NCBI GenBank assembly: GCA_049517415.1
Contig: JBEKSC010000008.1
Coordinates: 1 to 64,000 of the forward strand
DNA length: 64,000 nt
From: Candidatus Bathyarchaeia archaeon
GTDB taxonomy: Archaea; Thermoproteota; Bathyarchaeia; 40CM-2-53-6
Direction of reading: 5' to 3'
Position numbers and translations under genes: made by a program. Below, one piece after another: positions 1 to 64,000 of this stretch. Each line of letters begins with the position of its first letter. Positions within the stretch are counted from its first letter, which is position 1. The notes beneath the pieces are model-generated. The model saw only the letters and a list, made by a program, of their open reading frames with translations. It was not told the origin of the DNA and made no database searches.

Positions 1-638
1 GCGGAGCTTGGGGCTCTTGCGACCGAGATCATACCACCAGAGATAACCGACATATAACGCGCTATATCCTCGCCTCGGACGTCGTCTAGGGCCTTCTTCA
101 GAACCATAACGTCTCCAATCGTGTTTGCCATCGTCATGGGCGAGACTGGGATGCCTGCAATGTTAGTGGTGGAGAGAGACATCTCAGGTTTGGCCCTACC
201 ACAGGCATCTGCGTCGATGGCTGGCTTTCCTTGAAGCGCTGCAAAGTACATCGGAAGTACAGTGTTTCCTGGACCGATCTCACTTGGCACATACGTGAAG
301 AATTGTACACCCATCAGCGATTCCAATTCACTTGCTGCTTTCTGAACCGTGCCTGTCAGAGCCTCAACATGATCCTTCTTCTCAGTTAAACTCAGATAGG
401 GTCTGAGTTTCTCCGTGATCTCCTTCTCAACCCCTCCACCTACTTGCCCAATAATGCAGAGGTGCTTGTCCTCCGGAATCTCATTGGGGTCTACCAAAGT
501 GAATTGCTTCCCTGAACCATATATCGCTTTTATGAGTTGTAGTCCTGACTGTGCGCTGCCTCCACCGCCACAGCCAAGTATACCGGCCCCAACGAGAAGA
601 TCAAGCATGTCTCGTTCTGTGAGAGTTCTCATTTGCAT
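1..638 (-). CDS. DUF917-family protein, N-terminal part (3' end runs off the window edge)
   Basis: Manual translation, not in ORF track: MQMRTLTERDMLDLLVGAGILGCGGGGS...SEIGPGN...IDADACGRAKPE, matching the DUF917 motifs GxGGGG, EIGxxN and DxDxxGRAxPE. Confidence 0.75.
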   Translation of the reverse strand, partial: MQMRTLTERDMLDLLVGAGILGCGGGGSAQSGLQLIKAIYGSGKQFTLVDPNEIPEDKHLCIIGQVGGGVEKEITEKLRPYLSLTEKKDHVEALTGTVQKAASELESLMGVQFFTYVPSEIGPGNTVLPMYFAALQGKPAIDADACGRAKPEMSLSTTNIAGIPVSPMTMANTIGDVMVLKKALDDVRGEDIARYMSVISGGMISVARAPSS

Positions 639-1010
639 CAATCCAAAACGGAACTGGGTTTCGAGACACCGATAGACCGTCATAATCTATTAGATTTTCG
701 CACAGGAATGAGTAGTAGACTTGGAAGGTTCTTGGGCCGATACGTTCACGCCAATGAACAATAGGTGGAGATATACACCACTCACGTACCCTAAGCGGGA
801 AGGCAGGAACAAGACGTTGACTCAAACAACCCACGCCCAACCATTAGTGTATTGTATTAATGTCTACCCAGTCAATATGTTATCAGCTATGACAATTTGA
901 AAAGGAATTAATGTCAAGCCAGGAAGAAGATACGTCTCGCAGAATCCGGGAACTCGGGCGATGAAATCCTCCCGGAATCGACTTCTCTGCAACCCGTGAG
1001 GGTAATCTGA

Positions 1011-1715
1011 TTGCGTGCAGGTCAGGAGAGAATTCCAACTGGTTGCAGCGGTTTGGATAAACTTCTCAACGGAGGCCTCGCAAGAGGAGAGGTGGCACTA
1101 GTTTATGGTGAAGCTGCAACCGGCAAAACAACTACAGTGATTCAGACTGCAATTGCCGCAGCCAAGTTAGGCCTCAAGATACTGTACTTGGACTCCGACC
1201 ATTCGTTCACCCAGCAGAGGTTTCATCAGATAGCTGGAGTGAAATCTGATGAGATCAGCCAACTTATCCTGCTCTTCCTGCCCGAGACTTTTTCAGAGCA
1301 ACGGAGTATCGTTGAATCGCTCGAAAACTATGTCACACCAGCTCTTGGTTTGGTGATTATCGATTCTATGAGCTCCCTCTATCGAGCTGCATTTTCAGGT
1401 TCGGAGAGCATTTTCAGTCTCAACAGAGATCTAAGTAGGCAGGTTGCGTACTTGGGAGATTTGTCCGCTTCTCGCAGAATTGCCTGTATTCTTACAAGTC
1501 AAGTTCACGCCCGCCTAACCAAGACTTCAGGTGAAATTGAACCAGTCGCACGCAGGGCGTTGTTCCATTTTCCGCAGACGATCCTCAGGATTAGAAATAC
1601 TCCCAGGACGAATGTCAAGGAGTTCGTTTTGGAGAGAAGGGGAGGTTCAGACGTTGCGAGAACTAGTTGCCTCATTGCACTCGGTGAAACCGGACTGTCG
1701 GATGTCTCAACCTAA
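1011..1715 (+). CDS. radB: RadB-like RecA-superfamily ATPase
   Basis: IPTGCSGLDKLLNGGL, Walker A GEAATGKTT, Walker B VIIDS; single 234-aa domain without the RadA N-terminal domain. Confidence 0.75.
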   Translation: MRAGQERIPTGCSGLDKLLNGGLARGEVALVYGEAATGKTTTVIQTAIAAAKLGLKILYLDSDHSFTQQRFHQIAGVKSDEISQLILLFLPETFSEQRSIVESLENYVTPALGLVIIDSMSSLYRAAFSGSESIFSLNRDLSRQVAYLGDLSASRRIACILTSQVHARLTKTSGEIEPVARRALFHFPQTILRIRNTPRTNVKEFVLERRGGSDVARTSCLIALGETGLSDVST

Positions 1716-1735
1716 CTCTTATCTCCGTAAACCCG

Positions 1736-2269
1736 ATGCTAGCGTTTGTCTCTCAGCTTGTGAACAGCTTGTGGCCTCCGACACAGGATTTGATTTCAGC
1801 TCTCTACATCATAGTACCAGCATACTGCACTAACGGTGCTCCAGTAATTTTTGGCGGCGGCCACCCATTAGATCTGGGCAAATCTCTCTCCGATGGGAAC
1901 CGGATACTCGGTGACAACAAGACGGTCCGCGGACTTCTTAGTGGGTTAGTGGTTGGCGCAATAGTTGGGGCTTTTGGCTACTACTTTTTCTCAAGGAAGC
2001 TGTTCCTGGTCGCAGTCTTGGCGTCGGGCGGCGCGCTTTTGGGCGACTTGGGAGGTGCTTTTCTAAAGAGGAGATTGAAAATCAAACCGGGGAACGCATT
2101 GCCAGGAATAGATCAACTGGATTTTGTCTTGGGTGCAATACTGTTTGTTTCTTCGGTTTACAGCTTAAGTCTGGGAGCAATCGTAATATTGCTTTTTGTG
2201 ACTCCGCCCATTCACTTTCTCATGAATGTTGTCGCGTACTATATTGGGCTTAAGAGGAACTATTGGTGA
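1736..2269 (+). CDS. carS: CDP-archaeol synthase (DUF46)
   Basis: PAYCTNGAPV, PLDLGK, RILGDNKT, GDLGGAFLKRRL, PGIDQLDF motifs; hydrophobic. Confidence 0.9.
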   Translation: MLAFVSQLVNSLWPPTQDLISALYIIVPAYCTNGAPVIFGGGHPLDLGKSLSDGNRILGDNKTVRGLLSGLVVGAIVGAFGYYFFSRKLFLVAVLASGGALLGDLGGAFLKRRLKIKPGNALPGIDQLDFVLGAILFVSSVYSLSLGAIVILLFVTPPIHFLMNVVAYYIGLKRNYW

Positions 2270-2279
2270 GTTAGCGTTA

Positions 2280-2756
2280 TCATCCGCCGATCTTTTGATT
2301 TATGAGCGCATTCGAGTAGAATACGACAATAAGTACCATAAGCGTGCCTAGTATGAGGAGGAGGTACGCGTTGCGTGGTCTGTAAGCAAATCTTGTGCTC
2401 CGAAGAAGCATGTAAAGACCCCCGAGGCCCAGCATGTAGAGGAAAGCCGCAATCAGGCTCTCGTTCAGTGTTTGCTCACCCAAGGTTCCCTGAATGACGA
2501 CTGAGTATCCGGTAGCGGATGGCAGGAGAGAGATTGGGCGTTCTAGTATATCGTATACTCCTCCAGCCAGTACGAAACCGACGAAGACAAGAACCGCGAC
2601 AATCATTACAGTGGTCGAGGGTTTCATCCTTCTTGCGTTGGGCGACCTGAAAATTCTAATGGAATAGCTTAGGTTTGTGAAAGTTCGTTGTAGTCTCCAT
2701 GGCAGCCTGCGAAGCTTGATTCGAAGCCCTTCGAACATATTTTGCAACACTCGCAC
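2280..2756 (-). CDS. OST3/OST6-family (OSTC/DC2-like) small membrane protein
   Basis: Three TM helices with GGVYDILERP...EQTLNESLIAAFLYMLGLGG, resembling the eukaryotic OSTC/DC2 pattern GxxYDxxxxP...QxxxE. Confidence 0.6.
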   Translation of the reverse strand: MRVLQNMFEGLRIKLRRLPWRLQRTFTNLSYSIRIFRSPNARRMKPSTTVMIVAVLVFVGFVLAGGVYDILERPISLLPSATGYSVVIQGTLGEQTLNESLIAAFLYMLGLGGLYMLLRSTRFAYRPRNAYLLLILGTLMVLIVVFYSNALINQKIGG

Positions 2757-2822
2757 TTAGAATGACCACGAGGCTAAAATATGTTACCGTGCTTGTCCTC
2801 GCTTGGCTAACGTGGTTAGGGC

Positions 2823-2996
2823 ATGCCACAAAAAATCGTATGCGAAGCCTGCGGCTCGATTCTATATGATGGGCTTGAACTAGAGACGCCAACCGAAATC
2901 ATTCAACGGCACAACGGTATCTGCCCACAATGCAAGAAAAAACTAGATTTCGTAACTGAGAAAGTCAAAATAGTTCCCTACGAAGAAACGGCCTGA
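2823..2996 (+). CDS. Small C4 zinc-ribbon protein (57 aa)
   Basis: Manual translation MPQKIVCEACGSILYDG...NGICPQCKKKLDF..., two CxxC pairs; below the ORF-track cutoff. Confidence 0.75.
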   Translation: MPQKIVCEACGSILYDGLELETPTEIIQRHNGICPQCKKKLDFVTEKVKIVPYEETA

Positions 2997-3033
2997 CCTG
3001 CCAAAGACGCCTCAACGGTAAGAGCGAAACAGT

Positions 3034-4188
3034 TTGCTCAAAGATGTTCAGGTGCAAAGTTTTCATGCGGAAAACGGGCATCTGACGGAATTCGCAGGTT
3101 TCAACCTCCCTCTCTGGTTCAAAGGAATCATACTCGAATCAATGGCTGTTAGAAACGCTGCAGGAATTTTCGACGTAAGCCACATGGGTCGCGCGATAAT
3201 TCGGGGGAAGAATTCAGAGAAGTTACTGGATAGTTTGTCGACGAATAACGTTGCGTCCCTTGCGAACGGACAAGGCCAGTACTCCCTTCTCTGCAACCCT
3301 GAAGGGGGCATCAAAGATGATGTGCTGGTCTTCCGGTTGCAAGAGGGCGAGCACTTAATCGTTTACAACGCTGCGAACCGCTCTAAAGACTACGATTGGA
3401 TTCTAAACAACAGCAGAGGCTTGAATGTTGACATCCAAGACGTATCTGATGATGTCGCGATGTTCGCTGTGCAAGGCCCGAAAACGATCTCCATCATGCA
3501 ATCACTGTTTAGTGTTCAACTCGATGCAATTCCTAGGTTCGGGTGCTCTTGGGCACAGGTTGCTGGGACCAAGGCCTTGGTTTCTAGGACAGGCTATACT
3601 GGGGAGGACGGGTTCGAATTGTTCGTTTGGGATTCTCCTGTAGCTAAACCTGAGAAAGCACGAATGGTTTGGGATCGAGTCTTGCAGGCCGGAAAACCCT
3701 ATGGGCTTGAGCCATGCGGGTTGGGTGCTCGAGATGTTCTGCGCTTGGAAGCTGGGCTTTGCCTATACGGTACGGACATGGATGAGAACACAAACCCGTA
3801 CGAGGCGAAGCTGGGGTTCGTAGTAAAACTAGACAAGGAGTTCATCGGCAAGAAGAGATTGCAAGAAGTTAAAGAAAAGGGACCGTTGAAAACACGCATT
3901 GGCCTTGTAACAACGAGACGTGTTATTCCAAGGCATGGGTTTAACATAATTCACTCTGCGAAAAATGTCGGAACAGTAACAAGCGGAACTCTATCACCGA
4001 TTCTGAACAAAGGCATCGCAATGGGGTACGTTGGACCTGACTTTGGACGGGAAGGCATTGATATCGAAATCGAGGTAAGAGATCGTCTAGAGGAGGGCAA
4101 GATTGTCAAACCGCCATTTTACGATCCAAGCAAGTATGGATATTCAAGAAAGACACAGGTAACTTCGTCAGACGGTGCTAACGTTTAA
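3034..4188 (+). CDS. gcvT: Glycine cleavage system T protein (aminomethyltransferase)
   Basis: FDVSHMG, SRTGYTGEDGFE, GLGARDVLRLEAG, VTSGTLSP. Confidence 0.95.
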   Translation: MLKDVQVQSFHAENGHLTEFAGFNLPLWFKGIILESMAVRNAAGIFDVSHMGRAIIRGKNSEKLLDSLSTNNVASLANGQGQYSLLCNPEGGIKDDVLVFRLQEGEHLIVYNAANRSKDYDWILNNSRGLNVDIQDVSDDVAMFAVQGPKTISIMQSLFSVQLDAIPRFGCSWAQVAGTKALVSRTGYTGEDGFELFVWDSPVAKPEKARMVWDRVLQAGKPYGLEPCGLGARDVLRLEAGLCLYGTDMDENTNPYEAKLGFVVKLDKEFIGKKRLQEVKEKGPLKTRIGLVTTRRVIPRHGFNIIHSAKNVGTVTSGTLSPILNKGIAMGYVGPDFGREGIDIEIEVRDRLEEGKIVKPPFYDPSKYGYSRKTQVTSSDGANV

Positions 4189-4522
4189 TTTTCTGATCGT
4201 GTCGTGACATTAAGTTCCCATAAAGGGATTCACCAGCGGTCCCCTCTGGCTCCTCACCCAACTCACCGATTTCCTCATTGGTCATCGCTGAAGTTGGCTT
4301 CAGAACAGTGACGATTGGCCCCCATCGTATGCCCCTTAGAGTCGGCAGTGTCTTTCCACATTCGAGACACTGCTCCAAGCCTTCGGGGTTAGCTGTCCCG
4401 CAGGAAGAACAATAGATAGGTTTCAGTATTGATCCGCAATCAATGCAATACCTGGCATCCAGTTTGTTTACCCTTTTGCAAGAGGGGCACCTTACGATTG
4501 TACCTGCCAATCTACCAACCAC
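4178..4522 (-). CDS. Double zinc-ribbon protein
   Basis: Four CxxC pairs (CPSC, CIDC, CSSC, CLEC). Confidence 0.7.
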   Translation of the reverse strand: MVGRLAGTIVRCPSCKRVNKLDARYCIDCGSILKPIYCSSCGTANPEGLEQCLECGKTLPTLRGIRWGPIVTVLKPTSAMTNEEIGELGEEPEGTAGESLYGNLMSRHDQKIKR

Positions 4523-4599
4523 GATTTATGGAGGTTCGCTACACATCCAGACAAGTCTTTCGTAGTTGAACTTTGGTTTCTCGGTCGGGATGATTTCGA

Positions 4600-5751
4600 T
4601 TGACAAGTGACGGATCACGAGGTGCCGAGGCATCCGAGGAGGTTCCAAATGTGGGCCTTATCGTAAATCCGATCGCAGGAATTGGTGGCGCCGTAGGACT
4701 CAAGGGAACGGATCGCCCCGAGATCTTAGAGGAGGCCTTGAGACGTGGAGGTCGTCCAGTCGCGCCAGAGCGTTCTATTCGGGCGCTAAGGGCAATGAAA
4801 CGGAACCTTCCGGGAGTGAACGTAATCACTTGTCCTGGCGAAATGGGGGAGAACGAGGCGGCCGCGGCCGCCATACACTGTGATGTGATACAAATTCAGC
4901 TTATGGAAAGAACTACTGCAGTTGACACTCTAAAGGCAGCTAAAGAGCTCGAACGCAAAGTATGCCTGCTATTGTTTGCTGGTGGAGATGGTACCGCTCG
5001 TGATATTTCGGAAGCTGTTGATGCTCATGTTCCCGTGCTCGGCATACCTTGCGGCGTAAAGAACTATTCCGGAGTTTTCGCGTCTTCACCCGAGGCCGTT
5101 GGAGGAACAGTCGCGTTGTTCATGGAGAACAAGAATGCGACGGTTGACTCCGAGGTGTTGGATTTCGATGAAGATTCGATGCGCAATGGTAGAATTCAAA
5201 CGAGAATCTGTGGAATATTGCGCGTGCCCTCTGCAAGGCGTTTCATGCAAAATGCGAAATCGGCTCCGTTCTCATTAGAGGGGGACATTGAGCAAGAAGC
5301 GTTGGCCAAGTTTGTTGCAGAAGATATGGACAAGGAATTTCAATACGTCCTAGGTCCTGGTTCAACTACCAGTAAGGTTGCTGAATTGCTGAATGTGCAA
5401 AAGACATTGCTCGGAGTTGACGTTATTCTCAGGGGTAGGTTGGTTGCTAGAGATGTAACTGGCAGGGAGTTAGAAGACCTAGTCCGATTACGATCAACGA
5501 AGTTGGTTATCTCCCCCATCGGCGGGCAGGGCCACATCCTAGGCAGAGGAAATCAACAAATTACCCCTAACGTGATTCGAGCAATTGGAAAAGAAAACAT
5601 CATCGTGATCTGTACCAGAAGCAAATTGGCCAATCTTCCTAACCGAAGGTTATATGTCGACAGTGGCGATATCCGATTGGACAACGAATTGGTTGGCTAT
5701 TGGCGTATTGTGGTGGGATATCGTGAATTTGCTGTAGTCAAAGTAGATTAA
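4600..5751 (+). CDS. ATP-NAD kinase family protein
   Basis: VNPIAGIGG, GLKGTD, AGGDGTARD, GPGSTT, IGGQGHILGRGNQQ. Confidence 0.85.
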   Translation: MTSDGSRGAEASEEVPNVGLIVNPIAGIGGAVGLKGTDRPEILEEALRRGGRPVAPERSIRALRAMKRNLPGVNVITCPGEMGENEAAAAAIHCDVIQIQLMERTTAVDTLKAAKELERKVCLLLFAGGDGTARDISEAVDAHVPVLGIPCGVKNYSGVFASSPEAVGGTVALFMENKNATVDSEVLDFDEDSMRNGRIQTRICGILRVPSARRFMQNAKSAPFSLEGDIEQEALAKFVAEDMDKEFQYVLGPGSTTSKVAELLNVQKTLLGVDVILRGRLVARDVTGRELEDLVRLRSTKLVISPIGGQGHILGRGNQQITPNVIRAIGKENIIVICTRSKLANLPNRRLYVDSGDIRLDNELVGYWRIVVGYREFAVVKVD

Positions 5752-5822
5752 CTTCGAGATGACTTTGCGGACCGATCTATGTCCAACCTGACACAGAATA
5801 TTGGGATTATAACTCACCAACC

Positions 5823-5830
5823 TTTTATAA
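5823..5830 (+). promoter_or_regulatory. Candidate TATA box for aglB
   Basis: TTTTATAA about 40 nt upstream of the ATG at 5871. Confidence 0.4.
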
Positions 5831-5870
5831 CACACTGAAAGTGTAATCTCAAAAATCCCTAGGTGCAGAA

Positions 5871-8645
5871 ATGTCAGCTACCCGGCAAGCCCTGAGGAAG
5901 GTGCGTGGCTTCCTAGGGAAGTACGTAAACCGCGAAACACTTGCCGGCCGTGTTGAAGGAACTCGCAAAGTTCTTTCAGGCATCTCTCGAGGAACAGCCA
6001 TAGAAGCAATTGTAGTTGGCTTGATTGTTCTCATAGCACTAGCCGTCCGAATAATGCCTATCCGCTGGGGATTCTTCCTAAACGAATTCGATCCGTACCT
6101 GCAATGGCGCATGGCACAGTACGTGGTCGATCACGGTTTCTTGGCGTGGTTTAACTGGCATGACACGATGAGTTGGTATCCATACGGCGCGGACATGCCC
6201 ACATGGAACCTCTACGGTACGGCCTTCGTAATAGCGGCAATTACGATGATACTGAATTATGTTGGCGTAAATGTAACCGTGTTTGTGGTTGCAATTATCT
6301 TTCCAGTAGTCGCCGGAACCCTAACCGTTCTAGCAGCATACTTCCTTGGAAAGGATTTCTGGGGAAAAGGCGCAGGATTGTTTACCGCCCTGTTCTTGGC
6401 TTTGAATCCAAGCAGTATCGGCCGAACCCAACTTGGTTTTCTCCGTCATGAGCCGCTTGGCATTCTCCTGATGATACTGATCTTCCTCTTCTTCAGAAGG
6501 TCGACTGTGCCAACCTCTTCAACCCGTAAGACGCTGATATACGCTGGCTTAACCGGCTTCATGCTCTTCTACCTGGCCGCGGAGTGGGCCGGAGGCCTAT
6601 ACCCGCTGGACCTACTGGTTCTCTACGTAGTTGTTTTAGGCGTACTGGGTCGTTCCTCGAAGAAACTCTTCCTAAGCTATTCTATCACTATGGGGATATT
6701 CTTACTCTTTACACCATTTTTGGTCCCGAAGCTTGGGTTAGCCTCACTTAGTGATTTCGGCTGGCTGGTGATCCCGGTTGGGGAAGTAGTCCTACTTGCT
6801 CGCGAAGCCTCCTCATATGTCACCAATAGGATGCACCAGATTTACGCGCTAACGGCGACGGTACTTGGAACCATAGCCGTTGTTGGCTTTCTTTCGTATT
6901 TCCACGTGGTTTCTTTCCCCTATGGCAAATTCTATGCCGTAATAGACCCGTTTGTCCGAGGTAACGTTCCAATCATCGCAAGTGTTGCGGAACATCAACC
7001 CGCAACATGGGGTTCGTTCTTCTACGAATTTGGAGGGCTTATTTTTCTGATTCTGTTCGGCTTCGTTTTCATCCTGCAAAGGGTTAGGAACGACGATATC
7101 TTCCTACTTCTATGGGGAGTCACTGCTGTCTATTTTGCGGCATCCTTCGTCCGTCTAACCTTGCTCCTTGCTCCGGCATTCTGCATATTAGCTGCCATAG
7201 GGACAGTGGAACTTGGAAAACCTGCAGTCGACATTGTGCGCGAGGCGGTTATCTATCCAAAGCATAAGACACGAGTCATAAGTAGAATTGGCCGAGAGTT
7301 TGGTGTCGCCATCTTCCTAATCCTCCTCATAATCATAATTCCGACCTTCTGGACGGCGGTGCGTGGTTCATACCAACCCGCCACAATCGTCACTTCGAGT
7401 ATACCCACAGCTCCAACAGCTGGGCAGGAATTCAAGTATGCAGATTGGCTTGAGGCGTTGTCGTGGATGCAACAGAACACGCCTACTGGTTCGGTTATTT
7501 TCGCGTGGTGGGACTATGGGTATTGGATCACAGCTCTAGGCAATCGGAAAACGCTCGCAGATAACGGTACCCAAAACGACACGCAGATAGCCGTGATAGC
7601 TCAAACCTTCCTCGACAATACCACTATGGCGATCCCTAATCTCCAGAAGTATAACGTATCCTACGTGGCTATCTTTATCACGCCTTCAGGTGGCAGTCAA
7701 GGAGGATACCAAGGGTTCGGCGAGGACGGGAAATGGTATTGGATGGCTCGCATCGGAAATAACACGATGTGGAACAACTATAAAGTGATCTACACGGAAA
7801 CTACTGTCGCCACTCAAAGTGGTAGCACCAGTTCGAGCTATACCCAATTGCTCGAGGACTCGAAAGGAAGAGTCGTAAGTAACGATACGATTGCAGACAA
7901 TAACCAGCTCAACGACCACACGATGTTAGGCTACATGATGGCTGAGGTAACAAATGCGGCAAATGAACATGCCTCTCCATACTTCACACGTGTCTTCTCT
8001 TCATCGAACAACTTTGTATTCCTCTTCCAGGTGAGAATTCTAAGGTCAGTTCACCTATCGATCAATCCAACCAAACACGAAATCCCATACGGACAGCAAG
8101 TGGTGCTTGCTGGGAGTCTTGGTGATGCCTCTGGAAACCCATTAAGCATCAACAACCCGTCGGTCGCATTAGAAACATCTACCGACAGTGGCCAAACGTG
8201 GCAGCAAATAACAACCGCGCCTGTCTCTCCAAACGGAACGTATAGCTACAACTGGACACCTGACGCTGGCAATTACATTATTCGAGCCCACTACCTAGGT
8301 GCTGTCGGACCGTACGCAGAGGCTGCGACTACGCCTGAAGCCCTACTTGTGCAAACCGGAACAGTAAATTTGAGTATCACAACACCCTCCCATTCAGTAA
8401 CGATCGGCCAGAACGTTACGGTGACGGTTCAAATGTCCCCGTTCGTGAGCGGAGCCAACGTAACCATATCGTATACCTTTGACAACAAAACATTTGTTCC
8501 GATCCAAACTGTAATCATGAATTCCCCCAGCATGAGTTTCACTTGGCTTGTTAACATACCTGGGAGCTTTACATTGGCCGCGAACTGGCCAGGAAACCAA
8601 AACTACAACCGAGCACTGGCGGAAATTACGCTCAACAAGTCATGA
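5871..8645 (+). CDS. aglB: Oligosaccharyltransferase AglB/STT3 with C-terminal Ig-like extension
   Basis: NEFDPY, multi-TM N-terminal half, SVAEHQP, WWDYG, DNGTQNDTQI; about 200-aa beta-rich tail. Confidence 0.93.
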   Translation: MSATRQALRKVRGFLGKYVNRETLAGRVEGTRKVLSGISRGTAIEAIVVGLIVLIALAVRIMPIRWGFFLNEFDPYLQWRMAQYVVDHGFLAWFNWHDTMSWYPYGADMPTWNLYGTAFVIAAITMILNYVGVNVTVFVVAIIFPVVAGTLTVLAAYFLGKDFWGKGAGLFTALFLALNPSSIGRTQLGFLRHEPLGILLMILIFLFFRRSTVPTSSTRKTLIYAGLTGFMLFYLAAEWAGGLYPLDLLVLYVVVLGVLGRSSKKLFLSYSITMGIFLLFTPFLVPKLGLASLSDFGWLVIPVGEVVLLAREASSYVTNRMHQIYALTATVLGTIAVVGFLSYFHVVSFPYGKFYAVIDPFVRGNVPIIASVAEHQPATWGSFFYEFGGLIFLILFGFVFILQRVRNDDIFLLLWGVTAVYFAASFVRLTLLLAPAFCILAAIGTVELGKPAVDIVREAVIYPKHKTRVISRIGREFGVAIFLILLIIIIPTFWTAVRGSYQPATIVTSSIPTAPTAGQEFKYADWLEALSWMQQNTPTGSVIFAWWDYGYWITALGNRKTLADNGTQNDTQIAVIAQTFLDNTTMAIPNLQKYNVSYVAIFITPSGGSQGGYQGFGEDGKWYWMARIGNNTMWNNYKVIYTETTVATQSGSTSSSYTQLLEDSKGRVVSNDTIADNNQLNDHTMLGYMMAEVTNAANEHASPYFTRVFSSSNNFVFLFQVRILRSVHLSINPTKHEIPYGQQVVLAGSLGDASGNPLSINNPSVALETSTDSGQTWQQITTAPVSPNGTYSYNWTPDAGNYIIRAHYLGAVGPYAEAATTPEALLVQTGTVNLSITTPSHSVTIGQNVTVTVQMSPFVSGANVTISYTFDNKTFVPIQTVIMNSPSMSFTWLVNIPGSFTLAANWPGNQNYNRALAEITLNKS

Positions 8646-8665
8646 TAATGGTCTCTATTCCACTA

Positions 8666-8833
8666 CTATTGCCCTGAATATTTCTCCTCATTTGATTGAC
8701 GGAGTCGAGCATATTTGTCGTGCGGAGAAAACTTTGGTGGATGGGGTGTAACTGTAGCCTCTCCGCACTTGGGGCAGTTCTGCTTCAACGTGTAGGTTTT
8801 GCAGTCAGGACATTTTCTTAGAAGCCATTTCAA
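8666..8833 (-). CDS. nop10: H/ACA RNP protein Nop10
   Basis: Manual translation from TTG: MKWLLRKCPDCKTYTLKQNCPKCGEATVTPHPPKFSPHDKYARLR; directly downstream of aIF2-alpha. Confidence 0.92.
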   Translation of the reverse strand: MKWLLRKCPDCKTYTLKQNCPKCGEATVTPHPPKFSPHDKYARLRQSNEEKYSGQ

Positions 8834-9612
8834 CTTAGTTTGCGCCCTTCGCCGCCTAGGCTCTTAATCGAGTTTAGTGCCTCGTCAATCGCCAAGTTCA
8901 ATGTCGCTTGGGCATCCGTTATCTCTTTGCTCCTAACTTCGAGCCTGTAACGTGGGGACCCTACTGTGTAAATCTTAATGGTTGTTCCGCGTGATTTCTT
9001 AACCTTCTTCGCTCCTCGGAGTGCTTGGCGTATCGCTTCCACTCCTTCTGTCTTGGCGCAAATTAGTTCGACAGTTCCGGTGACCTTCGCTTTTTCTAAC
9101 CTAATCTTGCTCCGCGCAACTTCAGTAAGTGTCTTGGCCCATTCTTCGCTAATGCCAAGTTTGCTAAAGATCTCTTCGCCCTCATCCGTGGCTTCTTCGA
9201 ATGCGTCGAATGGGTTGTCGAATTTTTCATAGATAATCGACTTGACCTTAGATACATCATCTTCGGTCGCCTTCAACTTCTCAGCTGCTCCTTTAATGAT
9301 CGAGTCAGCTTTCTTGACTTTCTTCCATTCGAGCATTTTTTCGGATTTTTCTCGTCCCGTGACCCTGCGGAGCGAGAGGTCGACTTGAGCCCGTTGGGAG
9401 CTAACACGCAGAACCTTCAGGACGAGCTTCTGGCCCTCTCTGACGTGAACCCTGATGTTTCTCACGTATGTGCTTGCGATTTCTGAGATATGGATTAGGC
9501 CTTCCACACCTTCGTATTCATCAAGTTTGACGTATGCCCCGTAATCCACGACCCGCGTTACAGAGGCTACTACAAGGTCGCCGACCTCTGGGTAACGTGG
9601 CGTTACAGACAT
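8830..9612 (-). CDS. eif2a: Translation initiation factor 2 alpha subunit
   Basis: YPEVGDLVV S1 domain, GLIHISEI, VDLSLRRV, GSPRYRL. Confidence 0.95.
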   Translation of the reverse strand: MSVTPRYPEVGDLVVASVTRVVDYGAYVKLDEYEGVEGLIHISEIASTYVRNIRVHVREGQKLVLKVLRVSSQRAQVDLSLRRVTGREKSEKMLEWKKVKKADSIIKGAAEKLKATEDDVSKVKSIIYEKFDNPFDAFEEATDEGEEIFSKLGISEEWAKTLTEVARSKIRLEKAKVTGTVELICAKTEGVEAIRQALRGAKKVKKSRGTTIKIYTVGSPRYRLEVRSKEITDAQATLNLAIDEALNSIKSLGGEGRKLS

Positions 9613-9621
9613 TTGTTTGGC

Positions 9622-9822
9622 CTATCCGAGGACTTCCACGACTTCTGACTTAATTCTTGCTTTTCCGCCGGTCGGTTCAGCTAAAATTTCTTCGCACACT
9701 GAGCATCGCGGGGAGATTGATGGTCTGTCAAATATCACTTGCTCGTTACCGCATTTGGGGCATTTGATTCTAACGAAGCTGCTCTCTGGCTTTGGAATAA
9801 GTTCGCCCTTAACCATAATCAT
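9622..9822 (-). CDS. rps27e: Ribosomal protein S27e
   Basis: PKPESSFVRIKCPKCGNEQVIF...CSVCEEILAEPTGGKA. Confidence 0.95.
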   Translation of the reverse strand: MIMVKGELIPKPESSFVRIKCPKCGNEQVIFDRPSISPRCSVCEEILAEPTGGKARIKSEVVEVLG

Positions 9823-9903
9823 TCACTGTTCTTGTGGAATCCGAAGAAAGTGGGTGCAACCAACATAAGTGTTATGGCTTGTTTTTCTGCACTCGAAGGT
9901 AAT

Positions 9904-10179
9904 TTAGGTGATTTCGAGTTTTCGAAGTCTAATTCCGAATCGGTAGACCTCAGAGCTGCAGGTTTTGCAGCTGAGCCTCAGCAATTGTTTCTTTGTTGTC
10001 TTTGCTGTACGTTTCAGTTCCGGGAACTTCTGTCCGCCGTATCCATGCTTTCTTCGTCTTTGCCTTCTTGCTCCGTCGGACATGGCCCGTTCCTTACTCT
10101 TCTTGTAGATTGATACCTGGTGATCAGTATGTGATTTGCATTTTGGACAGTATGTTCGGATCTGTTTGGGGACTTTCAT
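9904..10179 (-). CDS. rpl44e: Ribosomal protein L44e (eL42)
   Basis: MKVPKQIRTYCPKCKSHTDH, GYGGQKFP, AKTTKK. Confidence 0.95.
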   Translation of the reverse strand: MKVPKQIRTYCPKCKSHTDHQVSIYKKSKERAMSDGARRQRRRKHGYGGQKFPELKRTAKTTKKQLLRLSCKTCSSEVYRFGIRLRKLEIT

Positions 10180-10221
10180 ACTGATCAGCCTGAGTTCGAT
10201 ACCTAGCCTTGCGTGCGCTAT

Positions 10222-10809
10222 TTATTGTTGATGGAGTTGTTCCGCCAATTCTTCAGGCAAAGTATGATGAACACGCTTAACATCAATTTCCTTAGCGAGG
10301 CCTTGTTTAATCAGTGCCTGGGCGTTTTGATTTGGAAGGGAACCCACGTCTTCTTTCTTGTACGGGCCGTATATTTTCAAGTCAACGCCAACAATTTCGG
10401 GAACATTATCAAGGAACCTTACGACTGAAAGATCCGCTTGATCTTCGGGAAGGGAGCCTCCCTGCTTAGCTTTGTCGTGTTCCTTGTAGTTTGAGAGAGA
10501 TTCATTGAAATGTTCCACGAGCCTTTTTTCTTCATCCGTTAAGTCATTCGTGCTAATTTCGGTGCCATCTCTTGCTGCGTTAACAATTTTGTGCAGCCTT
10601 GTTTGCTTAATTTCGTCGAGCAGGCGTTTTGCTACGTCCTTCTCGTCGACGAGTAGGCGGCCCTGGATTGTACGCGTGTCGCCAGCAACGGAGTCGTCTT
10701 CCAAGCCCTTTAGGTAGCCAGTGGCACGCTGGTAAAAGTCGCTCGATAGCGGCTGCGGTTTCTCGGAGGTTTTTTCCGCCTTCCAAGCCTTGTAGAGGTC
10801 GTTGTACAC
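10222..10809 (-). CDS. GINS complex subunit (Gins15/Gins51-type)
   Basis: Helical N-domain (PLSSDFY, RLHKIV, LTDEEK) plus B-domain (VRFLDNVPEIVGVDLKIYGPY...NAQALIKQG); position between priS and L44e. Confidence 0.85.
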   Translation of the reverse strand: MYNDLYKAWKAEKTSEKPQPLSSDFYQRATGYLKGLEDDSVAGDTRTIQGRLLVDEKDVAKRLLDEIKQTRLHKIVNAARDGTEISTNDLTDEEKRLVEHFNESLSNYKEHDKAKQGGSLPEDQADLSVVRFLDNVPEIVGVDLKIYGPYKKEDVGSLPNQNAQALIKQGLAKEIDVKRVHHTLPEELAEQLHQQ

Positions 10810-10811
10810 GT

Positions 10812-12101
10812 CTATTTCACCGGGTCTGCGACGCCCTTGGCTATTAGTAGGATTGCGACGGCTAGCGGTAGTTCAATTTTCTCGTTGGTGAACGGCCCAT
10901 AATGTTGGTCGCGCAGCATGATTTCAGGTGCTTCGCCTACTTGAACGACCTGGGCCCCTTCAAAAACTGCCGGTTCATAGAAAGGATCGAATTCTTCGAG
11001 GCGCTCTAATTCGACTGATGTGGCTTTGAGGCCTGTCTTCCCGTTCAACGTTTCCGGCATCCGGATCAGTCTGTGTATGTCCGTGGTCACGACGGTATCG
11101 ATCTGTGCAGGTAGGGCGACGAGGCTCATTGCTTTATCAACGATGTTTCTCCAGACCTTCTCGTTTATGCGCCACTTGTCTTGGAAAGAACTCCAAAGCA
11201 TCTTTCTCGACCATTCCTTCTTGATTGTTTCACGGTCCTTCAGAATCTGCGCGGCAGCGCCCCGTGTAAATCCAAGTTCAACCAGCTGCTGTTGATTCAA
11301 TTCCGTTAAGATTTGGTACACTCCGCGAGCAAGCCTACCGCGCCAACCTGGCTCCGTCAGATCAGGCCCGACGACAACCGGGTGCCGATTGTCTAGAATG
11401 TCCTGGTAAAGTCCCTGCTCAGCTGGATCCAATCCGAGGGCGAGGACATAATCTACGATCTCTTTCCGCTGCAGGTCGTCTAGAGTTTTCAGTTTGTCGG
11501 AAATTATGTGGAGGTGGTATCCTCTGTGACCGGAAAAAAACAGGTGCATCTGATTAGATTCAATTCCGAAGTCTTCTGAGAGAAACTCAATTAGTTTTAG
11601 GACTTCCTCCTTCGCAGCTATAAGACACCGAACGCAAAGCCAAGGTTTCTCATCTATTTTCTCGTTTCCGCACTTGGGACATTTTGCAGGCTTCCTTCCT
11701 CTTCGCGTCTCCTTGCAATTGGTACACGCCCACATGTCATGTGTTTCTTTGCAGGGGGTATCGATGTGATCAGCGTCAACATCGAAAACAACATCTGAGC
11801 CCTTCCAGCCTTTTTGATCCATCTCAAGAGTGGGGTGTGCATAGTACGCTGTAGAATAGTAAACATCTGAAGGCGCCAGCGATAAGAGCGAATCAGTGAA
11901 GGTTTCGAGATTCTGGAAGGCCTTGTGTCTTACCATTATCTTCTGAGGGAAAAGCAGAAACCCGAATTCGCGTTCCGTCATTGCAGAAGGGGGTTTGAGG
12001 GACGGACTTGCCGCTTTATAGTACTCTTGAAATTTCTGTTTTAGGAATTCGAAGCGTTGGGTTTGGGTGTTGGGTGGCAGGTCGCTCTTCCTCATGTTCA
12101 T
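10812..12101 (-). CDS. priS: DNA primase catalytic (small) subunit with zinc-ribbon insertion
   Basis: EREFGF, DVYYSTAYY, FDVDAD, FSGHRGYH, IDTVVTTDIHRLIRMP. Confidence 0.95.
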   Translation of the reverse strand: MNMRKSDLPPNTQTQRFEFLKQKFQEYYKAASPSLKPPSAMTEREFGFLLFPQKIMVRHKAFQNLETFTDSLLSLAPSDVYYSTAYYAHPTLEMDQKGWKGSDVVFDVDADHIDTPCKETHDMWACTNCKETRRGRKPAKCPKCGNEKIDEKPWLCVRCLIAAKEEVLKLIEFLSEDFGIESNQMHLFFSGHRGYHLHIISDKLKTLDDLQRKEIVDYVLALGLDPAEQGLYQDILDNRHPVVVGPDLTEPGWRGRLARGVYQILTELNQQQLVELGFTRGAAAQILKDRETIKKEWSRKMLWSSFQDKWRINEKVWRNIVDKAMSLVALPAQIDTVVTTDIHRLIRMPETLNGKTGLKATSVELERLEEFDPFYEPAVFEGAQVVQVGEAPEIMLRDQHYGPFTNEKIELPLAVAILLIAKGVADPVK

Positions 12102-12211
12102 GTCAGAGTAACTTCAGGCATTTCATTATTGAGTACTCGGCGCGAATACATCCTTCCATGTGCACTCACTTCATAAACCTAGCCGAATATAGTCCCAAGC
12201 GGTCTTACAGG

Positions 12212-12526
12212 ATGAGAGAAGGGTGTGTCAAAGTCGGCCAAGCGGTCGAATTTCCTGTTAGTTCTTTGAAGAAGGTTGTATTTGGCGGCGAAGATGTTCT
12301 CGTTGCAAATGTTGGCGGAAAGCTCTATGCGATACCGAACACCTGCACGCACAGAGGAGGGCCGCTTGATGAAGGTGAGCTTGAAGGAAATATCGTCATT
12401 TGCCCATGGCATGGGGGCCAGTTTGATGTTACAACGGGGAAGGTGGTTGGGCCGCCACCCACGAAAGATGAAATTCTATTTGATGTTCGCGTCGAAGGCT
12501 CCGACGTAATGTTGAAGCGAAAATAA
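12212..12526 (+). CDS. Rieske-type [2Fe-2S] ferredoxin
   Basis: CTHRGGPL and CPWHGGQFD motifs; likely start at ATG 12212 rather than 12008. Confidence 0.9.
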   Translation: MREGCVKVGQAVEFPVSSLKKVVFGGEDVLVANVGGKLYAIPNTCTHRGGPLDEGELEGNIVICPWHGGQFDVTTGKVVGPPPTKDEILFDVRVEGSDVMLKRK

Positions 12527-12532
12527 CCTAGG

Positions 12533-14905
12533 TTAACTCATCCATTTCCTCGCAATAATCACGAATGACACGAGAATTGCTACTAGGACCACCATGGCGA
12601 CCACAAAAGTTTCTACGGGAAAGGTCAGGGCGTAAACAGCTGTTACGTTCCCTGGCATATTCATGACAACAGGGTCTGTCGCAACTCTACCATCCTCTCC
12701 CACCCAGTAAGTCAAAGTGTATTCTCCACCTAGGTAGCCTGATGTTCCCTCAGCAGGCACGCTCTCCGGGGCGCCAACTTTCACAGTTGCATTAGCATCG
12801 TACCACCCTCCTCCCACCGTAGGTCCGAAGCGCGAGTTTACGACGAGTAGATATTGAACCGTGTAATTCAGCATCTTCAGTGAATTCGCCGATACCGCAA
12901 AACCGCCATTCTCGATTTCGTACCGGGTGCCGGGTTCACCTTGAATCTGAGTATCCAATGAAACCGTGTGCGTTTCTCCTTTGAGGAAGTATAGGTCAAC
13001 CCAGGAACCGCCCGATGGCTCGAGATTATCCTTGCCGTCTACCTGAACGGGAACGTTGATTGAGCTTGGAATACCACTGGTTACCAGTGTCAACCGGAAG
13101 AACCCGGTAGCCGTGCGTGCATCTATTTTTCCGAAGCCCCAAACCGGGGAGCCGTCCGTAGACACGCCAGTGTCTGCGTCAAGTCGTGCGGTTTGTCTGA
13201 GTATTCCCGGGATATCGATTGCTTGTAAGCGTGAGTCGTACTGGAGCATTAGGGCAATTACGCCCGCTACGTGTGGAGTTGCCATGCTTGTTCCCGATAT
13301 GATTCTGTGGAACGCGTCAGGGTCACTTTCTTGTTCGTGGATTGCATTTGATCTGGCGGATGCTATGATGGTTCCTGGTGCCACGACATCCGGCTTGATC
13401 CTTCCGTCCCTCGTGGGGCCCCAAGAGCTGAATGATGCGATTCCCCCGGGCTCTATGTCAGTAGGGCCGTAGACTTGACCATTCATTCCCGTCCATGAAG
13501 TGTTCGTTACGTAAGCGCCCACCGTCACAACATCTCTCGCCGTACCCGGTATGCCCACCGTGTCGTGGCTGTCGATCTCGTATCCGTTCCCCGGAGTGAA
13601 GGAGGGGCCAGGATAGGCGCAGGTTACCGCATCCGTCCACGCGTCCCAAGAACCTTGAGACTGAATTTGATTTCCTTTCAGAGTTACGCTCCATCCATTA
13701 GCTGGCAGGTATTTAGTCGAGTTGACTTCAAGGTACAGTTCCTTACCGTTGTTCGAGGAACTTGTTGTGGTTGTTACGTTGCCGAAATTGCTTACAACTC
13801 CTCCAGGAATTGTTGGGACATGGTAAGTCTGCCCATCTGGTATTGTGAGCGTCGCGTCGATCTGATCCTGAGGTGAATACCAGACATCGATCTGTAGGTC
13901 AACTGTTGTTTGCCGAACCTGCAGCTGGAAAGTCACGTTACTTCCCTGTGAAAGTTTGCCTTGAATGTGGGCGTTGTCTCGTGCCTCATTTCCGGCGGCA
14001 ACGACGATCGGCGTTCCCGCCTCCACGATTGCGTCGAGGCCGAGTTCGAAGGGGTCAGTTCCATCGTGGGCCCCAATGTTTCCACCTAAGCTGAGGCTTA
14101 TCACGGCACGTTTTCCCAGCTTGGCCGCTTTTTTCACAATGTAACTCACGCCATCTAAAAGGTGAGTTGTATCGAAGTTCCAGCTAGTGCCGTTGCATAA
14201 GCTATACCCGCTCTTCACGAAGATTATGCTCGCCCCCGGAGCTACCCCTGTAAAGTTTCCAGTAGCCACCCCGGAACTTGCCGCTATTCCGGCTACGTGT
14301 GTTCCGTGGCCGTACGTATCGGTTTCAGGACAGTTCTTCGCTTGAATGTCAGCTGACGTGCACTCGTAGCCGTAGTCGAAACCAATGGGTGGGCGCCCGG
14401 GAGTTGTTTGGTCCCAGACGTAGAGAATTTTGGTGGTTCCATTGGGGAAGGTGAAATCAGGGTGCGTCGTATCAATTCCAGTATCGACGAACCCAATGAT
14501 TACTCCTGCACCAGTTATATTGTTGCCATTAGGATCCTTTACTTGATTCCATACTTGCGGCGCTCCGGTATCGGGTACGCCGCTCTCAAGGTCAATGCTG
14601 AGGGAATGTGAATTCTCAATTCGGGTGACAAATGGCAAATCCGCAATCTCGGGGAGGCTGGTTACTAGGGTGTGGAGTACAGCGATGGGGCCTGCGGTCG
14701 ACGTGACTGTGCCGTATGTATTCAGCAACTGAACCTCGCTAGGGACAAAATCGTGGTCACTCTCAACGAAGATCGAGATTTGGACAGTGGGATTCTGTAA
14801 TCCACGAATAACAAGAGTAGCGTGAGCTGTTTGAGTAGGAGGTACTGAACTGGAGAGAATCGTTAAGATTGCGAGTATGCACAGAGCTACGGATCCTTTC
14901 TTCAA
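12533..14905 (-). CDS. Secreted, C-terminally membrane-anchored subtilase (S8), CspA-like with an inserted domain
   Basis: Signal peptide; catalytic VDTG, HGTHVAGIAA, GTSMATPHVAG; oxyanion AAGN; C-terminal TM helix. Confidence 0.92.
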   Translation of the reverse strand: MKKGSVALCILAILTILSSSVPPTQTAHATLVIRGLQNPTVQISIFVESDHDFVPSEVQLLNTYGTVTSTAGPIAVLHTLVTSLPEIADLPFVTRIENSHSLSIDLESGVPDTGAPQVWNQVKDPNGNNITGAGVIIGFVDTGIDTTHPDFTFPNGTTKILYVWDQTTPGRPPIGFDYGYECTSADIQAKNCPETDTYGHGTHVAGIAASSGVATGNFTGVAPGASIIFVKSGYSLCNGTSWNFDTTHLLDGVSYIVKKAAKLGKRAVISLSLGGNIGAHDGTDPFELGLDAIVEAGTPIVVAAGNEARDNAHIQGKLSQGSNVTFQLQVRQTTVDLQIDVWYSPQDQIDATLTIPDGQTYHVPTIPGGVVSNFGNVTTTTSSSNNGKELYLEVNSTKYLPANGWSVTLKGNQIQSQGSWDAWTDAVTCAYPGPSFTPGNGYEIDSHDTVGIPGTARDVVTVGAYVTNTSWTGMNGQVYGPTDIEPGGIASFSSWGPTRDGRIKPDVVAPGTIIASARSNAIHEQESDPDAFHRIISGTSMATPHVAGVIALMLQYDSRLQAIDIPGILRQTARLDADTGVSTDGSPVWGFGKIDARTATGFFRLTLVTSGIPSSINVPVQVDGKDNLEPSGGSWVDLYFLKGETHTVSLDTQIQGEPGTRYEIENGGFAVSANSLKMLNYTVQYLLVVNSRFGPTVGGGWYDANATVKVGAPESVPAEGTSGYLGGEYTLTYWVGEDGRVATDPVVMNMPGNVTAVYALTFPVETFVVAMVVLVAILVSFVIIARKWMS

Positions 14906-14920
14906 AGGCGACTTTCCCCT

Positions 14921-15997
14921 CTAGCTGCGCCGCTTTTCCACTGTGGCTCTTCCTTTGCCCTCTCTGAGAAGACTCCTTGCTTTTCTCCTATAGTAAGACA
15001 ATGGATGTTTTATGGAGCCGCATAGTTCATCAGGATTGACGCAAAGGCCGTGGGTCCGCATAGTACTGCAGTTTGGTGCAGTGTATTGTCTTCTTGACCC
15101 GCGTTTACCTGCAATGTGTTCCACTTGATAACGCGCAATCCTTTCATCGAAATCAGTGAAAGACTTGAACATCTTAAGCAGGTCGTCTTCGTTCGTTCCG
15201 ATGTTCAGTAGGAAGGCAGCCATGGCGAATCTTCCCATGTGAGAGATGTGTTTACTCGTTTGGAGGAGACCGAGCAGATTCCTCATGCATGGTGGCATTG
15301 CGGATGACATTGCTGCTCGAGGCATTTCGTCGGCCGCTAAATATTGTGACCTAGCCTTTAGTGTAGAACGCAACGGTTCGACGCGCTTTTCCAATTCCGC
15401 GGGAAGTGCTACCGTTGTGTCAGCAGTTTTCTCGAGTACTCTAGATTGGACTTCCTCCTCCAGGAGTCTCGCGAAATCTTCACGCGGAAGCAGGACACAG
15501 CCTTCAGCGAGGACCCTATTGACCAATTTCCATCTAAGGTCGTGAATCCGGGCTGAATTACTCACATAGAATGTGAAGTAAAGAGCGAATTCAAAGTGAG
15601 TGTCGCCAACATCTCGATCTGCAAGCTTCGCGTCCCACGCGAACGTGCCAGTTGCTATCTGCAAGAGCTTCTCTGGGCTTTCGTCTCTCAGCAGCTGGTA
15701 GGCTCGCTTTGACTCAGCGAGAGCGTATCGGCGCCGTGTTCTGTCGTCGCCGATGGAGCTGATCAACATCAGCGCCGTGGGGTAAGCGAGGATGTCTACA
15801 TCTTCTTGGGTCAGGTCAGCCGAGATTCTCCCGGTAAAGACGCCTTGCCTGATTCGTTCTATAGCGCGGTCGAGTATGGGAATTAGTTCAGGCCTGACAA
15901 GTTCTAGGGGATCAATGTTTCTTGACTTTATGTAGCTCGAAGCTTCTGCCGTGAACGGGAATTTTGCCAAGTCCAACTTGGTAAGAAGCGCCTGCAT
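14921..15997 (-). CDS. priL: DNA primase regulatory (large) subunit
   Basis: LAKFPF, WKLVNR, PPCM, YQVEHIAG, PNCSTMRTHGLC...C...HPLSYY (Fe-S cysteines). Confidence 0.95.
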   Translation of the reverse strand: MQALLTKLDLAKFPFTAEASSYIKSRNIDPLELVRPELIPILDRAIERIRQGVFTGRISADLTQEDVDILAYPTALMLISSIGDDRTRRRYALAESKRAYQLLRDESPEKLLQIATGTFAWDAKLADRDVGDTHFEFALYFTFYVSNSARIHDLRWKLVNRVLAEGCVLLPREDFARLLEEEVQSRVLEKTADTTVALPAELEKRVEPLRSTLKARSQYLAADEMPRAAMSSAMPPCMRNLLGLLQTSKHISHMGRFAMAAFLLNIGTNEDDLLKMFKSFTDFDERIARYQVEHIAGKRGSRRQYTAPNCSTMRTHGLCVNPDELCGSIKHPLSYYRRKARSLLREGKGRATVEKRRS

Positions 15998-16061
15998 GCT
16001 AACCGCCTCTAAATAGTTCGGCAGAGGCGAGGGTGGTTATGCCGTCTTGGCGTTAATAGTT

Positions 16062-16814
16062 CTACTCCGCCTCAATTCTCGGGGCCAGGAAATAGAGTAA
16101 CTTCCCTTGTTGAGGCATTTCGTACTCTAGTTTCACGGGCATGTTAGATGAGAATTCCAGTGTTACAAGCTCCGCAGCCATCGAGCCGGCCTTGGATATT
16201 TCCGCTAAATAGTTCAGGTTGAACGTGGCCTTGCATGGTTCCTTGACTTCAAGCTCCAGCAAAACGTCGCTGCCCTTCTCTAACTCAATCTTTGCTCCAC
16301 TGAGTTCCGTAACTGCTTCCGCGGTGAACTTCTCTGGGGTAGTCTCGAACCTCACGTTATCGCTGACTGTTTGAATTTGATCAATTATATCTTTGAAGCT
16401 TGAGCTGATCATTTTAATTTTCGTGTTGAAAGAAATTTTCGGCGTCGGCACCTCTTCATCTCCGGGATCGAGCGTGGGGAGAGTGAACGTAGTCTTCCAT
16501 TTTCCTTTGATGACCATGCTGAGCTTTCGAGTATTTTCATCGTATGACATTTCGAGAGGTTCTTGCCCAGCGCCGCGTAGCTTCTTGACAATGTCGGCTA
16601 CATTCAGGCGAATCTTCGTTGGTTGAGGGCAGGTGTATTCTTCAAATGCTGATTTGTTCCATTCAAAGTCAACCATAGCCACATGGGACGGGTCCATCGA
16701 TCTTAGTTTGATGCCTTCAGGGGCGGCGTTGAAGTCGGCTTCCTCAATGAGTGTAGATATCGCCGCGAGAAGGTTCCTCCAAAGCCTCGCATCACCGATA
16801 GTAGCTTTGAACAT
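16062..16814 (-). CDS. pcn: Sliding clamp PCNA
   Basis: SMDPSHVAMVDF, FNLNYL, YFLAPRIE. Confidence 0.96.
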   Translation of the reverse strand: MFKATIGDARLWRNLLAAISTLIEEADFNAAPEGIKLRSMDPSHVAMVDFEWNKSAFEEYTCPQPTKIRLNVADIVKKLRGAGQEPLEMSYDENTRKLSMVIKGKWKTTFTLPTLDPGDEEVPTPKISFNTKIKMISSSFKDIIDQIQTVSDNVRFETTPEKFTAEAVTELSGAKIELEKGSDVLLELEVKEPCKATFNLNYLAEISKAGSMAAELVTLEFSSNMPVKLEYEMPQQGKLLYFLAPRIEAE

Positions 16815-16898
16815 TCATCAATCACCGGATATCAGGGGGTGTCTTAGAGAGAGAACCTTACGCATTTTAATTGAGCGGTGCGAGTCGCGACGTGGACC

Positions 16899-17222
16899 CT
16901 AGGAATTTTCACGCCAAGTTGCCCCACAACTTGTGCACCGGAAGAACTGTGTTGAGGATTCATCTGCTCCGCGCGTTTGCACAAGCCAATAGAACGCCTC
17001 TTTGTGTCCACACTTGGGGCAATCAACTTTCGTCTTCGGTAGTGTACGAATTTTCTGTTCTTCTTTACCGATGACGACCACATTCTCTTTTTGTTGCTCC
17101 AACTTTTGCACCGTGCGGTCTGACCGCTTCGTCTCGTAGCCACATTTCGGGCAACTCAAGACGACGGATTTCTGTTTCTTTGTAGGCAGAAGAGCTAAAC
17201 CGCACTTTGGACAAAACTGCAC
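16899..17222 (-). CDS. tfs: Transcription factor S
   Basis: MQFCPKCG...CPKCG, QTRGADESSTQFFRCTSCG. Confidence 0.95.
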   Translation of the reverse strand: MQFCPKCGLALLPTKKQKSVVLSCPKCGYETKRSDRTVQKLEQQKENVVVIGKEEQKIRTLPKTKVDCPKCGHKEAFYWLVQTRGADESSTQFFRCTSCGATWRENS

Positions 17223-17663
17223 TTTGTTCGCCTTTTTGATTGGCCTTAAGGTCCTTTAGGGGCTCTAGGGGTTGTTAATTTGGGTTACTTATCCGCCCGC
17301 CCTTAGCCTAGGGTTTAGGGTTGCGAAAACTAACCAAACCGTGCTAGCTGCCTGGAGCGGGAGCATCTAAGTATTGGCGGAGTTGGGGAGGTTCAACGTG
17401 TAAACCTTTTCGTAATTGGAGACTGCAGTTGCAAAGAGGCCTTACAATACGCTGCATTATCGTAATCATGCTCTAGGTAGCATGGTCTTCTTCTTCGACT
17501 TTCACGAACACGATTGGCCAGTAAAATGCCTCGTAAAGTATGAATCCTAATTTCCGGCTCTCACGCCTGATCTTTGGTGACGCGGATGGGTACGAATCGC
17601 TACCTCCAGAAAAGCCCACTACTTTTTCCAGCAAATAACTCGACTATTAGAGCCTTTCAGGTC

Positions 17664-17725
17664 ACGGTTCAATTTGCGTTGCCCGCACCAGTAGACTCTC
17701 ACACACGTTTTTCAACGACGAACGA
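17664..17725 (+). repeat. Dispersed repeat family copy A
   Basis: acggttcaatttgcgttgcccgcaccagtagactctcacacacgtttttcaacgacgaacga; aligns by eye with the copy at 18813-18871. Confidence 0.8.
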
Positions 17726-17782
17726 TCATGTTCGGAATCGGTGGGTGTTATCGCTCCTTTCTTATCGCATCGTGAAGCGAAT

Positions 17783-18727
17783 CTACTTAGCACGTTTTGG
17801 CATCCAGAATAGGTAGTACATGAGGTAGAATGCCGCGATTCCGCTGAAAGGAGAGAATTTGCTTAGAAGTCGTCGAACTTCATTTGAGCCAATTCGCTTG
17901 CCTTTGAAATACGCTTGTGAGATTGCGCGTTGAATTCCTAGGTCGTCAGCAGGCAATGAATTCACCCTTCCCATGCCCCGAATCAACGTATATTCCGCAG
18001 TCCAAGGACCAACGCCCCTAATCTTGGTTAGCTCTGCAATCGCCGTCTCATCATCCATCCTCCTTAGACCTTCAAGGTCTAACTCCTTGCCTTCAACTTT
18101 CTTGGAAAGTTCACTTATGTACAATGCCTTATTCCTACTGAGCCCAACAGCCATCATTTGGTTCAGCTTTGCTTTCGCTAAAACCGCGGGAGTTGGAAAG
18201 GCATAGAAGCTTCTTCCCTCGAACTCCACACTCTCTCCATACTTCTCAATCAGGCGAGAGCGTACCGCTGCTGCAGCCTCGAGTGAAATCTGCTGCTCGG
18301 TAATGGCGATTACCAAGGCTTCAAAAATAGTCGGCGGTGAAACAGCTCTCAGCCCTCTGAGCTTCCATGAAACAATACTCATCAATCGGTCTTTCTTAAC
18401 AAACGAATAGAACTTGTCAAAATCAAACGAAGCTGCAAACATCGTATGCAGTAGTCTCTTCAATGCTTTAACTTCCTGAGCCAACAAACCTGGGTGAGCT
18501 TCCACGCTAAGACGTGGTTTTTCGATGGTTCCCTTGGATGTAACTAGGACAAGGACTGGATTCTCAGCAAGGTGAAGAACTCTTTTGTAAACACCGTTTT
18601 CATATACGTCTGGAAGGCTTTTCTCAAACCGACAGTGAATCCCCGCGCTTCTTTCAAAGTCGAATGGGGATTCGGGAAAAATGAAGAAACCTGTTTTGGA
18701 ACCAGTGATTCTGAGGGTCTTATCCAT
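17783..18727 (-). CDS. alkA: AlkA-family DNA-3-methyladenine glycosylase
   Basis: FEALVIAITEQQIS, AFPTP, HhH motif LTKIRGVGPWTAEY, PADDLGIQ. Confidence 0.92.
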   Translation of the reverse strand: MDKTLRITGSKTGFFIFPESPFDFERSAGIHCRFEKSLPDVYENGVYKRVLHLAENPVLVLVTSKGTIEKPRLSVEAHPGLLAQEVKALKRLLHTMFAASFDFDKFYSFVKKDRLMSIVSWKLRGLRAVSPPTIFEALVIAITEQQISLEAAAAVRSRLIEKYGESVEFEGRSFYAFPTPAVLAKAKLNQMMAVGLSRNKALYISELSKKVEGKELDLEGLRRMDDETAIAELTKIRGVGPWTAEYTLIRGMGRVNSLPADDLGIQRAISQAYFKGKRIGSNEVRRLLSKFSPFSGIAAFYLMYYLFWMPKRAK

Positions 18728-18791
18728 GAGTTGCTCGTAGCACGCTGAGAGAGTTACATGTTAAGTATTTGTGGATCTTGGCCACTTTAGT

Positions 18792-18877
18792 CGCACACAC
18801 TTCCTAGCGATTACGGTTCAAATTTGCCTGCTCGCACCAGCTGACCCACACACACTTTCTATGACGAACGACGACGG
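18792..18877 (+). repeat. Dispersed repeat family copy B (about 1.5 tandem units)
   Basis: cgcacacacttcctagcgattacggttcaaatttgcctgctcgcaccagctgacccacacacactttctatgacgaacgacgacgg. Confidence 0.8.
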
Positions 18878-19872
18878 CGGCCTTTTGGGGTCTTTCCGAG
18901 GATCTTACAAAGTTCGACGAAACTGCTTATGGCCAATGGAATACCCACTCCGAGGTAAAGCGAAGAGAAGAATATAGATTGGTCACGTTGTGTAACTAAA
19001 TTCGTAATCTGAAAATCAACTAACACAAAACTACCAGAGGCGTAAAGTGGGCTCGCTCTACTAATATCCCACTGGTACCACAGATTTCCTCCAGAGGCGA
19101 AAATGTTGTCTTCAGTCGGCGATGATTCAATTATGGCACCAGCAGGTTGCGCCACGTCCAGAACGTAACTCTCGCTGTCAAATTGGTTGAGAGGAGTTAC
19201 AGGACCAGGTACTATGTTCTAGATTGCAGGGCCGTAGTCGAACCGGTTGGTCAACTCGTATGTGGAGTAGGAATTCCGCAAGAGTGGCGTTTTAATGATA
19301 ATTGTCGCATTGAACCAAAAGAAATCATAAGACGTGTTATGATTTATCATACGATTTGCGCGAACCCAGAAATATGATAAGCCTGTTGCTTTGTCGAATC
19401 CCGGAGAGTAAGTAAAGTTAGGATTAGGATATCTGCTACTCATGCTTGTACCGAAAGAGCTCATTGGAGTCAGCGTCTTTTGCATGCTGAAAGATACATC
19501 CCAATCCAGTATTGTCGCAGAAGAATTGTATGGAATCTCAGCTCCGAACACTATCTGGCTCGAGTTGAACTGCGTTTTGAAGGAGCACGATATGGAAAGA
19601 ACTGCAGCGTTGAGATCTGGCCTTATCCCGTAGACCATAACTGCAACTCTTGTTGAGGTGATTCCGTAATTCCCGGCCAGAGTTGGATAATGTGAGGCGA
19701 AAATAGCTAACCCGTAAGATGAGGATGCAGGCGCATTACTAGGGAAGTTGAAAACGTTCTGTAGGCCCGTGGATCCACAGAAAGCAAGTACGATACCACT
19801 AAAGAGAAAAATGAGCAGGAGATAAGGCACTCTCCGGTTGACGACTCTTCCGAAGCTATCTATGCTAACCAT
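18859..19872 (-). pseudogene. Membrane-anchored extracellular protein interrupted by one in-frame TAG (19219-19221)
   Basis: ORFs 19219..19872 and 18859..19155 share a frame and the 63 nt between them are open (PAI*NIVPGPVTPLNQFDSESYVLDVAQP); N-terminal signal/TM and C-terminal TM. Confidence 0.7.
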
Positions 19873-20060
19873 CTAACCGAGACCCTGTTATTAGACCTGA
19901 ATAGTCCCTATAGCCACTAATGAATCGACCAGTGTCAATAACGTACGATTTAGGCTTACACGCCTACAATCATCCCCCAGCAGGAACTGCAATCGCCAAG
20001 CTAATTCAGCATGAACCGGGGGGGAATCTCAGCGTACACATGGAAACCCTTACGTGGACT

Positions 20061-20129
20061 TGTGGGTCTAGTGGTGCGCGCGCACACACTTTCCAACGAC
20101 AAACGACGACGGGTCGAATTTTGCTGCTC
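20061..20129. repeat. Dispersed repeat family copy C (composite of inverted and forward halves)
   Basis: tgtgggtctagtggtgcgcgcgcacacactttccaacgacaaacgacgacgggtcgaattttgctgctc. Confidence 0.8.
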
Positions 20130-20181
20130 TTACCGAAGTTTTTTATGGATTCATTACGCACCTTTAGCTGGGTTTGATGTA

Positions 20182-20448
20182 ATGAACATGAAGTTGATGG
20201 TTCTTGTTTCTGTTGTTGCTGGTTTGGTGATTACGCTGATCACCGGGTTGGTTGATGTGACGCCTATGCACCTGGTGGGTGCAACTTGGCATGGTTGGCC
20301 GCTCCCTTGGTTCTATGTAATTGTCTACCCAGGCTCACCGATCTCGGTTAATTGGCTCAACTTAATCGGTGATATCATCGTCTGGTTTGTCATAGTCCTC
20401 GCAGTTGCCTTAGTGATTTCGAAATTCAAGAAGACGTCCAAAACTTAG
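20182..20448 (+). CDS. Small two-TM membrane protein
   Basis: MNMKLMVLVSVVAGLVITL...WHGWPLPW...NLIGDIIVWFVIVL; the longer 20011 start would run through repeat C and is unlikely. Confidence 0.7.
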   Translation: MNMKLMVLVSVVAGLVITLITGLVDVTPMHLVGATWHGWPLPWFYVIVYPGSPISVNWLNLIGDIIVWFVIVLAVALVISKFKKTSKT

Positions 20449-20549
20449 GATGCATTCGAGGTAACGATCGGAATCCGCTGAGCCCATGGCACAATTCGTC
20501 CCGAGAAGGGTGAGGCTCAGAGAGGGGGGCAGGGGATTCTGACCCCAAT

Positions 20550-20741
20550 TTAGCGGTACACATAGCCTTGCAGTGAAGCAACGGAACAATGCGAGTTCAA
20601 ATTCCGATGCTCGTACCAGAAGGCGGCCCCTCCATCTGAGGTCAGGTCGCCCACTAAAGCCACAACATCCGGTCGAATTCTATCTACCCGTTCTTCGTAT
20701 CCTTCCCATTTCACAACATCAGAGAAGGCAAGTATCTTCAT
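20550..20741 (-). pseudogene. Truncated metallophosphoesterase (N-terminal motifs only)
   Basis: MKILAFSD...RPDVVALVGDLT then sequence degenerates and stops; no GNHD or later motifs. Confidence 0.65.
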
Positions 20742-20749
20742 CGAGCCCA

Positions 20750-21964
20750 CTAGGTCCAACCGCCAAGCTTCGTCATGACGGGTTTGTAGATGGTGAATTG
20801 GTCTTTACAGGCGTTCTTGCGCAAATATTGAAGGGTGCTCTTTCCAATCCCAAGGCGTCTTGCCTTGGAGCCGGTCAGTGCAAGAATCCTAGCTCGCACT
20901 TCTCGGTCATCACTCCTCTGCAGCCTCGGAGCGGGTTCTGCAAAATCAAGCGTGAGTGATTTCTCGAGTAGAAATCGGCCCAGCTCGTTGGTCTTCTGCT
21001 CAATAACAGTATCCCATTTCAGAACTCGGTGTTTGCATGCTACGCCAGCGTTGAATCGCTCACGAATGAGATCGATGAAGCGCTGCTTCGCTTCAACCTC
21101 GAAACGGTATCGGTAATCGTCCCCTGTGAAGTAGAAGTCGGATAGGTTCAAGGCTTCAGACTGGAATGCCGCGATGACCGAAATGTCAGATAGCCACCTG
21201 AACGGCTCCTGTAAATCATACACTAAAGACTGCTTTGTCTGATAGTCGCTGACATCATGAAAGAAACCGACCGAGGGTTCCAGGCCGACCGCGTTTATTG
21301 CTCGTCGACATTCACCCTCTAGGAAACCATAACCGTAGTTTAGGGCCAAGTTCACGGGATCTGAGGCGTTGTTCTGGTGGCTTGAAGTCATTCGCTCTTG
21401 GAAATCCAAGTGCTCGGGCATCACTTTCCCGAATGCTTCCCAGTATCTCCTAGCTACACGTCCTTCGACAGTTCGTAGGTCTGGCACTGTGGAGGCTCTT
21501 CTGAGCTTTGATGCCTCAAGCTTCGTTACTTGAATCTCCCTAGGAATATCATACCGCTCGGCCAACCAATCAAGAACTTGCAGACTCCTCTCAATTTTCG
21601 CTTGAACGAGCGCTCTGGCTATGCTGAACTTCTTCTTCGGATCGTTCGCAGCTAGAATTTGTGCAGCCCGCAGATCGGCCTTAACAGGCATTGGAGGCAG
21701 AACACTAGAAATCAGACTTCCATCGAAGTTCATGATGAAGACAGGAACCTTATGCTTCGACAGCCAGTGAAACGCTTGGAGAGAAATGTACCCACTGTGC
21801 CCATCGATGATGATGGTGCCGTAAGGGAAACGTCGCGGACGAAAACGGTGCGTAGATTCTGCTCTGTCATCTTCTCGCCAGTTGATGACCTCAAGTTCAG
21901 ATCTTGACTTGAGACTGTTAACGCGGATCTTGGCGCCCCAACCGGATAGATGAAGCGGATTCAA
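20750..21964 (-). CDS. cas1: Solo Cas1 of casposase type with C-terminal HTH
   Basis: MNPLHLSGWG, IIIDGHSGYISLQAFHWL, catalytic EGRVARRYW / GFFHD / LVYDLQEPFR, ASDPVNLALNYGY, C-terminal ARRLGIGKSTLQY HTH. Confidence 0.92.
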   Translation of the reverse strand: MNPLHLSGWGAKIRVNSLKSRSELEVINWREDDRAESTHRFRPRRFPYGTIIIDGHSGYISLQAFHWLSKHKVPVFIMNFDGSLISSVLPPMPVKADLRAAQILAANDPKKKFSIARALVQAKIERSLQVLDWLAERYDIPREIQVTKLEASKLRRASTVPDLRTVEGRVARRYWEAFGKVMPEHLDFQERMTSSHQNNASDPVNLALNYGYGFLEGECRRAINAVGLEPSVGFFHDVSDYQTKQSLVYDLQEPFRWLSDISVIAAFQSEALNLSDFYFTGDDYRYRFEVEAKQRFIDLIRERFNAGVACKHRVLKWDTVIEQKTNELGRFLLEKSLTLDFAEPAPRLQRSDDREVRARILALTGSKARRLGIGKSTLQYLRKNACKDQFTIYKPVMTKLGGWT

Positions 21965-21966
21965 AC

Positions 21967-22413
21967 CTAATGCCCTCCCTGTCTACTTTCATATTCCTTG
22001 AGCTTCTGGTCGGCCAACTTGCCTGCTTCCTTCAATCGTTGTATCTCTCTTTCAGTAGGCCTTGATCTCGTCTTTGTGTTTGCACGGGCCACTATTGATT
22101 GCCAGCGTTCGTTGAGATATCCTACAGCGAAGCTTTCGCCTACAGGACTTGTAAGGAATTCAACGAATTTATCGGGATCGACTGCGAATGCCAACACTAT
22201 TAATCCGTAGTTGCTGAAGCAAGATTTCCAACCTTTTTTCAACTGTTCAGCATCGAGCCAGTTCCTTTTCGCTGAGAACATACTCTCAGCGAGGAAAGCC
22301 GTATACCGGGTTGAGGACCAGTGGGTCAATGCATACTTTAGGTACAGCGACCTTTCGTTAACCATTGTCAATCTAGAGTACGGTCTCATTGCAGTTGACT
22401 CAGGAGTCCTCAT
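21967..22413 (-). CDS. Hypothetical protein directly upstream of cas1
   Basis: 148-aa ORF ending 2 nt before the cas1 start, suggesting translational coupling; no recognised motif. Confidence 0.5.
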   Translation of the reverse strand: MRTPESTAMRPYSRLTMVNERSLYLKYALTHWSSTRYTAFLAESMFSAKRNWLDAEQLKKGWKSCFSNYGLIVLAFAVDPDKFVEFLTSPVGESFAVGYLNERWQSIVARANTKTRSRPTEREIQRLKEAGKLADQKLKEYESRQGGH

Positions 22414-22744
22414 GCTATCACATGGCGATCCAATATCTTCGATGCTGAATAGCGCGTTCTTGCATCGAGTAATGAACTATCTCGCTGACTGGTCACCGTT
22501 CAAAACAAACAGTTATCCAAACGATGGTCTGAAACTGTACTCCGAGACAGGGAAAATGCTTAACGCCATTTTTGTGAGAGTTGCGGATGGCAAGACCTGG
22601 CACATTGCCTTTCATCTCAAGCCGGAAACGTCAACCGACGCGATCAAACCTGACATGGTCAAGCTACTCTCAATGCTAGCATCTTTAGGTTTGGTGAAGA
22701 ACCCTGTTGTGAGAGAACGAGTGGGTAAGAAACCTTGGATATGA
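22412..22744 (+). CDS. Hypothetical protein (3' part of ORF 22211..22744)
   Basis: Open frame; ATG at 22412 avoids overlap with the minus-strand ORF; no recognised motif. Confidence 0.35.
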   Translation: MLSHGDPISSMLNSAFLHRVMNYLADWSPFKTNSYPNDGLKLYSETGKMLNAIFVRVADGKTWHIAFHLKPETSTDAIKPDMVKLLSMLASLGLVKNPVVRERVGKKPWI

Positions 22745-22852
22745 TATTAGTGATAGACAGACTGAACAAGTGTGAGAGACCGTTCTCCGAACGAGAATGA
22801 ACCATCTCCAATTTTCTCCTCGACACACAAAGCGACGCTGCCAGAATTAGAT

Positions 22853-22948
22853 TCGGTCGTCCGTCTAGTGTGTGTGCGCACCATTAGACCCACACCCTTT
22901 CTAACGACGCTGGTCCAAATTACGACTCTCGCAAGCACTAGGTCCACA
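22853..22948. repeat. Dispersed repeat family copy D (inverted partner of C, about 1.5 units)
   Basis: ...agtgtgtgtgcgcaccattagacccacaccctttctaacgacgctggtccaaattacgactctcgcaagcactaggtccaca. Confidence 0.8.
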
Positions 22949-23168
22949 ATGAAGGAAAACGCGATAGTTGGACAGTTGAAATCACAGATAACGCAAATGG
23001 CGACTGCCAACTCTACAGGAGGCTGATTGGAATAATTTGATTGGATTGACGAAGAGTCTTACTTCTTCGCCGATTGCTTAGCGTAGGCCGCCAAACCACC
23101 ATCCGACACGCCATAATACTTAACCATTTGACTAAGCTTTTGCCATAAAGCTTTGCCAATTCAAAGCG

Positions 23169-24071
23169 GTGCAGAATTTCTTGGAAAATCTAACCTTTCA
23201 CACCTCAAAGATTGATAATTTCTCAGGCTTTTCAAAACCATTAGACGAGGCGCGCTACGTGGTGGTAGGTGTCCCATACGATCACACAAGTACATATCGA
23301 GCGGGGTCACGTTTCGCCCCACGAACAATTCGCGATGCATCATTGAACATTGAGACCTATAGCCTCCGAACGGCAATCGACATCGAAAACGTTCCAATAC
23401 ACGATGCAGGAGACCTGCATATAGTCGATAATGCTTCTGAAACACTCGACAGGCTAAAAGGGGTTACAAAGGACATTCTAGCCCTTGGGAAGATGCCAGT
23501 CATCATCGGCGGAGAGCACACAATCACTCAAGCTCCAGTCCGTAGCCTTCCGCACCCTGTCGGGGTTGTTAGTTTTGATGCCCACGGCGACCTGAGGGAT
23601 GAATATGGTGGCGGAAAATTATCCCACGCCACAGTCTTGAGGCGCATTACCGAGATTGTTGGGACGGATAGCGTTTTCGTATGCGGTCTGCGAGCCCTAT
23701 GCAAAGAAGAGGTAGATTTTATTGAACTAGGGAAAGTCCAGACGATGACGCCATGGGAAATTAGGGAGAAAGGCTTAGCCAAGGCGACGGAACGCATCAA
23801 AGCCTTTGCTCAAAAGTTCAAACACACATACCTTACCATAGATACTGATGTCTTAGACCCAGCCTTTGCACCCGGGGTCGCAAACCCTGAATTCGATGGC
23901 TTAACGCCTCAGGAACTCCTGACACTAGCCACCGCTGTGGTTGACGAAAAAATGGTCGGCTTCGACCTCGTGGAGGTATGTCCAAACTATGATACCGGCG
24001 TCACTTCCGTAGCTGCCGCCCGTCTTATCTTCGAAGTTATCGCCAAAGCAGAGAAATCGAGACAGCACTAA
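23169..24071 (+). CDS. speB: Agmatinase (ureohydrolase family)
   Basis: GVPYD, GGEHTIT, FDAHGDL, TIDTDVLDPAFAPG, DLVEVCP. Confidence 0.93.
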   Translation: MQNFLENLTFHTSKIDNFSGFSKPLDEARYVVVGVPYDHTSTYRAGSRFAPRTIRDASLNIETYSLRTAIDIENVPIHDAGDLHIVDNASETLDRLKGVTKDILALGKMPVIIGGEHTITQAPVRSLPHPVGVVSFDAHGDLRDEYGGGKLSHATVLRRITEIVGTDSVFVCGLRALCKEEVDFIELGKVQTMTPWEIREKGLAKATERIKAFAQKFKHTYLTIDTDVLDPAFAPGVANPEFDGLTPQELLTLATAVVDEKMVGFDLVEVCPNYDTGVTSVAAARLIFEVIAKAEKSRQH

Positions 24072-25384
24072 TCGATTCTTTGTAATTTCGCTATGAAGTA
24101 CCCATTGCATTCGTGTATGTGAGGGTAGAACCTCTGGCAGAGATCAAATCCCCTTAACCCAATGGAACCCAAGAACGGCACTTGCCGGACTACTTTGAAG
24201 TCTGGATTTTTCTTTAGAAATTCTTCGATTATACATTCATTCTCTTCTGGCAGGATGCTGCAAGTACAATAGGCGAGGGTTCCGTTAGGCTTGACGTAAT
24301 CCGATGCGTTCTGAATGATGGAGTATTGCCTCAATCCGTACTCACTTACGCGCGTGGGCGTGAGCTTCCATTTTCCGGCGGGGCTCCTTGCAAAAACTCC
24401 GCTGTTTGAGCATGGTGGGTCAACGATGACAACATCCGCGCTAGTCTTCAGGGGAAGCCTTCTCGCGTCAGCGCGGATGGGTCTTGCAATCTCGCATCCG
24501 CACCGCGCCATTTCCTTCTTCCAATACGCGAGTCTGCGGCCTGAAAGGTCGACCGAATAGATTTCGCCTCTATTCTGCATCTGGGCAGCTGCGTGGGTGG
24601 TTTTGTTCCCAGGTGCAGCGCATATGTCTATTACGATTTGCCCAGGCTTTGGGGAAGCGACGAGGCCGGCTGTAATGCTCGCCAAATCTTGCACAACTAC
24701 GTCACCTGATTTGATGATCCGGGACGGCTGACCTTTCATCCCCAAACGAAAGACGCCATCGACGCCTTCGACCTTCAAGCCTCCTAACTCTGCCGTCATT
24801 TCCGCTTGACTAACGGGCTTCAGTAAGTTTAGTCGGACGTAGGTAGGCATGGCATGCAAGTCCCGGCGCAGAATTCGGAGTGCAAAGCTTCTTCCAAAAA
24901 CATTCACTAGCCGTTCGACGAACCAAACAGGATGGCAGGTTTCCAGAGAAAGCCTTTCGAATTCAGGCAAGGGATCCTTGGTAACTTTTCTTCCCGCAAC
25001 GATTAGGGCGATTTGTTCCTCATGGATGCGGAGTTCCTTCCAACCTAAAATTTGCCGGGCCAATTCCACGTGACGTTCCAGATCGCTTTGGCGCGTCCCA
25101 TCAACATACTTGAGGTATGCGATAATTTTCAGGAAGCTCCTTATCCCGTGCGGAGTCCTCTCGATTTCATCCTTGGAGACTACTTGTGAAATCATATGGT
25201 CAATTCGGTTTTGGAAACGAGTTGTTTCCATGATGAGTCGGTACGCTTGGCGGAGTTCATTCGCTTCCTTTACGTCCATCTGGTCAGCGGCCTTGAATAG
25301 GGCGGTTCTCTCTCCGGTGCCTGCGTAAGCCATCCAGCTCAGGGCTTCAATGGCTACTGCGAGGGAATTCTTCATCAAGGCCAT
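24068..25384 (-). CDS. RsmB/NOP2-family RNA m5C methyltransferase
   Basis: QDLAS, DICAAPGNKT, VDPPCS, YCTCSILPEENE. Confidence 0.92.
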   Translation of the reverse strand: MALMKNSLAVAIEALSWMAYAGTGERTALFKAADQMDVKEANELRQAYRLIMETTRFQNRIDHMISQVVSKDEIERTPHGIRSFLKIIAYLKYVDGTRQSDLERHVELARQILGWKELRIHEEQIALIVAGRKVTKDPLPEFERLSLETCHPVWFVERLVNVFGRSFALRILRRDLHAMPTYVRLNLLKPVSQAEMTAELGGLKVEGVDGVFRLGMKGQPSRIIKSGDVVVQDLASITAGLVASPKPGQIVIDICAAPGNKTTHAAAQMQNRGEIYSVDLSGRRLAYWKKEMARCGCEIARPIRADARRLPLKTSADVVIVDPPCSNSGVFARSPAGKWKLTPTRVSEYGLRQYSIIQNASDYVKPNGTLAYCTCSILPEENECIIEEFLKKNPDFKVVRQVPFLGSIGLRGFDLCQRFYPHIHECNGYFIAKLQRID

Positions 25385-25806
25385 ACAACCCCATTATCGC
25401 TAGTTTAACAGGCAATTATTTAGTGCGAGCTTCGCCATTCCGTTACGATACTGTCCGCTCAATATGTTGCATAATGCGCCGCCGACGATGTTGTAGGTTT
25501 GTTCAAACAACCTCGCCAGCAGGCTCGACAAGAATACTCGTCCACATTACGGGAAAGTAGAGAACAGACACGGTCAGATTCGATAGCGCAAACGGCACTT
25601 GGCTCAGAGCTGGTTTTGGTCCGGGACGTGTGTGACGGAAAATCTGATAGAAAATGTAAGAGTATATAAAGGGAACGCACTTGCCCAGTTTCGGGACTAG
25701 ACCCTAGATGTCTTCCTATCTAAAATACGCGTCCAAACCGGGTTTTCTGGTAGATCAACAGCTCATAACTTCTGATAATGACACTGACGAAACAGAGGTC
25801 TAGCCT

Positions 25807-28416
25807 ATGTCGAAAACACTTGAAAGCTACTTTACGGAAAAGCGCGAGGAGATCAAACTGGCCCCGAGGCCTCTGGTCAAGCGGCAGAGCCTAGTCTTCT
25901 ATCCGGCAATGCCAGCGTCAATCCCTCCATCATACTTGGTCTCCATAGGGTATGACGGGGATCTCAAGAAATGTTTTCTGCGTCTCTACGAACCTAAGTC
26001 GCATAAAATCTATTTTTGGTTTGACGACTCGGGTCACAAACCCTACTGTTACAGCAAGCAGTCGGTCGGGGAGCTTCAGAGAGTGGAGGCGGTAGCGAGG
26101 AACCCTGGGTTCGACCATTTCGAGGAGGAAACGAAGTTTGACGCGCTTCGGAGTGAGCAAGTTAAAGTGACGAAGATCGTCGCCAAAGACCCACTGACAA
26201 TCGGTGGAAAACCTACCGGTTCAATGCGCGACGCCATAACCGCATGGGAAGCTGACATAAAGTACGTCGAGAATTTCATCTATGACCGCGGGCTCGAACC
26301 TGGCATGATGTACGAGTTTAAAGACAAACAGTTGGCCGCGGTGAAATACGAACTACCGGAAGAAGCAGCGATGGAAATTGACAGTCTCTTCCGGGATGAA
26401 TCTCAAGAGTACCAAGGCCTAGCAAGAGAATGGATGCGGCTCCTTGAGTGCCCCGTACCAGAGTACAGGAGGGCGGCCGTAGACATTGAAGTTTTTCAGG
26501 CCGTAGAGTCACGTATTCCCGATCCAGAATTATCGGAACATCCAGTAATTTGTGCAAGCCTAGTCGGATCCGATGGTGCCAAACGCGTACTCCTCTTACG
26601 ACGAGAAGGGACTCCTGAGGGTCAGGCTTCGTTACCAACTGGCGTCGAATCGGAATTCTATGACACCGAGGAAGAATTGTTAATCGCTCTATTCCAAGCT
26701 TTCCTGGATTATCCGATAGTAGTCACATTCAACGGTGACGATTTTGACCTGAAATACCTCTACCACCGCGCTCAAAGGTTGGGTTTTAGAAATGAAGAAA
26801 TTCCAATCGAGTTAGGCCGCGATGTCGCCTTTCTCAAGTATGGTGTCCATGTAGACCTCTACAAGTTCTTCTTCAACAGGTCTATCCAAATTTACGCGTT
26901 CGGCCAGAAGTACCGGGAGAACACGCTGGACGCTGTCGGCGCGGCGCTAATCGGCACTCCAAAGGTCGAAATAGAATCAGTCTCGAAAGCATCCTACAGG
27001 CAATTGGCCGCCTACTGCTATCGTGACTCCGAAATTGTCCTCAACCTGACTTCTTTCAACGAAGATTTGGTCATGAAGTTGATGACGGCGATATCACGAA
27101 TCAGCTACATGACGCTGGACGATGTCTCAAGACAGGGAGTGTCGGGTTGGATTCGAAGCATACTGTTCTGTCACCACCGCAAACGAGGATACTTGATTCC
27201 TAGGAGAGACGAGATTCTGGAGGTCAAAGGCCAAACTGCTACGGAAGCTGTGATTAAGGGCAAGAAGTACAAGGGCGCAATAGTTGTTGAACCTAAACCA
27301 GGCGTCCATTTCAACGTCGCAGTCCTCGACTTTGCATCACTGTACCCTTCTATCATCAAGGTCTGGAACCTCGGCTACGAGACAGTTCGCTGTCCACACG
27401 TGGACGAGGCTTGCAGGAAGAACCTAATCCCAGGAACGCCCCACTGGGTCTGCAAAAAGAAGCGGGGACTTGAAAGCCTGCTGATTGGTTCGCTTAGGGA
27501 CCTGCGAGTTGGCAGGTACAAGGTCAAGTCGAAAGACCGTTCCTTACCACCGAACATGAAGAGTTGGTACAAAGTCGTATCCGATGCGCTGAAGGTGGTA
27601 CTAAATGCCTCCTACGGTGTCTTCGGTGCGGATAATTTTGCGTTGTATTGTCCGCCTGTCGCCGAGGCCACTGCCGCAATAGGCAGGCACGTTATAACTC
27701 AAGCATTGCAGAAAGCGCAGGAACTTAATTTGGAAGTCTTCTACGGTGACACGGATTCCATATTTCTTCAAGGCCAGGATAAAGTCTCGCTTAACAAGCT
27801 CATCGAATGGTCTACCAGCCAGCTCAGGATGGAGTTGGAAATCGACAAGAACTATCGTTACCTTGCCCTTAGTTCAAGGAAGAAGAACTACTTCGGCGTC
27901 CTGCCCGATGGAAGCGTAGACATCAAGGGATTGACAGGGAAAAAGCGGCATATTCCAGAGTTCTTGCACGGCGCCTTTTACGAAATGGTTTCGGCCCTGG
28001 CCGAAGTCAAATCGCCGGAAGACATCGACATTGCGAAAGCGAAAACAATTGATATCGTGAAACGCAGTTACGTGAGACTGCGGAACAGGGAATACACGCT
28101 CCAGGAACTAGCCTTTTCAATGATGATGAGCAGAACCCCGGAAAATTACACAAAAACGACCCCGCAGCACGTGAAAGCGGCCAAGCAATTACAAGAAGCC
28201 GGCGCAGAAATGAAACCAGGCGATATTATATCCTTTGTCAAGGTACGGGGCGAGCCCGGAGTTAAGCCTGTGCAACTTGCTAGGCTAGAAGACGTAGACA
28301 CTGAGAAATACATCGAATATATCCGGGGCACATTCGAGCAGGTACTTGACGCTTTAGGAGTCGAATTCGAAGATTTGGCTGGCGTAAAGAAACTGGAATC
28401 CTTCTTCAATGGGTAA
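25807..28416 (+). CDS. polB: Family B DNA polymerase (cellular PolB1 type)
   Basis: Exo DIEV, FNGDDFD, YCYRD; pol DFASLYPSII, KVVLNASYG, YGDTDS, KKNYFG, KGLTGKK. Confidence 0.96.
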   Translation: MSKTLESYFTEKREEIKLAPRPLVKRQSLVFYPAMPASIPPSYLVSIGYDGDLKKCFLRLYEPKSHKIYFWFDDSGHKPYCYSKQSVGELQRVEAVARNPGFDHFEEETKFDALRSEQVKVTKIVAKDPLTIGGKPTGSMRDAITAWEADIKYVENFIYDRGLEPGMMYEFKDKQLAAVKYELPEEAAMEIDSLFRDESQEYQGLAREWMRLLECPVPEYRRAAVDIEVFQAVESRIPDPELSEHPVICASLVGSDGAKRVLLLRREGTPEGQASLPTGVESEFYDTEEELLIALFQAFLDYPIVVTFNGDDFDLKYLYHRAQRLGFRNEEIPIELGRDVAFLKYGVHVDLYKFFFNRSIQIYAFGQKYRENTLDAVGAALIGTPKVEIESVSKASYRQLAAYCYRDSEIVLNLTSFNEDLVMKLMTAISRISYMTLDDVSRQGVSGWIRSILFCHHRKRGYLIPRRDEILEVKGQTATEAVIKGKKYKGAIVVEPKPGVHFNVAVLDFASLYPSIIKVWNLGYETVRCPHVDEACRKNLIPGTPHWVCKKKRGLESLLIGSLRDLRVGRYKVKSKDRSLPPNMKSWYKVVSDALKVVLNASYGVFGADNFALYCPPVAEATAAIGRHVITQALQKAQELNLEVFYGDTDSIFLQGQDKVSLNKLIEWSTSQLRMELEIDKNYRYLALSSRKKNYFGVLPDGSVDIKGLTGKKRHIPEFLHGAFYEMVSALAEVKSPEDIDIAKAKTIDIVKRSYVRLRNREYTLQELAFSMMMSRTPENYTKTTPQHVKAAKQLQEAGAEMKPGDIISFVKVRGEPGVKPVQLARLEDVDTEKYIEYIRGTFEQVLDALGVEFEDLAGVKKLESFFNG

Positions 28417-28422
28417 ATAAAA

Positions 28423-29169
28423 TTGATTCAGATAATTGGGCTAAGAAAGATTCCGCTCACCAAACGCGGGGACAATATAGCCGATCAGATCGTTAACGCA
28501 GCCAGAGAGGAAGGCGCTCAAATCTCAAATAACGACATTTTGGTAATCGCGCAGAAAATCGTGTCCAAAGCCGAGGGAGGCGTTGTAGATTTGAAAAAGG
28601 TCAAGCCTACGGAAAAAGCGGAGGAACTCTCCAAGGCCTGCGGCAAGGATCCTAGACACGTAGAAACAATTCTGAGAGAAAGCGCGAAAATCGTGCGGCA
28701 GAATGGCCCTCATATCATCGTGCAAACTCGCCATGGTTTCGTGTGTGCGAACGCGGGTGTCGACAGGTCGAATGTTGAAGATCCTGACTCAGTAGTTGTG
28801 CTCCCAGTTGACCCTGACGGATCAGCACGCAAAATAAGGGAACGAATCAGAGAACTCACCGGCCGAGACGTGGCTGTTATCATCTCCGACACGTTCGGGC
28901 GCGCCTGGCGAAATGGGCAAGTAAATGTAGCGATAGGCGTGGATGGATTACGGCCTATAATTGATTACCGCGGATCCAAAGACATGTTCGGCTATGTTCT
29001 TAATGTAACCCAAATGGCCGTGGCGGATGAACTGGCTTCGGCCGCCGAATTGGTGATGAAGAAAAGAGATGGCGTTCCGGTTGCAATCATAAAGGGCGTC
29101 GATTACGCACACGGCAAGGGCTCAGTTCGTGAGCTCATACGGCCCGAGGAAGAGGACCTGTTTCGGTAA
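28423..29169 (+). CDS. cofE: Coenzyme F420-0:L-glutamate ligase
   Basis: AQKIVSKAEG, CANAGVDRSN, SDTFGRAWRNG, ADELASAA, C-terminal DLFR. Confidence 0.92.
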   Translation: MIQIIGLRKIPLTKRGDNIADQIVNAAREEGAQISNNDILVIAQKIVSKAEGGVVDLKKVKPTEKAEELSKACGKDPRHVETILRESAKIVRQNGPHIIVQTRHGFVCANAGVDRSNVEDPDSVVVLPVDPDGSARKIRERIRELTGRDVAVIISDTFGRAWRNGQVNVAIGVDGLRPIIDYRGSKDMFGYVLNVTQMAVADELASAAELVMKKRDGVPVAIIKGVDYAHGKGSVRELIRPEEEDLFR

Positions 29170-29246
29170 TTCACGGCTATCCAATAGGCTTTGGGAACGA
29201 CCATTCGCAAGCTTAATTATTCCTAGACCTTTGTGTAGCTGAAACG

Positions 29247-29960
29247 GTGTCCTGCATGGAGTCACTAAAACCGCCGGTGCCTGTTCAAGTTGCTGACATG
29301 CAGGCTTTCTCGCGGCTCGCACTCGGGTTAACGGAAGGCTCACAAATCCTCTGGTACTTCAAACACAAAGGAAAACATGTCTTGGGACTGTTCACAGCCT
29401 ACATGTACTGGGAAGGCGACCTCCCGATACTGGCCTACGCTTATTCGGATACCCCGCCGAAGGCCTTCCTCGCCTACAGAAGTGACTCAGTGAAAGGTGA
29501 AGAGTGGATGTTCACCGACGATGTAGATGATACTCGTTTCAGGTACGCCGCCTTCGTTGCATTGAAGACTGTTCCAGAAGCCTTCGCGCAGAGCCTGGAC
29601 GGCAAATCACCCGAATTGACTCCGCCAATGCTCGCTGAAGTCGACGACCTCAAGTCAATCGCCAGAATCCTGCTCCCACTATCGCTCCGGGAGGGAACAC
29701 TATTTCCGCTGTGGCACTTCATGCGGGGAAAGAAGCATATTATCGGTACATGTATTCCCTTCGAACATTACTACGAAGCAGATGCCCTGCCCGTCTTCTT
29801 TTACGTCTCCCAAGATGAAGCACCTGAAAAGAGTTTCATAAAGTACCTCGCGGTCAAACCGAGCGGCGAGAAAGTTGAATACTCGAACAACACAAGCGAC
29901 GCCAAATACTTCTACGCAAAACTCATCGACGTGAAGGACCTACCGATTTTTCCCAAGTGA
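29247..29960 (+). CDS. Hypothetical protein made of two tandem homologous domains
   Basis: LWYFKHKGKHVLG...DLPILAY...AFLAY versus LWHFMRGKKHIIG...ALPVFFY...SFIKY. Confidence 0.75.
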   Translation: MSCMESLKPPVPVQVADMQAFSRLALGLTEGSQILWYFKHKGKHVLGLFTAYMYWEGDLPILAYAYSDTPPKAFLAYRSDSVKGEEWMFTDDVDDTRFRYAAFVALKTVPEAFAQSLDGKSPELTPPMLAEVDDLKSIARILLPLSLREGTLFPLWHFMRGKKHIIGTCIPFEHYYEADALPVFFYVSQDEAPEKSFIKYLAVKPSGEKVEYSNNTSDAKYFYAKLIDVKDLPIFPK

Positions 29961-30017
29961 CTGCGAGTTTCATGGATTTTATTAGCCCCTCTGCTCTCTT
30001 TCCATGGAGGTAGCTGG

Positions 30018-30767
30018 GTGTCTTTTAGCGAGAAGATACGGAAAACTGCAGAAGCGAACAGGAGCAGAACAGTTCTCGCATTAGATTTGGAAGAACACGA
30101 CCCAAAACAGCTGGCGATAAAGAGTGAGAAGCTTCTTCAGAAGGTCGGCAAGCGCATCTGCGCGGTCAAGATTAACCGTCAATTGGTCATGTCATTAGGC
30201 ATGCGCGGGGGGGTTGACAGGGTCGTCGAATTAGCACACGACCTTGCGCTGCCTGCCATAATGGATGCGAAGCTAAACGACGTCGGCCACACGAACGAAT
30301 TCATGGCACGGTCATTCTTCGACATTGGTTTCGACGCCATCATAGCGAGCCCCGTTGTTGGATGGGAAAACGGCTTAGACAGAGTGTTCGCCCAAGCTAA
30401 TTCACGCGGAAGGGCAGTTATACTTCTCGTCTACATGAGTAATCCAGGCGCCGAGGCCTTCTACTCATTAGTTGGGGTGCAGGGAGGAGAGCCACCAAAG
30501 CCGGTTTTCGAACTTTTGGCGGGGATGGCGGTCCAATGGAAGGCACAGGGAGTTGTAGTCGGCGCTACCAAGCCTGAGGTAATTTCACGAGTGCGTGAAC
30601 TGGTTGGCCCAGGAATGGGGATTTACAGCCCGGGCGTCGGTGCCCAGGGAGGCGATCCTAGACAGGCATTGGATGCCGGTTCAACTTACATTATAGTAGG
30701 ACGAACGATTTACGGGTCTGCGGAACCTGAAAAGGCGGCTATGGAGTTCCAAGGCTTAGTCTCGTGA
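30018..30767 (+). CDS. pyrF: Orotidine-5'-phosphate decarboxylase
   Basis: VLALD, DAKLNDVGHT, VVGAT, PGVGAQGG, IVGRTI. Confidence 0.93.
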   Translation: MSFSEKIRKTAEANRSRTVLALDLEEHDPKQLAIKSEKLLQKVGKRICAVKINRQLVMSLGMRGGVDRVVELAHDLALPAIMDAKLNDVGHTNEFMARSFFDIGFDAIIASPVVGWENGLDRVFAQANSRGRAVILLVYMSNPGAEAFYSLVGVQGGEPPKPVFELLAGMAVQWKAQGVVVGATKPEVISRVRELVGPGMGIYSPGVGAQGGDPRQALDAGSTYIIVGRTIYGSAEPEKAAMEFQGLVS

Positions 30768-31007
30768 TTCATCATCATCCTACCATGTGACTAGCCGTCC
30801 ACACCCCTTGTGTGGTGTCCCCAAATGGCCCCCCGCCCTGCCACACCGATCCAAAAGATGTCTAGCCATTCTATACGCCAAATCTGTGCATGCGGTGGGC
30901 ATGGCCTGCACGGCCATTCCTTACGCCACGCCTTACTTGGAATATGTCAACTCCAAGACCAAGATTTTTATTTACCTACATTTGTAGCCGCTTACTAGTG
31001 TTTTCTC

Positions 31008-31340
31008 ATGGGTGGGGCAAAAAAGAAGAGCCTAGCGCAGATGGAGAAGCAGCAGGATCAACAGGACTCCGACAAGAAACCTGAACCAGCAAAGAAATCG
31101 AAAGGAAAGACAGTAGCAGAGAAGAGGACCGCTGGAATAGGTCTTCCAAATTTCGACGACCCTAAATTCACCGGTGAACTCTCAAAGATGGCAGCCCTCA
31201 CTCCCTACGCAATTGCCACGCAGTTCAACGTAAGAATCAGCGTTGCAAGGGACATCCTCGAGGAATTGGAGAGGCGCCGCCTGGTCAAATCGGTTGGCGG
31301 GAACGCGAGGATCAAAATCTACAAGCTAGCAGCAGCCTAG
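31008..31340 (+). CDS. rps25e: Ribosomal protein S25e
   Basis: MGGAKKKSLAQMEK N-tail; winged helix LTPYAIATQFNVRISVARDILEELE...IKIY. Confidence 0.88.
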   Translation: MGGAKKKSLAQMEKQQDQQDSDKKPEPAKKSKGKTVAEKRTAGIGLPNFDDPKFTGELSKMAALTPYAIATQFNVRISVARDILEELERRRLVKSVGGNARIKIYKLAAA

Positions 31341-31756
31341 ACTTTCTCAACTCGTATTTTTGTACCACTCTTCAGCTTCGCAAATAGCTCCAGGTTACTA
31401 GTTATCTTTCCAACTAGATTGACGGGGCTGTAAGGCTGTGTTGCGCCGTAGAAGACGCACAAGGCTGAACCCATAGGCCAATATGCAATAGTCCCAACGT
31501 CAACGTTGCTCTTTGCCTTCTCAACACCTAGCCTCACAGGAGTTTCGAAATAGATTTCTTCCTTCCATCTTGCCGCGCGTCCTTCAAAAGGTAAAGCCTT
31601 GGCCAAATTATCAACAGTCATTGGACTCTGAAAACGAATTAATTCACCTTCGGCTTCGCCGAAACCTTCTGCAACCAATCTAACCTTGTAACGGCTTACG
31701 TCGGTTTCCAGCGGTTTAGCGGTCAGTTCAGTAGGTGGTAACGAATTGGTAGACAT
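31337..31756 (-). CDS. Cyclophilin-like fold protein (DUF369 type)
   Basis: ALPFEG, WKEEIYF, GTIAYWPMGSALCVFYG, PYSPVNLVG. Confidence 0.85.
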   Translation of the reverse strand: MSTNSLPPTELTAKPLETDVSRYKVRLVAEGFGEAEGELIRFQSPMTVDNLAKALPFEGRAARWKEEIYFETPVRLGVEKAKSNVDVGTIAYWPMGSALCVFYGATQPYSPVNLVGKITSNLELFAKLKSGTKIRVEKV

Positions 31757-31925
31757 GGCTTTTCCTCTACGAAGTCACTAGTCGTAGGAGAATCACATTT
31801 GGGGTTGCCTTCTTAAAAATTGGACATGTCAGAGCCCCGTTATGCCAAATGACCTTGAAATGTGTAGTTTTCTGACAAAAAGGATAACTACCGCCGTTTT
31901 CTAGCCGCCCGAGAGGCATCGTGAC

Positions 31926-33266
31926 TTGAGTGGTCGTGTTCGAACAATAATAATGGGGGCTGCTGGAAGAGACTTCCACAATTTCAACGTCTATTTCAGG
32001 AACAACCCAGACTACGAAGTGGTCGCCTTTACTGCCACACAGATCCCGGGAATCGAGGGACGCACATACCCAACCGATCTTTCTGGGAAAATGTATCCGA
32101 ACGGCATCCCAATTTTCCCTGAGGACGACCTGTCCAAGCTCATTAAAGAGAAGAATATCGACTTGGTCGTATTGGCTTACAGTGACCTCTCGTACGACGA
32201 AGTTATGCACAAAGCCTCTCAAGTCCTTGCGTCCGGTGCAGATTTCAGGTTGATGGGACCCAAAACGACGATGCTCAAGTCAAGATTGCCAGTGATCTCT
32301 GTCTGCGCGGTAAGAACCGGCGCTGGCAAGAGTACGGTCTCGCGCTCCGTTTCCAAGTCCCTAAAGAAAATTGCAGGCAGAGTTGTCGTCATTCGACATC
32401 CCATGCCATACGGAACTCTCTCGAACGAGATTTGCGAACGTTTCGCGACATACGACGACATGAAACGTCATGAGTGCACTATTGAAGAGCGTGAGGAATA
32501 CGAACCTCACATCGACATTGGCAACATTGTATACGCAGGCGTTGACTACGAGAAGATCTTGCGTGAGGCTGAGAAGGAGGCAGATGTGATACTATGGGAC
32601 GGCGGAAACAACGACCTGCCTTTCTACTATCCGGACCTTCAAATCGTGGTTGTTGACCCGCAACGACCCGGGGATGAAGTTCGATATTACCCAGGGGAGG
32701 CTAACCTAAGAATGGCTGACGTTGTCCTCATAAACAAAGTCGACTCTTCAACACCCGAAGCCATAGAGACTGTTCGGAAGAACGTGAAACGCGTAAGGCC
32801 TGAGGCAAAGGTTGTCGAAGCAGCCTCTGAGATTCAAGTTGACGACATCGCGCACATACGCGGTAAGAGGGTGGTTGCAATTGAGGACGGGCCAACAGTT
32901 ACCCATGGCGGATTAAAGGAAGGAGTCGGTGCCCTAGCAGCAAGGAAGTACGGTGCAAAGGAACTTATCGACCCCAGACCGTTCGCCGTAGGGTCGATCA
33001 AGCGAACATACGAGAAGTACCCTCACCTCGGCCAGGTATTGCCAGCCATGGGATATGGTGAGAAGCAGATCAAAGAACTGGAACAAACAATCGCAGCTAT
33101 CGATTGCGATTCACTAATCTACGGGACACCGATTGATTTGAAGCGAATTATGAATGTGCCGAAACCTGCGGTTAGAGTCCGGTACGAGATTCGCGAAACT
33201 ACGAGGCCGACACTAGATGAAATCCTCAGTTCAATGCCTATTTTGGTGACGGCAAAGTCACGTTAG
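31926..33266 (+). CDS. P-loop GTPase-like protein of the cyclic 2,3-diphosphoglycerate synthetase family
   Basis: GAAGRDFHNFN, RTGAGKS, RHPMPYG, EEREEYE, WDGGNND, EDGPTVTHGG. Confidence 0.85.
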   Translation: MSGRVRTIIMGAAGRDFHNFNVYFRNNPDYEVVAFTATQIPGIEGRTYPTDLSGKMYPNGIPIFPEDDLSKLIKEKNIDLVVLAYSDLSYDEVMHKASQVLASGADFRLMGPKTTMLKSRLPVISVCAVRTGAGKSTVSRSVSKSLKKIAGRVVVIRHPMPYGTLSNEICERFATYDDMKRHECTIEEREEYEPHIDIGNIVYAGVDYEKILREAEKEADVILWDGGNNDLPFYYPDLQIVVVDPQRPGDEVRYYPGEANLRMADVVLINKVDSSTPEAIETVRKNVKRVRPEAKVVEAASEIQVDDIAHIRGKRVVAIEDGPTVTHGGLKEGVGALAARKYGAKELIDPRPFAVGSIKRTYEKYPHLGQVLPAMGYGEKQIKELEQTIAAIDCDSLIYGTPIDLKRIMNVPKPAVRVRYEIRETTRPTLDEILSSMPILVTAKSR

Positions 33267-34421
33267 AACTCGCTTCATGGTATCGAAGATATAATTCAAC
33301 TCGGCTTCAGTGAGCCTCGGGTGGACGGGCACTGAAAAGACCTGCCTACAAGCTTTCTCAGTCTCAGGAAGAGGTCGGCGTGACGTAGTGCGCTCACGGT
33401 ATAGCGGGAGCAGGTGCAAAGGAGATTCATAATAGACCGCAGCCTCGATGTTCCTTGACCGAAGCTTTTCGATGATCTTATTGCGCTTCCCCGCATTCGC
33501 TCCATGCAATCTAAGCGTGTAAAGATACCATGCACTCTTCCTGCCCTCCGGCTCCTTAGGAGGCACTACCTTACCTAGAACTCCAAGCTTCTCTCCTAGA
33601 AATTCCGCGTTCTTTCTTCTTTTCTCCAAGAAAGAAGGCAGTTTCTTCAATTGGGCGGTCCCCACAGCGGCAAGTAATTCCGTCATCCTGTAATTGTTTC
33701 CGACCATCACCGGCCAGTACGGGCGTTGTTCCCCGTGAGATCTAATCATCCGTAATCTCTCAGAGTAATCATCATCGTTCGTGGTGACCATGCCGCCCTC
33801 GCCCGTGGTCATGTTCTTCCCCGCGTACATGCTGAAACAGGTCATGTCACCGATGGATCCAATTTTGGACCCCCTGTATTCGGCGCCGTGGGCTTGGGCC
33901 GCGTCCTCAATCAATGTCACTCCACGATCTCTGGCCAATTTCTTCAATGGGTCCAAGTCCGCCGGCAACCCGTATAGATGAACCGGCATGATGACTTTTG
34001 TATTCCGCGTCATAACGGCCTCGACTGTTTCGGCAGTTATTGTGTAGGTGTCGGGATCTATGTCGGCGAATATTGGTTCGCCCCCCGCCATTAGGACAAC
34101 CTCCGCGGTTGCATGAAACGTAAAGGATGGGATGATCACTTCGTCCCCTGGTTTAACGCCAGCGATGACGACGGCGGAGTGAAGGGCGGCGGTACCACTG
34201 CTCAAAGCCACGGCATGCTTGGCGCCGACATAATGCGCGAATTCTTTCTCGAATTCTAGGACCCGGGGGCCCATCCCACTCTTCTCAGTCAGAATGCCGC
34301 TCTTCAAAACCTCTGTCACCGCATCAATCTCTTCTTTTCCGATAATTGGTTGGTTTATTCGAATTAGGTCGCGCATAATGATCTTCTCGAGGTCGGGTTC
34401 GTTGTCTACTGGAGCGTTCAT
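33258..34421 (-). CDS. DegT/DnrJ/EryC1/StrS PLP-dependent aminotransferase
   Basis: SSGTAALH, PVHLYG, IEDAAQAHG, SMYAGKNMTTGEGG. Confidence 0.93.
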   Translation of the reverse strand: MNAPVDNEPDLEKIIMRDLIRINQPIIGKEEIDAVTEVLKSGILTEKSGMGPRVLEFEKEFAHYVGAKHAVALSSGTAALHSAVVIAGVKPGDEVIIPSFTFHATAEVVLMAGGEPIFADIDPDTYTITAETVEAVMTRNTKVIMPVHLYGLPADLDPLKKLARDRGVTLIEDAAQAHGAEYRGSKIGSIGDMTCFSMYAGKNMTTGEGGMVTTNDDDYSERLRMIRSHGEQRPYWPVMVGNNYRMTELLAAVGTAQLKKLPSFLEKRRKNAEFLGEKLGVLGKVVPPKEPEGRKSAWYLYTLRLHGANAGKRNKIIEKLRSRNIEAAVYYESPLHLLPLYRERTTSRRPLPETEKACRQVFSVPVHPRLTEAELNYIFDTMKRVLT

Positions 34422-34742
34422 CTAAAGGTATTGCTGAGTATGGAACGATTTCAGGGGCCGATATGGACATGGTTTTGATTTGCGCTGAACGTTAGGGACA
34501 TGAACCTCCAACTAAGAACTGCTGAGAGGTCAATCCAGAAATAATCCGACAGGCCACCGCTTGCAAGGCTATTGGATCTTCGGTAACCACGGCTGGATCT
34601 GATGCATAAGGAGAGCATCAAGCTTGGGCATCAACGTTCGAGGCTTGCGGCATCGAAATCAAAGGCCGAAATAAGTGGCTAACAATCATCCAAAACGCAA
34701 GTCAAAAGTAGCTCACGCAACCGACTATACATCTGACTCAAC

Positions 34743-34985
34743 ATGCCGATAGATGTGAATGAGGCAGACCGCTCGCGTGTCGAAGGAATGATTCGGGCGT
34801 ATCTACATTCCAAAGTCTCAATCGCACAAGTTAGAGGGGCAGTCAGTTCCTCATCCTTTAGACGAGGGGGACTTAGAGCTATCCTTGACGAAGTCGAGGT
34901 AAGTACCTCAGCGCTATCTGAGGATGAAAGAGGTAAGCTTATGGCCGTTTTGAAGGCCGAGCTTCAAAAGTCGGGTTTTCTCTAG
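34743..34985 (+). CDS. Small hypothetical protein
   Basis: 80-aa ORF with plausible helical composition in an otherwise empty intergenic region. Confidence 0.5.
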   Translation: MPIDVNEADRSRVEGMIRAYLHSKVSIAQVRGAVSSSSFRRGGLRAILDEVEVSTSALSEDERGKLMAVLKAELQKSGFL

Positions 34986-35120
34986 AGCTATCAAACGAAC
35001 GGTAACAGCCCCAAAGAGCGGCTCTTACCAAACGCAGAGGTACCAGAACCAGACAACAATAACCTTATATGAAATTGCTTTTTGTTGGAGAGCCGTTCAC
35101 GTTAGCGGAGGCTTTCAGGT

Positions 35121-36764
35121 TTGTCGGCGATTATCGGTGGGCAGCGGGCCCAAATACTCAAAGAAGGAACTTCTAGCACCCAGGGGCGCGAAGCCCTACA
35201 CGCCGATATTATGGCTGCCATGGTTATCGCAGAGGCGGTCCGGTCTTCTCTTGGACCTAAAGGCATGGATAAAATGCTCGTCGATGGTTTCGGTGACGTC
35301 ACCATCACCAATGACGGCGCAACGATTCTCGACGAGATGGATGTACAACACCCGACAGCAAAAATGATGGTGGAAGTCGCCAAAACACAAGATGACGAAG
35401 TAGGAGACGGAACCACCACTGCGGTCGTCTTAGCTGCCGAACTACTTTCGAAGGCACAGGTCTTAATGGACAAGGATGTCCATCCAACGGTAATTATTGA
35501 CGGCTACCAGATAGCGAGCGAGAAGGCGCTCGAGTTTATGCGCAAAATCGCAACCAAAGTCAATCCGACCGACAAGGTAATGCTAAAGAAAATCGCCAAA
35601 GTCGCCCTCGCCTCAAAGTTAGTGGCAGAGCACAAGGACTTTGTTGCGGACCTTGCCGTTAAGGCCGTTCTTCATGTAGCTGAGAAGACGGGAACTAATT
35701 ACAAGGCTGATCTTGACGACATCAAGGTGGAAAAGAAACCAGGGGGATCCTTGACCGATACGGCGCTCATTCAAGGTGTAGTGCTCGACAAAGAGGTCGT
35801 TCACCCTGGAATGCCACGCCGAGTTGAGAATGCGAGAATTGCACTCTTGAATTGTCCGTTCGAAGTAGAGAAAACTGAGTTCGACGCCAAACTAAACGTC
35901 AAGACTCCAGACCAAATGAAAGGTTTCCTTAACGAGGAAGAGAAGATTCTGCGGGAGATGGTGGACCGTGTCGTGTCCAGCGGGGCGAACGTGGTCATTT
36001 GCGAGAAGGGGATCGATGATATGGCGCAGCACTTCATGGCTAAGAAGAATGTGTTGGCCGTTAGGCGTGTGAAAGAATCTGACATGGAGAAGCTTGCTAA
36101 GGCCACAGGTGCGACTACCCTCACGCAACTCGAAGACTTGAAGGCCTCCGACTTAGGGCGGGCAAACCTAGTAGAAGAACGTAAGGTTTCAGACGATAAG
36201 ATGACGTTTGTCGAAGGATGCAAGAACCCGAAGGCTGTCAGTATTCTCGTTCGAGGGGGGACCGAGAGGGTTGTCGATGAAGCGGAGCGCGCGATTCACG
36301 ATGCGTTGTCCGTGGTTCGTGATGTTGTGCTGGAACCCCAGGTTGTCGCAGGTGGCGGATCTCCCGAAGCCGAGGTAGCACGAATGCTTAGGAGCTATGC
36401 TCAGAGATTGTCGGGGAAGGAGCAGCTAGCGATTCAGGCCTACGCTGATGGATTGGAGATTATTCCACTGACCCTAGCTGAAAACGCTGGAATGGACCCG
36501 ATAAATTCCCTAATGGAAATTAGGTCGAAACATCAATCCAAACAAAAATCGGTAGGGATCGACCCCTACAAGGGGGAAGTCTCAGACCTTGCAAAACTCG
36601 AAGTTTATGAGCCCCTTTCCGTTAAGGTGCAAGCTCTGAAATCCGCTGGCGAAGCCGCCGCCATGATTCTGAGGATTGACGACATCATAGCGGCCTCAAA
36701 GTCGAAGGAAGCGCCCAAGGGGCCAGAAAAAAGTGCCAAAGAAGAAGGAGACGGCGAGTCCTAG
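35121..36764 (+). CDS. ths: Thermosome (group II chaperonin) subunit
   Basis: [37 protein letters not shown]. Confidence 0.97.
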
Positions 36765-37032
36765 GAAAACGATCCAGCTCATCGGTCCGAAGAAACTAAC
36801 GCGTTTTGAACGCGCTCGGATCGTGGGTGCGAGAGCTCTACAAATATCCATGGGTGCGCCTGTACTCTTGGACGTGCCCGAATCGATTAAGTCGCCGATA
36901 GAACTTGCTGAACTTGAACTTCAGGAAGGAGCACTTCCTATTAGCATTCGACGAGCCCTACCAGATGGAACCAGTATGAATATTCCACTCAAGACACTTC
37001 TTGAAGGCGAGCGGGAAGAAGCGGAACTATAG
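36733..37032 (+). CDS. rpoK: RNA polymerase subunit Rpo6/K
   Basis: LTRFERARIVGARALQISMGAP, LPISIRRALPDG. Confidence 0.95.
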   Translation: MPKKKETASPRKTIQLIGPKKLTRFERARIVGARALQISMGAPVLLDVPESIKSPIELAELELQEGALPISIRRALPDGTSMNIPLKTLLEGEREEAEL

Positions 37033-37033
37033 T

Positions 37034-37246
37034 TTGGCAGACTCGCCAAGCTCAACAGACGAAAGAAGACTTTGGCTCTTTGCCTTCCTAATCCTTTTGC
37101 TCGTCTCCATATGGATGCTAACAATGCACCTCTTGAACAGTGCATTCTTGGCTTTGGATTTCGAGGTTTCACTCATCTATCTCCCCACGTTACTTGCAGG
37201 ATTGATTGCTCTCTACCTTTCCCTAAAAACGAAAGCTAGTCAGTAG
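37034..37246 (+). CDS. Small two-TM membrane protein
   Basis: TTG immediately after the rpoK stop; two hydrophobic segments. Confidence 0.5.
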   Translation: MADSPSSTDERRLWLFAFLILLLVSIWMLTMHLLNSAFLALDFEVSLIYLPTLLAGLIALYLSLKTKASQ

Positions 37247-37528
37247 ATATGGGAATGATATTCATGTTGACAGTTAGTTTTCATAAATGCGCCCAAAGAA
37301 TCTCCACGACAATGCGGCTTCAGATAATGTGCTTGCAATCCGCGGCTTTACAGTAGAATTGGAGGGAACTACATTCGAAACCTTCTAAGGAACTTTGTAA
37401 GTCGCTTGCGATGCACCCGCCCCGTCTAGGTTGAAATGTAGCCTATTGGCCGGCGAGATGATGCCGTTTCGGGGCATAATGGTTCCATTCGACTCCTGCC
37501 TGAGTCCTTGCTTCCTCCCTGATTGGGC

Positions 37529-37897
37529 CTATGGTCCACGGCCATACCCATATCTTGCGTAGGGCAGTATTGGGCCTGAGTAGAATGGCAAAGTAAATCG
37601 TGGCGGGGAGTGGCGGGTAGAACACATCGGGCAGTAGGCGTTTCCAAAAATGTACTGTTTGCAGCTCATGCAGATCGGTACTCCACACATGGCACAATTG
37701 GTCTGGCTCGGAAGCCAAGGATGGTAAACGCAACCCCCAGCCCGTCCAATGGGCTGGAATAAATTCGTCGCTGTTTCAGTGCGTTCAGGGCTCTCATAGG
37801 CGGGGGGAACTACGACCGATTGGCCGCATTTCAAACAGTAGTTGGCTATGTCTCTGTTTTCAGCTCCGCACGTTGCGCACTTGATCAATCCGACCAC
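37529..37897 (-). CDS. Zinc-ribbon plus B-box-like protein
   Basis: CATC/CLKC ribbon, then CVYHP...CAMC...ICMSC...YCPMC. Confidence 0.7.
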   Translation of the reverse strand: MVGLIKCATCGAENRDIANYCLKCGQSVVVPPAYESPERTETATNLFQPIGRAGGCVYHPWLPSQTNCAMCGVPICMSCKQYIFGNAYCPMCSTRHSPPRFTLPFYSGPILPYARYGYGRGP

Positions 37898-38105
37898 ACA
37901 GAATAAAACGTGTACGAGGGTGTTAATATTATCTCAGTTTCTCTGCAACTTGAAAATCTTATGAGCACCGAGGTCTCAACTTGCAGCCGGAATCGCCATG
38001 TCGCTGACCAGCTGTCCGAGATTCGGTGGCCCACTTGAGTTTATCTCGGGCAACAGGACAAGGTCGAAGTGCGCGAATTGCGGTTTCTACGACGATTGTA
38101 GTTAG

Positions 38106-38750
38106 GTGAATGTGATGCGGTACGAGGATGTTCTCGATTATGTCCAACGGCTGGTCGGGGAAGGAGACAGGCTGCAAGAATGGGTCTATGCAAAGTCGCA
38201 GGAACTAAGAGATTTGGGAGTTTTTCCTATCGACCCCACAAGGGGGCGCTTCTTGGAATTGCTGGCTCGGATGACAAGCCCTAGTCGAGTCCTCGAGATT
38301 GGCTCGGGGGCCGGCTACAGTGCGCTCTGGTTCATGAAAGGCATGGGTGGGAAGGGGAAGTTGGACGCAATCGAAGTCAACCCAGAAGTTGTAGAAGTTC
38401 TGAGAAACGTCACGAAAAAAGCAGGTTTGCAAAGGCGGATCCGGATTCATCATGGACCAGCCTTAGCGATGCTTCGCAAAATGAATGGGCCTTACGACAT
38501 AGTCTTCATAGACGCCGACAAGGACGAATACCCTGCCTACTTGGACCACGCTCTCAGACTAACCAAGGCGAGAAGCGCTATCTTGGCGGATAATATGTTG
38601 TGGAGTGGCGCCACTGTCCTAGGTGATACGCGAAGGGAAGGCGTGCATGGAATAATGGATTACACAAAGCGCATCTTCGCTGACAAGAGATTGTTCAGCA
38701 TAATCATCCCACTAGGAGACGGACTGGCGGTAAGCTATCGAATCAAATAG
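38106..38750 (+). CDS. Class I SAM-dependent O-methyltransferase
   Basis: VLEIGSGAGYS, FIDADK, ADNMLWSG, PLGDGL. Confidence 0.9.
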   Translation: MNVMRYEDVLDYVQRLVGEGDRLQEWVYAKSQELRDLGVFPIDPTRGRFLELLARMTSPSRVLEIGSGAGYSALWFMKGMGGKGKLDAIEVNPEVVEVLRNVTKKAGLQRRIRIHHGPALAMLRKMNGPYDIVFIDADKDEYPAYLDHALRLTKARSAILADNMLWSGATVLGDTRREGVHGIMDYTKRIFADKRLFSIIIPLGDGLAVSYRIK

Positions 38751-38811
38751 TCCGAAGTTCTCCGATAAACCCATAAAGCCGCCAGCGTTCGAAGCAGACG
38801 CGTTCACGTCG

Positions 38812-40170
38812 ATGCTAAGGATTACGAAGACGGGGGCACTGAAGGTGTCCCTGTTCGGAATCGTCACTGTAATCATAGTAGAAAGCTTAGCGGCAATGGC
38901 GACGGGAAGCCTAGCTCTTCTAAGCGATTCCGCCCATGCCTCCTTCGATGCAATATCCACTTTGATCTTGCTGGTTGCAACGAGGCTCTCATTGAAACCC
39001 GCGGATGAAGATCACACTTATGGCCACGGAAAAATTGAATCACTAGGCGCCCTCATTGGTGGTTTTGTCCTCTTAATCCTAGCAATAGGAATCGTCGCTG
39101 CAGCAGTATTTCGTTTGAGCGTTGGGGGTGCGATCCACCCCACTCTATTCGGGTATGCTGCTGCGGCATACACGATCGGCATAGACATCTTGAGGCTAGC
39201 AGTATTGACCTCGGCATTGAAGACGGGGAGCCTATCGGTCCGAGCCGATCTTTACCATGCGGTGGCGGACCTCTTTTACACTTCGCTCGTCTTTGTTGCA
39301 TTAGGATTAGTGTCCTTAGGTTACGCTGTAGGCGATACAGCAATATCACTCGTGCTCGCAATGTTGCTCGGGTATCTGAGCATTCGGCTGATTCATGCAT
39401 CAATGCTCGACCTCAGTGACGCCGTATCCGGCAAACTCGTTCAATCAATTCTTCGCGAAATTCGGAAGACCGAAGAGGTGCTCAAAATAAAGGAACTTCG
39501 CGCGCGCCGAGTTGGGCAGATAACCTATGTCGACGCTGTAGTAGCTGTTTCACCCTTTGCAGGAATTGCAGATGCCGACACGATCGCTTCAAAGATTGAA
39601 GACAATCTCACGAAACTTCTAGGTAAATCCTCAATACTGATTCACTTAGAGCCCCTAGAATGGGACATACCACTTGAGTTGAAGATTCGGCACGCGACAA
39701 GCCGGGTTGAAGGCGCCCGAGGGCTCCATAACTTAACGGTAACGAAGATAGGCAGCGGGTTGTACGTGACACTTCACGTTCAGGTCGATCCTTCATTGCC
39801 ACTTGAGAAAGCGCATGAAATAGCAAAGTCCATAGAAGATGGGATAGAGAAATCTGTGCCGGAAGTGCGACAGGTTACGGTTCACTTGGAACCATCGATG
39901 CCTGAGAGCGGCAAGGGAACTTTCGTCGACGACAGATATATATCGGAAACGATCAGGTCAGTGGTTCAAGCGTACACGGATGTAATTGAAATCAACGGAA
40001 TCACGACCTATGAAACTGAAGGGAAATTGCACATCAACGTTCACTGTCTGTTCGCAAGGGAAGCTCTTATTTCAGAAATACATGAGATGATATCACAAAT
40101 CGAAGAGAGCGTGAGGCAAGAAATCAACAATGCAATTGTAACAATACATCCCGAGCCTACCCCACGGTAG
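38812..40170 (+). CDS. Cation diffusion facilitator with three C-terminal domains
   Basis: GSLALLSDSAH, PADEDHTYGHGKIE, HAVAD; three repeats ending IHLEP/VHLEP/IHPEP. Confidence 0.92.
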   Translation: MLRITKTGALKVSLFGIVTVIIVESLAAMATGSLALLSDSAHASFDAISTLILLVATRLSLKPADEDHTYGHGKIESLGALIGGFVLLILAIGIVAAAVFRLSVGGAIHPTLFGYAAAAYTIGIDILRLAVLTSALKTGSLSVRADLYHAVADLFYTSLVFVALGLVSLGYAVGDTAISLVLAMLLGYLSIRLIHASMLDLSDAVSGKLVQSILREIRKTEEVLKIKELRARRVGQITYVDAVVAVSPFAGIADADTIASKIEDNLTKLLGKSSILIHLEPLEWDIPLELKIRHATSRVEGARGLHNLTVTKIGSGLYVTLHVQVDPSLPLEKAHEIAKSIEDGIEKSVPEVRQVTVHLEPSMPESGKGTFVDDRYISETIRSVVQAYTDVIEINGITTYETEGKLHINVHCLFAREALISEIHEMISQIEESVRQEINNAIVTIHPEPTPR

Positions 40171-40211
40171 GCCTCCCGTGATAGGGACGATGTGACTCCT
40201 TTTCCGAAAGA

Positions 40212-40718
40212 CTAGTTCAGGAGTTTTGTCATAAGGTAGGCGTCGAACCCGTCGAAGTAGTAGTGTGGAATTGTGCGAGTGATCTCAAAGCCCATTTTCT
40301 TGTATAAGTTGATGGCCTGGAAGTTACTGACTCTGACCTCGAGGTAGCATTCATCAGCCTGATGCGTTGATAGTGCTGATAGTGCTTGCTCGACGAGTGA
40401 GTAACCGATTCCTAGGTTCCTAAAGTCTGGCATAACTGCCACGGAGATGATGTGCCCTTTTCTTGCAAACCTTAGTCTCCTCAAATCTGAGAAACCATGT
40501 TCTAGGCGGCACATTATGTAACCCGCGACTTGTCCTTGAGACTCAGCTACTAGGAAGGTTTCCGGAAGCGTGTTGTACGTATCTATGAAGAAGTAGGCCG
40601 CGTAATTTTCAGGTAAGCAAACACGATTAATGTTGATGACCGCTTCAACGTCTGCCGGACTAAACCGCCTGAGTGTATAGTTCTTCTGAATCAGCAAAGG
40701 ACTACTCGAATTTTCCAT
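40212..40718 (-). CDS. Ard1/RimI-type N-terminal acetyltransferase
   Basis: INRVCLPENY, GHIISVAV, LEVRVSN, YYFDGFDAYLM. Confidence 0.92.
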   Translation of the reverse strand: MENSSSPLLIQKNYTLRRFSPADVEAVININRVCLPENYAAYFFIDTYNTLPETFLVAESQGQVAGYIMCRLEHGFSDLRRLRFARKGHIISVAVMPDFRNLGIGYSLVEQALSALSTHQADECYLEVRVSNFQAINLYKKMGFEITRTIPHYYFDGFDAYLMTKLLN

Positions 40719-40824
40719 GCATGCGTCGAGTATATGATACTATCTGCGCCTTTGGCCAACGATATCGAGAATACGTTTAAATGACAAATTTCGGGTATGG
40801 GCAGAAAACCAGAAGGATAGCCGA

Positions 40825-41964
40825 GTGACCACCGAACGCGTAATCGAGCCACGTCCGCCGTCCTTCCAAATTGATTTCGGTTCGCTACGCAACATGGTCG
40901 AGTACCGCTTTACCCTAATGGACGCTTACGTTGATGTCCAGGGGTTACCAACATTCATAGTCGCCCAGGAGGCGATTAAGGACAAATTCAGAGAATTGCT
41001 GCTTGACTTGGCGAATCATCACCTTATGGCAAAGATCAGGAGGGTTCAGGACAAACTTGTTATTTCCATATTCCCGAAACCGAACCTTGGCAAACCTCGC
41101 ACGATCATTAACTTGGTCCTTTTTATGGCCACCATTGTTACGATTGGAATAGCGAGCTCTGCGCTAATATTCAATGTTGATCCTAGGCTTACCGCTGCGC
41201 TTTTTTCCGGTGCTGACCTGAACGTTCAAGTTGTCCTTATCGGGGCATCCATTCTTGGAATAGTTGCAATACATGAGTTAGGCCATGTGATCGCGATACG
41301 TCACCATAAGATGGACGCAAGCCTACCATATTTTGTCCCCGCGCCTCCACCTATCCCAATCGGAACCTTCGGCGCCGTTATTTCCTTGCGCGGTCCGCCA
41401 GCGAACCGCGACCAATTGTTCGATCTTGGCTTTAGTGGTCCACTTGCAGGGTTCATAGCCACGATTTGTGTTGGGATCTTCGCTATTCTGACAGCGCCAA
41501 TCATGGCTGAGCAAACGGTATCCGGCTTAGTAGCCGCAAACCTACTCTCGTCGAGTTCTTGGCCCCATATGCCGCTATTTCTGGAGCTTCTGGGTGACCT
41601 GAGTTTACGCACGGTCCCGGCTGGACATGTGTTAGTCTTGACTCAAGTTGCTTTCGCGGCTGAGGTTGGAGCTCTGATAACCTTCTTGAATATTCTACCA
41701 GTCTGGCAACTTGACGGTGGTCACATCTCGCGTGCCACTTTTGGAAACCAAGGCCACAAATTCACTGCGCTCGTGGGCCTCGGAATTCTGTTCCTAGCGG
41801 GTTACTGGGGCTTTGCACTCCTCCTTCTCGTCTTCATGTTCATAAGCCGTCGCCCCCTCGAAGGCGTTGAACCTCTAGATGACGTATCCCCACTTTCCAA
41901 GACAAGAAAGGCACTGTTTGCCCTAGCTCTGGTCATGCTTGTCCTCTCATTTGTAATCTTCTAG
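40825..41964 (+). CDS. Site-2 protease (M50)
   Basis: HELGH, PYFVP, GTFGAVI, SGPLAG, NILPVWQLDGGH. Confidence 0.93.
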   Translation: MTTERVIEPRPPSFQIDFGSLRNMVEYRFTLMDAYVDVQGLPTFIVAQEAIKDKFRELLLDLANHHLMAKIRRVQDKLVISIFPKPNLGKPRTIINLVLFMATIVTIGIASSALIFNVDPRLTAALFSGADLNVQVVLIGASILGIVAIHELGHVIAIRHHKMDASLPYFVPAPPPIPIGTFGAVISLRGPPANRDQLFDLGFSGPLAGFIATICVGIFAILTAPIMAEQTVSGLVAANLLSSSSWPHMPLFLELLGDLSLRTVPAGHVLVLTQVAFAAEVGALITFLNILPVWQLDGGHISRATFGNQGHKFTALVGLGILFLAGYWGFALLLLVFMFISRRPLEGVEPLDDVSPLSKTRKALFALALVMLVLSFVIF

Positions 41965-41989
41965 ACGTCCAACACGAACGCGAAGACGC

Positions 41990-42709
41990 TTGCCTGCCGA
42001 CTTTCAACTCAAACTCCTTGAACTAACGAGGGACGGTCACGGAGTTTCCCTAGACGAATTGGCAGGAGAGCTGCAAGCCGCGCCGGCCACCCTGATCTCA
42101 CAAGCCGAGGATTTGCGTAGCAAAGGCCTAGCTAACTATCATCATGGAAGATTCGATCTCGATACACGCCAACGCATTTTGTTGGCTGAAGAACTAATCC
42201 ACGCTGGTCGCGACCCTCAGAAGGTTTCGCGTTTCTTGGAGTGGCAAGAGTTTGAAGATTTCGCAGTTCTTGCCTTTGAAGACAATGGCTTTGCCGTCGT
42301 CAAGCATCTCGTCTTCAAGACCAGATTTGGTCGGAGAGAAATCGACCTCCTCGCTTGGAACGATACCTTTCTTTTTGCAGTCGATTGTAAGCATTGGCTG
42401 CGTGGTCTTTCCACGTCACGAATGAGTTCGGCAGTTCGCGCCCAAGTTGAACGATCTGAGGCTTTGGCAGGGAAACCCGAGTTACTCGTCAAATTCGGGG
42501 TCACGCACCTTGACCGGCGGCGTATTGTTCCCATGATATTTACATTGGGCGAGCCGCGCCAGACATTCGTTGATGAAGTTCCAGTAGTATCGGTTTTGAA
42601 GCTGATGAGTTTCTTGTACGGAGTCTCTCCTGTCGACGAAAGCTTCCGAAGTTTTCCGGTAAAGGGTCTAGGCATCGCCTCCCTAATCCAAGGGCAACCG
42701 AAGCCCTAA
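41990..42709 (+). CDS. HTH plus restriction-endonuclease-like (PD-(D/E)xK) protein
   Basis: N-terminal wHTH; WQEFEDF, REIDLL, VDCKHW. Confidence 0.75.
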   Translation: MPADFQLKLLELTRDGHGVSLDELAGELQAAPATLISQAEDLRSKGLANYHHGRFDLDTRQRILLAEELIHAGRDPQKVSRFLEWQEFEDFAVLAFEDNGFAVVKHLVFKTRFGRREIDLLAWNDTFLFAVDCKHWLRGLSTSRMSSAVRAQVERSEALAGKPELLVKFGVTHLDRRRIVPMIFTLGEPRQTFVDEVPVVSVLKLMSFLYGVSPVDESFRSFPVKGLGIASLIQGQPKP

Positions 42710-42739
42710 TCTCATCCGACTGGCACAACGGCGGTAACC

Positions 42740-43396
42740 TTGAGCGAAGTACAGCAGAGGCTCCAGCAGTTGACGACTGCGCTGCTTAGCGGAAAGGCGG
42801 AAGAGGCCAGACAGAGCACAAACGCCGCCTTAGCTCTAGGTAGCACCGCCAATGAAATACTCGACACGTTAGTTGACGCAGTGAACATAATCATCGGCCT
42901 ACGCGAGGTGGGGGAGTACGATCAGGACAGGATGACCGTCGTAGAAGGCGCAGTCAACTCCTGCCTTCAAACTATCGAAGACAGGCTAGCGATAGCTGAG
43001 AGGAAGTTCAACATCAAAGCGACTACAGGCCCAGTCGGCATGAAGGCTGGAAACTTGCTCTCATTGGCTGTATCTGCGTCACTCAGGGCGGTTGGTTTTC
43101 GGTCGGTAAACTTAGGGAAAAGCCAGACGCCCCTGGAGATTCTCCGAAACTCAGAGGAACTCGGAGCTGATTTGGTAGTGCCTCTACTATCGGGGGAACG
43201 AGTCGAAGAACAACTCCAAAGCTTTATGGAAGCCATTGAACGCGGAGGTTTCAAGACGAAGTTCGAGGTAATCCTCGTAGCCCCGGGCTTGCCAGAAACG
43301 ATTGAAACCTCAATCAACCTCGCCAGGAATTCGGGCGAGGCAATTAGCAAGGCAACTGAATGGGCGTTAAGACGAAGTAAGGCCACGAGTAAATGA
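42740..43396 (+). CDS. Corrinoid-protein-like (B12-binding fold) protein lacking DxHxxG
   Basis: Helical cap then GFRSVNLGKSQTP...GADLV Rossmann segment; the His-loop is replaced by GPVGMKAG. Confidence 0.55.
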   Translation: MSEVQQRLQQLTTALLSGKAEEARQSTNAALALGSTANEILDTLVDAVNIIIGLREVGEYDQDRMTVVEGAVNSCLQTIEDRLAIAERKFNIKATTGPVGMKAGNLLSLAVSASLRAVGFRSVNLGKSQTPLEILRNSEELGADLVVPLLSGERVEEQLQSFMEAIERGGFKTKFEVILVAPGLPETIETSINLARNSGEAISKATEWALRRSKATSK

Positions 43397-43417
43397 GGTA
43401 CTGAAAGCAAAGACGCC

Positions 43418-43951
43418 TTAGGGCTTCCAGAGCCCGTCCATCGTGGAGAATGCTAAGTCTCCAATCTCCGGGATGAAATGGTCGGCCACAACTATCAAAA
43501 ACGCAACCGCGAATACCCCAAGTATCAGCCCCGTTGGATAGTGGGCGAGCGACCAAGGCAAAATCCCATTATAGAGTAGCCATATCTCCAAGGCAATTCT
43601 GCCTAGGTTAGTGAGGTAAACGCTCACGACGACTGTCCCGAAAGCCATCAATTTTTTCTTGATTGCAACCTTCGGCATCGCAACAATAATTCCCAAGAAA
43701 ACCGTGATAACTTGGACCCCCGTACACATTCGCTGAATCTCGAATTCATTCAGGAAGACTCGATTGCCCTCATACCAAACGGTTGCCTTAATTCCAATTA
43801 ACCTCATCAGAATGGCCGAATGTTCAGCTGTCAGTTTTTCGTAAAAGAAATAGTTGGGTAAGTAGTATAGCGTGATCGCGATAGCCGAGGTTATTCCGAG
43901 GACGCGCAGAATCTCGATAGCTTTCTGGCGCTGCAAGGGTTTCAATCTCAT
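43418..43951 (-). CDS. Archaeosortase/exosortase-family protein
   Basis: Multi-TM; catalytic Cys-Arg-His in RMCTG, NLGRI, LAHY. Confidence 0.85.
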   Translation of the reverse strand: MRLKPLQRQKAIEILRVLGITSAIAITLYYLPNYFFYEKLTAEHSAILMRLIGIKATVWYEGNRVFLNEFEIQRMCTGVQVITVFLGIIVAMPKVAIKKKLMAFGTVVVSVYLTNLGRIALEIWLLYNGILPWSLAHYPTGLILGVFAVAFLIVVADHFIPEIGDLAFSTMDGLWKP

Positions 43952-44147
43952 CCCTTACCCTTCCTCAAGCGGGACATAATGAAACTTGCCTACATTTCCA
44001 TTACCGGAGCTCCAACCCCATGCTCCCCAACGGAGATACGTTGGCGGCGAATCTTGCAGGAACCAAACAAATTCAAGGGTTTGCACATCTGCAGATCGCC
44101 GCGTAAGACGCAGAACTCGGGTGACGCAAGGTAGACTGCGAGCTTTT

Positions 44148-44621
44148 CTAACGCTTCCTTCTTGTGCGTCTCATGGCCATCAGGGCAGCTGAAAGCGCAA
44201 CGACTGCAATCACCGAGATCATTCCCGACGGGAATTCGGGTACTGGTACGTGTGATTCCTCAAGGTCGAAGTTTATTGTACTTGCAGAACCTGCTGAAAC
44301 GGCTACAGCGTTACTGTAAGGCTTGTAGCCTGGTTCTGTGACCGTAACGTTGTAGTTGCCGGCGGGGACGAACATGTAATAATAGCCGCCTGCACCAGAA
44401 TATGCTACGAGGCTGTATTGGCCATTGTTCGCCGTGACGGTGGCCCAAGCAATTGGTTGAAGCTGGTTATACATATCAAAACCGAGCACATAGCCCGTTA
44501 TCGCGCCGCCTCCCCCACCGTAATATTGGTCAGCACGAGACTGGGCAAAAGCAAACCTTGAGCCAAGAAGCATCAATGCGACAATGGCTGTCGCCAACAG
44601 AAGATATCGCACAGCCTTCAT
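44148..44621 (-). CDS. Secreted carboxypeptidase-regulatory-like domain protein with PEF-CTERM-like tail
   Basis: Signal peptide; PAGNYNVTVTEPGY; C-terminal VPVPEF + TM + RRTRRKR. Confidence 0.85.
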   Translation of the reverse strand: MKAVRYLLLATAIVALMLLGSRFAFAQSRADQYYGGGGGAITGYVLGFDMYNQLQPIAWATVTANNGQYSLVAYSGAGGYYYMFVPAGNYNVTVTEPGYKPYSNAVAVSAGSASTINFDLEESHVPVPEFPSGMISVIAVVALSAALMAMRRTRRKR

Positions 44622-44809
44622 TTCGGGTCATCAGAGAGATTCATGCAAGCTCCAATAAACGTTATGCACTCATTCCAAGCCGTCGGGAGATAGGTGCACA
44701 CGAACGAAGCAATAGTGAAAAGAATTCATGCATTGACATTTAACGGGAGAAGTGGGGAAGGTACATGCATTTGCACGAGCAAGCCTAGGCATCCTAAAGG
44801 CAACCCACG

Positions 44810-47104
44810 ATGAGATTCAGAAGCTTAGCGCTCAGCATGATATTTACCGCATTGCTCGCGGGCAGCGTTACGGCTGCGGCTGCACAGGTTGTGGCTATTA
44901 CTATACCGCAACCCCACGTCTCAGTTCCCAACCAGATAATTGATTTCTACGCTGGAGGAACGAGCGCGGGTTACACTCTCCGAGTATCGCCGCAAGGCGG
45001 CACTCTTTCAATAAATGATTACCTCACGATGGGCCTAATGCCGTGGGGTTACGTTACCGCACAATGGAGTACCGGGCTAGAATACATCATTTTCTTGGTG
45101 AATGTTACACAAACGAACTTCAGAATCGGTTTTCTTTACTTGACGAATTCTTCCGAGGAGCCGTTTATGTTGCGTTTGTTCGATTATAGCACCGAGAACG
45201 TCAATTTGTGGACTTTCCAAGGGGCTCAACACGTCTATAACCGCACTGTCTCCACGTCCTCCGTTCAACTGCCAATATTACAGATGCCCCAGCCCGCAAC
45301 GATTACCAATGCCATCTCCGCTCTCGGGCCTCAAATCTATCTCACGACGAAAGGGGGACTGCTATTGAATGGCACAGCGTCCCTCAACATTTATCCCGTC
45401 ATGAACCAACTGTTCTCGAACCCAACTGATTATAATGAGGTCTGGTCGCTTCTCGCCGATGAAGTTGGTAACTACTACTTTGCAATTCTATACATGCGGA
45501 ACAACGATCCGTCACACGTCATCATCGAGCACCAGCTAATGCTGAATGATTATAGAAGATTTGATGGCCGAACCATTGACGCACGATGGCAGAGGGGCTC
45601 ATTCGGGAATGATGCCACCGTCAGGACGCCGATGCCCAATCTGACCGTGAATGTTGACGGCTTTCCGTTTCAAACAAACACCCGCGGTCTGGTTTCTGTC
45701 TCCGTTCCCAACGGCATCGTAACCGTCCAGGTTCCTGACGCCATATTGAATTCAACTAACTCAGAACTACGCTTTGCAGGTTGGAACAAGTTCGGTTCAT
45801 CGAACCCGCTCAGCATACGGGTAAATTCGACATTAGACGTCACCGCCAAATACGAATCCGATTATGCACTTGTCGTGAACAGCGCTTACGGTACTCCTCA
45901 AGGTTCTGGTTTGTACCCGCAAGGCGCGAACGCAACTTTTTCGGTCAAGAATGAAATGGATTATGGTAATGGTACTAGACGAGTCTTCGAGCAGTGGGTG
46001 GGAGACTCAACCTCTACGGAGAATCAGGCTTGGATTATCCTCAACGCGCCCAAGAACGTTCTTGCGGTTTGGAAGACTCAATATACGGTCACACTCGGGA
46101 CCCTTGGGCTGCCCCCCAGCGCAAGCGCTGTTGCGCTCGTAGGCGATTCGCTGGTCACGCTTAACGGGAGCTCTCCATACTCAATATGGGTAGACGCAAA
46201 TCATCCGTTGCCAATTTCAGTTCGGAGTACCCAAATTCTGGACTCCAGCGGTAATTACTCTTTCCAGGAAATTCGCGTTAACAACCAAGCGTACACAGGG
46301 GTCCTAGATGTGACCAAACCGGTCGATGTTTCCTTAGTATTTACTCAGGCCCCCAAGCAAAGTCCAGGCCTCAGCCTTCAAGTAATGCCGTCGGTTGCCG
46401 TTTCTGGCATTCCAGTGTCCATTACCGGCTCAGTTGACCCACTTGCAACCGACCCGACAACTGTCGTAATCTCTTACAGCTCAGGCGACAGCGGCTGGCA
46501 ACAGATCGCAAATGTCCCAATCGCTCAGAACGGCGAGTTCGCTTACACTTGGCAAGCAACGGCCCCAGGAAACTATTCTATCAAAGCATCTTTGTCAGGC
46601 AACTCAAAGTATTCTTCAACCTCCCAAATCGTGGGAGTTCGAGTTGTGAATTCCGTTCCCATGGTTGTTGGATCTGATCTGTTTAATCAAATCCTGCACA
46701 GTGGGTTAGCGGCGGCAAGAAGCGTCCCATACTTAGGTACCCTTGTAAAGTTCACTGAGGCCTTGATGACGTTGGGTTATATGCTGGGCTCGTTCGTCAT
46801 CCCAGGCGGGCCTCCTGTCGTTGGGTACTTCATCGGAAGTATCTTCGTCGGGTTCATTCTCGTCTTCCCGTTCAGCGCCGCACTCGTACTAGTTCGGGCC
46901 GCGAGGACAAAGCGCCGACCAAGCTTGCTATGGCTCACACCGATACTGGTTATCTGGTTATCATCCTTGGCATTAGTTCTCTTGAGTCCAGCGCTCTCTT
47001 CCTCGCACTTTCTGCTTGTGGCTTCACAAATCGTGTTGGTGCTTAGCAATGTGTTTGCGATTCCTATGCTTGCATCTTTCAGACTTGCCAAACTAGTTGC
47101 TTGA
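44810..47104 (+). CDS. Large secreted beta-rich protein with C-terminal multi-TM anchor
   Basis: Signal peptide; NSAYGTPQGSGLY module; Ig-like domain; several C-terminal hydrophobic helices. Confidence 0.8.
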   Translation: MRFRSLALSMIFTALLAGSVTAAAAQVVAITIPQPHVSVPNQIIDFYAGGTSAGYTLRVSPQGGTLSINDYLTMGLMPWGYVTAQWSTGLEYIIFLVNVTQTNFRIGFLYLTNSSEEPFMLRLFDYSTENVNLWTFQGAQHVYNRTVSTSSVQLPILQMPQPATITNAISALGPQIYLTTKGGLLLNGTASLNIYPVMNQLFSNPTDYNEVWSLLADEVGNYYFAILYMRNNDPSHVIIEHQLMLNDYRRFDGRTIDARWQRGSFGNDATVRTPMPNLTVNVDGFPFQTNTRGLVSVSVPNGIVTVQVPDAILNSTNSELRFAGWNKFGSSNPLSIRVNSTLDVTAKYESDYALVVNSAYGTPQGSGLYPQGANATFSVKNEMDYGNGTRRVFEQWVGDSTSTENQAWIILNAPKNVLAVWKTQYTVTLGTLGLPPSASAVALVGDSLVTLNGSSPYSIWVDANHPLPISVRSTQILDSSGNYSFQEIRVNNQAYTGVLDVTKPVDVSLVFTQAPKQSPGLSLQVMPSVAVSGIPVSITGSVDPLATDPTTVVISYSSGDSGWQQIANVPIAQNGEFAYTWQATAPGNYSIKASLSGNSKYSSTSQIVGVRVVNSVPMVVGSDLFNQILHSGLAAARSVPYLGTLVKFTEALMTLGYMLGSFVIPGGPPVVGYFIGSIFVGFILVFPFSAALVLVRAARTKRRPSLLWLTPILVIWLSSLALVLLSPALSSSHFLLVASQIVLVLSNVFAIPMLASFRLAKLVA

Positions 47105-47264
47105 TGAACTCTGAAATCTTTCAGAATTCGAGAACGAGTAGTAACGTTGTAGGATTATTGTTAATCCAAATCATTCGGCGGCATTGAGGGTGCACTGCTA
47201 CGTGCAGCTAAACACTTTATGAATTCTGGGGGAACGGCCCAGTAAAGCTCCGGTCGGCGAGATT

Positions 47265-50177
47265 ATGGTAGCGGGGAATGAAAGGAGAGTTACGATACTC
47301 GCTCTTCTCTTCTTCACATTGATTGCCGTTCCCAACCTACCGTCGGCTGTGTTCGGGCGAAGCAGTCAGCCAATTATGGCGTTCGAGCCTTCTTTGAATT
47401 CAACGATCCCAAGCCCGGCGATGCCGCTTCCCGCTCCAACCAAGGGCTATGCCCGTCAACTCGCGCCTGTTTCCGGAGTCATACGAGTTCTAATGATTGC
47501 AGTTGCTTTCTCAGATATTCCAAATCAAACAAGCATTGCCGTGTTGAAGCAAGAATACTTCGGCACCCTATCCACATATTATCACGAAGTATCACTTGGG
47601 ACGGTCACAATTCAGGGCGACGCATACGGATGGTACAAGCTTCCCTATCCCGAAGCTCATTATGGAAAGGACTGTCTAGCAATTGACGATGCTGATTGTA
47701 GCGGCGCAGACCAATCGTGGCAGATCGCCCAAGATGCTGCTCAGCTGGCCCAGAAGAATGTTAACTTCCAAAATTATGATTACTACGTCTTCCTCCACTC
47801 AGGGGATGGACAGGAATCAAGCGGCGTGAAAAACGACGTCTGGTCAGTCACCTACCTCGGTGGAGTCTACGTTCAAACCAACACAAAAACCCTGATCAGA
47901 TTCAACATAATCCCGGAACTTGAGGCAGGAGGCGCAGTGCCGGACGGGGTTTGGTGTCACGAATTCGGCCACAACTTAGGGTTACCTGACCTTTACAATA
48001 CCAGCAATGGCCAAACAATTTTGGGTCCCTGGGAGTTGATGGATAAGGGATTGTGGAATGGAAACCCCGCGGGTTCAAGCCCGGCCCATATGTCCGCTTG
48101 GCCTAAACTTCAACTCGGATTTATCAGCGGGTCACAACTGGCAACAGCAAACATTGGAACGACGAGCACCTTCACCATTGATCCCACTGAAATACCTTCG
48201 AGTAACATACATGTTATCGAGATACCTTGGACGAACACGCTCAACCCTAGCCAATACTACTTGGTTGAGGTTAGATCACCGATAGGTTTCGATTCAGCTT
48301 TACCTGCCGCAGGCGTTCTAATCACCTCCGTAGATAATACGGCAATCATAGGCAAAGTGCATGTTATCGATGGACATCCGAGTGTTCCTAGTTTAGAAGA
48401 TGCTGTTTGGTACGTTGGCCAAACTTTCACTGACAGTCAGCACAACGTCGCTGTAACTGTGGCAGCAAAAGTTGGAAACTCTTACCAAGTGATTGTGAAT
48501 CGGGGTGGATCTCAACCACCTCCGCCGCCAAATCAGAACAAGACCTACATCAACTTAGGAATAACCGCCATCAATGCTCAACCCCAAGTAATTATCAGCC
48601 CCAACACAACGGTTACCGTTACCGTCCAAATAACGAACTTAGGAACTGAAGGAGCAACCAATGTTCCAGTAGAGGTCGACTTAGATGGTCAACTCTACAC
48701 TAATACAGAAGTCAGTGCCGCCGCAGGTTCTGCAACTCAAACCTCCTTCACTTGGATCTCAGTTCTCGGAAGCCACGTGTTCAAAATCACCATAGATCCA
48801 AATCACACAATCAACAATACCAATACAGCAAATAACGTAGCGAGCGTCACACTCAACGTCGGCCCAGTACTCACGATCAATGTCCCGGCCAATGTAACAT
48901 CAGCCGGTAGCATCTGGGTATTGATAAACGGCGTAAGGTACAATCTAACTTCGGGCCAACTGCAGACGAGCGTTCCGAGCGGGACTATAACCGTACAAGT
49001 GCAGCCAGCGGTCAACACTTCCCTAGGGGTCAGAGAATTATTCGGCGGCTGGTCTGACGGTAACCTAACCAACCCACGGCAAATTGTTGTTACCTCAAAT
49101 ACCGCATTGCAAGCCGTTTACGCGACCCAATACTTGCTGTCCATAAACCAGAATGGCGGAACTACAACTCCCAGCGGATGGTACTTCCCAGGTACAGTCG
49201 TTCAGGTGAATGCCGCGAATCCGTCAAACGTGACTGCTAGCGCCTCGAGGCTAATATTTGCCGGTTGGAACGGCGACCTTAATTCAACTTCAACTTCCTT
49301 GACGGTGAACATGTCCAAACCACTCACCTTGAGTGCAAGTTGGACGAAGCAATACTACGTCACGATAATCTCCCCGACTGGCTCACCGACGGGGAGTGGC
49401 TGGTATGATGATGGCAATACCGCTACGGTGGCCGTTCAATCAACTGTTCAGTTCGCGAACGGGACGAGAAAAATCTTTGCAGGCTGGAACGCAACCTCAC
49501 TAGGTAACAACCCAACTGCGCAAGTTTACGTTGACTCTCCTACGACGCTTCAGGCCTCGTGGGAGACACAATACGCCGTAACCATTCAGTCCGAATACGG
49601 AACTCCACTCGGGTCAGGTTGGTATGATGTGGGTTCAACTGTACCAGTCTTTATACAAACGCAAGTGGATTATGGAAATGGGACACGTAGATCCTTTGCT
49701 AGTTGGACAGGTGACTACACTGGGACATCTCCTAACGTAACTTTGCGAGTAGACACGCCAAAAACGTTGACGGCAAACTGGAACACCGAATACTTGGTCA
49801 TCTTCAAAGTCGCCGGTCTGTCAAACTCAACAATAATCAAACTCAATCTCAACAATGAATACCACGACCTTTCAATGAATAGCAACTTTCAAACTTGGTA
49901 CCAGAGAGGCACAACGGTCAGCCCAACACTGAATCAAACGATCGTTGATGGGTTTTCAGTTCACCAATTCTCAGGCTGGCGAAATGCAACAGGTGGCGCA
50001 ATCGAGCCACCCCGTGCAATTAACTCTCCCGAAACCTTCGTAGCATCATATTCAAATTCACTAAGCCTGCCCCCTATCCCTGGTTTCCCGATCGAAAGCA
50101 CAATCTTAGGAGTCTTAATTGGGTCACTAATGTTAGCGGCCGTCCGAAGACGTAGACCTCAAAAATCGGGCCGCTAA
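47265..50177 (+). CDS. M6 (immune inhibitor A-like) metalloprotease with CARDB-like and repeat domains and a PGF-CTERM-like tail
   Basis: HEFGHNLGLPDLY, WELMDKG, YYLVEVR; repeated GSGWYD modules; C-terminal IPGFP + TM + RRRR. Confidence 0.9.
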   Translation: MVAGNERRVTILALLFFTLIAVPNLPSAVFGRSSQPIMAFEPSLNSTIPSPAMPLPAPTKGYARQLAPVSGVIRVLMIAVAFSDIPNQTSIAVLKQEYFGTLSTYYHEVSLGTVTIQGDAYGWYKLPYPEAHYGKDCLAIDDADCSGADQSWQIAQDAAQLAQKNVNFQNYDYYVFLHSGDGQESSGVKNDVWSVTYLGGVYVQTNTKTLIRFNIIPELEAGGAVPDGVWCHEFGHNLGLPDLYNTSNGQTILGPWELMDKGLWNGNPAGSSPAHMSAWPKLQLGFISGSQLATANIGTTSTFTIDPTEIPSSNIHVIEIPWTNTLNPSQYYLVEVRSPIGFDSALPAAGVLITSVDNTAIIGKVHVIDGHPSVPSLEDAVWYVGQTFTDSQHNVAVTVAAKVGNSYQVIVNRGGSQPPPPPNQNKTYINLGITAINAQPQVIISPNTTVTVTVQITNLGTEGATNVPVEVDLDGQLYTNTEVSAAAGSATQTSFTWISVLGSHVFKITIDPNHTINNTNTANNVASVTLNVGPVLTINVPANVTSAGSIWVLINGVRYNLTSGQLQTSVPSGTITVQVQPAVNTSLGVRELFGGWSDGNLTNPRQIVVTSNTALQAVYATQYLLSINQNGGTTTPSGWYFPGTVVQVNAANPSNVTASASRLIFAGWNGDLNSTSTSLTVNMSKPLTLSASWTKQYYVTIISPTGSPTGSGWYDDGNTATVAVQSTVQFANGTRKIFAGWNATSLGNNPTAQVYVDSPTTLQASWETQYAVTIQSEYGTPLGSGWYDVGSTVPVFIQTQVDYGNGTRRSFASWTGDYTGTSPNVTLRVDTPKTLTANWNTEYLVIFKVAGLSNSTIIKLNLNNEYHDLSMNSNFQTWYQRGTTVSPTLNQTIVDGFSVHQFSGWRNATGGAIEPPRAINSPETFVASYSNSLSLPPIPGFPIESTILGVLIGSLMLAAVRRRRPQKSGR

Positions 50178-50247
50178 CCTCTTCGAATAGAGGCGTGCAG
50201 AAAGCGAACGATTCTGGACAAGTTTGGAAAGAGGTCAGGGTCCCGTG

Positions 50248-52440
50248 CTAGACGTCTGATAGAGGTGCTGGTTTACTCCGAGTGAGAAAGATGATTCCTT
50301 TACCTTGCTGAACTTGGAAGCGAGTCCAGCGGTCGATATAGGGCCTGTCTCTTAGCTTCTTGATCCTCAATCGCCTTCGTTGTCCGCTGCCAGATTCCTG
50401 AAGTTCTGTCTCAATGACACAATCAGAGGATTCCTCAAGCTTCGTCAGATCCGCTTTCTCAATTCCCGTCCCTACCGTTACGCAGAATTTTCCGCCGTTT
50501 GCCTTCACCTTCGCGGCGACAGATTGAAGGAAATTTATCAAGTAATCAATCCGCAAAGCAGTGATTAGTGGATTCAATGAATCGAAATAGACGTCCGCTC
50601 CCAGCCCGGCGACCTCCAAGCATTTCGTAATTTTCAAACTCAAATTAGTCAAGTCTGTGTGTGAAGAAACCGAAAATTCTTCCTTCGACAAACCTCCACC
50701 GACCGCAGAATAGGCGTCGATAAAGATCAGTTTGTCACCCTGCAAGTTACTTTCATCCGTTACTCCAAGCCTTAACATGTTCTCACGAGTTTTGTGAGGA
50801 TACTCGGTGTTGGTTATGTAGATTGATTTGCCTTGCGCAAAGTGTTCGGCGGCAAGGGAATTTAGAAGGACACTCTTCCCGGAACCAGAGTTGCCTGATA
50901 TCATTATGAAACAAGTTTCGGGTAAGCGTCCTTGTGTGAGCTCTGTGAAATAGGCGAAGCTCCTTGGGTAGAGTTTGCCGCGCCTCCGTCGAACTAGTAC
51001 AACAGACGCGAGTGATAGAAAAGCAAGGGCGCCTATCAATGTAAGCGTTCGATGAGGAAACGGAACCGTTACAATAGTGGGACCATTTGTCCGCACATTC
51101 AATGGGAATTCATACGTGGCAAGGAGGTAATCCACGCGAACCGTGTAGTTCCCTGCCGGGATCGTCTTAAAGTTGGCAATTCCACTTACCCCGGTGAGCA
51201 CCTCTTGAACAGCGTTTTTCTGGTACAGTGTGACACTCGCTAGGGGAACCGGGACGGGCAAAGGCAATCCACCCAGTCTGATCCTGATCGATGGATCGAA
51301 AACCTGGAGTTCTATCCGAAGCTGCTGCAGCGTAGCGTTCACGACGTCAAGTGGAAAGCGTGTCCGTGTTCCAAGCCAAGTAATCGTAAGATCCAGTGAA
51401 CCCACCACTCGTGTGGAAGGCAACGATAATGTGCCCCAGCCTGATGCATTCGTCACCGCGCTCCAATTCGCGTCTGTTCCCAAACTCACCGTCAAAGTTG
51501 CATTGTCAAGAACCGTTCCATCTGAACCAACAGCTTCAATGGCGAGGGGATAAAACGAACTTATCCAAAGATGGTCCGTGAACGAATAACTGCCGCCTGA
51601 TAGGTCGCGCAACAACAGGGCGACTTGCCATTCGCCCTCGCTTAGTCTCGATGTGACTGACATTTGGCTTGAGTAGTCAGTGCTGTTTTCAGCGTTGAGC
51701 GCAAAATCGATGTTCGATCCGTTCGGAGCTGTTAACTCGAATGAACGTGAAATGAAACGGTAGACGCCGATTGCGTCGTTAACCTCTGCTTGGATTGTGA
51801 CAGCTTGGCTGCCTGTTGAGTCCGCTTGAAAGACTTTACCGAAACTGGGTTGGCCGAGGAACTGCAGAACTGCTGAAGTGGGAGACACAACTTGAATTCT
51901 TAGGCCCGTTGGTGTTCCGGGAGCATCCCACACCAAGAGTGGCGGGCCGGTGCCTGACGTTTGGTTAGCATTAATGCGAAGCACTATGGCTGAGTCTTCT
52001 TGGAATTTGTAATCGGCCAATCCTCCCGCGCCAAGCGTCACCGGTGTAGCTACGGTGGTTAGGCTGAGTTGGGCGTCCACTCTCGCGCCGGGAATCGCCG
52101 TCTCAGTTCCTTCCTTCGAGAGTTCGGTGACTTGGACTGCGACAGTTCCGAAGAAGGCCCCGCTCGCGCGAAGATATAGGGTGAACGTGATAGCCCCCTG
52201 AATTTCTAAACTCTCACCAAGCACCGGGCTAAGCCTGAAAGCGAGGCCTTTACCCAAGTCTGCACTCTTCTGCCCAGTCCATTGCGGCAGGGCGTTCAAA
52301 ATCGCGGAAGAACCGTAAGAATGAGCATACAAAACTAAGTATTGTGGCGGAGCCTGCGCGCTCGCAACAGGTGCCATCAAGAATGGCAATAGAAAGAGAA
52401 GAATGAGCAAGCGAGAGGTCCGCAATAGAAAGGCCGACAC
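50248..52440 (-). CDS. Single-pass membrane protein: extracellular beta domains fused to a cytoplasmic KaiC/RAD55-like ATPase
   Basis: Signal peptide, TM + RRRRGK, Walker A GNSGSGKS, FIDAYS, Walker B VYFDSL, RRLRIKKLR. Confidence 0.85.
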   Translation of the reverse strand: MSAFLLRTSRLLILLFLLPFLMAPVASAQAPPQYLVLYAHSYGSSAILNALPQWTGQKSADLGKGLAFRLSPVLGESLEIQGAITFTLYLRASGAFFGTVAVQVTELSKEGTETAIPGARVDAQLSLTTVATPVTLGAGGLADYKFQEDSAIVLRINANQTSGTGPPLLVWDAPGTPTGLRIQVVSPTSAVLQFLGQPSFGKVFQADSTGSQAVTIQAEVNDAIGVYRFISRSFELTAPNGSNIDFALNAENSTDYSSQMSVTSRLSEGEWQVALLLRDLSGGSYSFTDHLWISSFYPLAIEAVGSDGTVLDNATLTVSLGTDANWSAVTNASGWGTLSLPSTRVVGSLDLTITWLGTRTRFPLDVVNATLQQLRIELQVFDPSIRIRLGGLPLPVPVPLASVTLYQKNAVQEVLTGVSGIANFKTIPAGNYTVRVDYLLATYEFPLNVRTNGPTIVTVPFPHRTLTLIGALAFLSLASVVLVRRRRGKLYPRSFAYFTELTQGRLPETCFIMISGNSGSGKSVLLNSLAAEHFAQGKSIYITNTEYPHKTRENMLRLGVTDESNLQGDKLIFIDAYSAVGGGLSKEEFSVSSHTDLTNLSLKITKCLEVAGLGADVYFDSLNPLITALRIDYLINFLQSVAAKVKANGGKFCVTVGTGIEKADLTKLEESSDCVIETELQESGSGQRRRLRIKKLRDRPYIDRWTRFQVQQGKGIIFLTRSKPAPLSDV

Positions 52441-52597
52441 GTGGTATACGAACGTGCCAATTTAGGATTGTCTTTGATTCATCCACCGAAAAGTAATCCC
52501 TGTTTTCTGGCATTATTTCATGCGTTTGCGTTAAAATCAATGAATTTTTGGGGCCGATTTGACATTTTGGCTGATATATCGGTGTCCGAGGCGTCGG

Positions 52598-52605
52598 CTT
52601 ATATA
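52598..52605 (+). promoter_or_regulatory. Candidate TATA box of the large surface-protein gene
   Basis: CTTATATA about 75 nt upstream of the start; GGGAG Shine-Dalgarno-like motif before 52678. Confidence 0.35.
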
Positions 52606-52677
52606 TGTTCAGGCCGGTCTAGACGAAATTTGTATGCGTATGTAATGCGCATAACAGAATTAGGGAGAAAATGAAAA

Positions 52678-55600
52678 TTGCATAAGAAATTAGCTGCAGC
52701 GCTAACAATCGCTATTTTCCTTATTAGCACGCTAGCAATTGTGAACCCGGTCCAAGCGACCTTTACGCTTGGCAACTTAACTGGAAGCTACCCGTATGAC
52801 GTTAACAATTTTGATCCGCACGTGGCTGGACCTGTCGGTTATGTCTGGCCGGGCGGCGGTCAAGCCGCATACCAGGGAATGTTGAACTCTGCTTCCAATT
52901 CTATGGCACCGGGATATCAGTCACCTTACCCGTCGGGCAATCCGCCGGGTGCACCGGCCAGTTGGTATCAGCTTGAGAGCGACGCATACTCGCCGTTCGG
53001 AGCTCCACTAACAGGCTCGACTGGTGACCTGATATTCGCATTAAACGCAACATGCACACCAATCAATTGGCAACCAGCAAACCTAGCAGCATGTGCCACT
53101 CAATTTGACGCAAACGGAAATGGAGTGAAACAGGCTGAAATTCAGACACCACTCGCGGACACGAAAGGTTGGGATTCGTGGGTTATCCTAATCCCACCCG
53201 AATTCAACGTACCGCTCTATGGAGCGGGCGAAGCACAGGTAGCAACTACAATAACGAACAATGCGGCCGATGTCGGAGTTTACAGAGTATCGCCCTTCGA
53301 CAGATACGCGCCCAACTATACAGCGATCTACATCACTGCCGATGGAACAGTGCAGAGTGAACATAAATCCGACTTAGGCACTAACACCGTAGGCTACAAC
53401 CACCAATTCATCAACTTCACGAGCGCAGGTGAATTTTACTACGCCAGAATCAACGGCGTAACCGCACCAAAGGTCGCCGGTAAGTACTTCTTCAAGATGT
53501 TACTGGTCGGCAACCTCGCAAGCAACGGCAAAATCAATGTTGGACCAACTCAAGCTGGTGCAGGTACAGACGCGGAGAATCCAGATGTTTGGGTTCCACC
53601 GCAAAACTGGCCAGTTATGCTTGTGAAGGGTGAAGTTGACCCGGCAATCGTGACCGGAACTCTCCGGTACGCTGGGTACAACGCGTCCCTATACGGGCAA
53701 CCAATTGAGGAAGCGGGTCAAGTGTGGGCTCACATGACTACTCGTCTAGACCCATACACGGGGGCTCAACGCCCCGACTTGCCGACGGTTGACGCACAGG
53801 CGTACGTGAACGCGACCGCGACCGGCCACTATGAAGTGGAAGGTCTCGCTCCGGGCATTTACAGCTTGTACGCGTCCGCGGCGGGTTATCCGCAGACTCT
53901 CTGTGCTAGCGGCATAACAGTATTGAGGGGGCAATCCCTTCACTTCGACTGCTACCTACAACCAGGCCCAGTAATTCATGGGCAAGTGTTCACGAAGCAT
54001 CAGTTCGGCGATGAGCCGTGGCCAGGAAACTTGACGACGGGTTCGTACATAAAGATTGAACTTTATGGCGCCCCGACGCTCAGCAACTTGGTTGACCCAA
54101 GTGCAGGCAGTCCAGTCTCATGGTCTCCGTTACCATGCACCGCGGGAGGCCAAGAAAAATACTACGGACGCCGGGCGGCCGGACTCTGTGGTGACCCACG
54201 TGATGGAAGCGCAATCGCGTTTCCATGGCATGAGTACAGCACAGACATGAACGTGGTCGCTCAACCGCCGGTTGGCGGAACAGCGCCAGGTTATGCGAAC
54301 GGGTACACGCGCGACGTATCAATGACTGATGTTTTCGGCAGCACTAAGTTGACGTCTGACCCTGAAGGGGTCGGGCCTCCACAGAAATGGTTCGTTCAGG
54401 GCGGGACAACTACTCCGTTCGCTTACGAGTTCGGGCTTAAGGGTGAGTACGGTGCTCCAACTGACCTCAGCGGTGAAGTACCGCAGGTCTATGCGACTTG
54501 GATCAACGGCTTGACCCCGGGAAGATACTATGTGCGTGCATGGGTCTTCCGTTATGTTCAAACAGCTCTGGATGGTTCTATCTTCCAAGAGTACTACTTT
54601 GACATAACGCCGAATGAGTGGGCTGGAGATGTGACGTTGCCTCTTGACCTACGCTTATCAAGCTGGGTTAACAAGACAGTGTACTTCCACGACACATCCA
54701 ACACCATAACAACCAGCCCTGTCCACAGCGGTGCAGGATTTCTTTGGGGTAACCTGATGGGCGCTGATGGGCACGTATATGCCCATAACGTAACCAACCT
54801 AGGCTACGATGACTTGTACTACTCATGCGCCTACGATTCCAACTCAAACGGCAGACAAGACAGAAACCAAAAAACGTTCGGAACTTACACGAGCATCTAC
54901 ACTGGAGTCCAGTATGTTGGTTCGGGAGAAACGGGTGCTCCTAGTATGTCATGCGCGGGCGACTCCAACCAACTCAACAGGGCGCACACGAATGCTGATT
55001 CACTAGCCTCTGGAAAGGCAGCAATCCAATTCTTTGGCTTCAACGACACTTGGGGTGGCGAAGACTACGGCATCCCATCTGGAACATATACACCGAACGT
55101 GGCCACAGACGGCTACTACAGCCCGTCCCCAGAGCAACAAGTATCAGTCACACTGAGCGGTAACCCAACCTCCATCAGCGATCACTTGTTCCTCGCCCCA
55201 GGCTTCAACGTAACCGTAACCAGCATTGACTGGGAACGGCCAAGTGTAGCCCGACCGTGGATCTGGTCCGGTTGCCAAGACGCGGGAGCAAATGGCCTCG
55301 CGAACGGCAACGGCAATGCCGCACACAGCAACGCTGACAAAGACAGCGGCTGTACAGGATCAGAGATCGACCTCGGTTTCTACCCGGTAGTGAACGGCAC
55401 AGCGGGCAACATCTATGACACCATCGGTGACACATCCAGCTACTTCTACCTACCCTCAAGCATCCCATCCACCCAACTATACCAAGGTCCAGAGGGAACG
55501 GACTGCCTCCTAGGCAAGTCACCCGCGTACACCTGTACTGAGATGGATGGCGGTGGACGCAATGTACTCCAGTACTACCAAATCTCGCACGGTGTCTTTT

Positions 55601-57066
55601 ACGGCGATTCCGCACGCTACGCATTCGTGGGAGGACAAACCGCGGGCAAGAACGGATTCACTACAGCTTCAAAGCTTCTAGTCGACAGCATGTTCAACCA
55701 AAAGAGAGTCGTCTGGCCACTTTACTTTAACCAGGGCCAATACGACCTCGCAGCCTACACGTATGGCTACATACAAGACCAAACCTTCACAGCCTATGCC
55801 CAAAACGGCCAAGTTGCCGACATGCGAGTCAATTTGCTCATCGGCGTGAACCTAACTCTTGATATTCTCTTCAAGAAGGAGAGTATCATAACCGGCACGC
55901 CGTTTAACATGTCCGCACGGGTCCGCTTCTTCAACGACCAAAGTCAGATGGTTGCTGAATGGATGTCCAGCGAGGGCACCTACGTTGACCGCAGTGGTCA
56001 CGCGATCGCAGCCAACGGAGCGCTGCCGGTAGGCGGAAGTGGTTTCACGACTCCCTCCGACCCGCTCTACCCGTTCACCGACCAAGCGGGTTACCAGAAA
56101 CCTGCTTCTGGGCTACAAGGATACAACTTCGTACCCGGAAACACAACATTACTTAACGTCCTAACGGCTGGCTTACCGCAGCAGCCGCCCGCTGGAAAAT
56201 TCCTAAGCAATGAATACTTCAGCGACCCACTGCAAGGCGGTGGAGGAACTTTCGGAGACTGCGACTTCAACCTCTACTGTTACCCAGCCGCGCATGCTCA
56301 GTACCCATTCCCCAACACGGGAATCACAGGTGCTCCAGACTATACGGGTGGATGGACAGCCGAAGTCGACTTCGTCCCATGGTACGCCAACAACACCGGC
56401 ATCCAGGCCTTCGTAGGCCAGAGTGGCGCGACCAGCGTAGTTGGCACAGGGCCCTATCCAGCATACTACCCGCCGATTCAAGGGCTACTAATGGGTGAAT
56501 CGTACCACATCGTCCCAGGCACGACCGCAACCTCAGGCATCAGCCTGACAGAAGACACGGCAACGAATACATACGTGTCCCCGCCGGGCAGCAGCTTCGT
56601 CGGCCACAGCATGGCAGCGAACCACTTAGGCCCGTACTCGCAGGAAGGTGTCTGGCAGATCAGCAACGCTCACCTAAGCGGTGAAGCTAGCGGAATCTTC
56701 GAAGTCGACTTGAACGGCCTCGTATCAGGCAACGCTCTAGCGTTCACGTGGGCTAACGAGTTCCGGCCTTTGAGCTGGGCCTCAGTTAGCGTCGTGGGAG
56801 CAAGCGGTGCATCGTTTAACTTCTACACCTACGACGGCATCTACGAAGCCTACCTGCCACCCGGCACGTACAAGTTCACCATAAGCTCACCAAGCTACGC
56901 GGCTCAAACCTTCTCCGTAGTGATCTCACCAGGCCAAGCCGGGGTAGGCCAGAACGTGTACATGCAACAGAACAACGTACCAGTCCCAGAATTCAGTGGA
57001 GTAGCAGTTGTCGCCTTCTCAGCGTTAGCAGCTTCAGTATACCTACTCAGACGAAGACGCAAATAA
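52678..57066 (+). CDS. Very large secreted surface protein with PEF-CTERM-like tail (possible major envelope/S-layer protein)
   Basis: 1462 aa; signal peptide; G/T/N/Y/P-rich; many N-x-S/T sequons; C-terminal VPVPEF + TM + RRRRK. Confidence 0.85.
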   Translation: MHKKLAAALTIAIFLISTLAIVNPVQATFTLGNLTGSYPYDVNNFDPHVAGPVGYVWPGGGQAAYQGMLNSASNSMAPGYQSPYPSGNPPGAPASWYQLESDAYSPFGAPLTGSTGDLIFALNATCTPINWQPANLAACATQFDANGNGVKQAEIQTPLADTKGWDSWVILIPPEFNVPLYGAGEAQVATTITNNAADVGVYRVSPFDRYAPNYTAIYITADGTVQSEHKSDLGTNTVGYNHQFINFTSAGEFYYARINGVTAPKVAGKYFFKMLLVGNLASNGKINVGPTQAGAGTDAENPDVWVPPQNWPVMLVKGEVDPAIVTGTLRYAGYNASLYGQPIEEAGQVWAHMTTRLDPYTGAQRPDLPTVDAQAYVNATATGHYEVEGLAPGIYSLYASAAGYPQTLCASGITVLRGQSLHFDCYLQPGPVIHGQVFTKHQFGDEPWPGNLTTGSYIKIELYGAPTLSNLVDPSAGSPVSWSPLPCTAGGQEKYYGRRAAGLCGDPRDGSAIAFPWHEYSTDMNVVAQPPVGGTAPGYANGYTRDVSMTDVFGSTKLTSDPEGVGPPQKWFVQGGTTTPFAYEFGLKGEYGAPTDLSGEVPQVYATWINGLTPGRYYVRAWVFRYVQTALDGSIFQEYYFDITPNEWAGDVTLPLDLRLSSWVNKTVYFHDTSNTITTSPVHSGAGFLWGNLMGADGHVYAHNVTNLGYDDLYYSCAYDSNSNGRQDRNQKTFGTYTSIYTGVQYVGSGETGAPSMSCAGDSNQLNRAHTNADSLASGKAAIQFFGFNDTWGGEDYGIPSGTYTPNVATDGYYSPSPEQQVSVTLSGNPTSISDHLFLAPGFNVTVTSIDWERPSVARPWIWSGCQDAGANGLANGNGNAAHSNADKDSGCTGSEIDLGFYPVVNGTAGNIYDTIGDTSSYFYLPSSIPSTQLYQGPEGTDCLLGKSPAYTCTEMDGGGRNVLQYYQISHGVFYGDSARYAFVGGQTAGKNGFTTASKLLVDSMFNQKRVVWPLYFNQGQYDLAAYTYGYIQDQTFTAYAQNGQVADMRVNLLIGVNLTLDILFKKESIITGTPFNMSARVRFFNDQSQMVAEWMSSEGTYVDRSGHAIAANGALPVGGSGFTTPSDPLYPFTDQAGYQKPASGLQGYNFVPGNTTLLNVLTAGLPQQPPAGKFLSNEYFSDPLQGGGGTFGDCDFNLYCYPAAHAQYPFPNTGITGAPDYTGGWTAEVDFVPWYANNTGIQAFVGQSGATSVVGTGPYPAYYPPIQGLLMGESYHIVPGTTATSGISLTEDTATNTYVSPPGSSFVGHSMAANHLGPYSQEGVWQISNAHLSGEASGIFEVDLNGLVSGNALAFTWANEFRPLSWASVSVVGASGASFNFYTYDGIYEAYLPPGTYKFTISSPSYAAQTFSVVISPGQAGVGQNVYMQQNNVPVPEFSGVAVVAFSALAASVYLLRRRRK

Positions 57067-57071
57067 GCGTC

Positions 57072-57110
57072 CGAGCGCCCGAAAAGCGCTCGTACCCCTT
57101 TCTATTTTTT
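57072..57110 (+). terminator. Hairpin plus pyrimidine/T-tract terminator
   Basis: cgagcgc-ccgaaaa-gcgctcg followed by tacccctttctatttttt right after the stop codon. Confidence 0.7.
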
Positions 57111-57830
57111 CAATAAAATACGAGGCTACTGTGTAAGGAGAAGCTGTCCGGTCTGGGACGATTACAATTTCAATAGTTCGATTGCGTTTTCTCCCAGGCT
57201 CTTCTCTTTCTGCTGTTCGCTAATCCTCAGACTCTTAATGCGATCCACAGCATGGTACGATGTCAAATGGATTTCGTGTGGGAAATCTGTTACCAGCACT
57301 AGTTTCTCAGCGCCGGAAAAAGTATCCTGAGCCCATACGACGGCCGGCGACTTCCGCAGCTACGACTCAGTTGGTCACAACGCTAACGACGACTAAGAAT
57401 CCGCATCGGCAAGCACCAAGCAAGTTGGAACAGCCTAAGCCGTCTATGTGAAGGAATGCGCGATAGCTTGACGTGGCGCTGGTAGCGCCCCTTCGACCAA
57501 TGATAACAAAAGCAGGTAATAGTAAATGCGAAGAAGTTTCGCCTGAACATGTACATGTTCGCCAGGGAGTATGTACATCTTTCCGCAAACGGGATTGAGG
57601 TAACGTGGCCGCAAACCATGTACATGGTTACCGGCGACCAAGTACATCGTTCAGAGGGTTCGAGTTCGCGGGGCGGATTGGTGTCCCGTCAGGCGGGACC
57701 TAGATGCCATTCAAGTAATCATCTATGTGAAAGCAGAACCGGCACTCGAACAACAGACACATGGCCTACCGGGGGTGAATAGCGTTACGCATATGAGTAA
57801 TGTTGGCTATTCGAAAAGGTGGTGCTTTAG

Positions 57831-58598
57831 ATGCGTTTCGGTGGAAAAACCGCCGTAGTCACGGGGGCTTCCCGAGGAATAGGCCGAGCAACGGCCCTAG
57901 CCTTGGCGAGGGAAGGCTGCAACGTAGCCGTCAACTATGAGAAAAATAGTCAGAAAGCAGACGACGTCGCTAATGCGATCAGGACTCTGAAAGCACAAGC
58001 CATCGCAGTCAGATGCGACGTTTCAAAAAGGAGTGATGTTGAGGCCATGTTCAAGGCCGCCATAGGCGAGTTCGGGAAGGTGGACATCCTAGTGAACAAC
58101 GCGGCCATCGATTTCGGAACAAACATGCTAGAAACGACTGACGAAATTTGGGACAGAACTTTAGACGTGAACCTGAAAGGCGTATTTCTTTGCACACAAA
58201 TAGCCGCAAGATACATGGTGCAGAGAAAGTATGGGAAGATCGTGAACATCTCGTCGAACTCAGGATTCGGGGTCGCTGTCTGGGGTGAAACCGCCTACGC
58301 CGCGTCGAAAGCCGGCGTTATCCAACTAACAAAAACCGCAGCTTTCGAGCTCGGACAATATGGAATTAATGTAAACTGCATAGCGCCCGGATCAGTTCAT
58401 GCTGACATGCTCAAGGGGAAAATGACAGATCAGGAGTACGAAAAGTTTCTAGAGGCCAGGAAGAAAATAACTTCGCTAGGCATAATCGGCGAGCCCGAAG
58501 ACATTGCTGCAGCAGTTCTATTCTTGGCCAGCGACGATTCACGATTCATCACCGGCAAGACTATCCTAGTGGACGGTGGCAGAAGAGACTTCCTATGA
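57831..58598 (+). CDS. Short-chain dehydrogenase/reductase (FabG-like)
   Basis: TGASRGIG, LVNNAA, YAASK, NCIAPG, VDGG. Confidence 0.93.
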   Translation: MRFGGKTAVVTGASRGIGRATALALAREGCNVAVNYEKNSQKADDVANAIRTLKAQAIAVRCDVSKRSDVEAMFKAAIGEFGKVDILVNNAAIDFGTNMLETTDEIWDRTLDVNLKGVFLCTQIAARYMVQRKYGKIVNISSNSGFGVAVWGETAYAASKAGVIQLTKTAAFELGQYGINVNCIAPGSVHADMLKGKMTDQEYEKFLEARKKITSLGIIGEPEDIAAAVLFLASDDSRFITGKTILVDGGRRDFL

Positions 58599-58862
58599 GA
58601 GAGAAGAAGATCCACCCGATCTCCCATTGCTTGAGATTACATATCACACAAGCTAAGAGGCCACGTGGGCCTCTGAGGCGGCGGATTATATGGTAGTGGC
58701 GGCATTTGCCCTAGACGATTCGGCTTTTAACTCGTGCCGATGGTTTTTGATTCGATTTAGCATTGTCTTGGCTACCATCAAGAACCGCGACTGGTTTGTC
58801 ATGCATAATTCCAAACGGGAGCTGCCGAGTCAGGGATTGGGCCAAATCAGGACGAGTCTGCC

Positions 58863-59987
58863 GTGAACTTCTACATCACGTTGACGACCAATTGCAACCT
58901 CAAATGTAGCTACTGCTACGGTAAGTCCTGCGAGGATTTTGGTAGCGACTTCCATGGGCTTGAAGTCGACTATTCGCTGCCCAGTGAAGTTGCCTATGAC
59001 AGCGAGGTACTGCGGAATTTTCTGCAGAAAGATCGAAAGACCGCCCTGATATTCTACGGAGGTGAGCCCATGCTACGGTTGAGCAAACTGCGAGAAATCA
59101 TGAACACCGTCGAAGCTGACAGGTTCATCATCCAGACCAATGGCCTTCTGCTAAACAGGTTGGAGCCTGGGTACGTGAACAGGTTCCGATCGATCTTCGT
59201 ATCACTAGACGGCGACGAAGCGTTGACTGACCATTATCGAGGGAAAGGGGTCTACGGGCGAGTTGCGCGCAACCTGAGGCTGATTCGCGAGAACGGGTTT
59301 AGAGGCGAGGTTGTGGCGCGAATGACCATCGCGGAAGAAACTGAGATCGATACCCAAGTCCTGACGTTACTTAATGGCGCAGAGCTGCCGATATCATCAG
59401 TCCATTGGCAGCTTGATGCCCTCTTTTGGCAGAATGACTATTCGAAGCGACGGTTCTCAGAGTGGGTTAGGACGAGTTACAAGCCTCGCCTTAGGAGACT
59501 CATCGACTATTGGGTGCAGCACATGAAGGATACCGGCGAGGTACTGCGGCTCTATCCGTTTCTCGGAGTGATGCAGTCTCTGCTTCTCGGCGAGTCGAGC
59601 CAGCTGCGTTTCGGCGCCGGTTGGATTGTCTTCAACATACAAACTGACGGGAACATAACACCCTGCCCCGTCATGGCGGGAATGAAAGACTTCTACTTAG
59701 GGAACATTCGCGAAACGCACCCCGAGAGTCTGAGAAACGCCGAGTTCGTATCCGAGCCTTGCACGCAATGCCAAGCACTTCCGGCCTGCGGTGGGCGTTG
59801 CCTCTACGCGAATGTCACTAAACTTTGGGGGAACGAAGGATTCAGGCAAGTTTGCGCAACGGTCACCGACATGATAAACGCATTGCAGGCGGCACTACCC
59901 GAAGTAAGGTCCCTCATAGATAATGGAAGAGTTCGGCTAGATGCTTTTGACTACATGAAATACAACGGATGCGAAATAATACCCTAA
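58863..59987 (+). CDS. Radical SAM/SPASM protein (TIGR04084/AF0577-like)
   Basis: CNLKCSYC, YGGEP, QTNG, SLDG, HWQLD, DGNITPCP, CTQC...CGGRC, C-terminal GCEIIP. Confidence 0.85.
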   Translation: MNFYITLTTNCNLKCSYCYGKSCEDFGSDFHGLEVDYSLPSEVAYDSEVLRNFLQKDRKTALIFYGGEPMLRLSKLREIMNTVEADRFIIQTNGLLLNRLEPGYVNRFRSIFVSLDGDEALTDHYRGKGVYGRVARNLRLIRENGFRGEVVARMTIAEETEIDTQVLTLLNGAELPISSVHWQLDALFWQNDYSKRRFSEWVRTSYKPRLRRLIDYWVQHMKDTGEVLRLYPFLGVMQSLLLGESSQLRFGAGWIVFNIQTDGNITPCPVMAGMKDFYLGNIRETHPESLRNAEFVSEPCTQCQALPACGGRCLYANVTKLWGNEGFRQVCATVTDMINALQAALPEVRSLIDNGRVRLDAFDYMKYNGCEIIP

Positions 59988-60012
59988 TTCAAGAAATACG
60001 GGGTCTCTAGGA

Positions 60013-60675
60013 TTAAGTCTGCTTGACTGGAACGATCGTGGGGACACTAATGGCATCTCTGAGGCTTGCTAATTTAATATATGATATGAGCTCGTTCTTT
60101 TCGAGCGTCTCCTGTAGTTTCTTAGCAGCCAGTCTGACTTCGATTTCTGTCTTTGCACCTGTGATGACGAGTTTGCCGCTGGTGAAAATCAAGATGACAG
60201 TCTTTGGTTCATCCATCCGGTAGATGAGTCCAGGAAACTGCTCGGGCTCATAGATCGTCTTGGTTAGACGTTCTGCCACTACCTCCAAATCGAGCGTGCC
60301 ATTAAGATCGGCTGTGGCCACGATGTTCTCGATTCTAACTTCTGGGTTTCTAATTATGACTATGCCGTGAGTTCGAAGTTCGTTCGCTATCCTCTTGATT
60401 GCGGTCTTGGCCGACCTCTCAGACTTGGCACCTGTACAGACCATCTTGCCTGTACTGAAGAGTAGGCTTGATGTCTTTGGGCTCTTCAGCCTGTAAACGA
60501 GACCAGGAAACCTTTGCGGGTTGTACTCTGCCCGGGCGCTCACTTTCAGAATCGAATAGAGATCCAGGTTCTGACGTAACGCTCCCGTAGCCACGACGTT
60601 CTGAATCCTAACCTGCGGCTCTCTACTAGTTAACGTGCCATTCAACTCGCCACAATGAAGTCTTGCAACCATCAT
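60013..60675 (-). CDS. tbp: TATA-box-binding protein (start uncertain)
   Basis: Two repeats: IQNVVAT...YNPQRFPGLVYR...FSTGKMVCTGAK and IENIVAT...YEPEQFPGLIYR...FTSGKLVITGAK. Confidence 0.95.
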   Translation of the reverse strand: MMVARLHCGELNGTLTSREPQVRIQNVVATGALRQNLDLYSILKVSARAEYNPQRFPGLVYRLKSPKTSSLLFSTGKMVCTGAKSERSAKTAIKRIANELRTHGIVIIRNPEVRIENIVATADLNGTLDLEVVAERLTKTIYEPEQFPGLIYRMDEPKTVILIFTSGKLVITGAKTEIEVRLAAKKLQETLEKNELISYIKLASLRDAISVPTIVPVKQT

Positions 60676-61042
60676 CTGATGGTACTTTAGTTTTTACAAT
60701 AAGTAGATTAATAAATGGTAACTTATTAAGTGCTCTTCTATTACGTCGTTTCAACACCCAGAGTAAGGGCGCATCTCTTGCCTGAAGCCGCGTTTGGAGA
60801 ATTGCATTCTTGACATCTGACGCAGATCTTTACTCTGAGTTTCTGTTCCCTTAAAAACGGATTCCGAGCCGTGAAGTTCCAACAGAAAACCAAGACACGT
60901 TACATACGCGCGCACACAGAGAACGGGGCCCAAAGGGAACGGATTTGCATTTCTATTTCGACCCACCGTATTTGTCAGGTTGAGAGTTTCTCCAGAAAGA
61001 CTCCTCTCTGCTAGGTGAGCTTCATGGCTCCCTTGGGAGCAA

Positions 61043-61513
61043 TTAGTTTGTCTTGAGCGGAAGTTGTTTGAGCGCAGTGACAATTTCATGCGTGTGTTTT
61101 GTGACGTCGACGTCCGTGAAAATCTTAGCAATCTTGCCTTCCTTATCGATTATGAACGTCATTCTTTCTGCAAGCGAGCCGTCTTGACTCAAGACTCCGT
61201 AGGTCTTCGAAATCTGCTTGTCATGGTCGCTGATCAACGGGAAGTTGAGACTGTTTTTCTCGGCGAACTTTTTGTGGGATCCGACGGTGTCCACGCTAAC
61301 GCCTACAACTTCTGTCCAGAGTGCTGCTATCGATTGGAGCTTGTCTCTGAAACTGCAGGCTTCTGTGGTGCAACCTTTGGTATCATCCTTCGGGTAGAAG
61401 TAAAGCACTACGTTCCTCTTTCCACGGTAATCTCTCAGACGAACCCATGTGTCTTTGGACGTTTGGCCTTCGAAGTCAGGTGCCGTGTCACCAACCTTTG
61501 GCCTTGTTTCCAC
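61043..61513 (-). CDS. bcp: Peroxiredoxin BCP/PrxQ
   Basis: YFYPKDDTKGCTTEACSFRD, ERMTFIID. Confidence 0.93.
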   Translation of the reverse strand: METRPKVGDTAPDFEGQTSKDTWVRLRDYRGKRNVVLYFYPKDDTKGCTTEACSFRDKLQSIAALWTEVVGVSVDTVGSHKKFAEKNSLNFPLISDHDKQISKTYGVLSQDGSLAERMTFIIDKEGKIAKIFTDVDVTKHTHEIVTALKQLPLKTN

Positions 61514-61627
61514 TCGTAATCACTTCTCGGTAATTCGGTGTCTTCTGTCCATTATCTTCTTCTCAAGTTTATCATGCTTTAGCTTTGGAACCAACCTTGC
61601 CATGAAACACTTCCCTAGTTCAAGTTC

Positions 61628-61682
61628 AGTTGTGTGTGAGGTACCAATACTGCGCAAACACACTTTTTCGTGTAGCGCGACT
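61628..61682 (+). repeat. Dispersed repeat family copy E (degenerate)
   Basis: agttgtgtgtgaggtaccaatactgcgcaaacacactttttcgtgtagcgcgact; aligns with the reverse complement of 63343-63409. Confidence 0.55.
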
Positions 61683-61721
61683 GGTACACGCTGCAACGTG
61701 GAAGTTTACGTGTAAGGGTTG

Positions 61722-62771
61722 TTATGTCGTAGTCTGTTGGGTTGGTGCGCCGCTTTCATCAATCGCTTGGATCGATATGCCGTTTTGATTAATCACGTCA
61801 ATTACAGATGTCGGGACGGCCTGCTGATTGTAAATGTAGACTGGATTCAGCGGAGTTAGCCCACTGGTGCGTAGGATCTGTTGTCCCATTGGGCTGAGTA
61901 GAGCTTTGATGAAGATTATGCTCATGCTCCGGTCTGGACTACTAGATGGGATGGTCACGTCGTAGAGGATGGGCGCCCCGGTCACCTGTTTGCCATTAAC
62001 GGTCACGTTAACCTTTGCATACCAGTTTGCAAAGGTGAGGTTTGAGAGGTTAACTTGAGGTCCCGGATCGACGTATTGGAGTTTATGTGAAATCGCTTCC
62101 GAGGAGTACGACAGCACGTAATCTACCGCCCCTGTCTCTAACTGCGCGTCAAGATAGGTTTCTGTTGGGACTATCACCAGTTCCTTTGCTGCATTCTTCG
62201 TGTGGTAGATTTGATCGTAAAGGTAACTGGAGTTCTGATAATCTTGTAGTCCGGCTAGTTTCAGCATGAAAATTGCGTTGTAACCGCTCGGGTCAGTCTC
62301 TTTGTCCGAGACACCAACGATTACTCCCGGGCGAGTTATGATCTGATACCAGTTCTTTTGAGTAATCTCACTTTCGTATCGGCTATGGTTTGTGTAGAGT
62401 ACAGCCATCGAGTTTGAAGCAAAAACGATGTACCACGAAGCGTATTTAGGAATCAGTTGATTGGGAATTATGCGATAGTCCGCCGAAGCAAAGATATCGA
62501 ACGATTTGTTCGCCTGCGTAATCTCATTGGCCGCCAAGCGGCTGCCCTCGAAGATGTAATTGTAACTAAGCGTAGGATACTGTGGGCGAATCAGGGTGTT
62601 AGCAATCGCGTTGAAAGGCACTTGAAGAGTACCTGCAGCGTCTACTAGAAGAGTCGAAGATGTAGGAACCGAGTTGAACCCTTGGAAAAATCCGAGCGCG
62701 TATCCGACTCCCAATCCTGCAATTAACACCAGAATGAGAATTAGCCCACCATACTTTACCATCACACTCAT
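61722..62771 (-). CDS. wtpA: Tungstate/molybdate ABC substrate-binding protein (WtpA-like)
   Basis: AAGTL, EGSRLAA, DIFASADY, FASNSM, DPSGY, YSSEA, GAPILYDVTIP; N-terminal TM. Confidence 0.85.
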   Translation of the reverse strand: MSVMVKYGGLILILVLIAGLGVGYALGFFQGFNSVPTSSTLLVDAAGTLQVPFNAIANTLIRPQYPTLSYNYIFEGSRLAANEITQANKSFDIFASADYRIIPNQLIPKYASWYIVFASNSMAVLYTNHSRYESEITQKNWYQIITRPGVIVGVSDKETDPSGYNAIFMLKLAGLQDYQNSSYLYDQIYHTKNAAKELVIVPTETYLDAQLETGAVDYVLSYSSEAISHKLQYVDPGPQVNLSNLTFANWYAKVNVTVNGKQVTGAPILYDVTIPSSSPDRSMSIIFIKALLSPMGQQILRTSGLTPLNPVYIYNQQAVPTSVIDVINQNGISIQAIDESGAPTQQTTT

Positions 62772-62932
62772 ATCATATTACTTCCTGCATGGATCGTCCA
62801 GCACAATGATGTAAGCCTTGATAAGCGCGAACGCTTACGGTGGTAAGCGGACAAGACAGCCTAGTCGGCCTCTATGTGAACCTTGATAAGTTCAACAATA
62901 TCGTTTCGTTCCTCGTGGAGAGGCGGTGAACA

Positions 62933-63343
62933 TTGACACCTCGCCGCATCATTTTGACACCAAGGCAATGGAAGGTACTTCAACTCAGAGCAAGAGGATT
63001 AACTCAGGCTCAAGTAGGAAGCAGACTGCACACTTCACGTGAGAACATAAGCATCATCGAACACCGCGCTTACGCAAACGTAAGGGTAGCTAAGGCTACT
63101 ATTGCTGCCATAGACCAACTCTCAGAATCCGAAGAATTGATAATTCCAAGCGGTACCAGTGTCTTCGAGGCCGTGTCCATGACAATCCTCAGGGCCGACA
63201 TTTTACGAATCAAACTGAGAATTAATGCTGACTCTCTCCTAGCAGCGATCCGATCAAGATGTAAGGGAAGGATACGAGGACATCACCTAACAGCTGTCGT
63301 TAAGATTAGGATAAGCGAAGACGGTGCTGTAACGATAAAATGA
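62933..63343 (+). CDS. Tfx-family DNA-binding protein
   Basis: LTPRQWKVLQLRARGLTQAQVGSRLHTSRENISIIEHRA HTH plus IPSGT...AD C-domain. Confidence 0.85.
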   Translation: MTPRRIILTPRQWKVLQLRARGLTQAQVGSRLHTSRENISIIEHRAYANVRVAKATIAAIDQLSESEELIIPSGTSVFEAVSMTILRADILRIKLRINADSLLAAIRSRCKGRIRGHHLTAVVKIRISEDGAVTIK

Positions 63344-63409
63344 AATTGAACCGTCGTGCGTCGTCGTTCACGTAATGTGTGTGGTGATACTGGTACGCAC
63401 ACGCACAGC
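63343..63409 (-). repeat. Dispersed repeat family copy F (reverse orientation, near full unit)
   Basis: Reverse complement gctgtgcgtgtgcgtaccagtatcaccacacacattacgtgaacgacgacgcacgacggttcaattt. Confidence 0.72.
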
Positions 63410-63511
63410 TTAGCTGTTAGATTCAGGCGTAGTCTCTCGGAACATGTGGATGATTCGTCCACAACAACTAATTAACGGCAATCCCAACGACAGGGCATAG
63501 TTTGCAGCGAG

Positions 63512-63736
63512 GTGAGAAAGTTGAGTTTACTCGAAACAGTAATGCAAAATGCCACTGCTCCCCACCACCCTTGGCGACGCATGGGGTTTGGTATGGGGTT
63601 TGGTGGGTCGTTCATCTTCGGAGCCATCGGTGCAGTCTCAGTCCTCCTAATCACTATAGGCGTCTTCTACGTTTTAATAAAACTCGGAAGGCTCCTAGAC
63701 GCAATGAAAACAGAGGCTGGTTCCGCAAAGAAATGA
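63512..63736 (+). CDS. Small single-TM membrane protein
   Basis: Gly-rich segment then hydrophobic helix and LIKLGRLLDA. Confidence 0.55.
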   Translation: MRKLSLLETVMQNATAPHHPWRRMGFGMGFGGSFIFGAIGAVSVLLITIGVFYVLIKLGRLLDAMKTEAGSAKK

Positions 63737-64000
63737 AGCCCGCGAAAACGTAGACTGGGCGAGGCTTAGAAGTTGGACCACGCCCAACAACCTTTTTCTG
63801 GTTTGAACATCTCGTTTAGAGAATGGCCGATTTGACTGTACTGAGACAGCTTTTGATCAAGACAGGGCTAGACCTTGAAGGAGACAATATCCTGATGCTA
63901 TGATGAGCTACAGGGGAAAGCCTACCCGTCTCGCCTCCCTCTTTTTCTACATCGGCGTCTCAGCCATCCTTCTGAAAGTGTATGCATTTAAGTTCAAAGA

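Follow-up and report, generated by a model that had tools for sequence, protein, structure and literature searches.

The window analysed here, 64,000 nucleotides of a Candidatus Bathyarchaeia archaeon genome (contig JBEKSC010000008.1, positions 1 to 64,000), contains a cas1 gene lying among accessory genes which are separated by copies of a degenerate repeat, and this raises the question of what these repeats are and whether the local Cas1 acts on them. A sequence-only reading had listed six copies (A to F) and proposed a Cas1-driven cassette array. The features of the window are collected in Table 1.

Table 1. Repeat copies, genes and other features of the window
Feature	Position	Strand	Details
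Stretch without counterpart in closest relative G014	17226-23113	.	at the meeting point of two variable hot spots
Copy A, type-1 unit	17663-17742	+	nhmmer E 5e-16; seed
A, TTCAATT (T-loop-like)	17668-17674	+	
A, 14-nt core CGCACCAGTAGACT	17684-17697	+	
A, 3' part	to ~17731	+	(CA)n-like run, T run, ACG-rich arm
HhH-GPD DNA glycosylase (AlkA/Ogg-like)	17783-18727	-	Pfam 4.6e-16; sole gene between A and B
Copy B, composite	18792-18888	+	nhmmer match 18812-18888, E 1.4e-16; seed
B, degenerate (CA)n and arm	18795-18814	+	
B, TTCAAAT	18817-18823	+	
B, core CGCACCAGCTGACC	18833-18846	+	followed by (CA)n
B, ACG-rich arm	18860-18877	+	
Split reading frame	18859-19872	-	in-frame TAG 19219-19221; pieces of 217 aa and 98 aa; between B and C
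Copy C	20061-20129	mixed	nhmmer: minus part 20061-20090, E 1.3e-3; plus part 20081-20123, E 2.5e-5
C, core	20065-20078	-	
C, (CA)n, ACG-rich arm, T-like part	20081-20123	+	
Assembly fork inside island	20373-20480	.	108 nt identical to last 108 nt of contig C2 (reverse strand)
Small repeat P with degenerate T-loop/core-left part	20515-20625	+	P 20515-20571; T/core part 20592-20622
cas1, 404 aa	20750-21964	-	family-2-type casposase homologue with C-terminal extension; Pfam Cas_Cas1 1.2e-51
148-aa ORF	21967-22413	-	directly upstream of cas1; Pfam and NCBIfam searched
177-aa ORF, probably a gene fragment	22211-22744	+	like C-terminal part of AAA ATPase on contig C3
Copy D, type-2 unit	22845-22948	+	nhmmer match 22868-22925, E 3.3e-7; inverted arm and (GT)n before core; short arm, T-like part and degenerate second core (to 22948) after it
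D, core CGCACCATTAGACC	22877-22890	+	
Claimed copy E	61628-61682	.	nhmmer match 61631-61663, E 8.4, not significant
Copy F, type-2 unit	63343-63411	-	nhmmer E 2.7e-9; abuts TFX gene stop; (GT)n-like, core-like part, (CA)n, ACG-rich arm, TTCAATTT
F, core-like CGTACCAGTATCAC	63384-63397	-	

A repeat family that mimics the tRNA 3' end

An nhmmer profile was built from 12 copies of the source genome, with A and B among the seeds and C, D and F outside them, and gave 72 matches at E<=0.01, or about 70 copies, against none in either the reversed or the block-shuffled genome. Of the six copies listed, A, B, C, D and F stand far above both controls, A and B by construction as they were seeds, whilst E does not; it has only a bare (GT)n...(CA)n-TTTTT skeleton and is no significant member of the family. 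C was first listed as running the same way as A, B and D, but its core of 14 nt is inverted. The exact core pattern occurs 11 times in the 2.65 Mb source genome and, with up to three mismatches allowed, 84 times after merging overlaps, compared with 19 raw matches in the reversed genome. Copies are found on either strand, some of them stacked in short tandem or inverted arrays. The repeat family at these accessory-gene seams is real and lineage-specific: the core, at two mismatches or fewer, was found in 20 of the 22 genomes of the genus and in all five of a sister genus, whereas it was found in none of nine from three other genera of the same family and only as a single occurrence in one of 24 from other families (with the pattern reversed as a control, no genome searched gave a match).

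The anatomy was counted over 168 distinct cores. A unit consists of a T-loop motif (TTCAAAT), a fixed 9-nt gap and the 14-nt core CGCACCA-NNN-GACC; on the 3' side come (CA)n, a brief run of T and then an arm rich in ACG (AACGACGAACGACGACGG). The T motif is present at 69 cores, with a distance to CGCACCA of exactly 9 nt in 67 of these; another 69 have (GT)n where the T-loop part would be, in many cases together with an inverted arm (type-2 units), and CACACAC follows the core in 142. Both unit types are present in both genera, across which the core is nearly invariant and the arms are variable. Each unit mimics the tail of a tRNA gene. The core opens with 7 nt that equal the acceptor end, discriminator and CCA of real tRNA genes in these genomes, and CGCACCA ends five of the 28 tRNAs predicted in the source genome. 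Relative G011 has a tRNA with an intron (predicted by aragorn -i) whose end, ...GGCGGC-CGCACCA, is continued by CTG-GACC-CACAC; a second tRNA-like T-arm and acceptor end, not called by aragorn, has two further tandem units after it. In two genomes, at different tRNA genes, the adjoining islands open with the same terminal sequence, exactly 14 nt past tRNA position 70. The presence of the core at the 3' end of real tRNA genes, and of unit arrays downstream of them, points to an origin as a target site. The arms had also been proposed as possible hairpins; as single strands A to D fold no better than shuffled sequences (z -0.7 to +1.1), and only fully palindromic composites elsewhere do so (z -4.3 and -3.0).

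Confinement to variable DNA and homology ends inside the core

The gene contents first assigned to the intervals were borne out, including solute-binding protein and TFX regulator genes to the left of F. The glycosylase matched the NCBIfam AlkA and Ogg models below their cut-offs, no Pfam family was found for the split frame, and the 148-aa ORF had no Pfam or NCBIfam match and no paralogue in the source genome. The 177-aa ORF is 32% identical over 145 aa (tblastn) to C3:135272-135700, a gene with AAA_22 and AAA_16 matches. Repeat P has six further matches on contigs C4, C1 and C12 at 83-92%; the T/core part beside it is by itself not significant (nhmmer E 2.1), and P-like sequence is joined directly to T/core units in contigs from public runs. 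In the public runs the unitig covering 20162-20480 is 1.3-2 times as deep as those next to it.

In a source genome that is 87% ORF, 44 of 50 cores (88%) are intergenic, and no profile match at E<=0.01 falls in 1-17600 or 23000-63300, which fits the first description of the housekeeping blocks as free of copies. When 62 repeat sites were compared with the closest relative, one lay in shared DNA, 44 were in unshared DNA and the other 17 stood no more than 150 nt from a homology break; 20 evenly spaced control loci (100 kb, 48% shared) held no repeat site. Homology breakpoints fall within 150 nt of a repeat in 18 of 50 cases, against 7.9 +/- 2.5 under random placement. Contigs break at repeats, and 58 of the 72 matches lie within 10 kb of a contig end, in DNA which makes up 35.5% of the genome. 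In the window, homology to G014 (93-94% identity) stops at 17225 and restarts at 23114; in G014 the TFS gene stands 48 nt from sequence matching source contig C2:144098-160998, an empty site.

Several homologies end within the core itself. In a 410-nt cassette common to G014 and source contig C2 the homology stops immediately past ...CGCACCA, among four paralogous blocks with small Zn-ribbon ORFs it stops at ...GCCCGCACCA, and a block common to G014 and source C47 begins past the variable centre of the core. Eleven of 12 one-sided, in-register homologies between cores of different sources, mostly family-level matches with about four resting on unique flanks, have their end or start in the interval -16 to +25 relative to the core; only one further homology runs through it. 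Such ends support the reading of the core as a putative cassette boundary, and together with the intergenic placement and the comparison with the closest relative they support the proposal that the repeats bound accessory-gene modules.

Putative re-used sites and the enzymes that may act on them

The best explanation, to which we give an even chance, is that this dispersed, composite intergenic family represents re-used insertion or recombination sites derived from the tRNA tail, the seams having presumably been made by insertion or site-specific exchange. A sharpened case of this, possible but doubtful, is that a solo Cas1, a casposase homologue lacking PolB, inserts gene-sized DNA at the tRNA-tail mimics; the T-loop motif would then serve as leader, the core of 14 nt would be the target that is duplicated, and a CRISPR-precursor-like cassette array would result. 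The window Cas1 matches above cut-off only the generic cas1 model of NCBIfam. Its best solved relative among the matches listed is 6opm (E 4.3e-69, residues 36-403 including the C-terminal region), described as the Methanosarcina mazei casposase (PMC6977970), whereas the other six Cas1 chains listed score 4.5e-21 or weaker. The family-2 casposase of A. boonei is reported to require TCAAATC 9-15 bp upstream of the insertion site and to make 14-15-bp duplications, while the 14-bp duplications of M. mazei keep the leader-proximal bases only (PMC6614799). The repeats, in which TCAAAT(C/T) spans -15 to -9 relative to the start of a 14-nt core, have the motif, spacing and core length of the target geometry measured there. 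This position follows from tRNA geometry for any tRNA-tail mimic; independent of it are only the length of the core (14 nt) and where the seam falls. No Cas2 was found in the source genome, which has four Pfam Cas1 matches and a fifth, C-terminal fragment, in or beside repeat-rich islands; one relative has 11 Cas1 matches. Within the family, Cas1 is present in 13 of 27 genomes of the two repeat-bearing genera and in none of nine from the three other genera, although kin are not independent. Type-2 units resemble end-target-end junctions, and C and D form an inverted pair (27 nt, 89% complementary) around cas1.

Against this, the repeats had been expected to be commoner with Cas1, and they are as common without it: genomes of the genus average 16.3 cores with Cas1 (n=12) and 19.8 without (n=11). 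Cas1 was not found in genomes with 42, 42, 34, 28, 20 and 16 copies, those with 42, 28 and 16 including near-complete genomes; G011, a 99% complete assembly of 10 contigs, lacks Cas1 but has 42 cores, of which 10 fit the 21-nt search pattern exactly. Pairwise comparison of 14 cas1 loci, paralogous and orthologous, showed shared DNA confined to the ORF, with a separate upstream block as the one exception, and none of 14 other loci has a conserved repeat pair around cas1, the nearest core usually lying 2-3 kb downstream. There is no target duplication around the window cas1 module: the variable triplets of A, B, C and D all differ, and the cores of C and D are inverted rather than direct. Nor is there one between neighbouring cores 150-8000 nt apart, where 10 of 66 pairs share the triplet against 9.1 +/- 2.8 by chance. 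PolB is absent from the 53 ORFs scanned near cas1, and NitEve-C1, the sole casposon catalogued for Nitrososphaera, has ends unrelated to the repeat units. The link between repeats and Cas1 is suggestive only. Of the array first proposed, the cassette boundaries are supported and servicing by the local Cas1 as then stated is not, whilst the casposase target geometry and the closeness of the window Cas1 to the M. mazei casposase structure speak in its favour.

Alternatively, though we consider it rather unlikely, the copies may be selfish or neutral REP/MITE-like repeats which accumulate where tolerated with no site-specific insertion, the seams resulting from homologous recombination between dispersed copies that shuffles adjacent genes. 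The intergenic placement, mixed orientations and stacks would fit, as would the contig breaks at copies and the many breakpoints beside a repeat rather than at it; some single-gene indels against the relative (among L061, L058 and others) end 20-100 nt off a repeat or at points where the other genome has none. The two orthologous cores found between G014 and the source are 79% and 74% identical where their flanks are 86-96% identical, and hence there is no visible constraint on single copies. No recombinase family searched tracks the repeats across genomes: Y1 transposases were not found in the source genome or in 21 of 22 relatives of the genus, TnpB is absent from three repeat-rich genomes, serine recombinases and IS110 transposases were each found in none of five genomes, and no integrase or transposase occurs among 110 ORFs of repeat-rich islands. 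These negatives, the off-repeat indels, the diverged orthologous cores and the missing duplications also weigh against the best explanation given above. However, the REP/MITE reading does not sit well with a core that stays near-invariant across two genera despite variable arms, or with real tRNA genes bearing that core and its arrays; moreover, the copies have no MITE-type uniform length, terminal inverted repeats or flanking duplications, and self-BLAST revealed no larger element carrying them at its ends.

It is decidedly improbable that the units are att-site remnants of tRNA-targeting tyrosine-integrase elements, each integration leaving a partial tRNA 3' end and tandem integration followed by decay leaving arrays. 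The left half of every type-1 unit is indeed a tRNA 3' end, some islands begin at tRNA genes, thaumarchaeal integrase elements have been described as using a single site repeatedly in tandem (PMC6563490), and the core can be parsed, interpretively, as 11-6-11 with imperfect inverted arms. However, a scan of 128 island ORFs turned up no integrase, and G018 (98% complete) gave no match to tyrosine recombinases although it has 28 cores. Att sites would not be expected to yield type-2 units or tandem stacks free of cargo, and the core motif is in no att site or terminal repeat of the 2019 catalogue of thaumarchaeal integrated elements (supplement file 3). That the units are promoters, terminators or operators common to accessory genes is very hard to credit, for although they are intergenic, carry a T run after (CA)n and turn the arm side toward a gene start in 28 cases and toward a gene end in 14, they keep no fixed orientation or distance (all four gene-pair arrangements, 32 to 800 nt), occur in tandem stacks and, as orthologous copies, decay faster than their flanks.

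We therefore return to re-used sites derived from the tRNA tail, for which a family-2-type casposase homologue such as the window Cas1 is a tentative leading candidate as enzyme, since the site geometry equals its published target rule. The cores would be points of repeated insertion or recombination at which accessory-gene modules are joined, and inserted DNA would often bring in, close to its end, a new copy of the site. Insertion in series or in nested fashion may then produce both the short tandem stacks of units and the gene-sized cassettes with units between them, which would concentrate in variable islands, some of these opening at real tRNA genes.

Copies and anatomy of the repeat family

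The repeats at the edges of accessory genes in the window belong to a family which, in our estimation, has an even chance of being a set of re-used insertion or recombination sites, derived from the tail of a tRNA and seaming the flexible genome of two related genera. An nhmmer profile was built from 12 clear copies taken from the whole genome, with copies A and B among the seeds and C, D and F outside them. At E<=0.01 it gave 72 matches in the genome, compared with none in the reversed genome and none in a block-shuffled one, and the copies thus stand above a shuffled background; the exact core (the 14-nt CGCACCA-NNN-GACC, searched as a regular expression) occurs 11 times in the 2.65 Mb. Of the six copies described in the sequence-only reading, A, B, C, D and F were recovered by the profile, whilst the sixth, E, was lost (see table). 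The housekeeping parts of the window hold no significant profile match, and the gene contents proposed for the intervals were found to be correct: an HhH-GPD glycosylase between A and B, one frame split by an in-frame TAG between B and C, cas1 between C and D, and a solute-binding protein with a TFX regulator to the left of F. The original observation is therefore real apart from copy E and the suggested hairpin, the window copies folding like their shuffles (z -0.7 to +1.1). This folding, together with the absence of any Rfam family at the gathering threshold in 125 kb of repeat-rich DNA, speaks against a hairpin or structured RNA. The motif is not described in the accessible papers covered by a full-text literature search, nor in the att-site and terminal-repeat table of the 2019 thaumarchaeal catalogue. 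Neither a family match nor a paralogue was found for the TAG-split frame (about 336 codons), which may be a pseudogene or a case of read-through.

Locations of the repeat copies and associated features (C plus number, contig of the same genome; G014, closest relative compared, with its loci as L plus number)
Feature	Location	Strand	Remarks
Copy A	window 17663-17742	+	profile E 5e-16, seed copy
Copy B	window 18812-18888	+	profile E 1.4e-16, seed copy
Copy C	window 20081-20123 plus opposite-strand piece 20061-20090	split	profile E 2.5e-5 and 1.3e-3
Copy D	window 22868-22925	+	profile E 3.3e-7
Copy F	window 63343-63411	minus	profile E 2.7e-9
Claimed copy E	window 61631-61663		profile E 8.4 only
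Partial unit	window 20592-20622		profile E 2.1
cas1	window 20750-21964	minus	404 aa, between copies C and D
TAG-split frame	window 18859-19872	minus	single TAG at 19219-19221
Second small repeat (about 50 nt)	window 20515-20571		
Second small repeat, further copies	C4:132391-132437, 129853-129904, 136598-136636; C1:854-902, 83336-83375; C12:73210-73248		
Zinc-ribbon blocks	C48:8130-8261, C12:71895-72026, C4:133554-133675, C1:1-132		
MITE-like element (about 290 nt)	C47:8999-9298 continuing into C50:7751-7625; C2:1-146; G014 L056:4767-5075		
TBP paralogues	window 60013-60675, C12:14-583, C50:3779-4453		
Truncated Cas1 remnants	C3:142340-142978, C9:17612-18217, C37:4670-4999		C-terminal parts, in repeat-rich islands
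Tyrosine-recombinase-like ORF	C9:18957-19538		weak, E 6.9e-5
Conserved island terminus	C3:128242-128335, G014 L063:1915-1981		GGTTCCAGACCA..GTCTGGCAAATA, own small palindrome

The anatomy of the family was derived from an alignment of 168 distinct cores, taken from the genome and from loci of its relatives. CACACAC stands directly 3' of the core in 142 of them, followed by a short T run and often by an ACG-rich arm (AACGACGAACGACGACGG); the core and its flanking modules are together referred to as a unit. The T-loop motif TTCAAAT lies 5' of 69 cores (type 1), with a gap of exactly 9 nt in 67 of these; TTCAAAT-N9-CGCACCANNNGACC is an example of a full site. In another 69 (type 2) the T-loop part is replaced by (GT)n immediately 5' of the core, often after an inverted arm, giving a palindromic composite, and 30 cores have neither. 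The central triplet of the core is variable, TTA, CTA, GCT, GCA and GTA being the commonest, and units are found alone, stacked directly at a period of 48-66 nt, or as inverted pairs 51-71 nt apart.

The left half of the unit is the tail of a tRNA, comprising T-loop, 9 nt, and then acceptor end, discriminator and CCA. CGCACCA forms the 3' end of 5 of the 28 tRNAs predicted in the genome. In one relative (G011) an intron-bearing tRNA, predicted by aragorn with introns allowed (-i), ends in ...GGCGGC-CGCACCA and continues directly into CTG-GACC-CACAC, and a second tRNA-like T-arm and acceptor end in that genome, not called by aragorn, is followed by two more tandem units downstream. The second small repeat of the window is G-rich and then reads GATTCTGACCCCAATTTA...; in other copies and in metagenome contigs it lies directly 5' of a T-loop/core unit.

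Variable DNA and the position of seams

Of the 50 cores placed relative to genes, 44 are intergenic, though the ORF set, called by crude longest-ORF heuristics, covers 87% of the genome. The profile matches cluster on 13 of the 59 contigs, and 58 of the 72 are no more than 10 kb from a contig end, a zone that makes up 35.5% of the genome; even on the plainest reading, the family marks variable islands and assembly breaks. At C12:1-4700 single ORFs alternate with units every 350-700 nt. Pfam searches of 110 + 18 ORFs from the repeat-rich islands identified TBP paralogues, GNAT, CMD, EamA, pirin, luciferase-like oxidoreductases, Lrp/AsnC, methyl- and glycosyltransferases and defence-like ATPases, and no integrase or transposase. 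Three TBP paralogues are found in variable DNA, those on C12 and C50 within repeat-bearing islands.

Between the window and G014 (93-94% identity on two probes of 2.2-2.3 kb) homology stops at 17225 and restarts at 23114. The TFS gene of G014 lies 48 nt from the counterpart of C2:144098-160998, an empty site at whose position our genome carries an island of about 16 kb. A cas1-containing repeat island follows directly upon the counterpart of window 59724-59990 in G014. The window island itself lies at an assembly fork between two hot spots, as the last 108 nt of contig C2 (174039-174146, reverse strand) are identical to window 20480-20373. In four public runs the depth of unitig 20162-20480 is 1.3-2 times that of the adjoining ones, and identity and raised depth together point to either a two-context repeat or a strain fork; the join of the island halves is uncertain. 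The window stretch is contained in 20 public DNA metagenome runs, peat and wetland metagenomes among them, and, among the public runs listed, in no RNA run.

Twenty G014 loci picked around cores were compared with 20 evenly spaced control loci (100 kb, 48% shared). Only one of the 62 merged repeat sites in G014 lies within shared DNA, 17 being at most 150 nt from a homology break and 44 in unshared DNA, and the 100 kb of control loci contained no repeats. Eighteen of 50 internal homology breakpoints fall within 150 nt of a repeat, compared with 7.9 +/- 2.5 for random placement (P about 0.0005). Some seams can be placed in the core. In a 410-nt cassette common to G014 and C2:166953-167366 homology is lost directly after ...TTCAAGTTACGTGGCT-CGCACCA; in four paralogous blocks, 90-99% identical and carrying a 37-aa CxxC...C zinc-ribbon ORF, it stops at ...GCCCGCACCA; and a block common to G014 and C47 starts just past the variable centre of the core. 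The stop codon of the zinc-ribbon ORF lies inside a T-like part. Amongst in-register homologies between cores from different sources one runs through the core and 11 of the 12 one-sided ones end or begin at -16 to +25, many of the latter being family-level matches and about four being supported by unique flanks. The earlier proposal that the repeats form the boundaries of cassettes or accessory genes is thus supported by the site count, the breakpoint excess and the core-located seams.

Most of this seam evidence comes from the one relative, and where both cores are canonical BLAST ends cannot place a seam more finely than the unit. Some observations speak against a tidy cassette model. The borders of the single-gene indels at L061 and L058 lie 45-100 nt off the unit, or the site in the other genome has no unit, and several further breaks fall 15-30 nt outside it. 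Both flanks are conserved in our genome for only 2 of 65 G014 cores, and in both the core is more diverged than the flanks. Joints at repeat cores in public-run contigs have sides of 22-25 nt and high depth, and as such are cross-matches between family copies and no evidence of excision; contigs are incapable of showing rare circles. The MITE-like element, which has subterminal inverted repeats (ATGAAAAGTC-TAA), is inserted right after a core between two CACAC runs, the neighbouring cores having three different variable halves. Other elements, too, thus seem to insert at the (CA)n edge of the core.

The casposase homologue and its possible target

The Cas1 of the window matches Pfam Cas_Cas1 (1.2e-51) and, amongst solved structures, 6opm (E 4.3e-69, residues 36-403; next-best Cas1 4.5e-21), which the accessible text of its source gives as the M. 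mazei casposase (PMC6977970). Our genome contains two full cas1 genes and three fragments, of which that on C9 adjoins the tyrosine-recombinase-like ORF. No Cas2 was found in the genome. PolB was likewise not found, the ORFs covered being those between C and D, 18 in the cas1 island of C3, and 35 from the 20 kb upstream of cas1 at four loci of relatives. Pairwise comparison of 14 cas1 loci, those of the window and C3 included, found DNA to be shared inside the ORF only, bar one separate upstream block; with homology ending at the borders of the ORF, a mobile unit common to the cas1 copies is rejected. Around cas1, copies C and D make up an inverted pair (27 nt, 89%) with a spacing of 2.8 kb. 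At 14 cas1 loci of relatives there is no such flanking pair, and the nearest core is usually 2-3 kb downstream of cas1. No direct repeats were seen in the flanks of C and D when the sequence was read. Neighbouring cores share their variable triplet in 10 of 66 pairs, which is the chance level, and since C and D are moreover inverted no target duplication is visible; overlap-dependent recombination or fresh duplications would be expected to give identical triplets.

Two further observations concern cas1 itself. G017, a relative with a 2.4-Mb genome, has eleven Cas1 matches, the five compared being 73-78% identical in protein to the window Cas1, so that solo casposase homologues have expanded there, all of them in different contexts. 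At window 20767-21268 a cas1 variant with 19 differences over 222 nt is 1.7 to 6.5x deeper than the window version in all four metagenome runs compared, which reveals a more abundant related strain, or a paralogue, in the same habitats.

With up to 2 mismatches allowed, the core was found in 20 of the 22 genomes from the genus and in all five from another genus of the family; nine genomes from three further genera lack it, and it was seen once, in one of 24 genomes from other families, with the reversed pattern giving zero in all genomes scanned. Of the two core-bearing genera, the first has Cas1 (PF01867) in 11 of 22 genomes and the second in 2 of 5, whereas none of the nine from the other three has it. 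The mean core count within the genus is 16.3 with Cas1 (n=12, our genome included) and 19.8 without (n=11), a comparison in which related genomes are not independent data points and a gene missing from an assembly may yet be present in the organism. Amongst the genomes without Cas1, G011 (99% complete, 10 contigs) has 42 cores (10 match the 21-nt pattern exactly), G018 has 28 and G016 has 16. The repeats are therefore as common without Cas1 as with it, an outcome that the sequence-only reading had itself named as refuting; it goes against the suggestion that the local Cas1 services them and leaves that role possible but rather unlikely.

It is the target geometry that makes a casposase the leading candidate for the enzyme. 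In the accessible part of the source, the family-2 casposase of A. boonei integrates at the 3' end of tRNA-Pro, requires TCAAATC 9-15 bp upstream of the insertion point and generates 14-15-bp duplications, and conservation of the 14-bp duplication in M. mazei is confined to its leader-proximal bases (PMC6614799). In the repeats, TCAAAT(C/T) lies at -15 to -9 from the core start, and the first 7 nt of the 14-nt core are conserved and the next 3 variable; the published rule, as given in that part of the source, is thus matched, with fixed spacing in 67 of the 69 type-1 units. Part of this match follows from tRNA geometry alone, whereas two points are independent of it, namely the length of 14 nt, delimited by (GT)n and (CA)n, and the seams in the core. 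The likeness to these two targets accordingly extends to the tRNA 3' end, the TCAAAT(C) 9-15 bp upstream and the conserved leader-proximal bases of a 14-15-bp segment, duplicated in the casposons (PMC6614799, same part), and a family-2-type casposase homologue is encoded in an island here. In contrast to casposons, no PolB, no conserved terminal inverted repeats and no matching duplications were found around cas1, dozens of mimic sites lie off tRNA genes, the repeats are abundant without Cas1, and the +1/+2 bases are CG rather than CC.

Two islands beside different tRNA genes (C3:128249 and G014 L063:1922) have the same terminal sequence exactly 14 nt past tRNA position 70, and those 14 nt start with CC. 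A T-loop/core unit lies about 80 nt further into both islands. A second copy of the 14-mers was not found beside either island end at the tRNA side, nor was the terminus seen again in inverted form; the far border of the G014 island, at tRNA-Val, was not found, our downstream DNA having no close match there. The ends of NitEve-C1, the sole casposon catalogued for Nitrososphaera, are unrelated to the core.

Competing explanations and implications

The main rival is a passive REP/MITE-like family shuffled by homologous recombination, which we consider rather unlikely. In neisserial dRS3/RS arrays and REP/BIME elements a core of some 20 nt, its ends inverted, alternates with segments of about 50 nt in direct and inverted stacks. 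The present repeats are similarly intergenic and enriched beside variable genes and synteny breaks; they differ in their tRNA-tail origin, archaeal host, lack of a RAYT-type Y1 transposase and copy number of only tens per genome. The Y1 transposase (PF01797) was not found in our genome or in 21 of 22 relatives in the genus, and most units are not palindromic in the folding test, contrary to what defines REP elements with RAYT. Nor do the units fit the definition of a MITE, being mosaics of modules of varying length; self-BLAST of the genome found no larger carrier element and no autonomous element with the repeats at its ends.

That the units are att remnants of integrases is improbable. Arrays of thaumarchaeal integrative elements form by re-use of one tRNA site, according to the accessible part of PMC6563490, and partial tRNA 3' ends bordering captured genes as direct repeats, together with re-use arrays, are features held in common (PMC6563490, same part). 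However, no integrase was found in the scanned islands, and type-2 units and cargo-free stacks would be unexpected of att sites; the core is also absent from the att sites and terminal repeats of the 2019 thaumarchaeal integrated-element catalogue. G018 (98% complete, 5 contigs) has no match to Pfam Phage_integrase at E<=0.001, and the lineage may therefore lack any Xer-type recombinase. Serine recombinase and IS110 transposase were each found in none of five genomes, and as a partner neither these nor Y1, tyrosine recombinase or TnpB track the repeats.

Integrons hold single accessory genes, split by a recurring recombination-type site (attC), in the variable genome. Single genes with a recurring site, seams inside that site and arrays in variable DNA are also seen here, but the arrays lack a neighbouring integrase and an attI/Pc platform, their genes are oriented both ways, and the window units form no hairpin, being conserved in sequence and not in structure; the lack of an integrase in the 128 island ORFs, the shuffle-like folding and the mixed orientation are at odds with an integron. 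CRISPR arrays likewise have a leader-like motif beside a short repeat, a Cas1-family gene nearby and stacks comparable to those of 48-66-nt period, but the stack spacers here are all alike, the gene-sized intervals are irregular and no Cas2 was found; with no Rfam or CRISPR-type match at the gathering threshold, the units do not fit a CRISPR array either. Finally, it is highly improbable that the units are regulatory modules: their arm side points towards the start of a gene in 28 cases and towards its end in 14, each of the four gene-pair arrangements is represented, and the lack of a fixed orientation or distance to genes argues against promoter or terminator logic.

Returning to re-used sites of tRNA-tail origin, a more specific and, in our view, unlikely proposal is that solo PolB-less family-2-type casposases target dispersed tRNA-tail mimics, with the T-loop motif in the role of leader and the 14-nt core in that of repeat, and would insert gene-sized DNA and short end-derived pieces beside them. 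Stacks of T-loop/core/45-nt units and gene cassettes would then be a living intermediate between casposon transposition and CRISPR spacer acquisition, as well as a system of Cas1-run gene capture.

Even on the plainest reading, the family provides a defined DNA substrate for in vitro Cas1 work. If the seams reflect site-specific insertion, they would represent a simple, previously undescribed way of gathering and shuffling single accessory genes at mimic sites, which would help to explain how the flexible genome of this clade is built. If, further, the enzyme is the casposase homologue, a Cas1-family integrase would be acting on a target made up of leader and repeat, and its cargo would be something other than a transposon that replicates itself; this would be a step which the casposon-to-CRISPR scenario lacks in nature.

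Follow-up and report, generated by a model that had tools for sequence, protein, structure and literature searches.

The question raised by this locus is whether the imperfect inverted repeat that brackets a cas1 gene in a Bathyarchaeia genome marks the two ends of a transposon. The initial annotation of the analysed stretch (the window, 64,000 nucleotides in all) proposed that positions 20061-20090 and 22867-22894 are the terminal inverted repeats (TIRs) of a compact 2.8-kb Cas1 transposon, and its description of the locus proved accurate: the two arms (CGCGCGCACACAC and CGCACACACAC) match at 26 of 28 aligned positions with a 2-nt indel, weaker similarity continues inward, the interval encloses cas1, two hypothetical ORFs, a gene fragment and a small membrane gene, and no target-site duplication is seen outside the arms on reading the sequence. 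In an inverted-repeat search the arms were recovered as 20061-20087 and 22868-22894 (27 nt, 89% complementary, 2780 nt between them), the longest and best of 17 inverted pairs in 17000-26000, and the inward similarity as a second pair at 20080-20106 and 22853-22879 (27 nt, 70%). The inverted repeat is real, yet the module that it encloses is probably a rearranged member of a larger family and not a neat 2.8-kb transposon.

The product of cas1 (20750-21964, minus strand; 404 aa, full length) matches the Pfam family Cas_Cas1 (1.2e-51), and its best solved relative is 6opm, the casposase of Methanosarcina mazei (E 4.3e-69, residues 36-403), the best CRISPR Cas1 match being far weaker (E 4.5e-21). 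The residues aligned to E162, H232 and E247, which are named for the M. mazei enzyme in PMC6977970, are all conserved in the 6opm alignment, and this alignment reaches residue 403 of 404, through the C-terminal region termed HTH in the same paper. A C-terminal HTH after the Cas1 fold, a trait of family 2 casposases, appears to be present in the window protein, which is predicted from these matches to be a casposase-type integrase of the casposase branch. On a manual reading of the alignment, R191 and R192, which contact target bases in the M. mazei enzyme, align with H and Q here. No Cas2 (PF09827) was found in the genome and no tandem array in 10000-32000, so that cas1 is not part of a CRISPR-Cas adaptation module, in which it would lie beside cas2 and an array. 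The protein has roughly 950 homologues. An exact 40-nt word from cas1 had no match in metagenome contigs, a set from which the records of near-identical genomes may have been left out.

The arms share an 18-nt core, module E (TGTGGGTCTAATGGTGCG), that has 49 copies in this genome compared with 1-3 for shuffled motifs; a 16-nt pattern of E is exact in 13 copies. Four copies lie inside the window, where the left-arm 18-mer with up to 3 mismatches occurs at 17684 (minus), 18833 (minus), 20061 (plus) and 22877 (minus), against 0.03 occurrences expected from 100 shuffles. The arms had been described as the closest pair in their family, which holds inside the window (17/18 in the core), whereas genome-wide they are simply near-consensus copies among the 49. 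E is associated with a leader, present in roughly 65 copies per genome, that contains the T-loop-like GGTTCAAAT, followed after 9-10 nt by the segment opening CGCACCA; this spacing is that of a tRNA (T-loop, 13 nt, CCA), and the nhmmer profile of the repeat also matches the 3' end of a true tRNA-Arg(TCT), with agreement at 21 of 25 positions by manual count. No duplication comes near the length of the leader, and the copy number of the leader is not accounted for by integration chemistry. A functional tRNA or tRNA half in the repeat was rejected, as the T-stem, on a manual reading, is unpaired in most copies and ARAGORN and Rfam were blank in the window (no Rfam family matched there). The idea that repeat doublets form hairpins was also rejected, the pairing not being kept (paired E copies are complementary at 12-15 of 18 positions), as was an integron-like polarity, in which each repeat would follow a gene of its own orientation: 25 repeats have the same orientation as the neighbouring gene and 24 the opposite one. 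Such random orientation fits insertion and could also arise with intergenic repeats of another kind.

In six related cas1 elements, E is a direct target-site duplication of 14-15 bp (up to 18) that opens CGCACCA, a tRNA-3'-end-like leader lies beside one E copy, and inverted ends led by (CA)n or (CCG)n lie just inside E. The 7.1-kb element L020 has direct copies of CGCACCAGCTGACCC identical at 15/15, 66-nt ends of 88% identity and the leader GGTTCAAATTTGGGTGCT beside one copy; L067 has direct copies at 14/14 and 45-nt ends of 98%; L065 has 15/15 copies at 6565 and 17544, (CCG)n ends and a leader; and the direct copies of L068 agree at 14/15. On contig C3 of the present genome, an identical 18-mer occurs at 135128, 143137 and 151766, with a leader after the last copy, and the two tandem elements measure 8.0 kb with a 5'-truncated cas1 and 8.6 kb with a full cas1. 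The data show a family of repeats, an integrase of the casposase type and, in six related elements, the architecture of duplication, end and leader; we infer that the E junctions were made by the casposase. Copy number of cas1 is high, with many 5'-truncated remnants, and no shared repeat was found at the 5' breaks of the truncated copies except on C3. Cas1 itself is alone in recurring in 18 of 20 loci; among its conserved neighbours, five small families are found in 3 loci each. The cargo includes TIR-domain, methylase, HNH, Schlafen/AlbA and ATPase genes, a set that suggests that the islands may matter for archaeal defence.

We therefore favour, with a probability of about 60%, the reading that the arms are copies of the preferred target of a polymerase-less casposon family, each adjoining a (CA)n-led end, and that the cas1 of the window lies in a decayed element of this family. 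The earlier proposal keeps its link to Cas1-transposon biology, to which the repeats are tied and for which the gene encodes a casposase-type integrase; the 18-nt core of the arms is not supported as a TIR and would be a copy of the site into which the Cas1-driven transposons of this family insert. In the mechanism envisaged, the casposase would recognise a tRNA-3'-end-like site, made up of a leader and then a segment starting CGCACCA, and would join the two element ends at staggered positions on the borders of the segment, after which repair would duplicate 14-15 bp of it. Repeated use of such sites, followed by decay, would create islands in which E copies alternate with element ends, solitary ends and cargo genes, and the family would work like the family-2 casposons of Methanosarcina.

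The map of the island in the window may be read in these terms. Site A (17664-17725, plus strand; nhmmer match 17664-17695) consists of the tRNA-like leader ACGGTTCAATTTGCGTTGCC, E in minus orientation at 17684-17701 (CGCACCAGTAGACTCTCA), CACAC and an end-like stretch rich in ACGACG. The interval from A to B holds a gene of the HhH-GPD base-excision repair family (17783-18727, minus strand), of which a 72%-identical copy occurs in genome G017 in a different context. Site B (18792-18877, plus strand) comprises (CA)n, a short ACG stretch, the leader ACGGTTCAAATTTGCCTGCT, E in minus orientation at 18833-18850 (CGCACCAGCTGACCCACA) and the (CA)n-led end TTTCTATGACGAACGACGACGG; with this canonical order of leader, target and end, it is proposed as the leader-proximal boundary of the cas1 element. 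Two ORFs of 98 and 217 aa with no Pfam family and no paralogue (18859-19872, minus strand) separate it from site C (20061-20140, plus strand), the left arm of the initial annotation, where an inverted E in plus orientation (20061-20078) is followed by CGCG(CA)n, then by a stretch rich in ACGACG and one that resembles a degenerate leader, the outer side showing neither leader nor (GT)n. The small membrane gene is a hydrophobic 88-aa ORF (20182-20448, plus strand) without a family match, and bases 20373-20480 recur at 100% at the end of contig C2. Site F (20527-20619, plus strand; profile match 20595-20619), oriented as A and B, has an extended pseudo-tRNA-like leader and the truncated target CGTACCAG at 20612-20619, and is fused to a 69-aa ORF (20550-20759, minus strand), the 'gene fragment', which has no Pfam family or paralogue and whose N-terminus may echo metallophosphoesterase motifs. 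Directly upstream of cas1, with a 2-nt gap, is a 148-aa ORF without a family match (21967-22413, minus strand) in the position held by a winged-HTH gene in related loci, and a 177-aa ORF with no assigned family (22211-22744, plus strand) has a 32%-identical homologue (C3:135272-135700) that adjoins the end of the 8.0-kb cas1 element on C3. At site D (plus strand), an element end (22844-22876), formed by an ACGACG-rich stretch read on the other strand and then (GT)n, meets the target E in minus orientation at 22877-22894 (CGCACCATTAGACCCACA), the core of the right arm, which is direct to A and B and inverted to C. The next target-repeat unit (22895-22946, plus strand) contains CCC, a leader-like stretch (TTTCTAACGACG to GGTCCAAAT) and a degenerate E in minus orientation (CGCAAGCACTAGGTCCACA). 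With its ACGACG-rich end, (GT)n and target copy, the right arm looks like a true element end.

The E copies of sites B and D are direct, lie 4.0 kb apart and occur in the order leader, target, (CA)n end and then end, (GT)n, target; they are identical at 12 of 15 positions, which is no better than two family members would show by chance of descent. Sites B and D may have bounded one 4.0-kb cas1 element whose duplication has since decayed to 12/15, and cas1 points to the leader side, as in L020, L065 and L067. The ends proper are weak in the window, the local score of B-inner against D-inner being reached by 9 of 300 shuffles and that of C-inner against D-inner by 16 of 300. Sites C and D agree better, at 14/15 in the first 15 positions and 17/18 in the core, but they are inverted, so that a single integration cannot produce the arrangement, and their high identity is to be expected because both are near the family consensus. 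As part of the favoured reading, site C is probably an inner inverted junction that arose from a second event or a rearrangement, and a similar junction is also found in L065.

That the arms are instead the ends of one compact element, with E inside the terminus, is unlikely, although several observations speak for it: C and D form the best inverted pair of the region with an inward similarity of ~70%, cas1 is intact, and in L065/L030 an E copy beyond cas1 is likewise inverted, at a junction that resembles an element end. Flanking inverted ends do occur at homologous cas1 loci. Among the 13 cas1 loci with both flanks that were surveyed, strong inverted pairs are present in L020, L065 and L067, a weak (CA)n pair in L068 and the 27-mer in the window; five loci (L060, L062, L063, L066, L069) have no inverted pair, and L061, L064 and C3a have only weak pairs near the E-value limit, unlinked to the repeat family, which counts against the favoured reading. 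In the six bounded elements (L020, the outer pair of L065, L067, L068 and both on C3), however, E is direct and lies outside the inverted ends. The 2.8-kb interval moreover contains an extra partial target site (20595-20619) and a gene fragment, and it has no duplication outside the arms and no leader on the outer side of site C. Nor do comparative breakpoints coincide with the arms: the island (17226-23113) sits at a synteny breakpoint, and the breakpoints fall at 17225 and 23114/23141. No empty site could be defined, as G014 (the closest genome, ~92% identical), G018 and G004 hold the two flanks apart, with repeats beside neither.

The repeats might also have nothing to do with Cas1: they could be host intergenic repeats (REP-like elements, regulatory sites or recombination hot spots), with cas1 as a passenger in variable islands. 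Five genomes of the genus without any Cas1 (PF01867) carry 33, 27, 13, 8 and 2 near-consensus E copies, those in Cas1-less G018 having the same leader and (CA)n forms, and this abundance indicates that a resident casposase is not needed to keep the repeats. The repeats are also intergenic and unoriented to genes, most inter-repeat intervals hold ordinary accessory genes, and a single gene that lies between repeats may stand by itself in another genome, the breakpoints coinciding with repeat edges. Passenger status for cas1 is nevertheless quite improbable in our view. In six instances a cas1 element is framed exactly by long inverted ends with perfect direct E copies of 14-18 bp next to them, and the length of the duplication and its CGCA start match the known casposase duplication. 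At the genus level, g1 and g15 contain the casposase as well as E, whereas g12 nearly lacks the two, with the casposase in 0 of 22 genomes and E in 2 of 22 with one match each. The cas1 copies co-locate with the repeats (5 of 6 copies or fragments have a repeat site at most 3 kb away, compared with 7% of the genome), and the loss of complementarity in doublets does not point to a structural role.

Resemblance of the target to tRNA genes also invites a reading in which the direct repeats are the attachment-site cores of integrative elements, moved by a tRNA-targeting site-specific recombinase of the tyrosine or another type, and the tRNA-like fragments are displaced 3' ends. The repeats are indeed tRNA-3'-like with CCA, and no duplication equals them in length. 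The C3 island starts 108 nt past a tRNA-Ser gene, the synteny of G004 stopping at its CCA and that of G014 inside E, which the casposase reading also draws on; downstream of the same tRNA-Ser gene, G000 has almost nothing in common with G014 or G004. On contig C9, a cas1 fragment has a weak Phage_integrase match next to it (E 2.9e-5, below the curated cut-off). Apart from this match, no integrase family was found in 132 island ORFs, nor was one found inside L020, L065/L030, L067 or the C3 elements. The long inverted ends are a feature that integrase-type elements lack, and the identical stretch is only 14-18 bp and falls exactly between end and leader, all of which makes attachment sites very improbable and casposase targets the preferred explanation.

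The favoured reading implies casposase elements without a polymerase. Searches for PolB had no match among the ORFs of the window interval, L020, L030/L065, L067 and the C3 elements, and no family-B polymerase was found in any of the six bounded elements or in the window element. The four PolB genes of the genome are all outside cas1 elements, and the one at 25807-28416 is syntenic in Cas1-less G018. This covers recognisable polymerase families, and one of the uncharacterised ORFs, which measure 250-540 aa in L014, L016, L020, L065 and L067, might encode a polymerase of another kind. A polymerase is called invariable or ubiquitous in casposons in PMC6452270 and PMC9966878. Literature searches, outside the 2017 review PMC5665730 and the supplementary tables of PMC4779613, listed no account of a casposon from Bathyarchaeia or of one that lacks a polymerase. 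Casposase elements with perfect duplications, near-perfect ends and no recognisable polymerase would call the definition of casposons as 'self-synthesizing' into question; such elements were presumably replicated without a polymerase of their own, and its absence points to movement in a different way, by cut-and-paste or by reliance on the replication of the host. The lineage consists of widespread soil and peat archaea.

Of the closest known systems, family 2 casposons (Methanosarcina mazei, Aciduliprofundum boonei) have several traits in common with the present family: a casposase with a C-terminal HTH region, a 14-15 bp duplication that opens CGCA and falls at a tRNA-3'-end-type site, a recognition stretch upstream of it, TIRs, tandem elements with one joint duplication, solitary ends and, in part of the copies, genes of the HNH and HTH types. 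In M. mazei, according to PMC6977970 and PMC4779613, the 14-bp duplication opens CGCA at the end of a tRNA-Leu gene, 30 bp of upstream sequence are required for the target, elements in tandem have a single duplication between them, and ends are also found alone. The elements described here differ in that they contain no family-B polymerase gene, most of their targets are dispersed pseudo-tRNA-like sites, ~65 per genome, and not real tRNA genes, H and Q replace R191 and R192 of M. mazei, and copy number is high with many 5'-truncated cas1 remnants.

REPIN-RAYT systems of bacteria consist of dispersed short repeats with an HUH transposase as the recombinase. Dispersed short repeats, doublets and, in the window, a lone recombinase gene between inverted copies are common to both, whereas here the enzyme is Cas1 with no HUH transposase, other cas1 copies have direct flanks and the doublets lose pairing. 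As in integron cassette arrays, inter-repeat genes occur singly elsewhere with breakpoints at the repeats; the islands are nonetheless not integrons, which have IntI and co-oriented cassettes bounded by attC, as no IntI-type recombinase was seen, the repeat does not appear to be an attC-like folded palindrome and its orientation is random.

The adaptation machinery of CRISPR is considered to derive from casposons. Like CRISPR arrays with Cas1-Cas2, the present family combines a Cas1-family integrase with leader-adjacent integration and target duplication, and repeated use of a site leads to direct repeats parted by inserted DNA; it differs in having no Cas2 and no regular short-period array, but gene-bearing inserts of 0.05-11 kb and a 14-18 bp repeat in both orientations. 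A bolder possibility, which we regard as rather doubtful, is that this is a working minimal casposon system that, lacking its own polymerase, inserts any DNA with short (CA)n or (CCG)n ends, including cas1-less cassettes in trans, beside a pseudo-tRNA leader and so builds arrays of identical 15-bp repeats with gene-bearing inserts in between. If true, the arrays would be a present-day counterpart of the transition that has been proposed to lead from a casposon target site to an array of CRISPR repeats, and archaea would possess an integron-like means of collecting accessory and defence genes. CRISPR repeats have been proposed, in PMC6977970 and PMC6452270, to stem from a duplicated casposon target, and the C3 tandem pair, with three identical target copies beside a leader, has the configuration of that proposal. 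As the family also gives a clearly defined target, a leader and a 15-bp segment present ~65 times per genome, the proposed origin of CRISPR repeats becomes testable with one protein and short oligonucleotides.

An inverted-repeat search of positions 17000-26000 detected 17 inverted pairs, and the best-ranked pair has its arms at 20061 and 22894 (20061-20087 and 22868-22894; 27 nt, 89% complementary, 2780 nt apart). The inverted repeats that the initial annotation described around cas1 are present, with 26 of 28 positions agreeing when a 2-nt indel is allowed in a direct reading of the sequence, and the weaker similarity noted further inward was borne out at 70% over 27 nt. The enclosed content that it listed (cas1, two ORFs, a gene fragment and a small membrane gene) was likewise recovered from the ORF and Pfam results. 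With ≤3 mismatches allowed, the left-arm 18-mer matches four positions of the window, versus 0.03 expected: 17684(-), 18833(-), 20061(+) and 22877(-).

The 18-nt core of both arms, module E (TGTGGGTCTAATGGTGCG), has 49 copies in the source genome at ≤3 mismatches, five shuffled motifs yielding 1-3 copies. A profile of the part adjoining E identified 53 sites, and the two sets, once merged, amount to about 65 repeat loci, which are spread over 18 contigs and gather in islands. Three recurring modules were distinguished, namely E, a (CA)n run, and module I, an ACGACG-rich stretch whose last part is GGTTCAAAT and a further 9-10 nt. When module I is read with the complement of E after it, the unit is ...ACGACGACGG TTCAAAT N13 CCA..., which has the geometry of a tRNA 3' end. 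CCA is encoded by tRNA genes of this genome, and the repeat profile also matches the true 3' end of tRNA-Arg(TCT), where 21 of 25 positions agree by manual count. Of 22 other genomes of the genus, 20 carry the E motif, as do 9 of the 10 from a second genus; in a third genus 2 of 22 have it (one match each), and it is nearly absent from the rest of the order; a reversed-pattern control gave 0-1 matches per genome. Head-to-tail repeat units with a period of ~48-66 nt and no intervening gene were observed at C2:853-1040, C39:256-360 and C39:4427-4526 of the source genome, and on contig C39 a 100-nt double repeat unit is duplicated 4.2 kb apart.

The search for the role of E was guided by the published Methanosarcina mazei system, for which a 14-bp target-site duplication starting CGCA at the end of a tRNA-Leu gene, a requirement for thirty upstream bases in targeting, and one duplication common to tandem elements with solitary ends remaining have been described (PMC6977970, PMC4779613). 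Flanking repeats were searched at 14 cas1 loci, both flanks being present at 13. Six elements share one plan, in which a leader (a tRNA-3'-end-like stretch) is followed by a duplication starting CGCACCA and then by an inverted end that opens with (CA)n or (CCG)n, the far side being the mirror image without the leader. Direct duplications and inverted ends are 15/15 and 66 nt at 88% in locus L020 (7.1 kb), 14/14 and 45 nt at 98% in L067 (9.0 kb), 15/15 and (CCG)n-led in L065 (11 kb; sequence same as L030), and 14/15 and (CA)n-led, weak, in L068 (9.4 kb). The other two lie on contig C3 of the source genome, span 8.0 kb (5'-truncated cas1) and 8.6 kb (full cas1), and have (CA)n-led ends and an identical 18-mer, TGTGGGTATAGTGGTGCG, at 135128, 143137 and 151766, the leader following the last copy. 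All six share this plan, so E is the duplicated target segment in them rather than an inverted terminus, and the true element ends start with the (CA)n or (CCG)n that adjoins E on its inner side. The expectation of inverted pairs at homologous cas1 loci held in part: flanking ends occur in the six bounded elements, but no flanking inverted pair was found at L060, L062, L063, L066 or L069. L061, L064 and the C3 cas1 locus C3a have only weak pairs, near the E-value limit and without a link to the repeat family, and the C3a element is defined by its duplication rather than by an inverted pair.

Within the window, site D (22844-22894, including the right arm) reads ...GGTCGTCCGTCTAG TGTGTGTG / CGCACCATTAGACCC / ACACCC TTTCTAACG..., that is, end, target copy and next target-repeat unit, in the same order as on the leader-distal side of L020. 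Site B (18792-18877) reads leader ACGGTTCAAATTTGCCTGCT / CGCACCAGCTGACCC / ACACACAC TTTCTATGACGAACGACGACGG, which gives the order leader, target copy, end. The copies at B and D are direct, lie 4044 nt from each other and match at only 12/15 positions, and cas1 is directed towards the leader in this arrangement, as in L020, L065 and L067. A 177-aa ORF beside site D, on the strand opposite to cas1, has a homologue adjoining the end of the 8.0-kb C3 element, which favours D being a real element end. Similarity between the ends proper is weak, as the B-inner versus D-inner score was reached by 9 of 300 shuffles and that of C-inner versus D-inner by 16 of 300. At site C (20061-20140, including the left arm) E has the opposite orientation and the outer side lacks a leader; an inner junction of this kind also occurs within the L065 element. 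The proposal that the two arms are the ends of a compact Cas1 transposon stands for the Cas1 transposon context and for one arm as a likely real end, but the conserved arm core is probably a target duplication and a single insertion cannot yield this pair. The canonical unit is more likely 18851-22876.

Site F (20527-20619), 131 nt downstream of cas1, holds a partial target and an extended leader fused to a 69-aa ORF. This site and L020:11600-11760 share a conserved stretch of about 40 nt on the upstream side of the T-loop-like leader (GGGATTCTGACC.CAATTTA.CGGTACACATA.CC), which aligns loosely with the anticodon-loop-to-CCA part of an intron-bearing tRNA-Arg(TCT) gene at C1:120540-120671. A pseudo-copy of the 3' part of this tRNA may serve as the insertion target. 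With introns allowed, ARAGORN found only 30 tRNA genes in the genome, nearly all intron-bearing, some with predicted introns >1 kb and most with an encoded 3' CCA; its default run found none in the 64-kb window, where no Rfam family matched either.

Comparative breakpoints do not fall at the arms. Homology to related genomes G014 (~92% identical), G018 and G004 ends at 17225 and resumes at 23114 or 23141, so that the whole 5.9-kb island, including its four E copies, is private to the source genome. The island flanks in these relatives lie on different contigs or ~700 kb apart with no adjoining repeats, and no empty site could be defined by this comparison. The PriL-PCNA-TFS and agmatinase-RsmB-PolB blocks are on different contigs in G014 and ~700 kb apart in G018; since they are adjacent in the source genome alone, the island (17225/17226 to 23113/23114) marks a chromosomal rearrangement point, which could explain the inverted target copy. 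In addition, 20373-20480, the 3' end of the small membrane ORF with the following stretch, is 100% identical on the reverse strand to the last 108 bases of contig C2 (174039-174146), beyond which the two part. The assembly branches here, within the interval, so either a second copy or a strain variant joins 20373-20480 to another neighbour, a ParA-like gene region.

The cas1 gene (20750-21964, minus strand; Pfam Cas_Cas1, 1.2e-51) is accompanied by a 148-aa ORF upstream and an 88-aa hydrophobic ORF within the interval. Its product is of the casposase type: the best solved relative is the M. mazei casposase 6opm (E 4.3e-69, residues 36-403, a span that takes in the C-terminal region for which an HTH domain is described), versus 4.5e-21 for the best CRISPR Cas1, and the residues aligned to its active-site E162, H232 and E247 are conserved. 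Neither Cas2 in the source genome nor a tandem array near cas1 was found. The gene content of the window is archaeal (primase large subunit, PCNA, TFS, family-B polymerase, RsmB-type methylase), and close Cas1 homologues are labelled Bathyarchaeia or Bathyarchaeota. The family comprises 950 database relatives, of which the best 120 have lengths of ~400 aa and identities of 67-80%. Its copies are multiple and in decay: the source genome has two complete genes plus three or four fragments, and related genomes have up to five full copies. All 13 truncated copies examined retain the 3' part of the gene, and no shared junction was found at their 5' breaks.

Five of six cas1 copies lie <3 kb from a repeat site, versus 7% of the genome, and when loci were oriented by cas1, 27 of 30 profile matches in 13 loci were on the cas1 strand, although the matches are not mutually independent and 5 loci had none. 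Three observations speak against a simple dependence on Cas1. Five genomes of the genus with no Cas1 match still carry near-consensus copies of the 16-nt target motif (G018, 33; G016, 13; G013, 27; G005, 8; G001, 2), and the repeats of G018 have the same forms as those of the source genome. The leader is far longer than any duplication, so that the abundance of leader copies calls for another explanation, and the extended leader has only a loose likeness to the 3' part of tRNA-Arg(TCT). The islands contain ordinary accessory genes, often one per repeat interval, and other genomes hold individual intervals on their own (83-94% identity), the breakpoints falling at or within repeat units. For instance, GNAT, CMD, EamA, pirin, cyclase and racemase genes at C12:1-9000 (L003) are each parted by a repeat unit, and several recur singly elsewhere at 83-94% identity (EamA at G014:C3:220500-221452). 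One island begins 108 nt after a tRNA-Ser gene, where synteny with G004 stops at the tRNA CCA and with G014 inside E, after CGCAC. An IS110-family transposase fragment (Pfam Transposase_20) lies near a contig end at C8:85309-85707 (L011:15309-15707), flanked by repeat sites at 85.8 and 86.4 kb. TATA-binding protein paralogues adjoin repeat units at C12:14-583 and C50:3779-4456, with several matching copies in related genomes.

Cas1 alone recurs from locus to locus. The cargo otherwise varies; alongside TIR-domain, methylase, ParB-like and HNH genes it includes winged-HTH genes located upstream of cas1. No family-B polymerase was matched among ORFs of the window interval and the six bounded elements, and all four PolB genes of the source genome are located elsewhere. 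The PolB gene at 25807-28416, 3 kb from the right arm, is chromosomal, since its neighbours are the same in G014, G004 and the Cas1-less G018. Two of the four PolB matches (C7:15875-17065 and C46:8478-9698) each contain one in-frame TAG, which could reflect a broken gene, an intein or frame problem, or recoding. Among the papers that the literature searches listed, none dealt with polymerase-less casposons or with casposons in Bathyarchaeia. The polymerase has been called invariable or ubiquitous in casposons, Cas1-driven transposons (PMC6452270, PMC9966878), whereas no recognised PolB is present in the six elements or the window interval, and the family described here is a putatively polymerase-less casposon variant with a dispersed pseudo-tRNA target.

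Follow-up and report, generated by a model that had tools for sequence, protein, structure and literature searches.

What is an intact Cas1 gene doing in an archaeal genome in which no CRISPR has been detected? The gene lies in a 64,000-nucleotide stretch of DNA from a Candidatus Bathyarchaeia archaeon (contig JBEKSC010000008.1, positions 1 to 64,000; referred to here as the window), and public records label its product "CRISPR-associated". The original prediction, made from the sequence alone, had instead taken it for a casposase with no array, no cas2 or cas4 and no element-borne family B DNA polymerase (PolB), and had offered three readings: a PolB-less mini-casposon, a decayed casposon with an integrase that selection still maintains, or an integrase domesticated by the host. 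The first two of these appear to hold together, while the third is disfavoured. The best explanation, to which a probability of roughly 0.75 is assigned, is that the gene encodes a family-2-like casposase and sits in a decayed, PolB-less copy of a large family of casposon-like elements of Bathyarchaeia, about 5-11 kb in length.

The open reading frame is listed exactly as it had been described, and its 404-aa product scores 176 bits against the Pfam Cas_Cas1 profile (PF01867; cut-off 22.3) and 162 bits against TIGR00287 (cut-off 71.7). Among the NCBIfam Cas1 models it passes only the generic one; all eight subtype-specific models lie far below their cut-offs (for I-D, for example, 109 vs. 385), and the casposase of Aciduliprofundum boonei gives the same pattern, with no subtype model above cut-off. 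The best solved relative is the Methanosarcina mazei casposase, 6OPM (E 4e-69, 237 bits, query residues 36-403), while the best CRISPR Cas1 of known structure, 4n06, reaches only 79 bits; the Foldseek ranking likewise has 6OPM first (E 1e-28, TM 0.79/0.88) and 4n06 next (1e-19). The A. boonei protein aligns from end to end (1-400) at 34% identity, with a common GI.KSTL.Y motif. In an alignment of 60 sequences, with identities down to 26%, columns G82, E167, Y212, H236, D250, E253 and D260 are invariant, and the E/H/D-E set is thus intact, as had been claimed; judging by the motifs around them in the alignment with 6OPM, E167, H236, D250 and E253 would correspond to the catalytic residues E141, H208, D218 and D221 of E. 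coli Cas1 (PMC9939771). The C-terminal 60-70 residues match the C-termini of both 6OPM (to query residue 403) and the A. boonei protein, and the AlphaFold model (mean pLDDT 89) has four helices here, at 354-362, 365-370, 375-385 and 394-401. No Pfam HTH model matches this part of the protein; from the alignments and the model, the extension is a predicted HTH like that of family 2 casposases, in agreement with the original prediction. The gene encodes a family-2-like casposase, an integrase of the Cas1 type carrying a C-terminal HTH. (The start annotated here is TTG; on 21 contigs, one public gene caller places the first residue at M78.)

A comparison of substitution rates, which had been suggested as a check, gave pN values of 0.13-0.32, with pS saturated at 0.70-0.88, in nine comparisons, these being between paralogues. 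A quick tree with 66 rows groups the family in a clade of its own (SH-aLRT 99), and the A. boonei protein, which is the sole named reference, falls in another clade; the root is not fixed, none of the rows is a labelled CRISPR Cas1, and, since NCBIfam left the outgroup rows unlabelled as such, the tree says nothing on casposase versus CRISPR. Two proteins meant to represent the M. mazei cluster, P0136 and P0139, both fall outside it.

The features found around the gene are collected in Table 1. They lie within a variable island whose two flanks are both present in the closest relative, G014 (about 93% nucleotide identity), at different places. Scans of the island for tRNAs and Rfam families found no tRNA and no known RNA, the tRNA-like pieces being 3' fragments only. 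To the right of the Cas1 gene is a recognisable element end, arranged like the ends of two elements found elsewhere in the same genome (E1 and E2, below) and followed by a 15-bp core where a target site duplication (TSD) would be expected. An identical 15-mer lies at C47:8315, preceded by a tRNA-like 3' end, and the G014 equivalent of C47:8250 lies near that of C8:23114; since no other core is as frequent (8 of 58 sites), the match is weak evidence for a TSD partner. That the proposed partner sits on another contig counts against reading the window copy as one element. On the left, positions 20,064-20,112 form with 22,853-22,894 a 27-nt inverted repeat (89%) around 2.8 kb, which takes in the core motif and extends over an assembly fork; the two cores beside the gene do not make a clean TSD, since they are inverted and also differ by one base. 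The join of the Cas1 module to the DNA on its left is ambiguous because of a 319-bp two-copy repeat with assembly forks, and the end of contig C2 overlaps positions 20,373-20,480. Farther left, the CGCACCAGCTGACCC core is found again at C2:167392(-), and this pair would close an 8.3-kb element without Cas1 if the left part of C8 joins the C2 end.

Table 1. Features in and around the variable island of the window (window positions), with the proposed form of the target site in the last row
Feature	Position	Strand	Remarks
Strain-specific variable island	17226..23113	.	Flanks present in G014, island DNA absent there
tRNA-3'-end-like piece + core CGCACCAGTAGACTC + (CA)n-type end	17667..17731	+	
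tRNA-3'-end-like piece + core CGCACCAGCTGACCC + (CA)n-type end	18816..18877	+	
Reverse-complement core CGCACCACTAGACCC, then (CA)n-type end pointing right	20064..20112	-	
319-bp repeat	20162..20480	.	Twice the local depth; forks on both sides
88-aa membrane ORF	20182-20448		Inside the 319-bp repeat
69-aa ORF	20550..20759	-	Just downstream of Cas1; no family match
Casposase-type Cas1, 404 aa	20750..21964	-	TTG start; E167, H236, D250, E253; predicted C-terminal HTH region ~345-404
148-aa ORF	21967..22413	-	Ends 2 nt before the Cas1 start; orphan
orf177	22211..22744	+	Similarity confined to the C-terminal ~145 aa of a 541-aa AAA ATPase
(GT)n terminal repeat	22868..22876	+	Right end of element; the (CA)n end in inverted form
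15-bp core CGCACCATTAGACCC	22877..22891	+	In TSD position
Chromosomal replicative PolB1	25807..28416	+	NF004417, 1110 bits (cut-off 780); outside the element
tRNA-like target piece + core, proposed form			GGTTCAAAT..CGCACCA+8

Little of an element is left around the gene. The 69-aa ORF has no Pfam, PHROG or Atlas identity, though by eye it may resemble the N-terminus of a metallophosphoesterase. The 148-aa ORF has no Pfam or PHROG match and no usable Atlas lead, with a weakly matching counterpart in one of 22 further genomes from the genus; because 203 nt of it are shared with orf177, it may be partly spurious. Orf177 matches C3:135272-135700 (tblastn, 32% identity, E 1.4e-18), which belongs to a 541-aa AAA_22/AAA_16 protein at the distal end of E2, and is probably a 3' fragment of such an ATPase gene beside the element end. 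The accessory genes of the family are absent from the window copy. With one recognisable end, no accessory module, at least one gene fragment and an assembly fork, it reads as a decayed or rearranged member of an element family, in which the integrase has stayed intact.

Whole members of that family are found both in the same genome and in relatives. The genome has five Cas1 places, two of them full length; across the genus, a Cas1-family match is present in 14 of 23 genomes, with 0-11 places each, many of them truncated or with stop codons, and at the equivalent of the window site in G014 the gene is absent. On contig C3, three identical cores, CGCACCACTATACCC, at 151783, 143154 and 135145 (all the copies that the genome has) mark the limits of two elements, E1 (8.6 kb, C3:143155-151768), whose Cas1 is full, and E2 (8.0 kb), whose Cas1 is truncated; the two stand in tandem after a tRNA-like 3' end, with 15/15 identity among the three TSD copies. 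The terminal inverted repeats (TIRs) of E1 are short, being (CA)n/(GT)n stretches of some 9-10 nt. Among the relatives, L015 has a 50-nt TIR (92%) directly abutting an identical 15-bp direct repeat (15/15) and spans 7.1 kb; L025 has identical cores (15/15) 11.0 kb apart and a 23-nt TIR (100%); and L016, of 4.9 kb, has a 17-nt TIR and a match at all 10 visible nucleotides of the 15-nt TSD, the contig starting at that point. Four of the 12 full-length loci thus have clean boundaries; at the other eight, no clean TIR/TSD was found within 10 kb on either side. BLAST searches for inverted repeats found no flanking pair at the C3 locus, L009, L010 or L078 and only 13-14-nt matches (E at least 1.3) at L011, L076, L077 and L079, with L009, L010 and L011 covered by both searches. 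A 21-nt motif considered as a consistent TIR was rejected; it occurs near the relatives' loci but does not regularly flank Cas1.

The element ends are led by (CA)n or (CCG)n, and the 15-bp direct repeats consist of CGCACCA plus 8 nt at sites resembling the 3' ends of tRNAs; genuine tRNA genes in this genome have ...CGCACCA at their ends. The motif occurs 40 times in the genome, as against 0-2 times in shuffles, and six of 47 eligible same-strand core pairs are identical where 1.3 would be expected (P about 0.005). In the neighbourhood comparison that had been proposed, the family of the window Cas1 is found in small elements with TIRs and TSDs at their boundaries and no PolB. An empty site was looked for and not found, the relatives being rearranged at both the window island and the C3 array, with the flanks far apart. 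Neither an excision joint nor an excised form was found in the Logan contigs of four runs; several Logan joints that were considered as excisions (20089>22877 and others) have sides of 20-26 nt with inserted letters and are other repeat copies.

Most of the accessory genes have no Pfam, PHROG or Atlas identity, and an HNH gene lies near Cas1 in only one of six relatives (L025). A conserved accessory protein of about 120 aa gives a Pfam match to AEP-TOTE at E 0.032, nothing in the PDB profile search, the LigD polymerase domain as best Foldseek match (E 0.01) and, with VIA, AsfvPrimPol at Z 5.6, tied with ferredoxin-like folds; that it is an AEP primase is only a lead. The protein has a DxD/H/D pattern and a P-loop protein of 296 aa as its neighbour, and a primase-helicase pair is one idea for the two.

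Apart from Cas1, the window has none of the parts of a CRISPR system: no other cas gene was found among the 53 ORFs scanned (of 63 of at least 70 aa), and TRF and k-mer scans found no array, as had been stated from the outset. The same is true of the whole MAG (59 contigs, rated 100% complete), in which profiles for Cas2, Cas4, Cas5 and Cas6 have no match and the repeats detected are degenerate only (72-94% match), with nothing resembling a CRISPR array; a matching array with cas2 elsewhere in the genome, the finding that the original prediction had named as speaking against it, was thus sought and neither part was found. MAGs often lose their arrays, and the public annotation would favour a Cas1 of CRISPR adaptation that looks orphaned only because its array and partners are missing from the assembly; given the lack of any Cas2, Cas4, Cas5 or Cas6 match in a MAG rated complete, the failure of every subtype-specific model and the better fit to casposases in sequence, fold and C-terminal HTH, this is extremely improbable, and the window Cas1 is a mobile-element integrase, not part of a CRISPR immune system. 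It is also very improbable, if somewhat less so, that this is an ordinary polymerase-bearing casposon whose PolB was missed, either on an unassembled or unbinned piece or because the PolB gene in the window belongs to the element. That gene, which had gone unmentioned, lies 3.8 kb from Cas1. The left side of the window element is unsettled by the assembly, the genome has four PolB-like places, and one relative carries a protein-primed PolB (PF03175) 10.7 kb from a truncated, 43% identical Cas1, all of which leave room for such a polymerase. Against this, the window PolB is chromosomal, since it is a PolB1 equivalog and adjoins agmatinase/RsmB in both G014 and G004, neither of which has a Cas1 there; the assertion that no PolB is borne by the element therefore stands. 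Contig C3 has no PolB, the complete elements with a TSD on both sides (4.9-11 kb) have no ORF fit to be one, none having been found among the ORFs of E1, L015, L016 or L025, and PF00136 lies within 20 kb of none of 19 Cas1 places in five relatives, the nearest being 25 kb away.

There are two further explanations. In one, the element is dead and the host has retained Cas1 for some use to itself, for instance in DNA repair or in rearranging islands or cassettes. In favour of this are an ORF intact despite the gene fragment beside it, long-term purifying selection, a 100%-identical protein on 56 contigs, and a stretch that keeps 0.8-1.0x the depth of the adjacent DNA in four metagenome runs dated 2014-2025; many runs from peat and wetland contain the stretch. 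Such domestication nevertheless seems improbable, because the closest relative lacks an orthologue at the syntenic site and the copies, confined to 14 of the 23 genomes, vary from 0 to 11 with many truncations; moreover, a sister copy in the same genome lies inside a complete TSD-bounded element, and the selection, having been measured between paralogues, is not evidence of selection within the host lineage. The direct repeats could, alternatively, be attachment sites at which a different recombinase moves tRNA-targeting integrative elements, with Cas1 as a passenger or in some other role. Targets like tRNA 3' ends are also those of tyrosine-integrase elements, some of the TIRs are very short, Cas1-less segments between the same cores seem to exist, and on contig C9 a 351-aa ORF near a Cas1 fragment looks by eye like a tyrosine recombinase. 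No tyrosine or serine recombinase domain was found among the ORFs of E1, L015, L016 or L025, however, the 50-nt TIR of L015 abuts its 15-bp repeat, and the 15-bp length and CGCA start agree with casposase products, so that this too is regarded as improbable.

The closest known systems are the family 2 casposons (AciBoo-C1 of A. boonei, the MetMaz elements of M. mazei, casposase structure 6OPM), which provide the best sequence and fold match and, like the Bathyarchaeia elements, have a Cas1 with a C-terminal HTH, a tRNA or tRNA-like 3' end as target, a TSD of 14-15 bp starting from CGCA, tandem insertions with a common TSD, and solo ends. In M. mazei, the first four nucleotides of the TSD, CGCA, are conserved and overlap the end of the tRNA (PMC6977970), and tandem casposons with a common TSD have already been described (PMC4779613). 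The present elements differ in their host, in having no PolB and an HNH near only one Cas1 in six relatives, in their smaller size (4.9-11 kb) and in their other, orphan accessory genes, and their Cas1 falls in a separate clade from the A. boonei casposase in the quick tree (root not fixed). Casposases without a polymerase are not new. A "family 5", archaeal and from hot springs, was proposed in 2022 (Salgado et al., PMC9755687); as described there, most of its contigs lack PolB, its catalytic residues are kept, its neighbours are diverse hypothetical genes, and it was read as comprising non-self-replicating transposons, but it has no C-terminal HTH and branches beside subtype I-A Cas1. The window Cas1 resembles family 5 in being archaeal and PolB-less with conserved catalytic residues and hypothetical neighbours, and differs from it in having the predicted HTH and in being nearest to family 2, family 5 being compared by description only. 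What differs here from the PolB-less casposases without HTH already proposed is an HTH-bearing PolB-less family. A literature search found nothing on casposons of Bathyarchaeia or on natural PolB-less casposons with an HTH, and "mini-casposon" in print refers to laboratory constructs. With the Cas1 of CRISPR adaptation the protein has the fold and the catalytic E/H/D-E in common, and it differs in having no cas2, array or subtype signature, an extra predicted HTH and a mobile-element context. The reuse of one target type, leading to tandem arrays and to islands at synteny breaks, recalls tRNA-targeting integrative elements and Tn7-like island builders, but the inverted ends, 15-bp duplication and Cas1 of these elements are unlike tyrosine-recombinase att sites or TnsABCD.

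The preferred reading, a family-2-like casposase in a decayed PolB-less element, is carried by the identity of the protein, by the failure to find CRISPR-Cas, and by elements, in this genome as well as in relatives, that have TIRs and TSDs but no PolB. If it works as the casposases of M. mazei and A. boonei do, the enzyme would bind the inverted element ends starting with (CA)n or (CCG)n, and would join the 3'-OH ends of the element to a target resembling a tRNA 3' end (T-arm, acceptor stem, CGCA-CCA); integration would duplicate 15 bp, CGCACCA plus 8 nt. It is proposed that this duplication regenerates the target and that elements therefore pile up in tandem arrays and islands. In the window copy, the integrase would have been kept intact while the rest of the element was lost or separated. 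Integrase activity and the choice of target are predicted on the same analogy, and the window copy may still move itself or other elements.

A bolder possibility, considered unlikely, is that the intact casposase in its gutted element acts in trans as the integrase of a cassette system. The few Cas1-bearing copies would then mobilise a swarm of cargo units with the same (CA)n ends and neither Cas1 nor polymerase, of which the 8.3-kb segment from C8:18833 to C2:167392 and mini-units of about 60-100 nt may be examples. Each insertion at a tRNA-3'-end-like site would regenerate that site, giving integron-like islands; recombination between inverted copies would give rise to the rearrangements between the genomes of close relatives; and whole elements would replicate by means of the small AEP-like primase and an SF3-like ATPase, not PolB.

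Casposons are by definition self-synthesizing transposons, and the casposon Cas1 is held to be ancestral to the CRISPR spacer integrase. The family in Bathyarchaeia, large, widespread and HTH-bearing, with whole elements that have no PolB, shows the casposase module to be functional, or at any rate to be maintained by selection, when the polymerase is missing. The window alone has the more modest meaning of a decayed copy with an intact integrase, mislabelled as "CRISPR-associated" in an organism without detected CRISPR. The family as a whole, with its defined ends, 15-bp duplication, tRNA-like target and tandem arrays, offers a testable system that may be used to study site choice and site regeneration by a Cas1 integrase, and its elements mark the places at which the genomes of close relatives are rearranged. 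If the cassette system outlined above were real, Bathyarchaeia would have a living Cas1 integrase uncoupled from self-synthesis, the very state that is assumed to have existed just before CRISPR adaptation.

The Cas1 gene of the window encodes, with a probability we put at about three in four, an intact family-2-like casposase whose element, a member of a polymerase-less casposon family, has decayed or been rearranged. The protein scores 176 bits against Pfam Cas_Cas1 (cut-off 22.3) and 162 bits against TIGR00287 (cut-off 71.7), but with each of the eight subtype-specific NCBIfam Cas1 models it falls far short of the cut-off. G82, E167, Y212, H236, D250, E253 and D260 are invariant in a 60-sequence alignment reaching down to 26% identity, and because the catalytic columns do not vary across it the Cas1 catalytic set is intact. 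The AlphaFold model (pLDDT 89, pTM 0.86) has the two-domain Cas1 fold, with four helices in its C-terminal part at residues 354-401. A Cas1 named for Aciduliprofundum boonei, retrieved by a search seeded with a distant family member, aligns with residues 1-400 (34% identity, E 7e-73); the C-terminal GI.KSTL.Y stretch falls within the alignment. The original prediction of a 404-aa Cas1 with intact E/H/D-E residues and a C-terminal HTH is thereby confirmed. Both full Cas1 copies of the genome begin with TTG and eight related copies with ATG; one public gene caller, on 21 contigs, chose M78 as the start. In all nine comparisons of Cas1 copies pN (0.13-0.32) is far under a saturated pS (0.70-0.88).

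The M. mazei casposase 6OPM (PMC6977970) is the solved structure closest in sequence (E 4e-69, 237 bits, query residues 36-403), as against 79 bits for the top CRISPR Cas1; in the fold search the same structure, "Casposase bound to integration product", ranks first (E 1e-28, TM 0.79/0.88, 33% identity), with A. fulgidus Cas1 second (1e-19). Family 2 casposases are described as having an additional C-terminal HTH of 60-70 residues, required for activity (PMC6977970). A quick 66-row tree, with one named reference and an unlabelled outgroup, places the window Cas1 in a Bathyarchaeia clade (SH-aLRT 99) apart from the A. boonei clade. A CRISPR-associated Cas1 with its array and cas2 elsewhere in the genome would be a very unlikely competing explanation. 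Profiles for Cas2, Cas4, Cas6 and Cas5 matched nothing anywhere in the MAG (2.65 Mb in 59 contigs, rated 100% complete with 6.9% contamination), and neither a k-mer scan nor TRF detected a CRISPR-like array there.

The window Cas1 shares 67-80% identity with more than 120 clusters of proteins 400-430 aa long, those with a name being from Candidatus Bathyarchaeia MAGs; an exhaustive search found 113 representatives with E <=1e-30, versus 2110 at 1e-10. Within the genus, 14 of the 23 genomes have a Cas1 match. Matching places number between 0 and 11 in a genome, and many of them are truncated or contain stop codons; the loci extracted for comparison (L numbers) partly overlap these places in coordinates and are not independent of them. 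This genome has two full copies, that of the window and one on contig C3 (145166-146398, 72% identical), together with three fragments. On contig C9 (17612-21031) a truncated Cas1 of 201 aa adjoins a 351-aa ORF that by eye looks like a tyrosine recombinase, and a tRNA-like piece, core and (CCG)n end are found at 21031.

A core of 15 bp, in which CGCACCA is followed by 8 nt, recurs at 58 sites in the genome with three types of neighbour. The 21-nt motif occurs 40 times in the genome, versus 0-2 times in shuffles; CCA is encoded by the genome's real tRNA genes, several of which have a CGCACCA end. The core of the tandem C3 array has three copies genome-wide, all in that array. In locus L015 a 50-nt inverted repeat (92%) lies directly against identical 15-bp direct repeats enclosing 7.1 kb, L016 has the same pattern around 4.9 kb (the contig start cuts its left repeat), and in L025 identical cores with (CCG)n ends lie 11.0 kb apart. 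Clean boundaries were seen in 4 of the 12 full-length loci and were lacking in the other 8, and there are 6 identical core pairs on the same strand out of 47 eligible, where shuffling gives 1.3 (P about 0.005). Among the scanned ORFs of E1 (the full-Cas1 element on C3), L015, L016 and L025 there is no tyrosine or serine recombinase, the one weak exception being a 75-aa rve_3 scrap (E 7e-4). Family 2 casposons are reported to have a 14-15 bp duplication that has a conserved CGCA 5'-terminally, where it overlaps the end of the tRNA, and to occur as tandem copies with one shared duplication between them and as solo ends (PMC6977970, PMC4779613); the features described here agree with these.

Features of the window copy and of related elements and loci
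Feature	Location	Strand	Description
Cas1-type ORF	window 20750-21964	-	404 aa from TTG start
orf177	window 22211-22744	+	directly inside right end; matches only last ~145 aa of a 541-aa AAA ATPase
Right end	window 22868-22876, 22877-22891		(GT)n, then core CGCACCATTAGACCC; clear
Left-side repeat	window 20162-20480		319 bp; ~2x neighbour depth in 4/4 metagenome runs; forks on both sides
~45-nt repeat	window 20517-20571		contains GGGGATTCTGACCCCAATTTAGCGGTACACATAGCC
Family B polymerase	window 25807-28416		PolB1 equivalog, NF004417, 1110 bits (cut-off 780)
Element E1	C3: 151783 to 143154	-	tRNA-like piece, core CGCACCACTATACCC (151783), 8.6 kb with full Cas1, same core (143154)
Element E2	C3: 143154 to 135145	-	core (143154), 8.0 kb with truncated Cas1, same core (135145)
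Core neighbour type 1			upstream tRNA-3'-end-like piece GGTTCAAAT, then 5 + 7 nt, then A-CCA geometry
Core neighbour type 2			(GT)n or (GGC)n on upstream side
Core neighbour type 3			(CA)n or (CCG)n on downstream side
296-aa P-loop protein	upstream module of E1-type elements		Atlas leads: hypothetical clusters from viruses and Bathyarchaeota, PF00910 in 10% of one of them
~120-aa protein	upstream module; C3:148846-149175		family of 124 clusters
Candidate 8.3-kb segment	window 18833-20480 + C2:167392-174146		bounding cores CGCACCAGCTGACCC
Protein-primed PolB	L082:3968-5380 = G017:C4:955967-957379		PF03175, E 1.9e-14

The window copy itself is read as decayed or rearranged. None of the family accessory genes is present; Cas1 is flanked by orphan ORFs of 148 aa (upstream) and 69 aa (downstream), and orf177 looks like a 3' gene fragment, the 541-aa AAA ATPase holding the equivalent terminal position in E2. 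The cores bracketing the module as assembled (20064-20078 and 22877-22891) are inverted and non-identical, not a simple duplication; an inversion between oppositely oriented copies would leave them so, and L025 also shows an inverted core arrangement. Copies of the ~45-nt repeat (90-97% identity) are found on contigs C1, C4, C12 and C20 and in relatives, and in L015 a similar piece sits directly upstream of the tRNA-like target.

As to the polymerase, the claim that no PolB is element-borne holds for the scanned ORFs of E1, L015, L016 and L025, though the window does contain a PolB1 gene, which follows agmatinase and RsmB in an order kept, with no Cas1 nearby, in the relatives G014 and G004. 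The genome's three further PolB-like places, on C7, C9 and C46, all lie >30 kb from any Cas1 place; the genes at C7:15842-18199 and C46:7503-9782 each have an in-frame TAG interruption or are split into two ORFs, and could be pseudogenes, split genes or cases of recoding. In five relatives none of 19 Cas1 places has PF00136 within 20 kb, the nearest being 25 kb off. The protein-primed PolB domain PF03175 has one match in five genomes, in G017, 10.7 kb from a truncated Cas1 with 43% identity to that of the window; this locus is possibly a relative of the family that does carry a polymerase. The gene is 1.1 kb from a tRNA with a CGCACCA end. A PolB-less mini-casposon or decayed casposon, as originally proposed, is supported by the casposase-type protein, the PolB-less family elements and the decayed or rearranged state of the window copy.

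A divergent module upstream of Cas1 is common to the elements nearest the window Cas1 (E1, L010, L011, L076 and L077), and L015, L016 and L025 have a different one in common downstream. The ~120-aa protein has invariant D10, D12, G50, H52 and D76 (a DxD...GxH...D pattern), and its model (pLDDT 85.7) has a weakly AEP-like fold: Foldseek ranks the LigD polymerase domain first (E 0.01), and in VIA a PrimPol domain reaches Z 5.6, level with ferredoxin-like folds. Pfam AEP-TOTE matches the protein at E 0.032. In the public collection, several proteins of this ~120-aa family come from contigs of the same length as those of Cas1 homologues. For the elements, a primase-helicase replicon substituting for PolB is a tentative lead. 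The four classic casposon families are described as all PolB-bearing, family 2 having a universal set of Cas1, PolB, HNH and two HTH proteins (thaumarchaeal mobilome paper; 2023 review). Salgado et al., 2022 proposed a hot-spring family 5, in which PolB is missing from most contigs, and which they read as non-self-replicating and state to be without the HTH. Our search, which covered literature other than subscription journals and supplements, turned up no paper dealing with casposons of Bathyarchaeia or with natural PolB-less casposons that bear the HTH.

The join to the left of the Cas1 module is one of two possible ones. The C2 contig end falls within the 319-bp repeat, and the left part of the window's contig might instead join it; an 8.3-kb Cas1-less segment would then be closed between identical cores at 18833 and C2:167392, gene order would again match that of G014, the closest relative, and the Cas1 module would run toward C47. 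At C47 position 8315 there is a tRNA-like piece and a core identical to that at 22877, which is weak evidence because this variant, at 8 of 58 sites, outnumbers every other. Given such a join, the segment, which encodes ParA/MinD-like, 5TM-LYT, 987-aa and hexapeptide-transferase proteins and no Cas1, would be a possible non-autonomous cargo element. The Cas1-bearing stretch occurs nearly verbatim in 20 runs from 19 studies of soil, peat and wetland metagenomes (2014-2025), and the source sample may be among them. Depth over the Cas1 part was 0.8-1.0x that over the left part in four runs, which list no variant letters within the Cas1 gene, these data being contigs, with rare excised forms beyond their reach.

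G014 (~93% nucleotide identity) lacks the DNA of 17226-23113; the flanks are on separate contigs, and agmatinase has a methylase/GHKL-ATPase cassette beside it in place of the Cas1 module. This cassette (L040:5067-9638, on G014 contig C2) encodes an N6/N4 DNA methylase, a protein of 738 aa that bears two GHKL-ATPase domains, and a 443-aa orphan, and looks like a restriction or defence cassette. Both casposon-type arrays, window 17226-23113 and C3:128300-151800, are exact gene-order break points relative to the closest relatives, their flanks in G014 and G018 being 390-560 kb apart or on other contigs, which suggests that the repeated elements mediate genome rearrangements.
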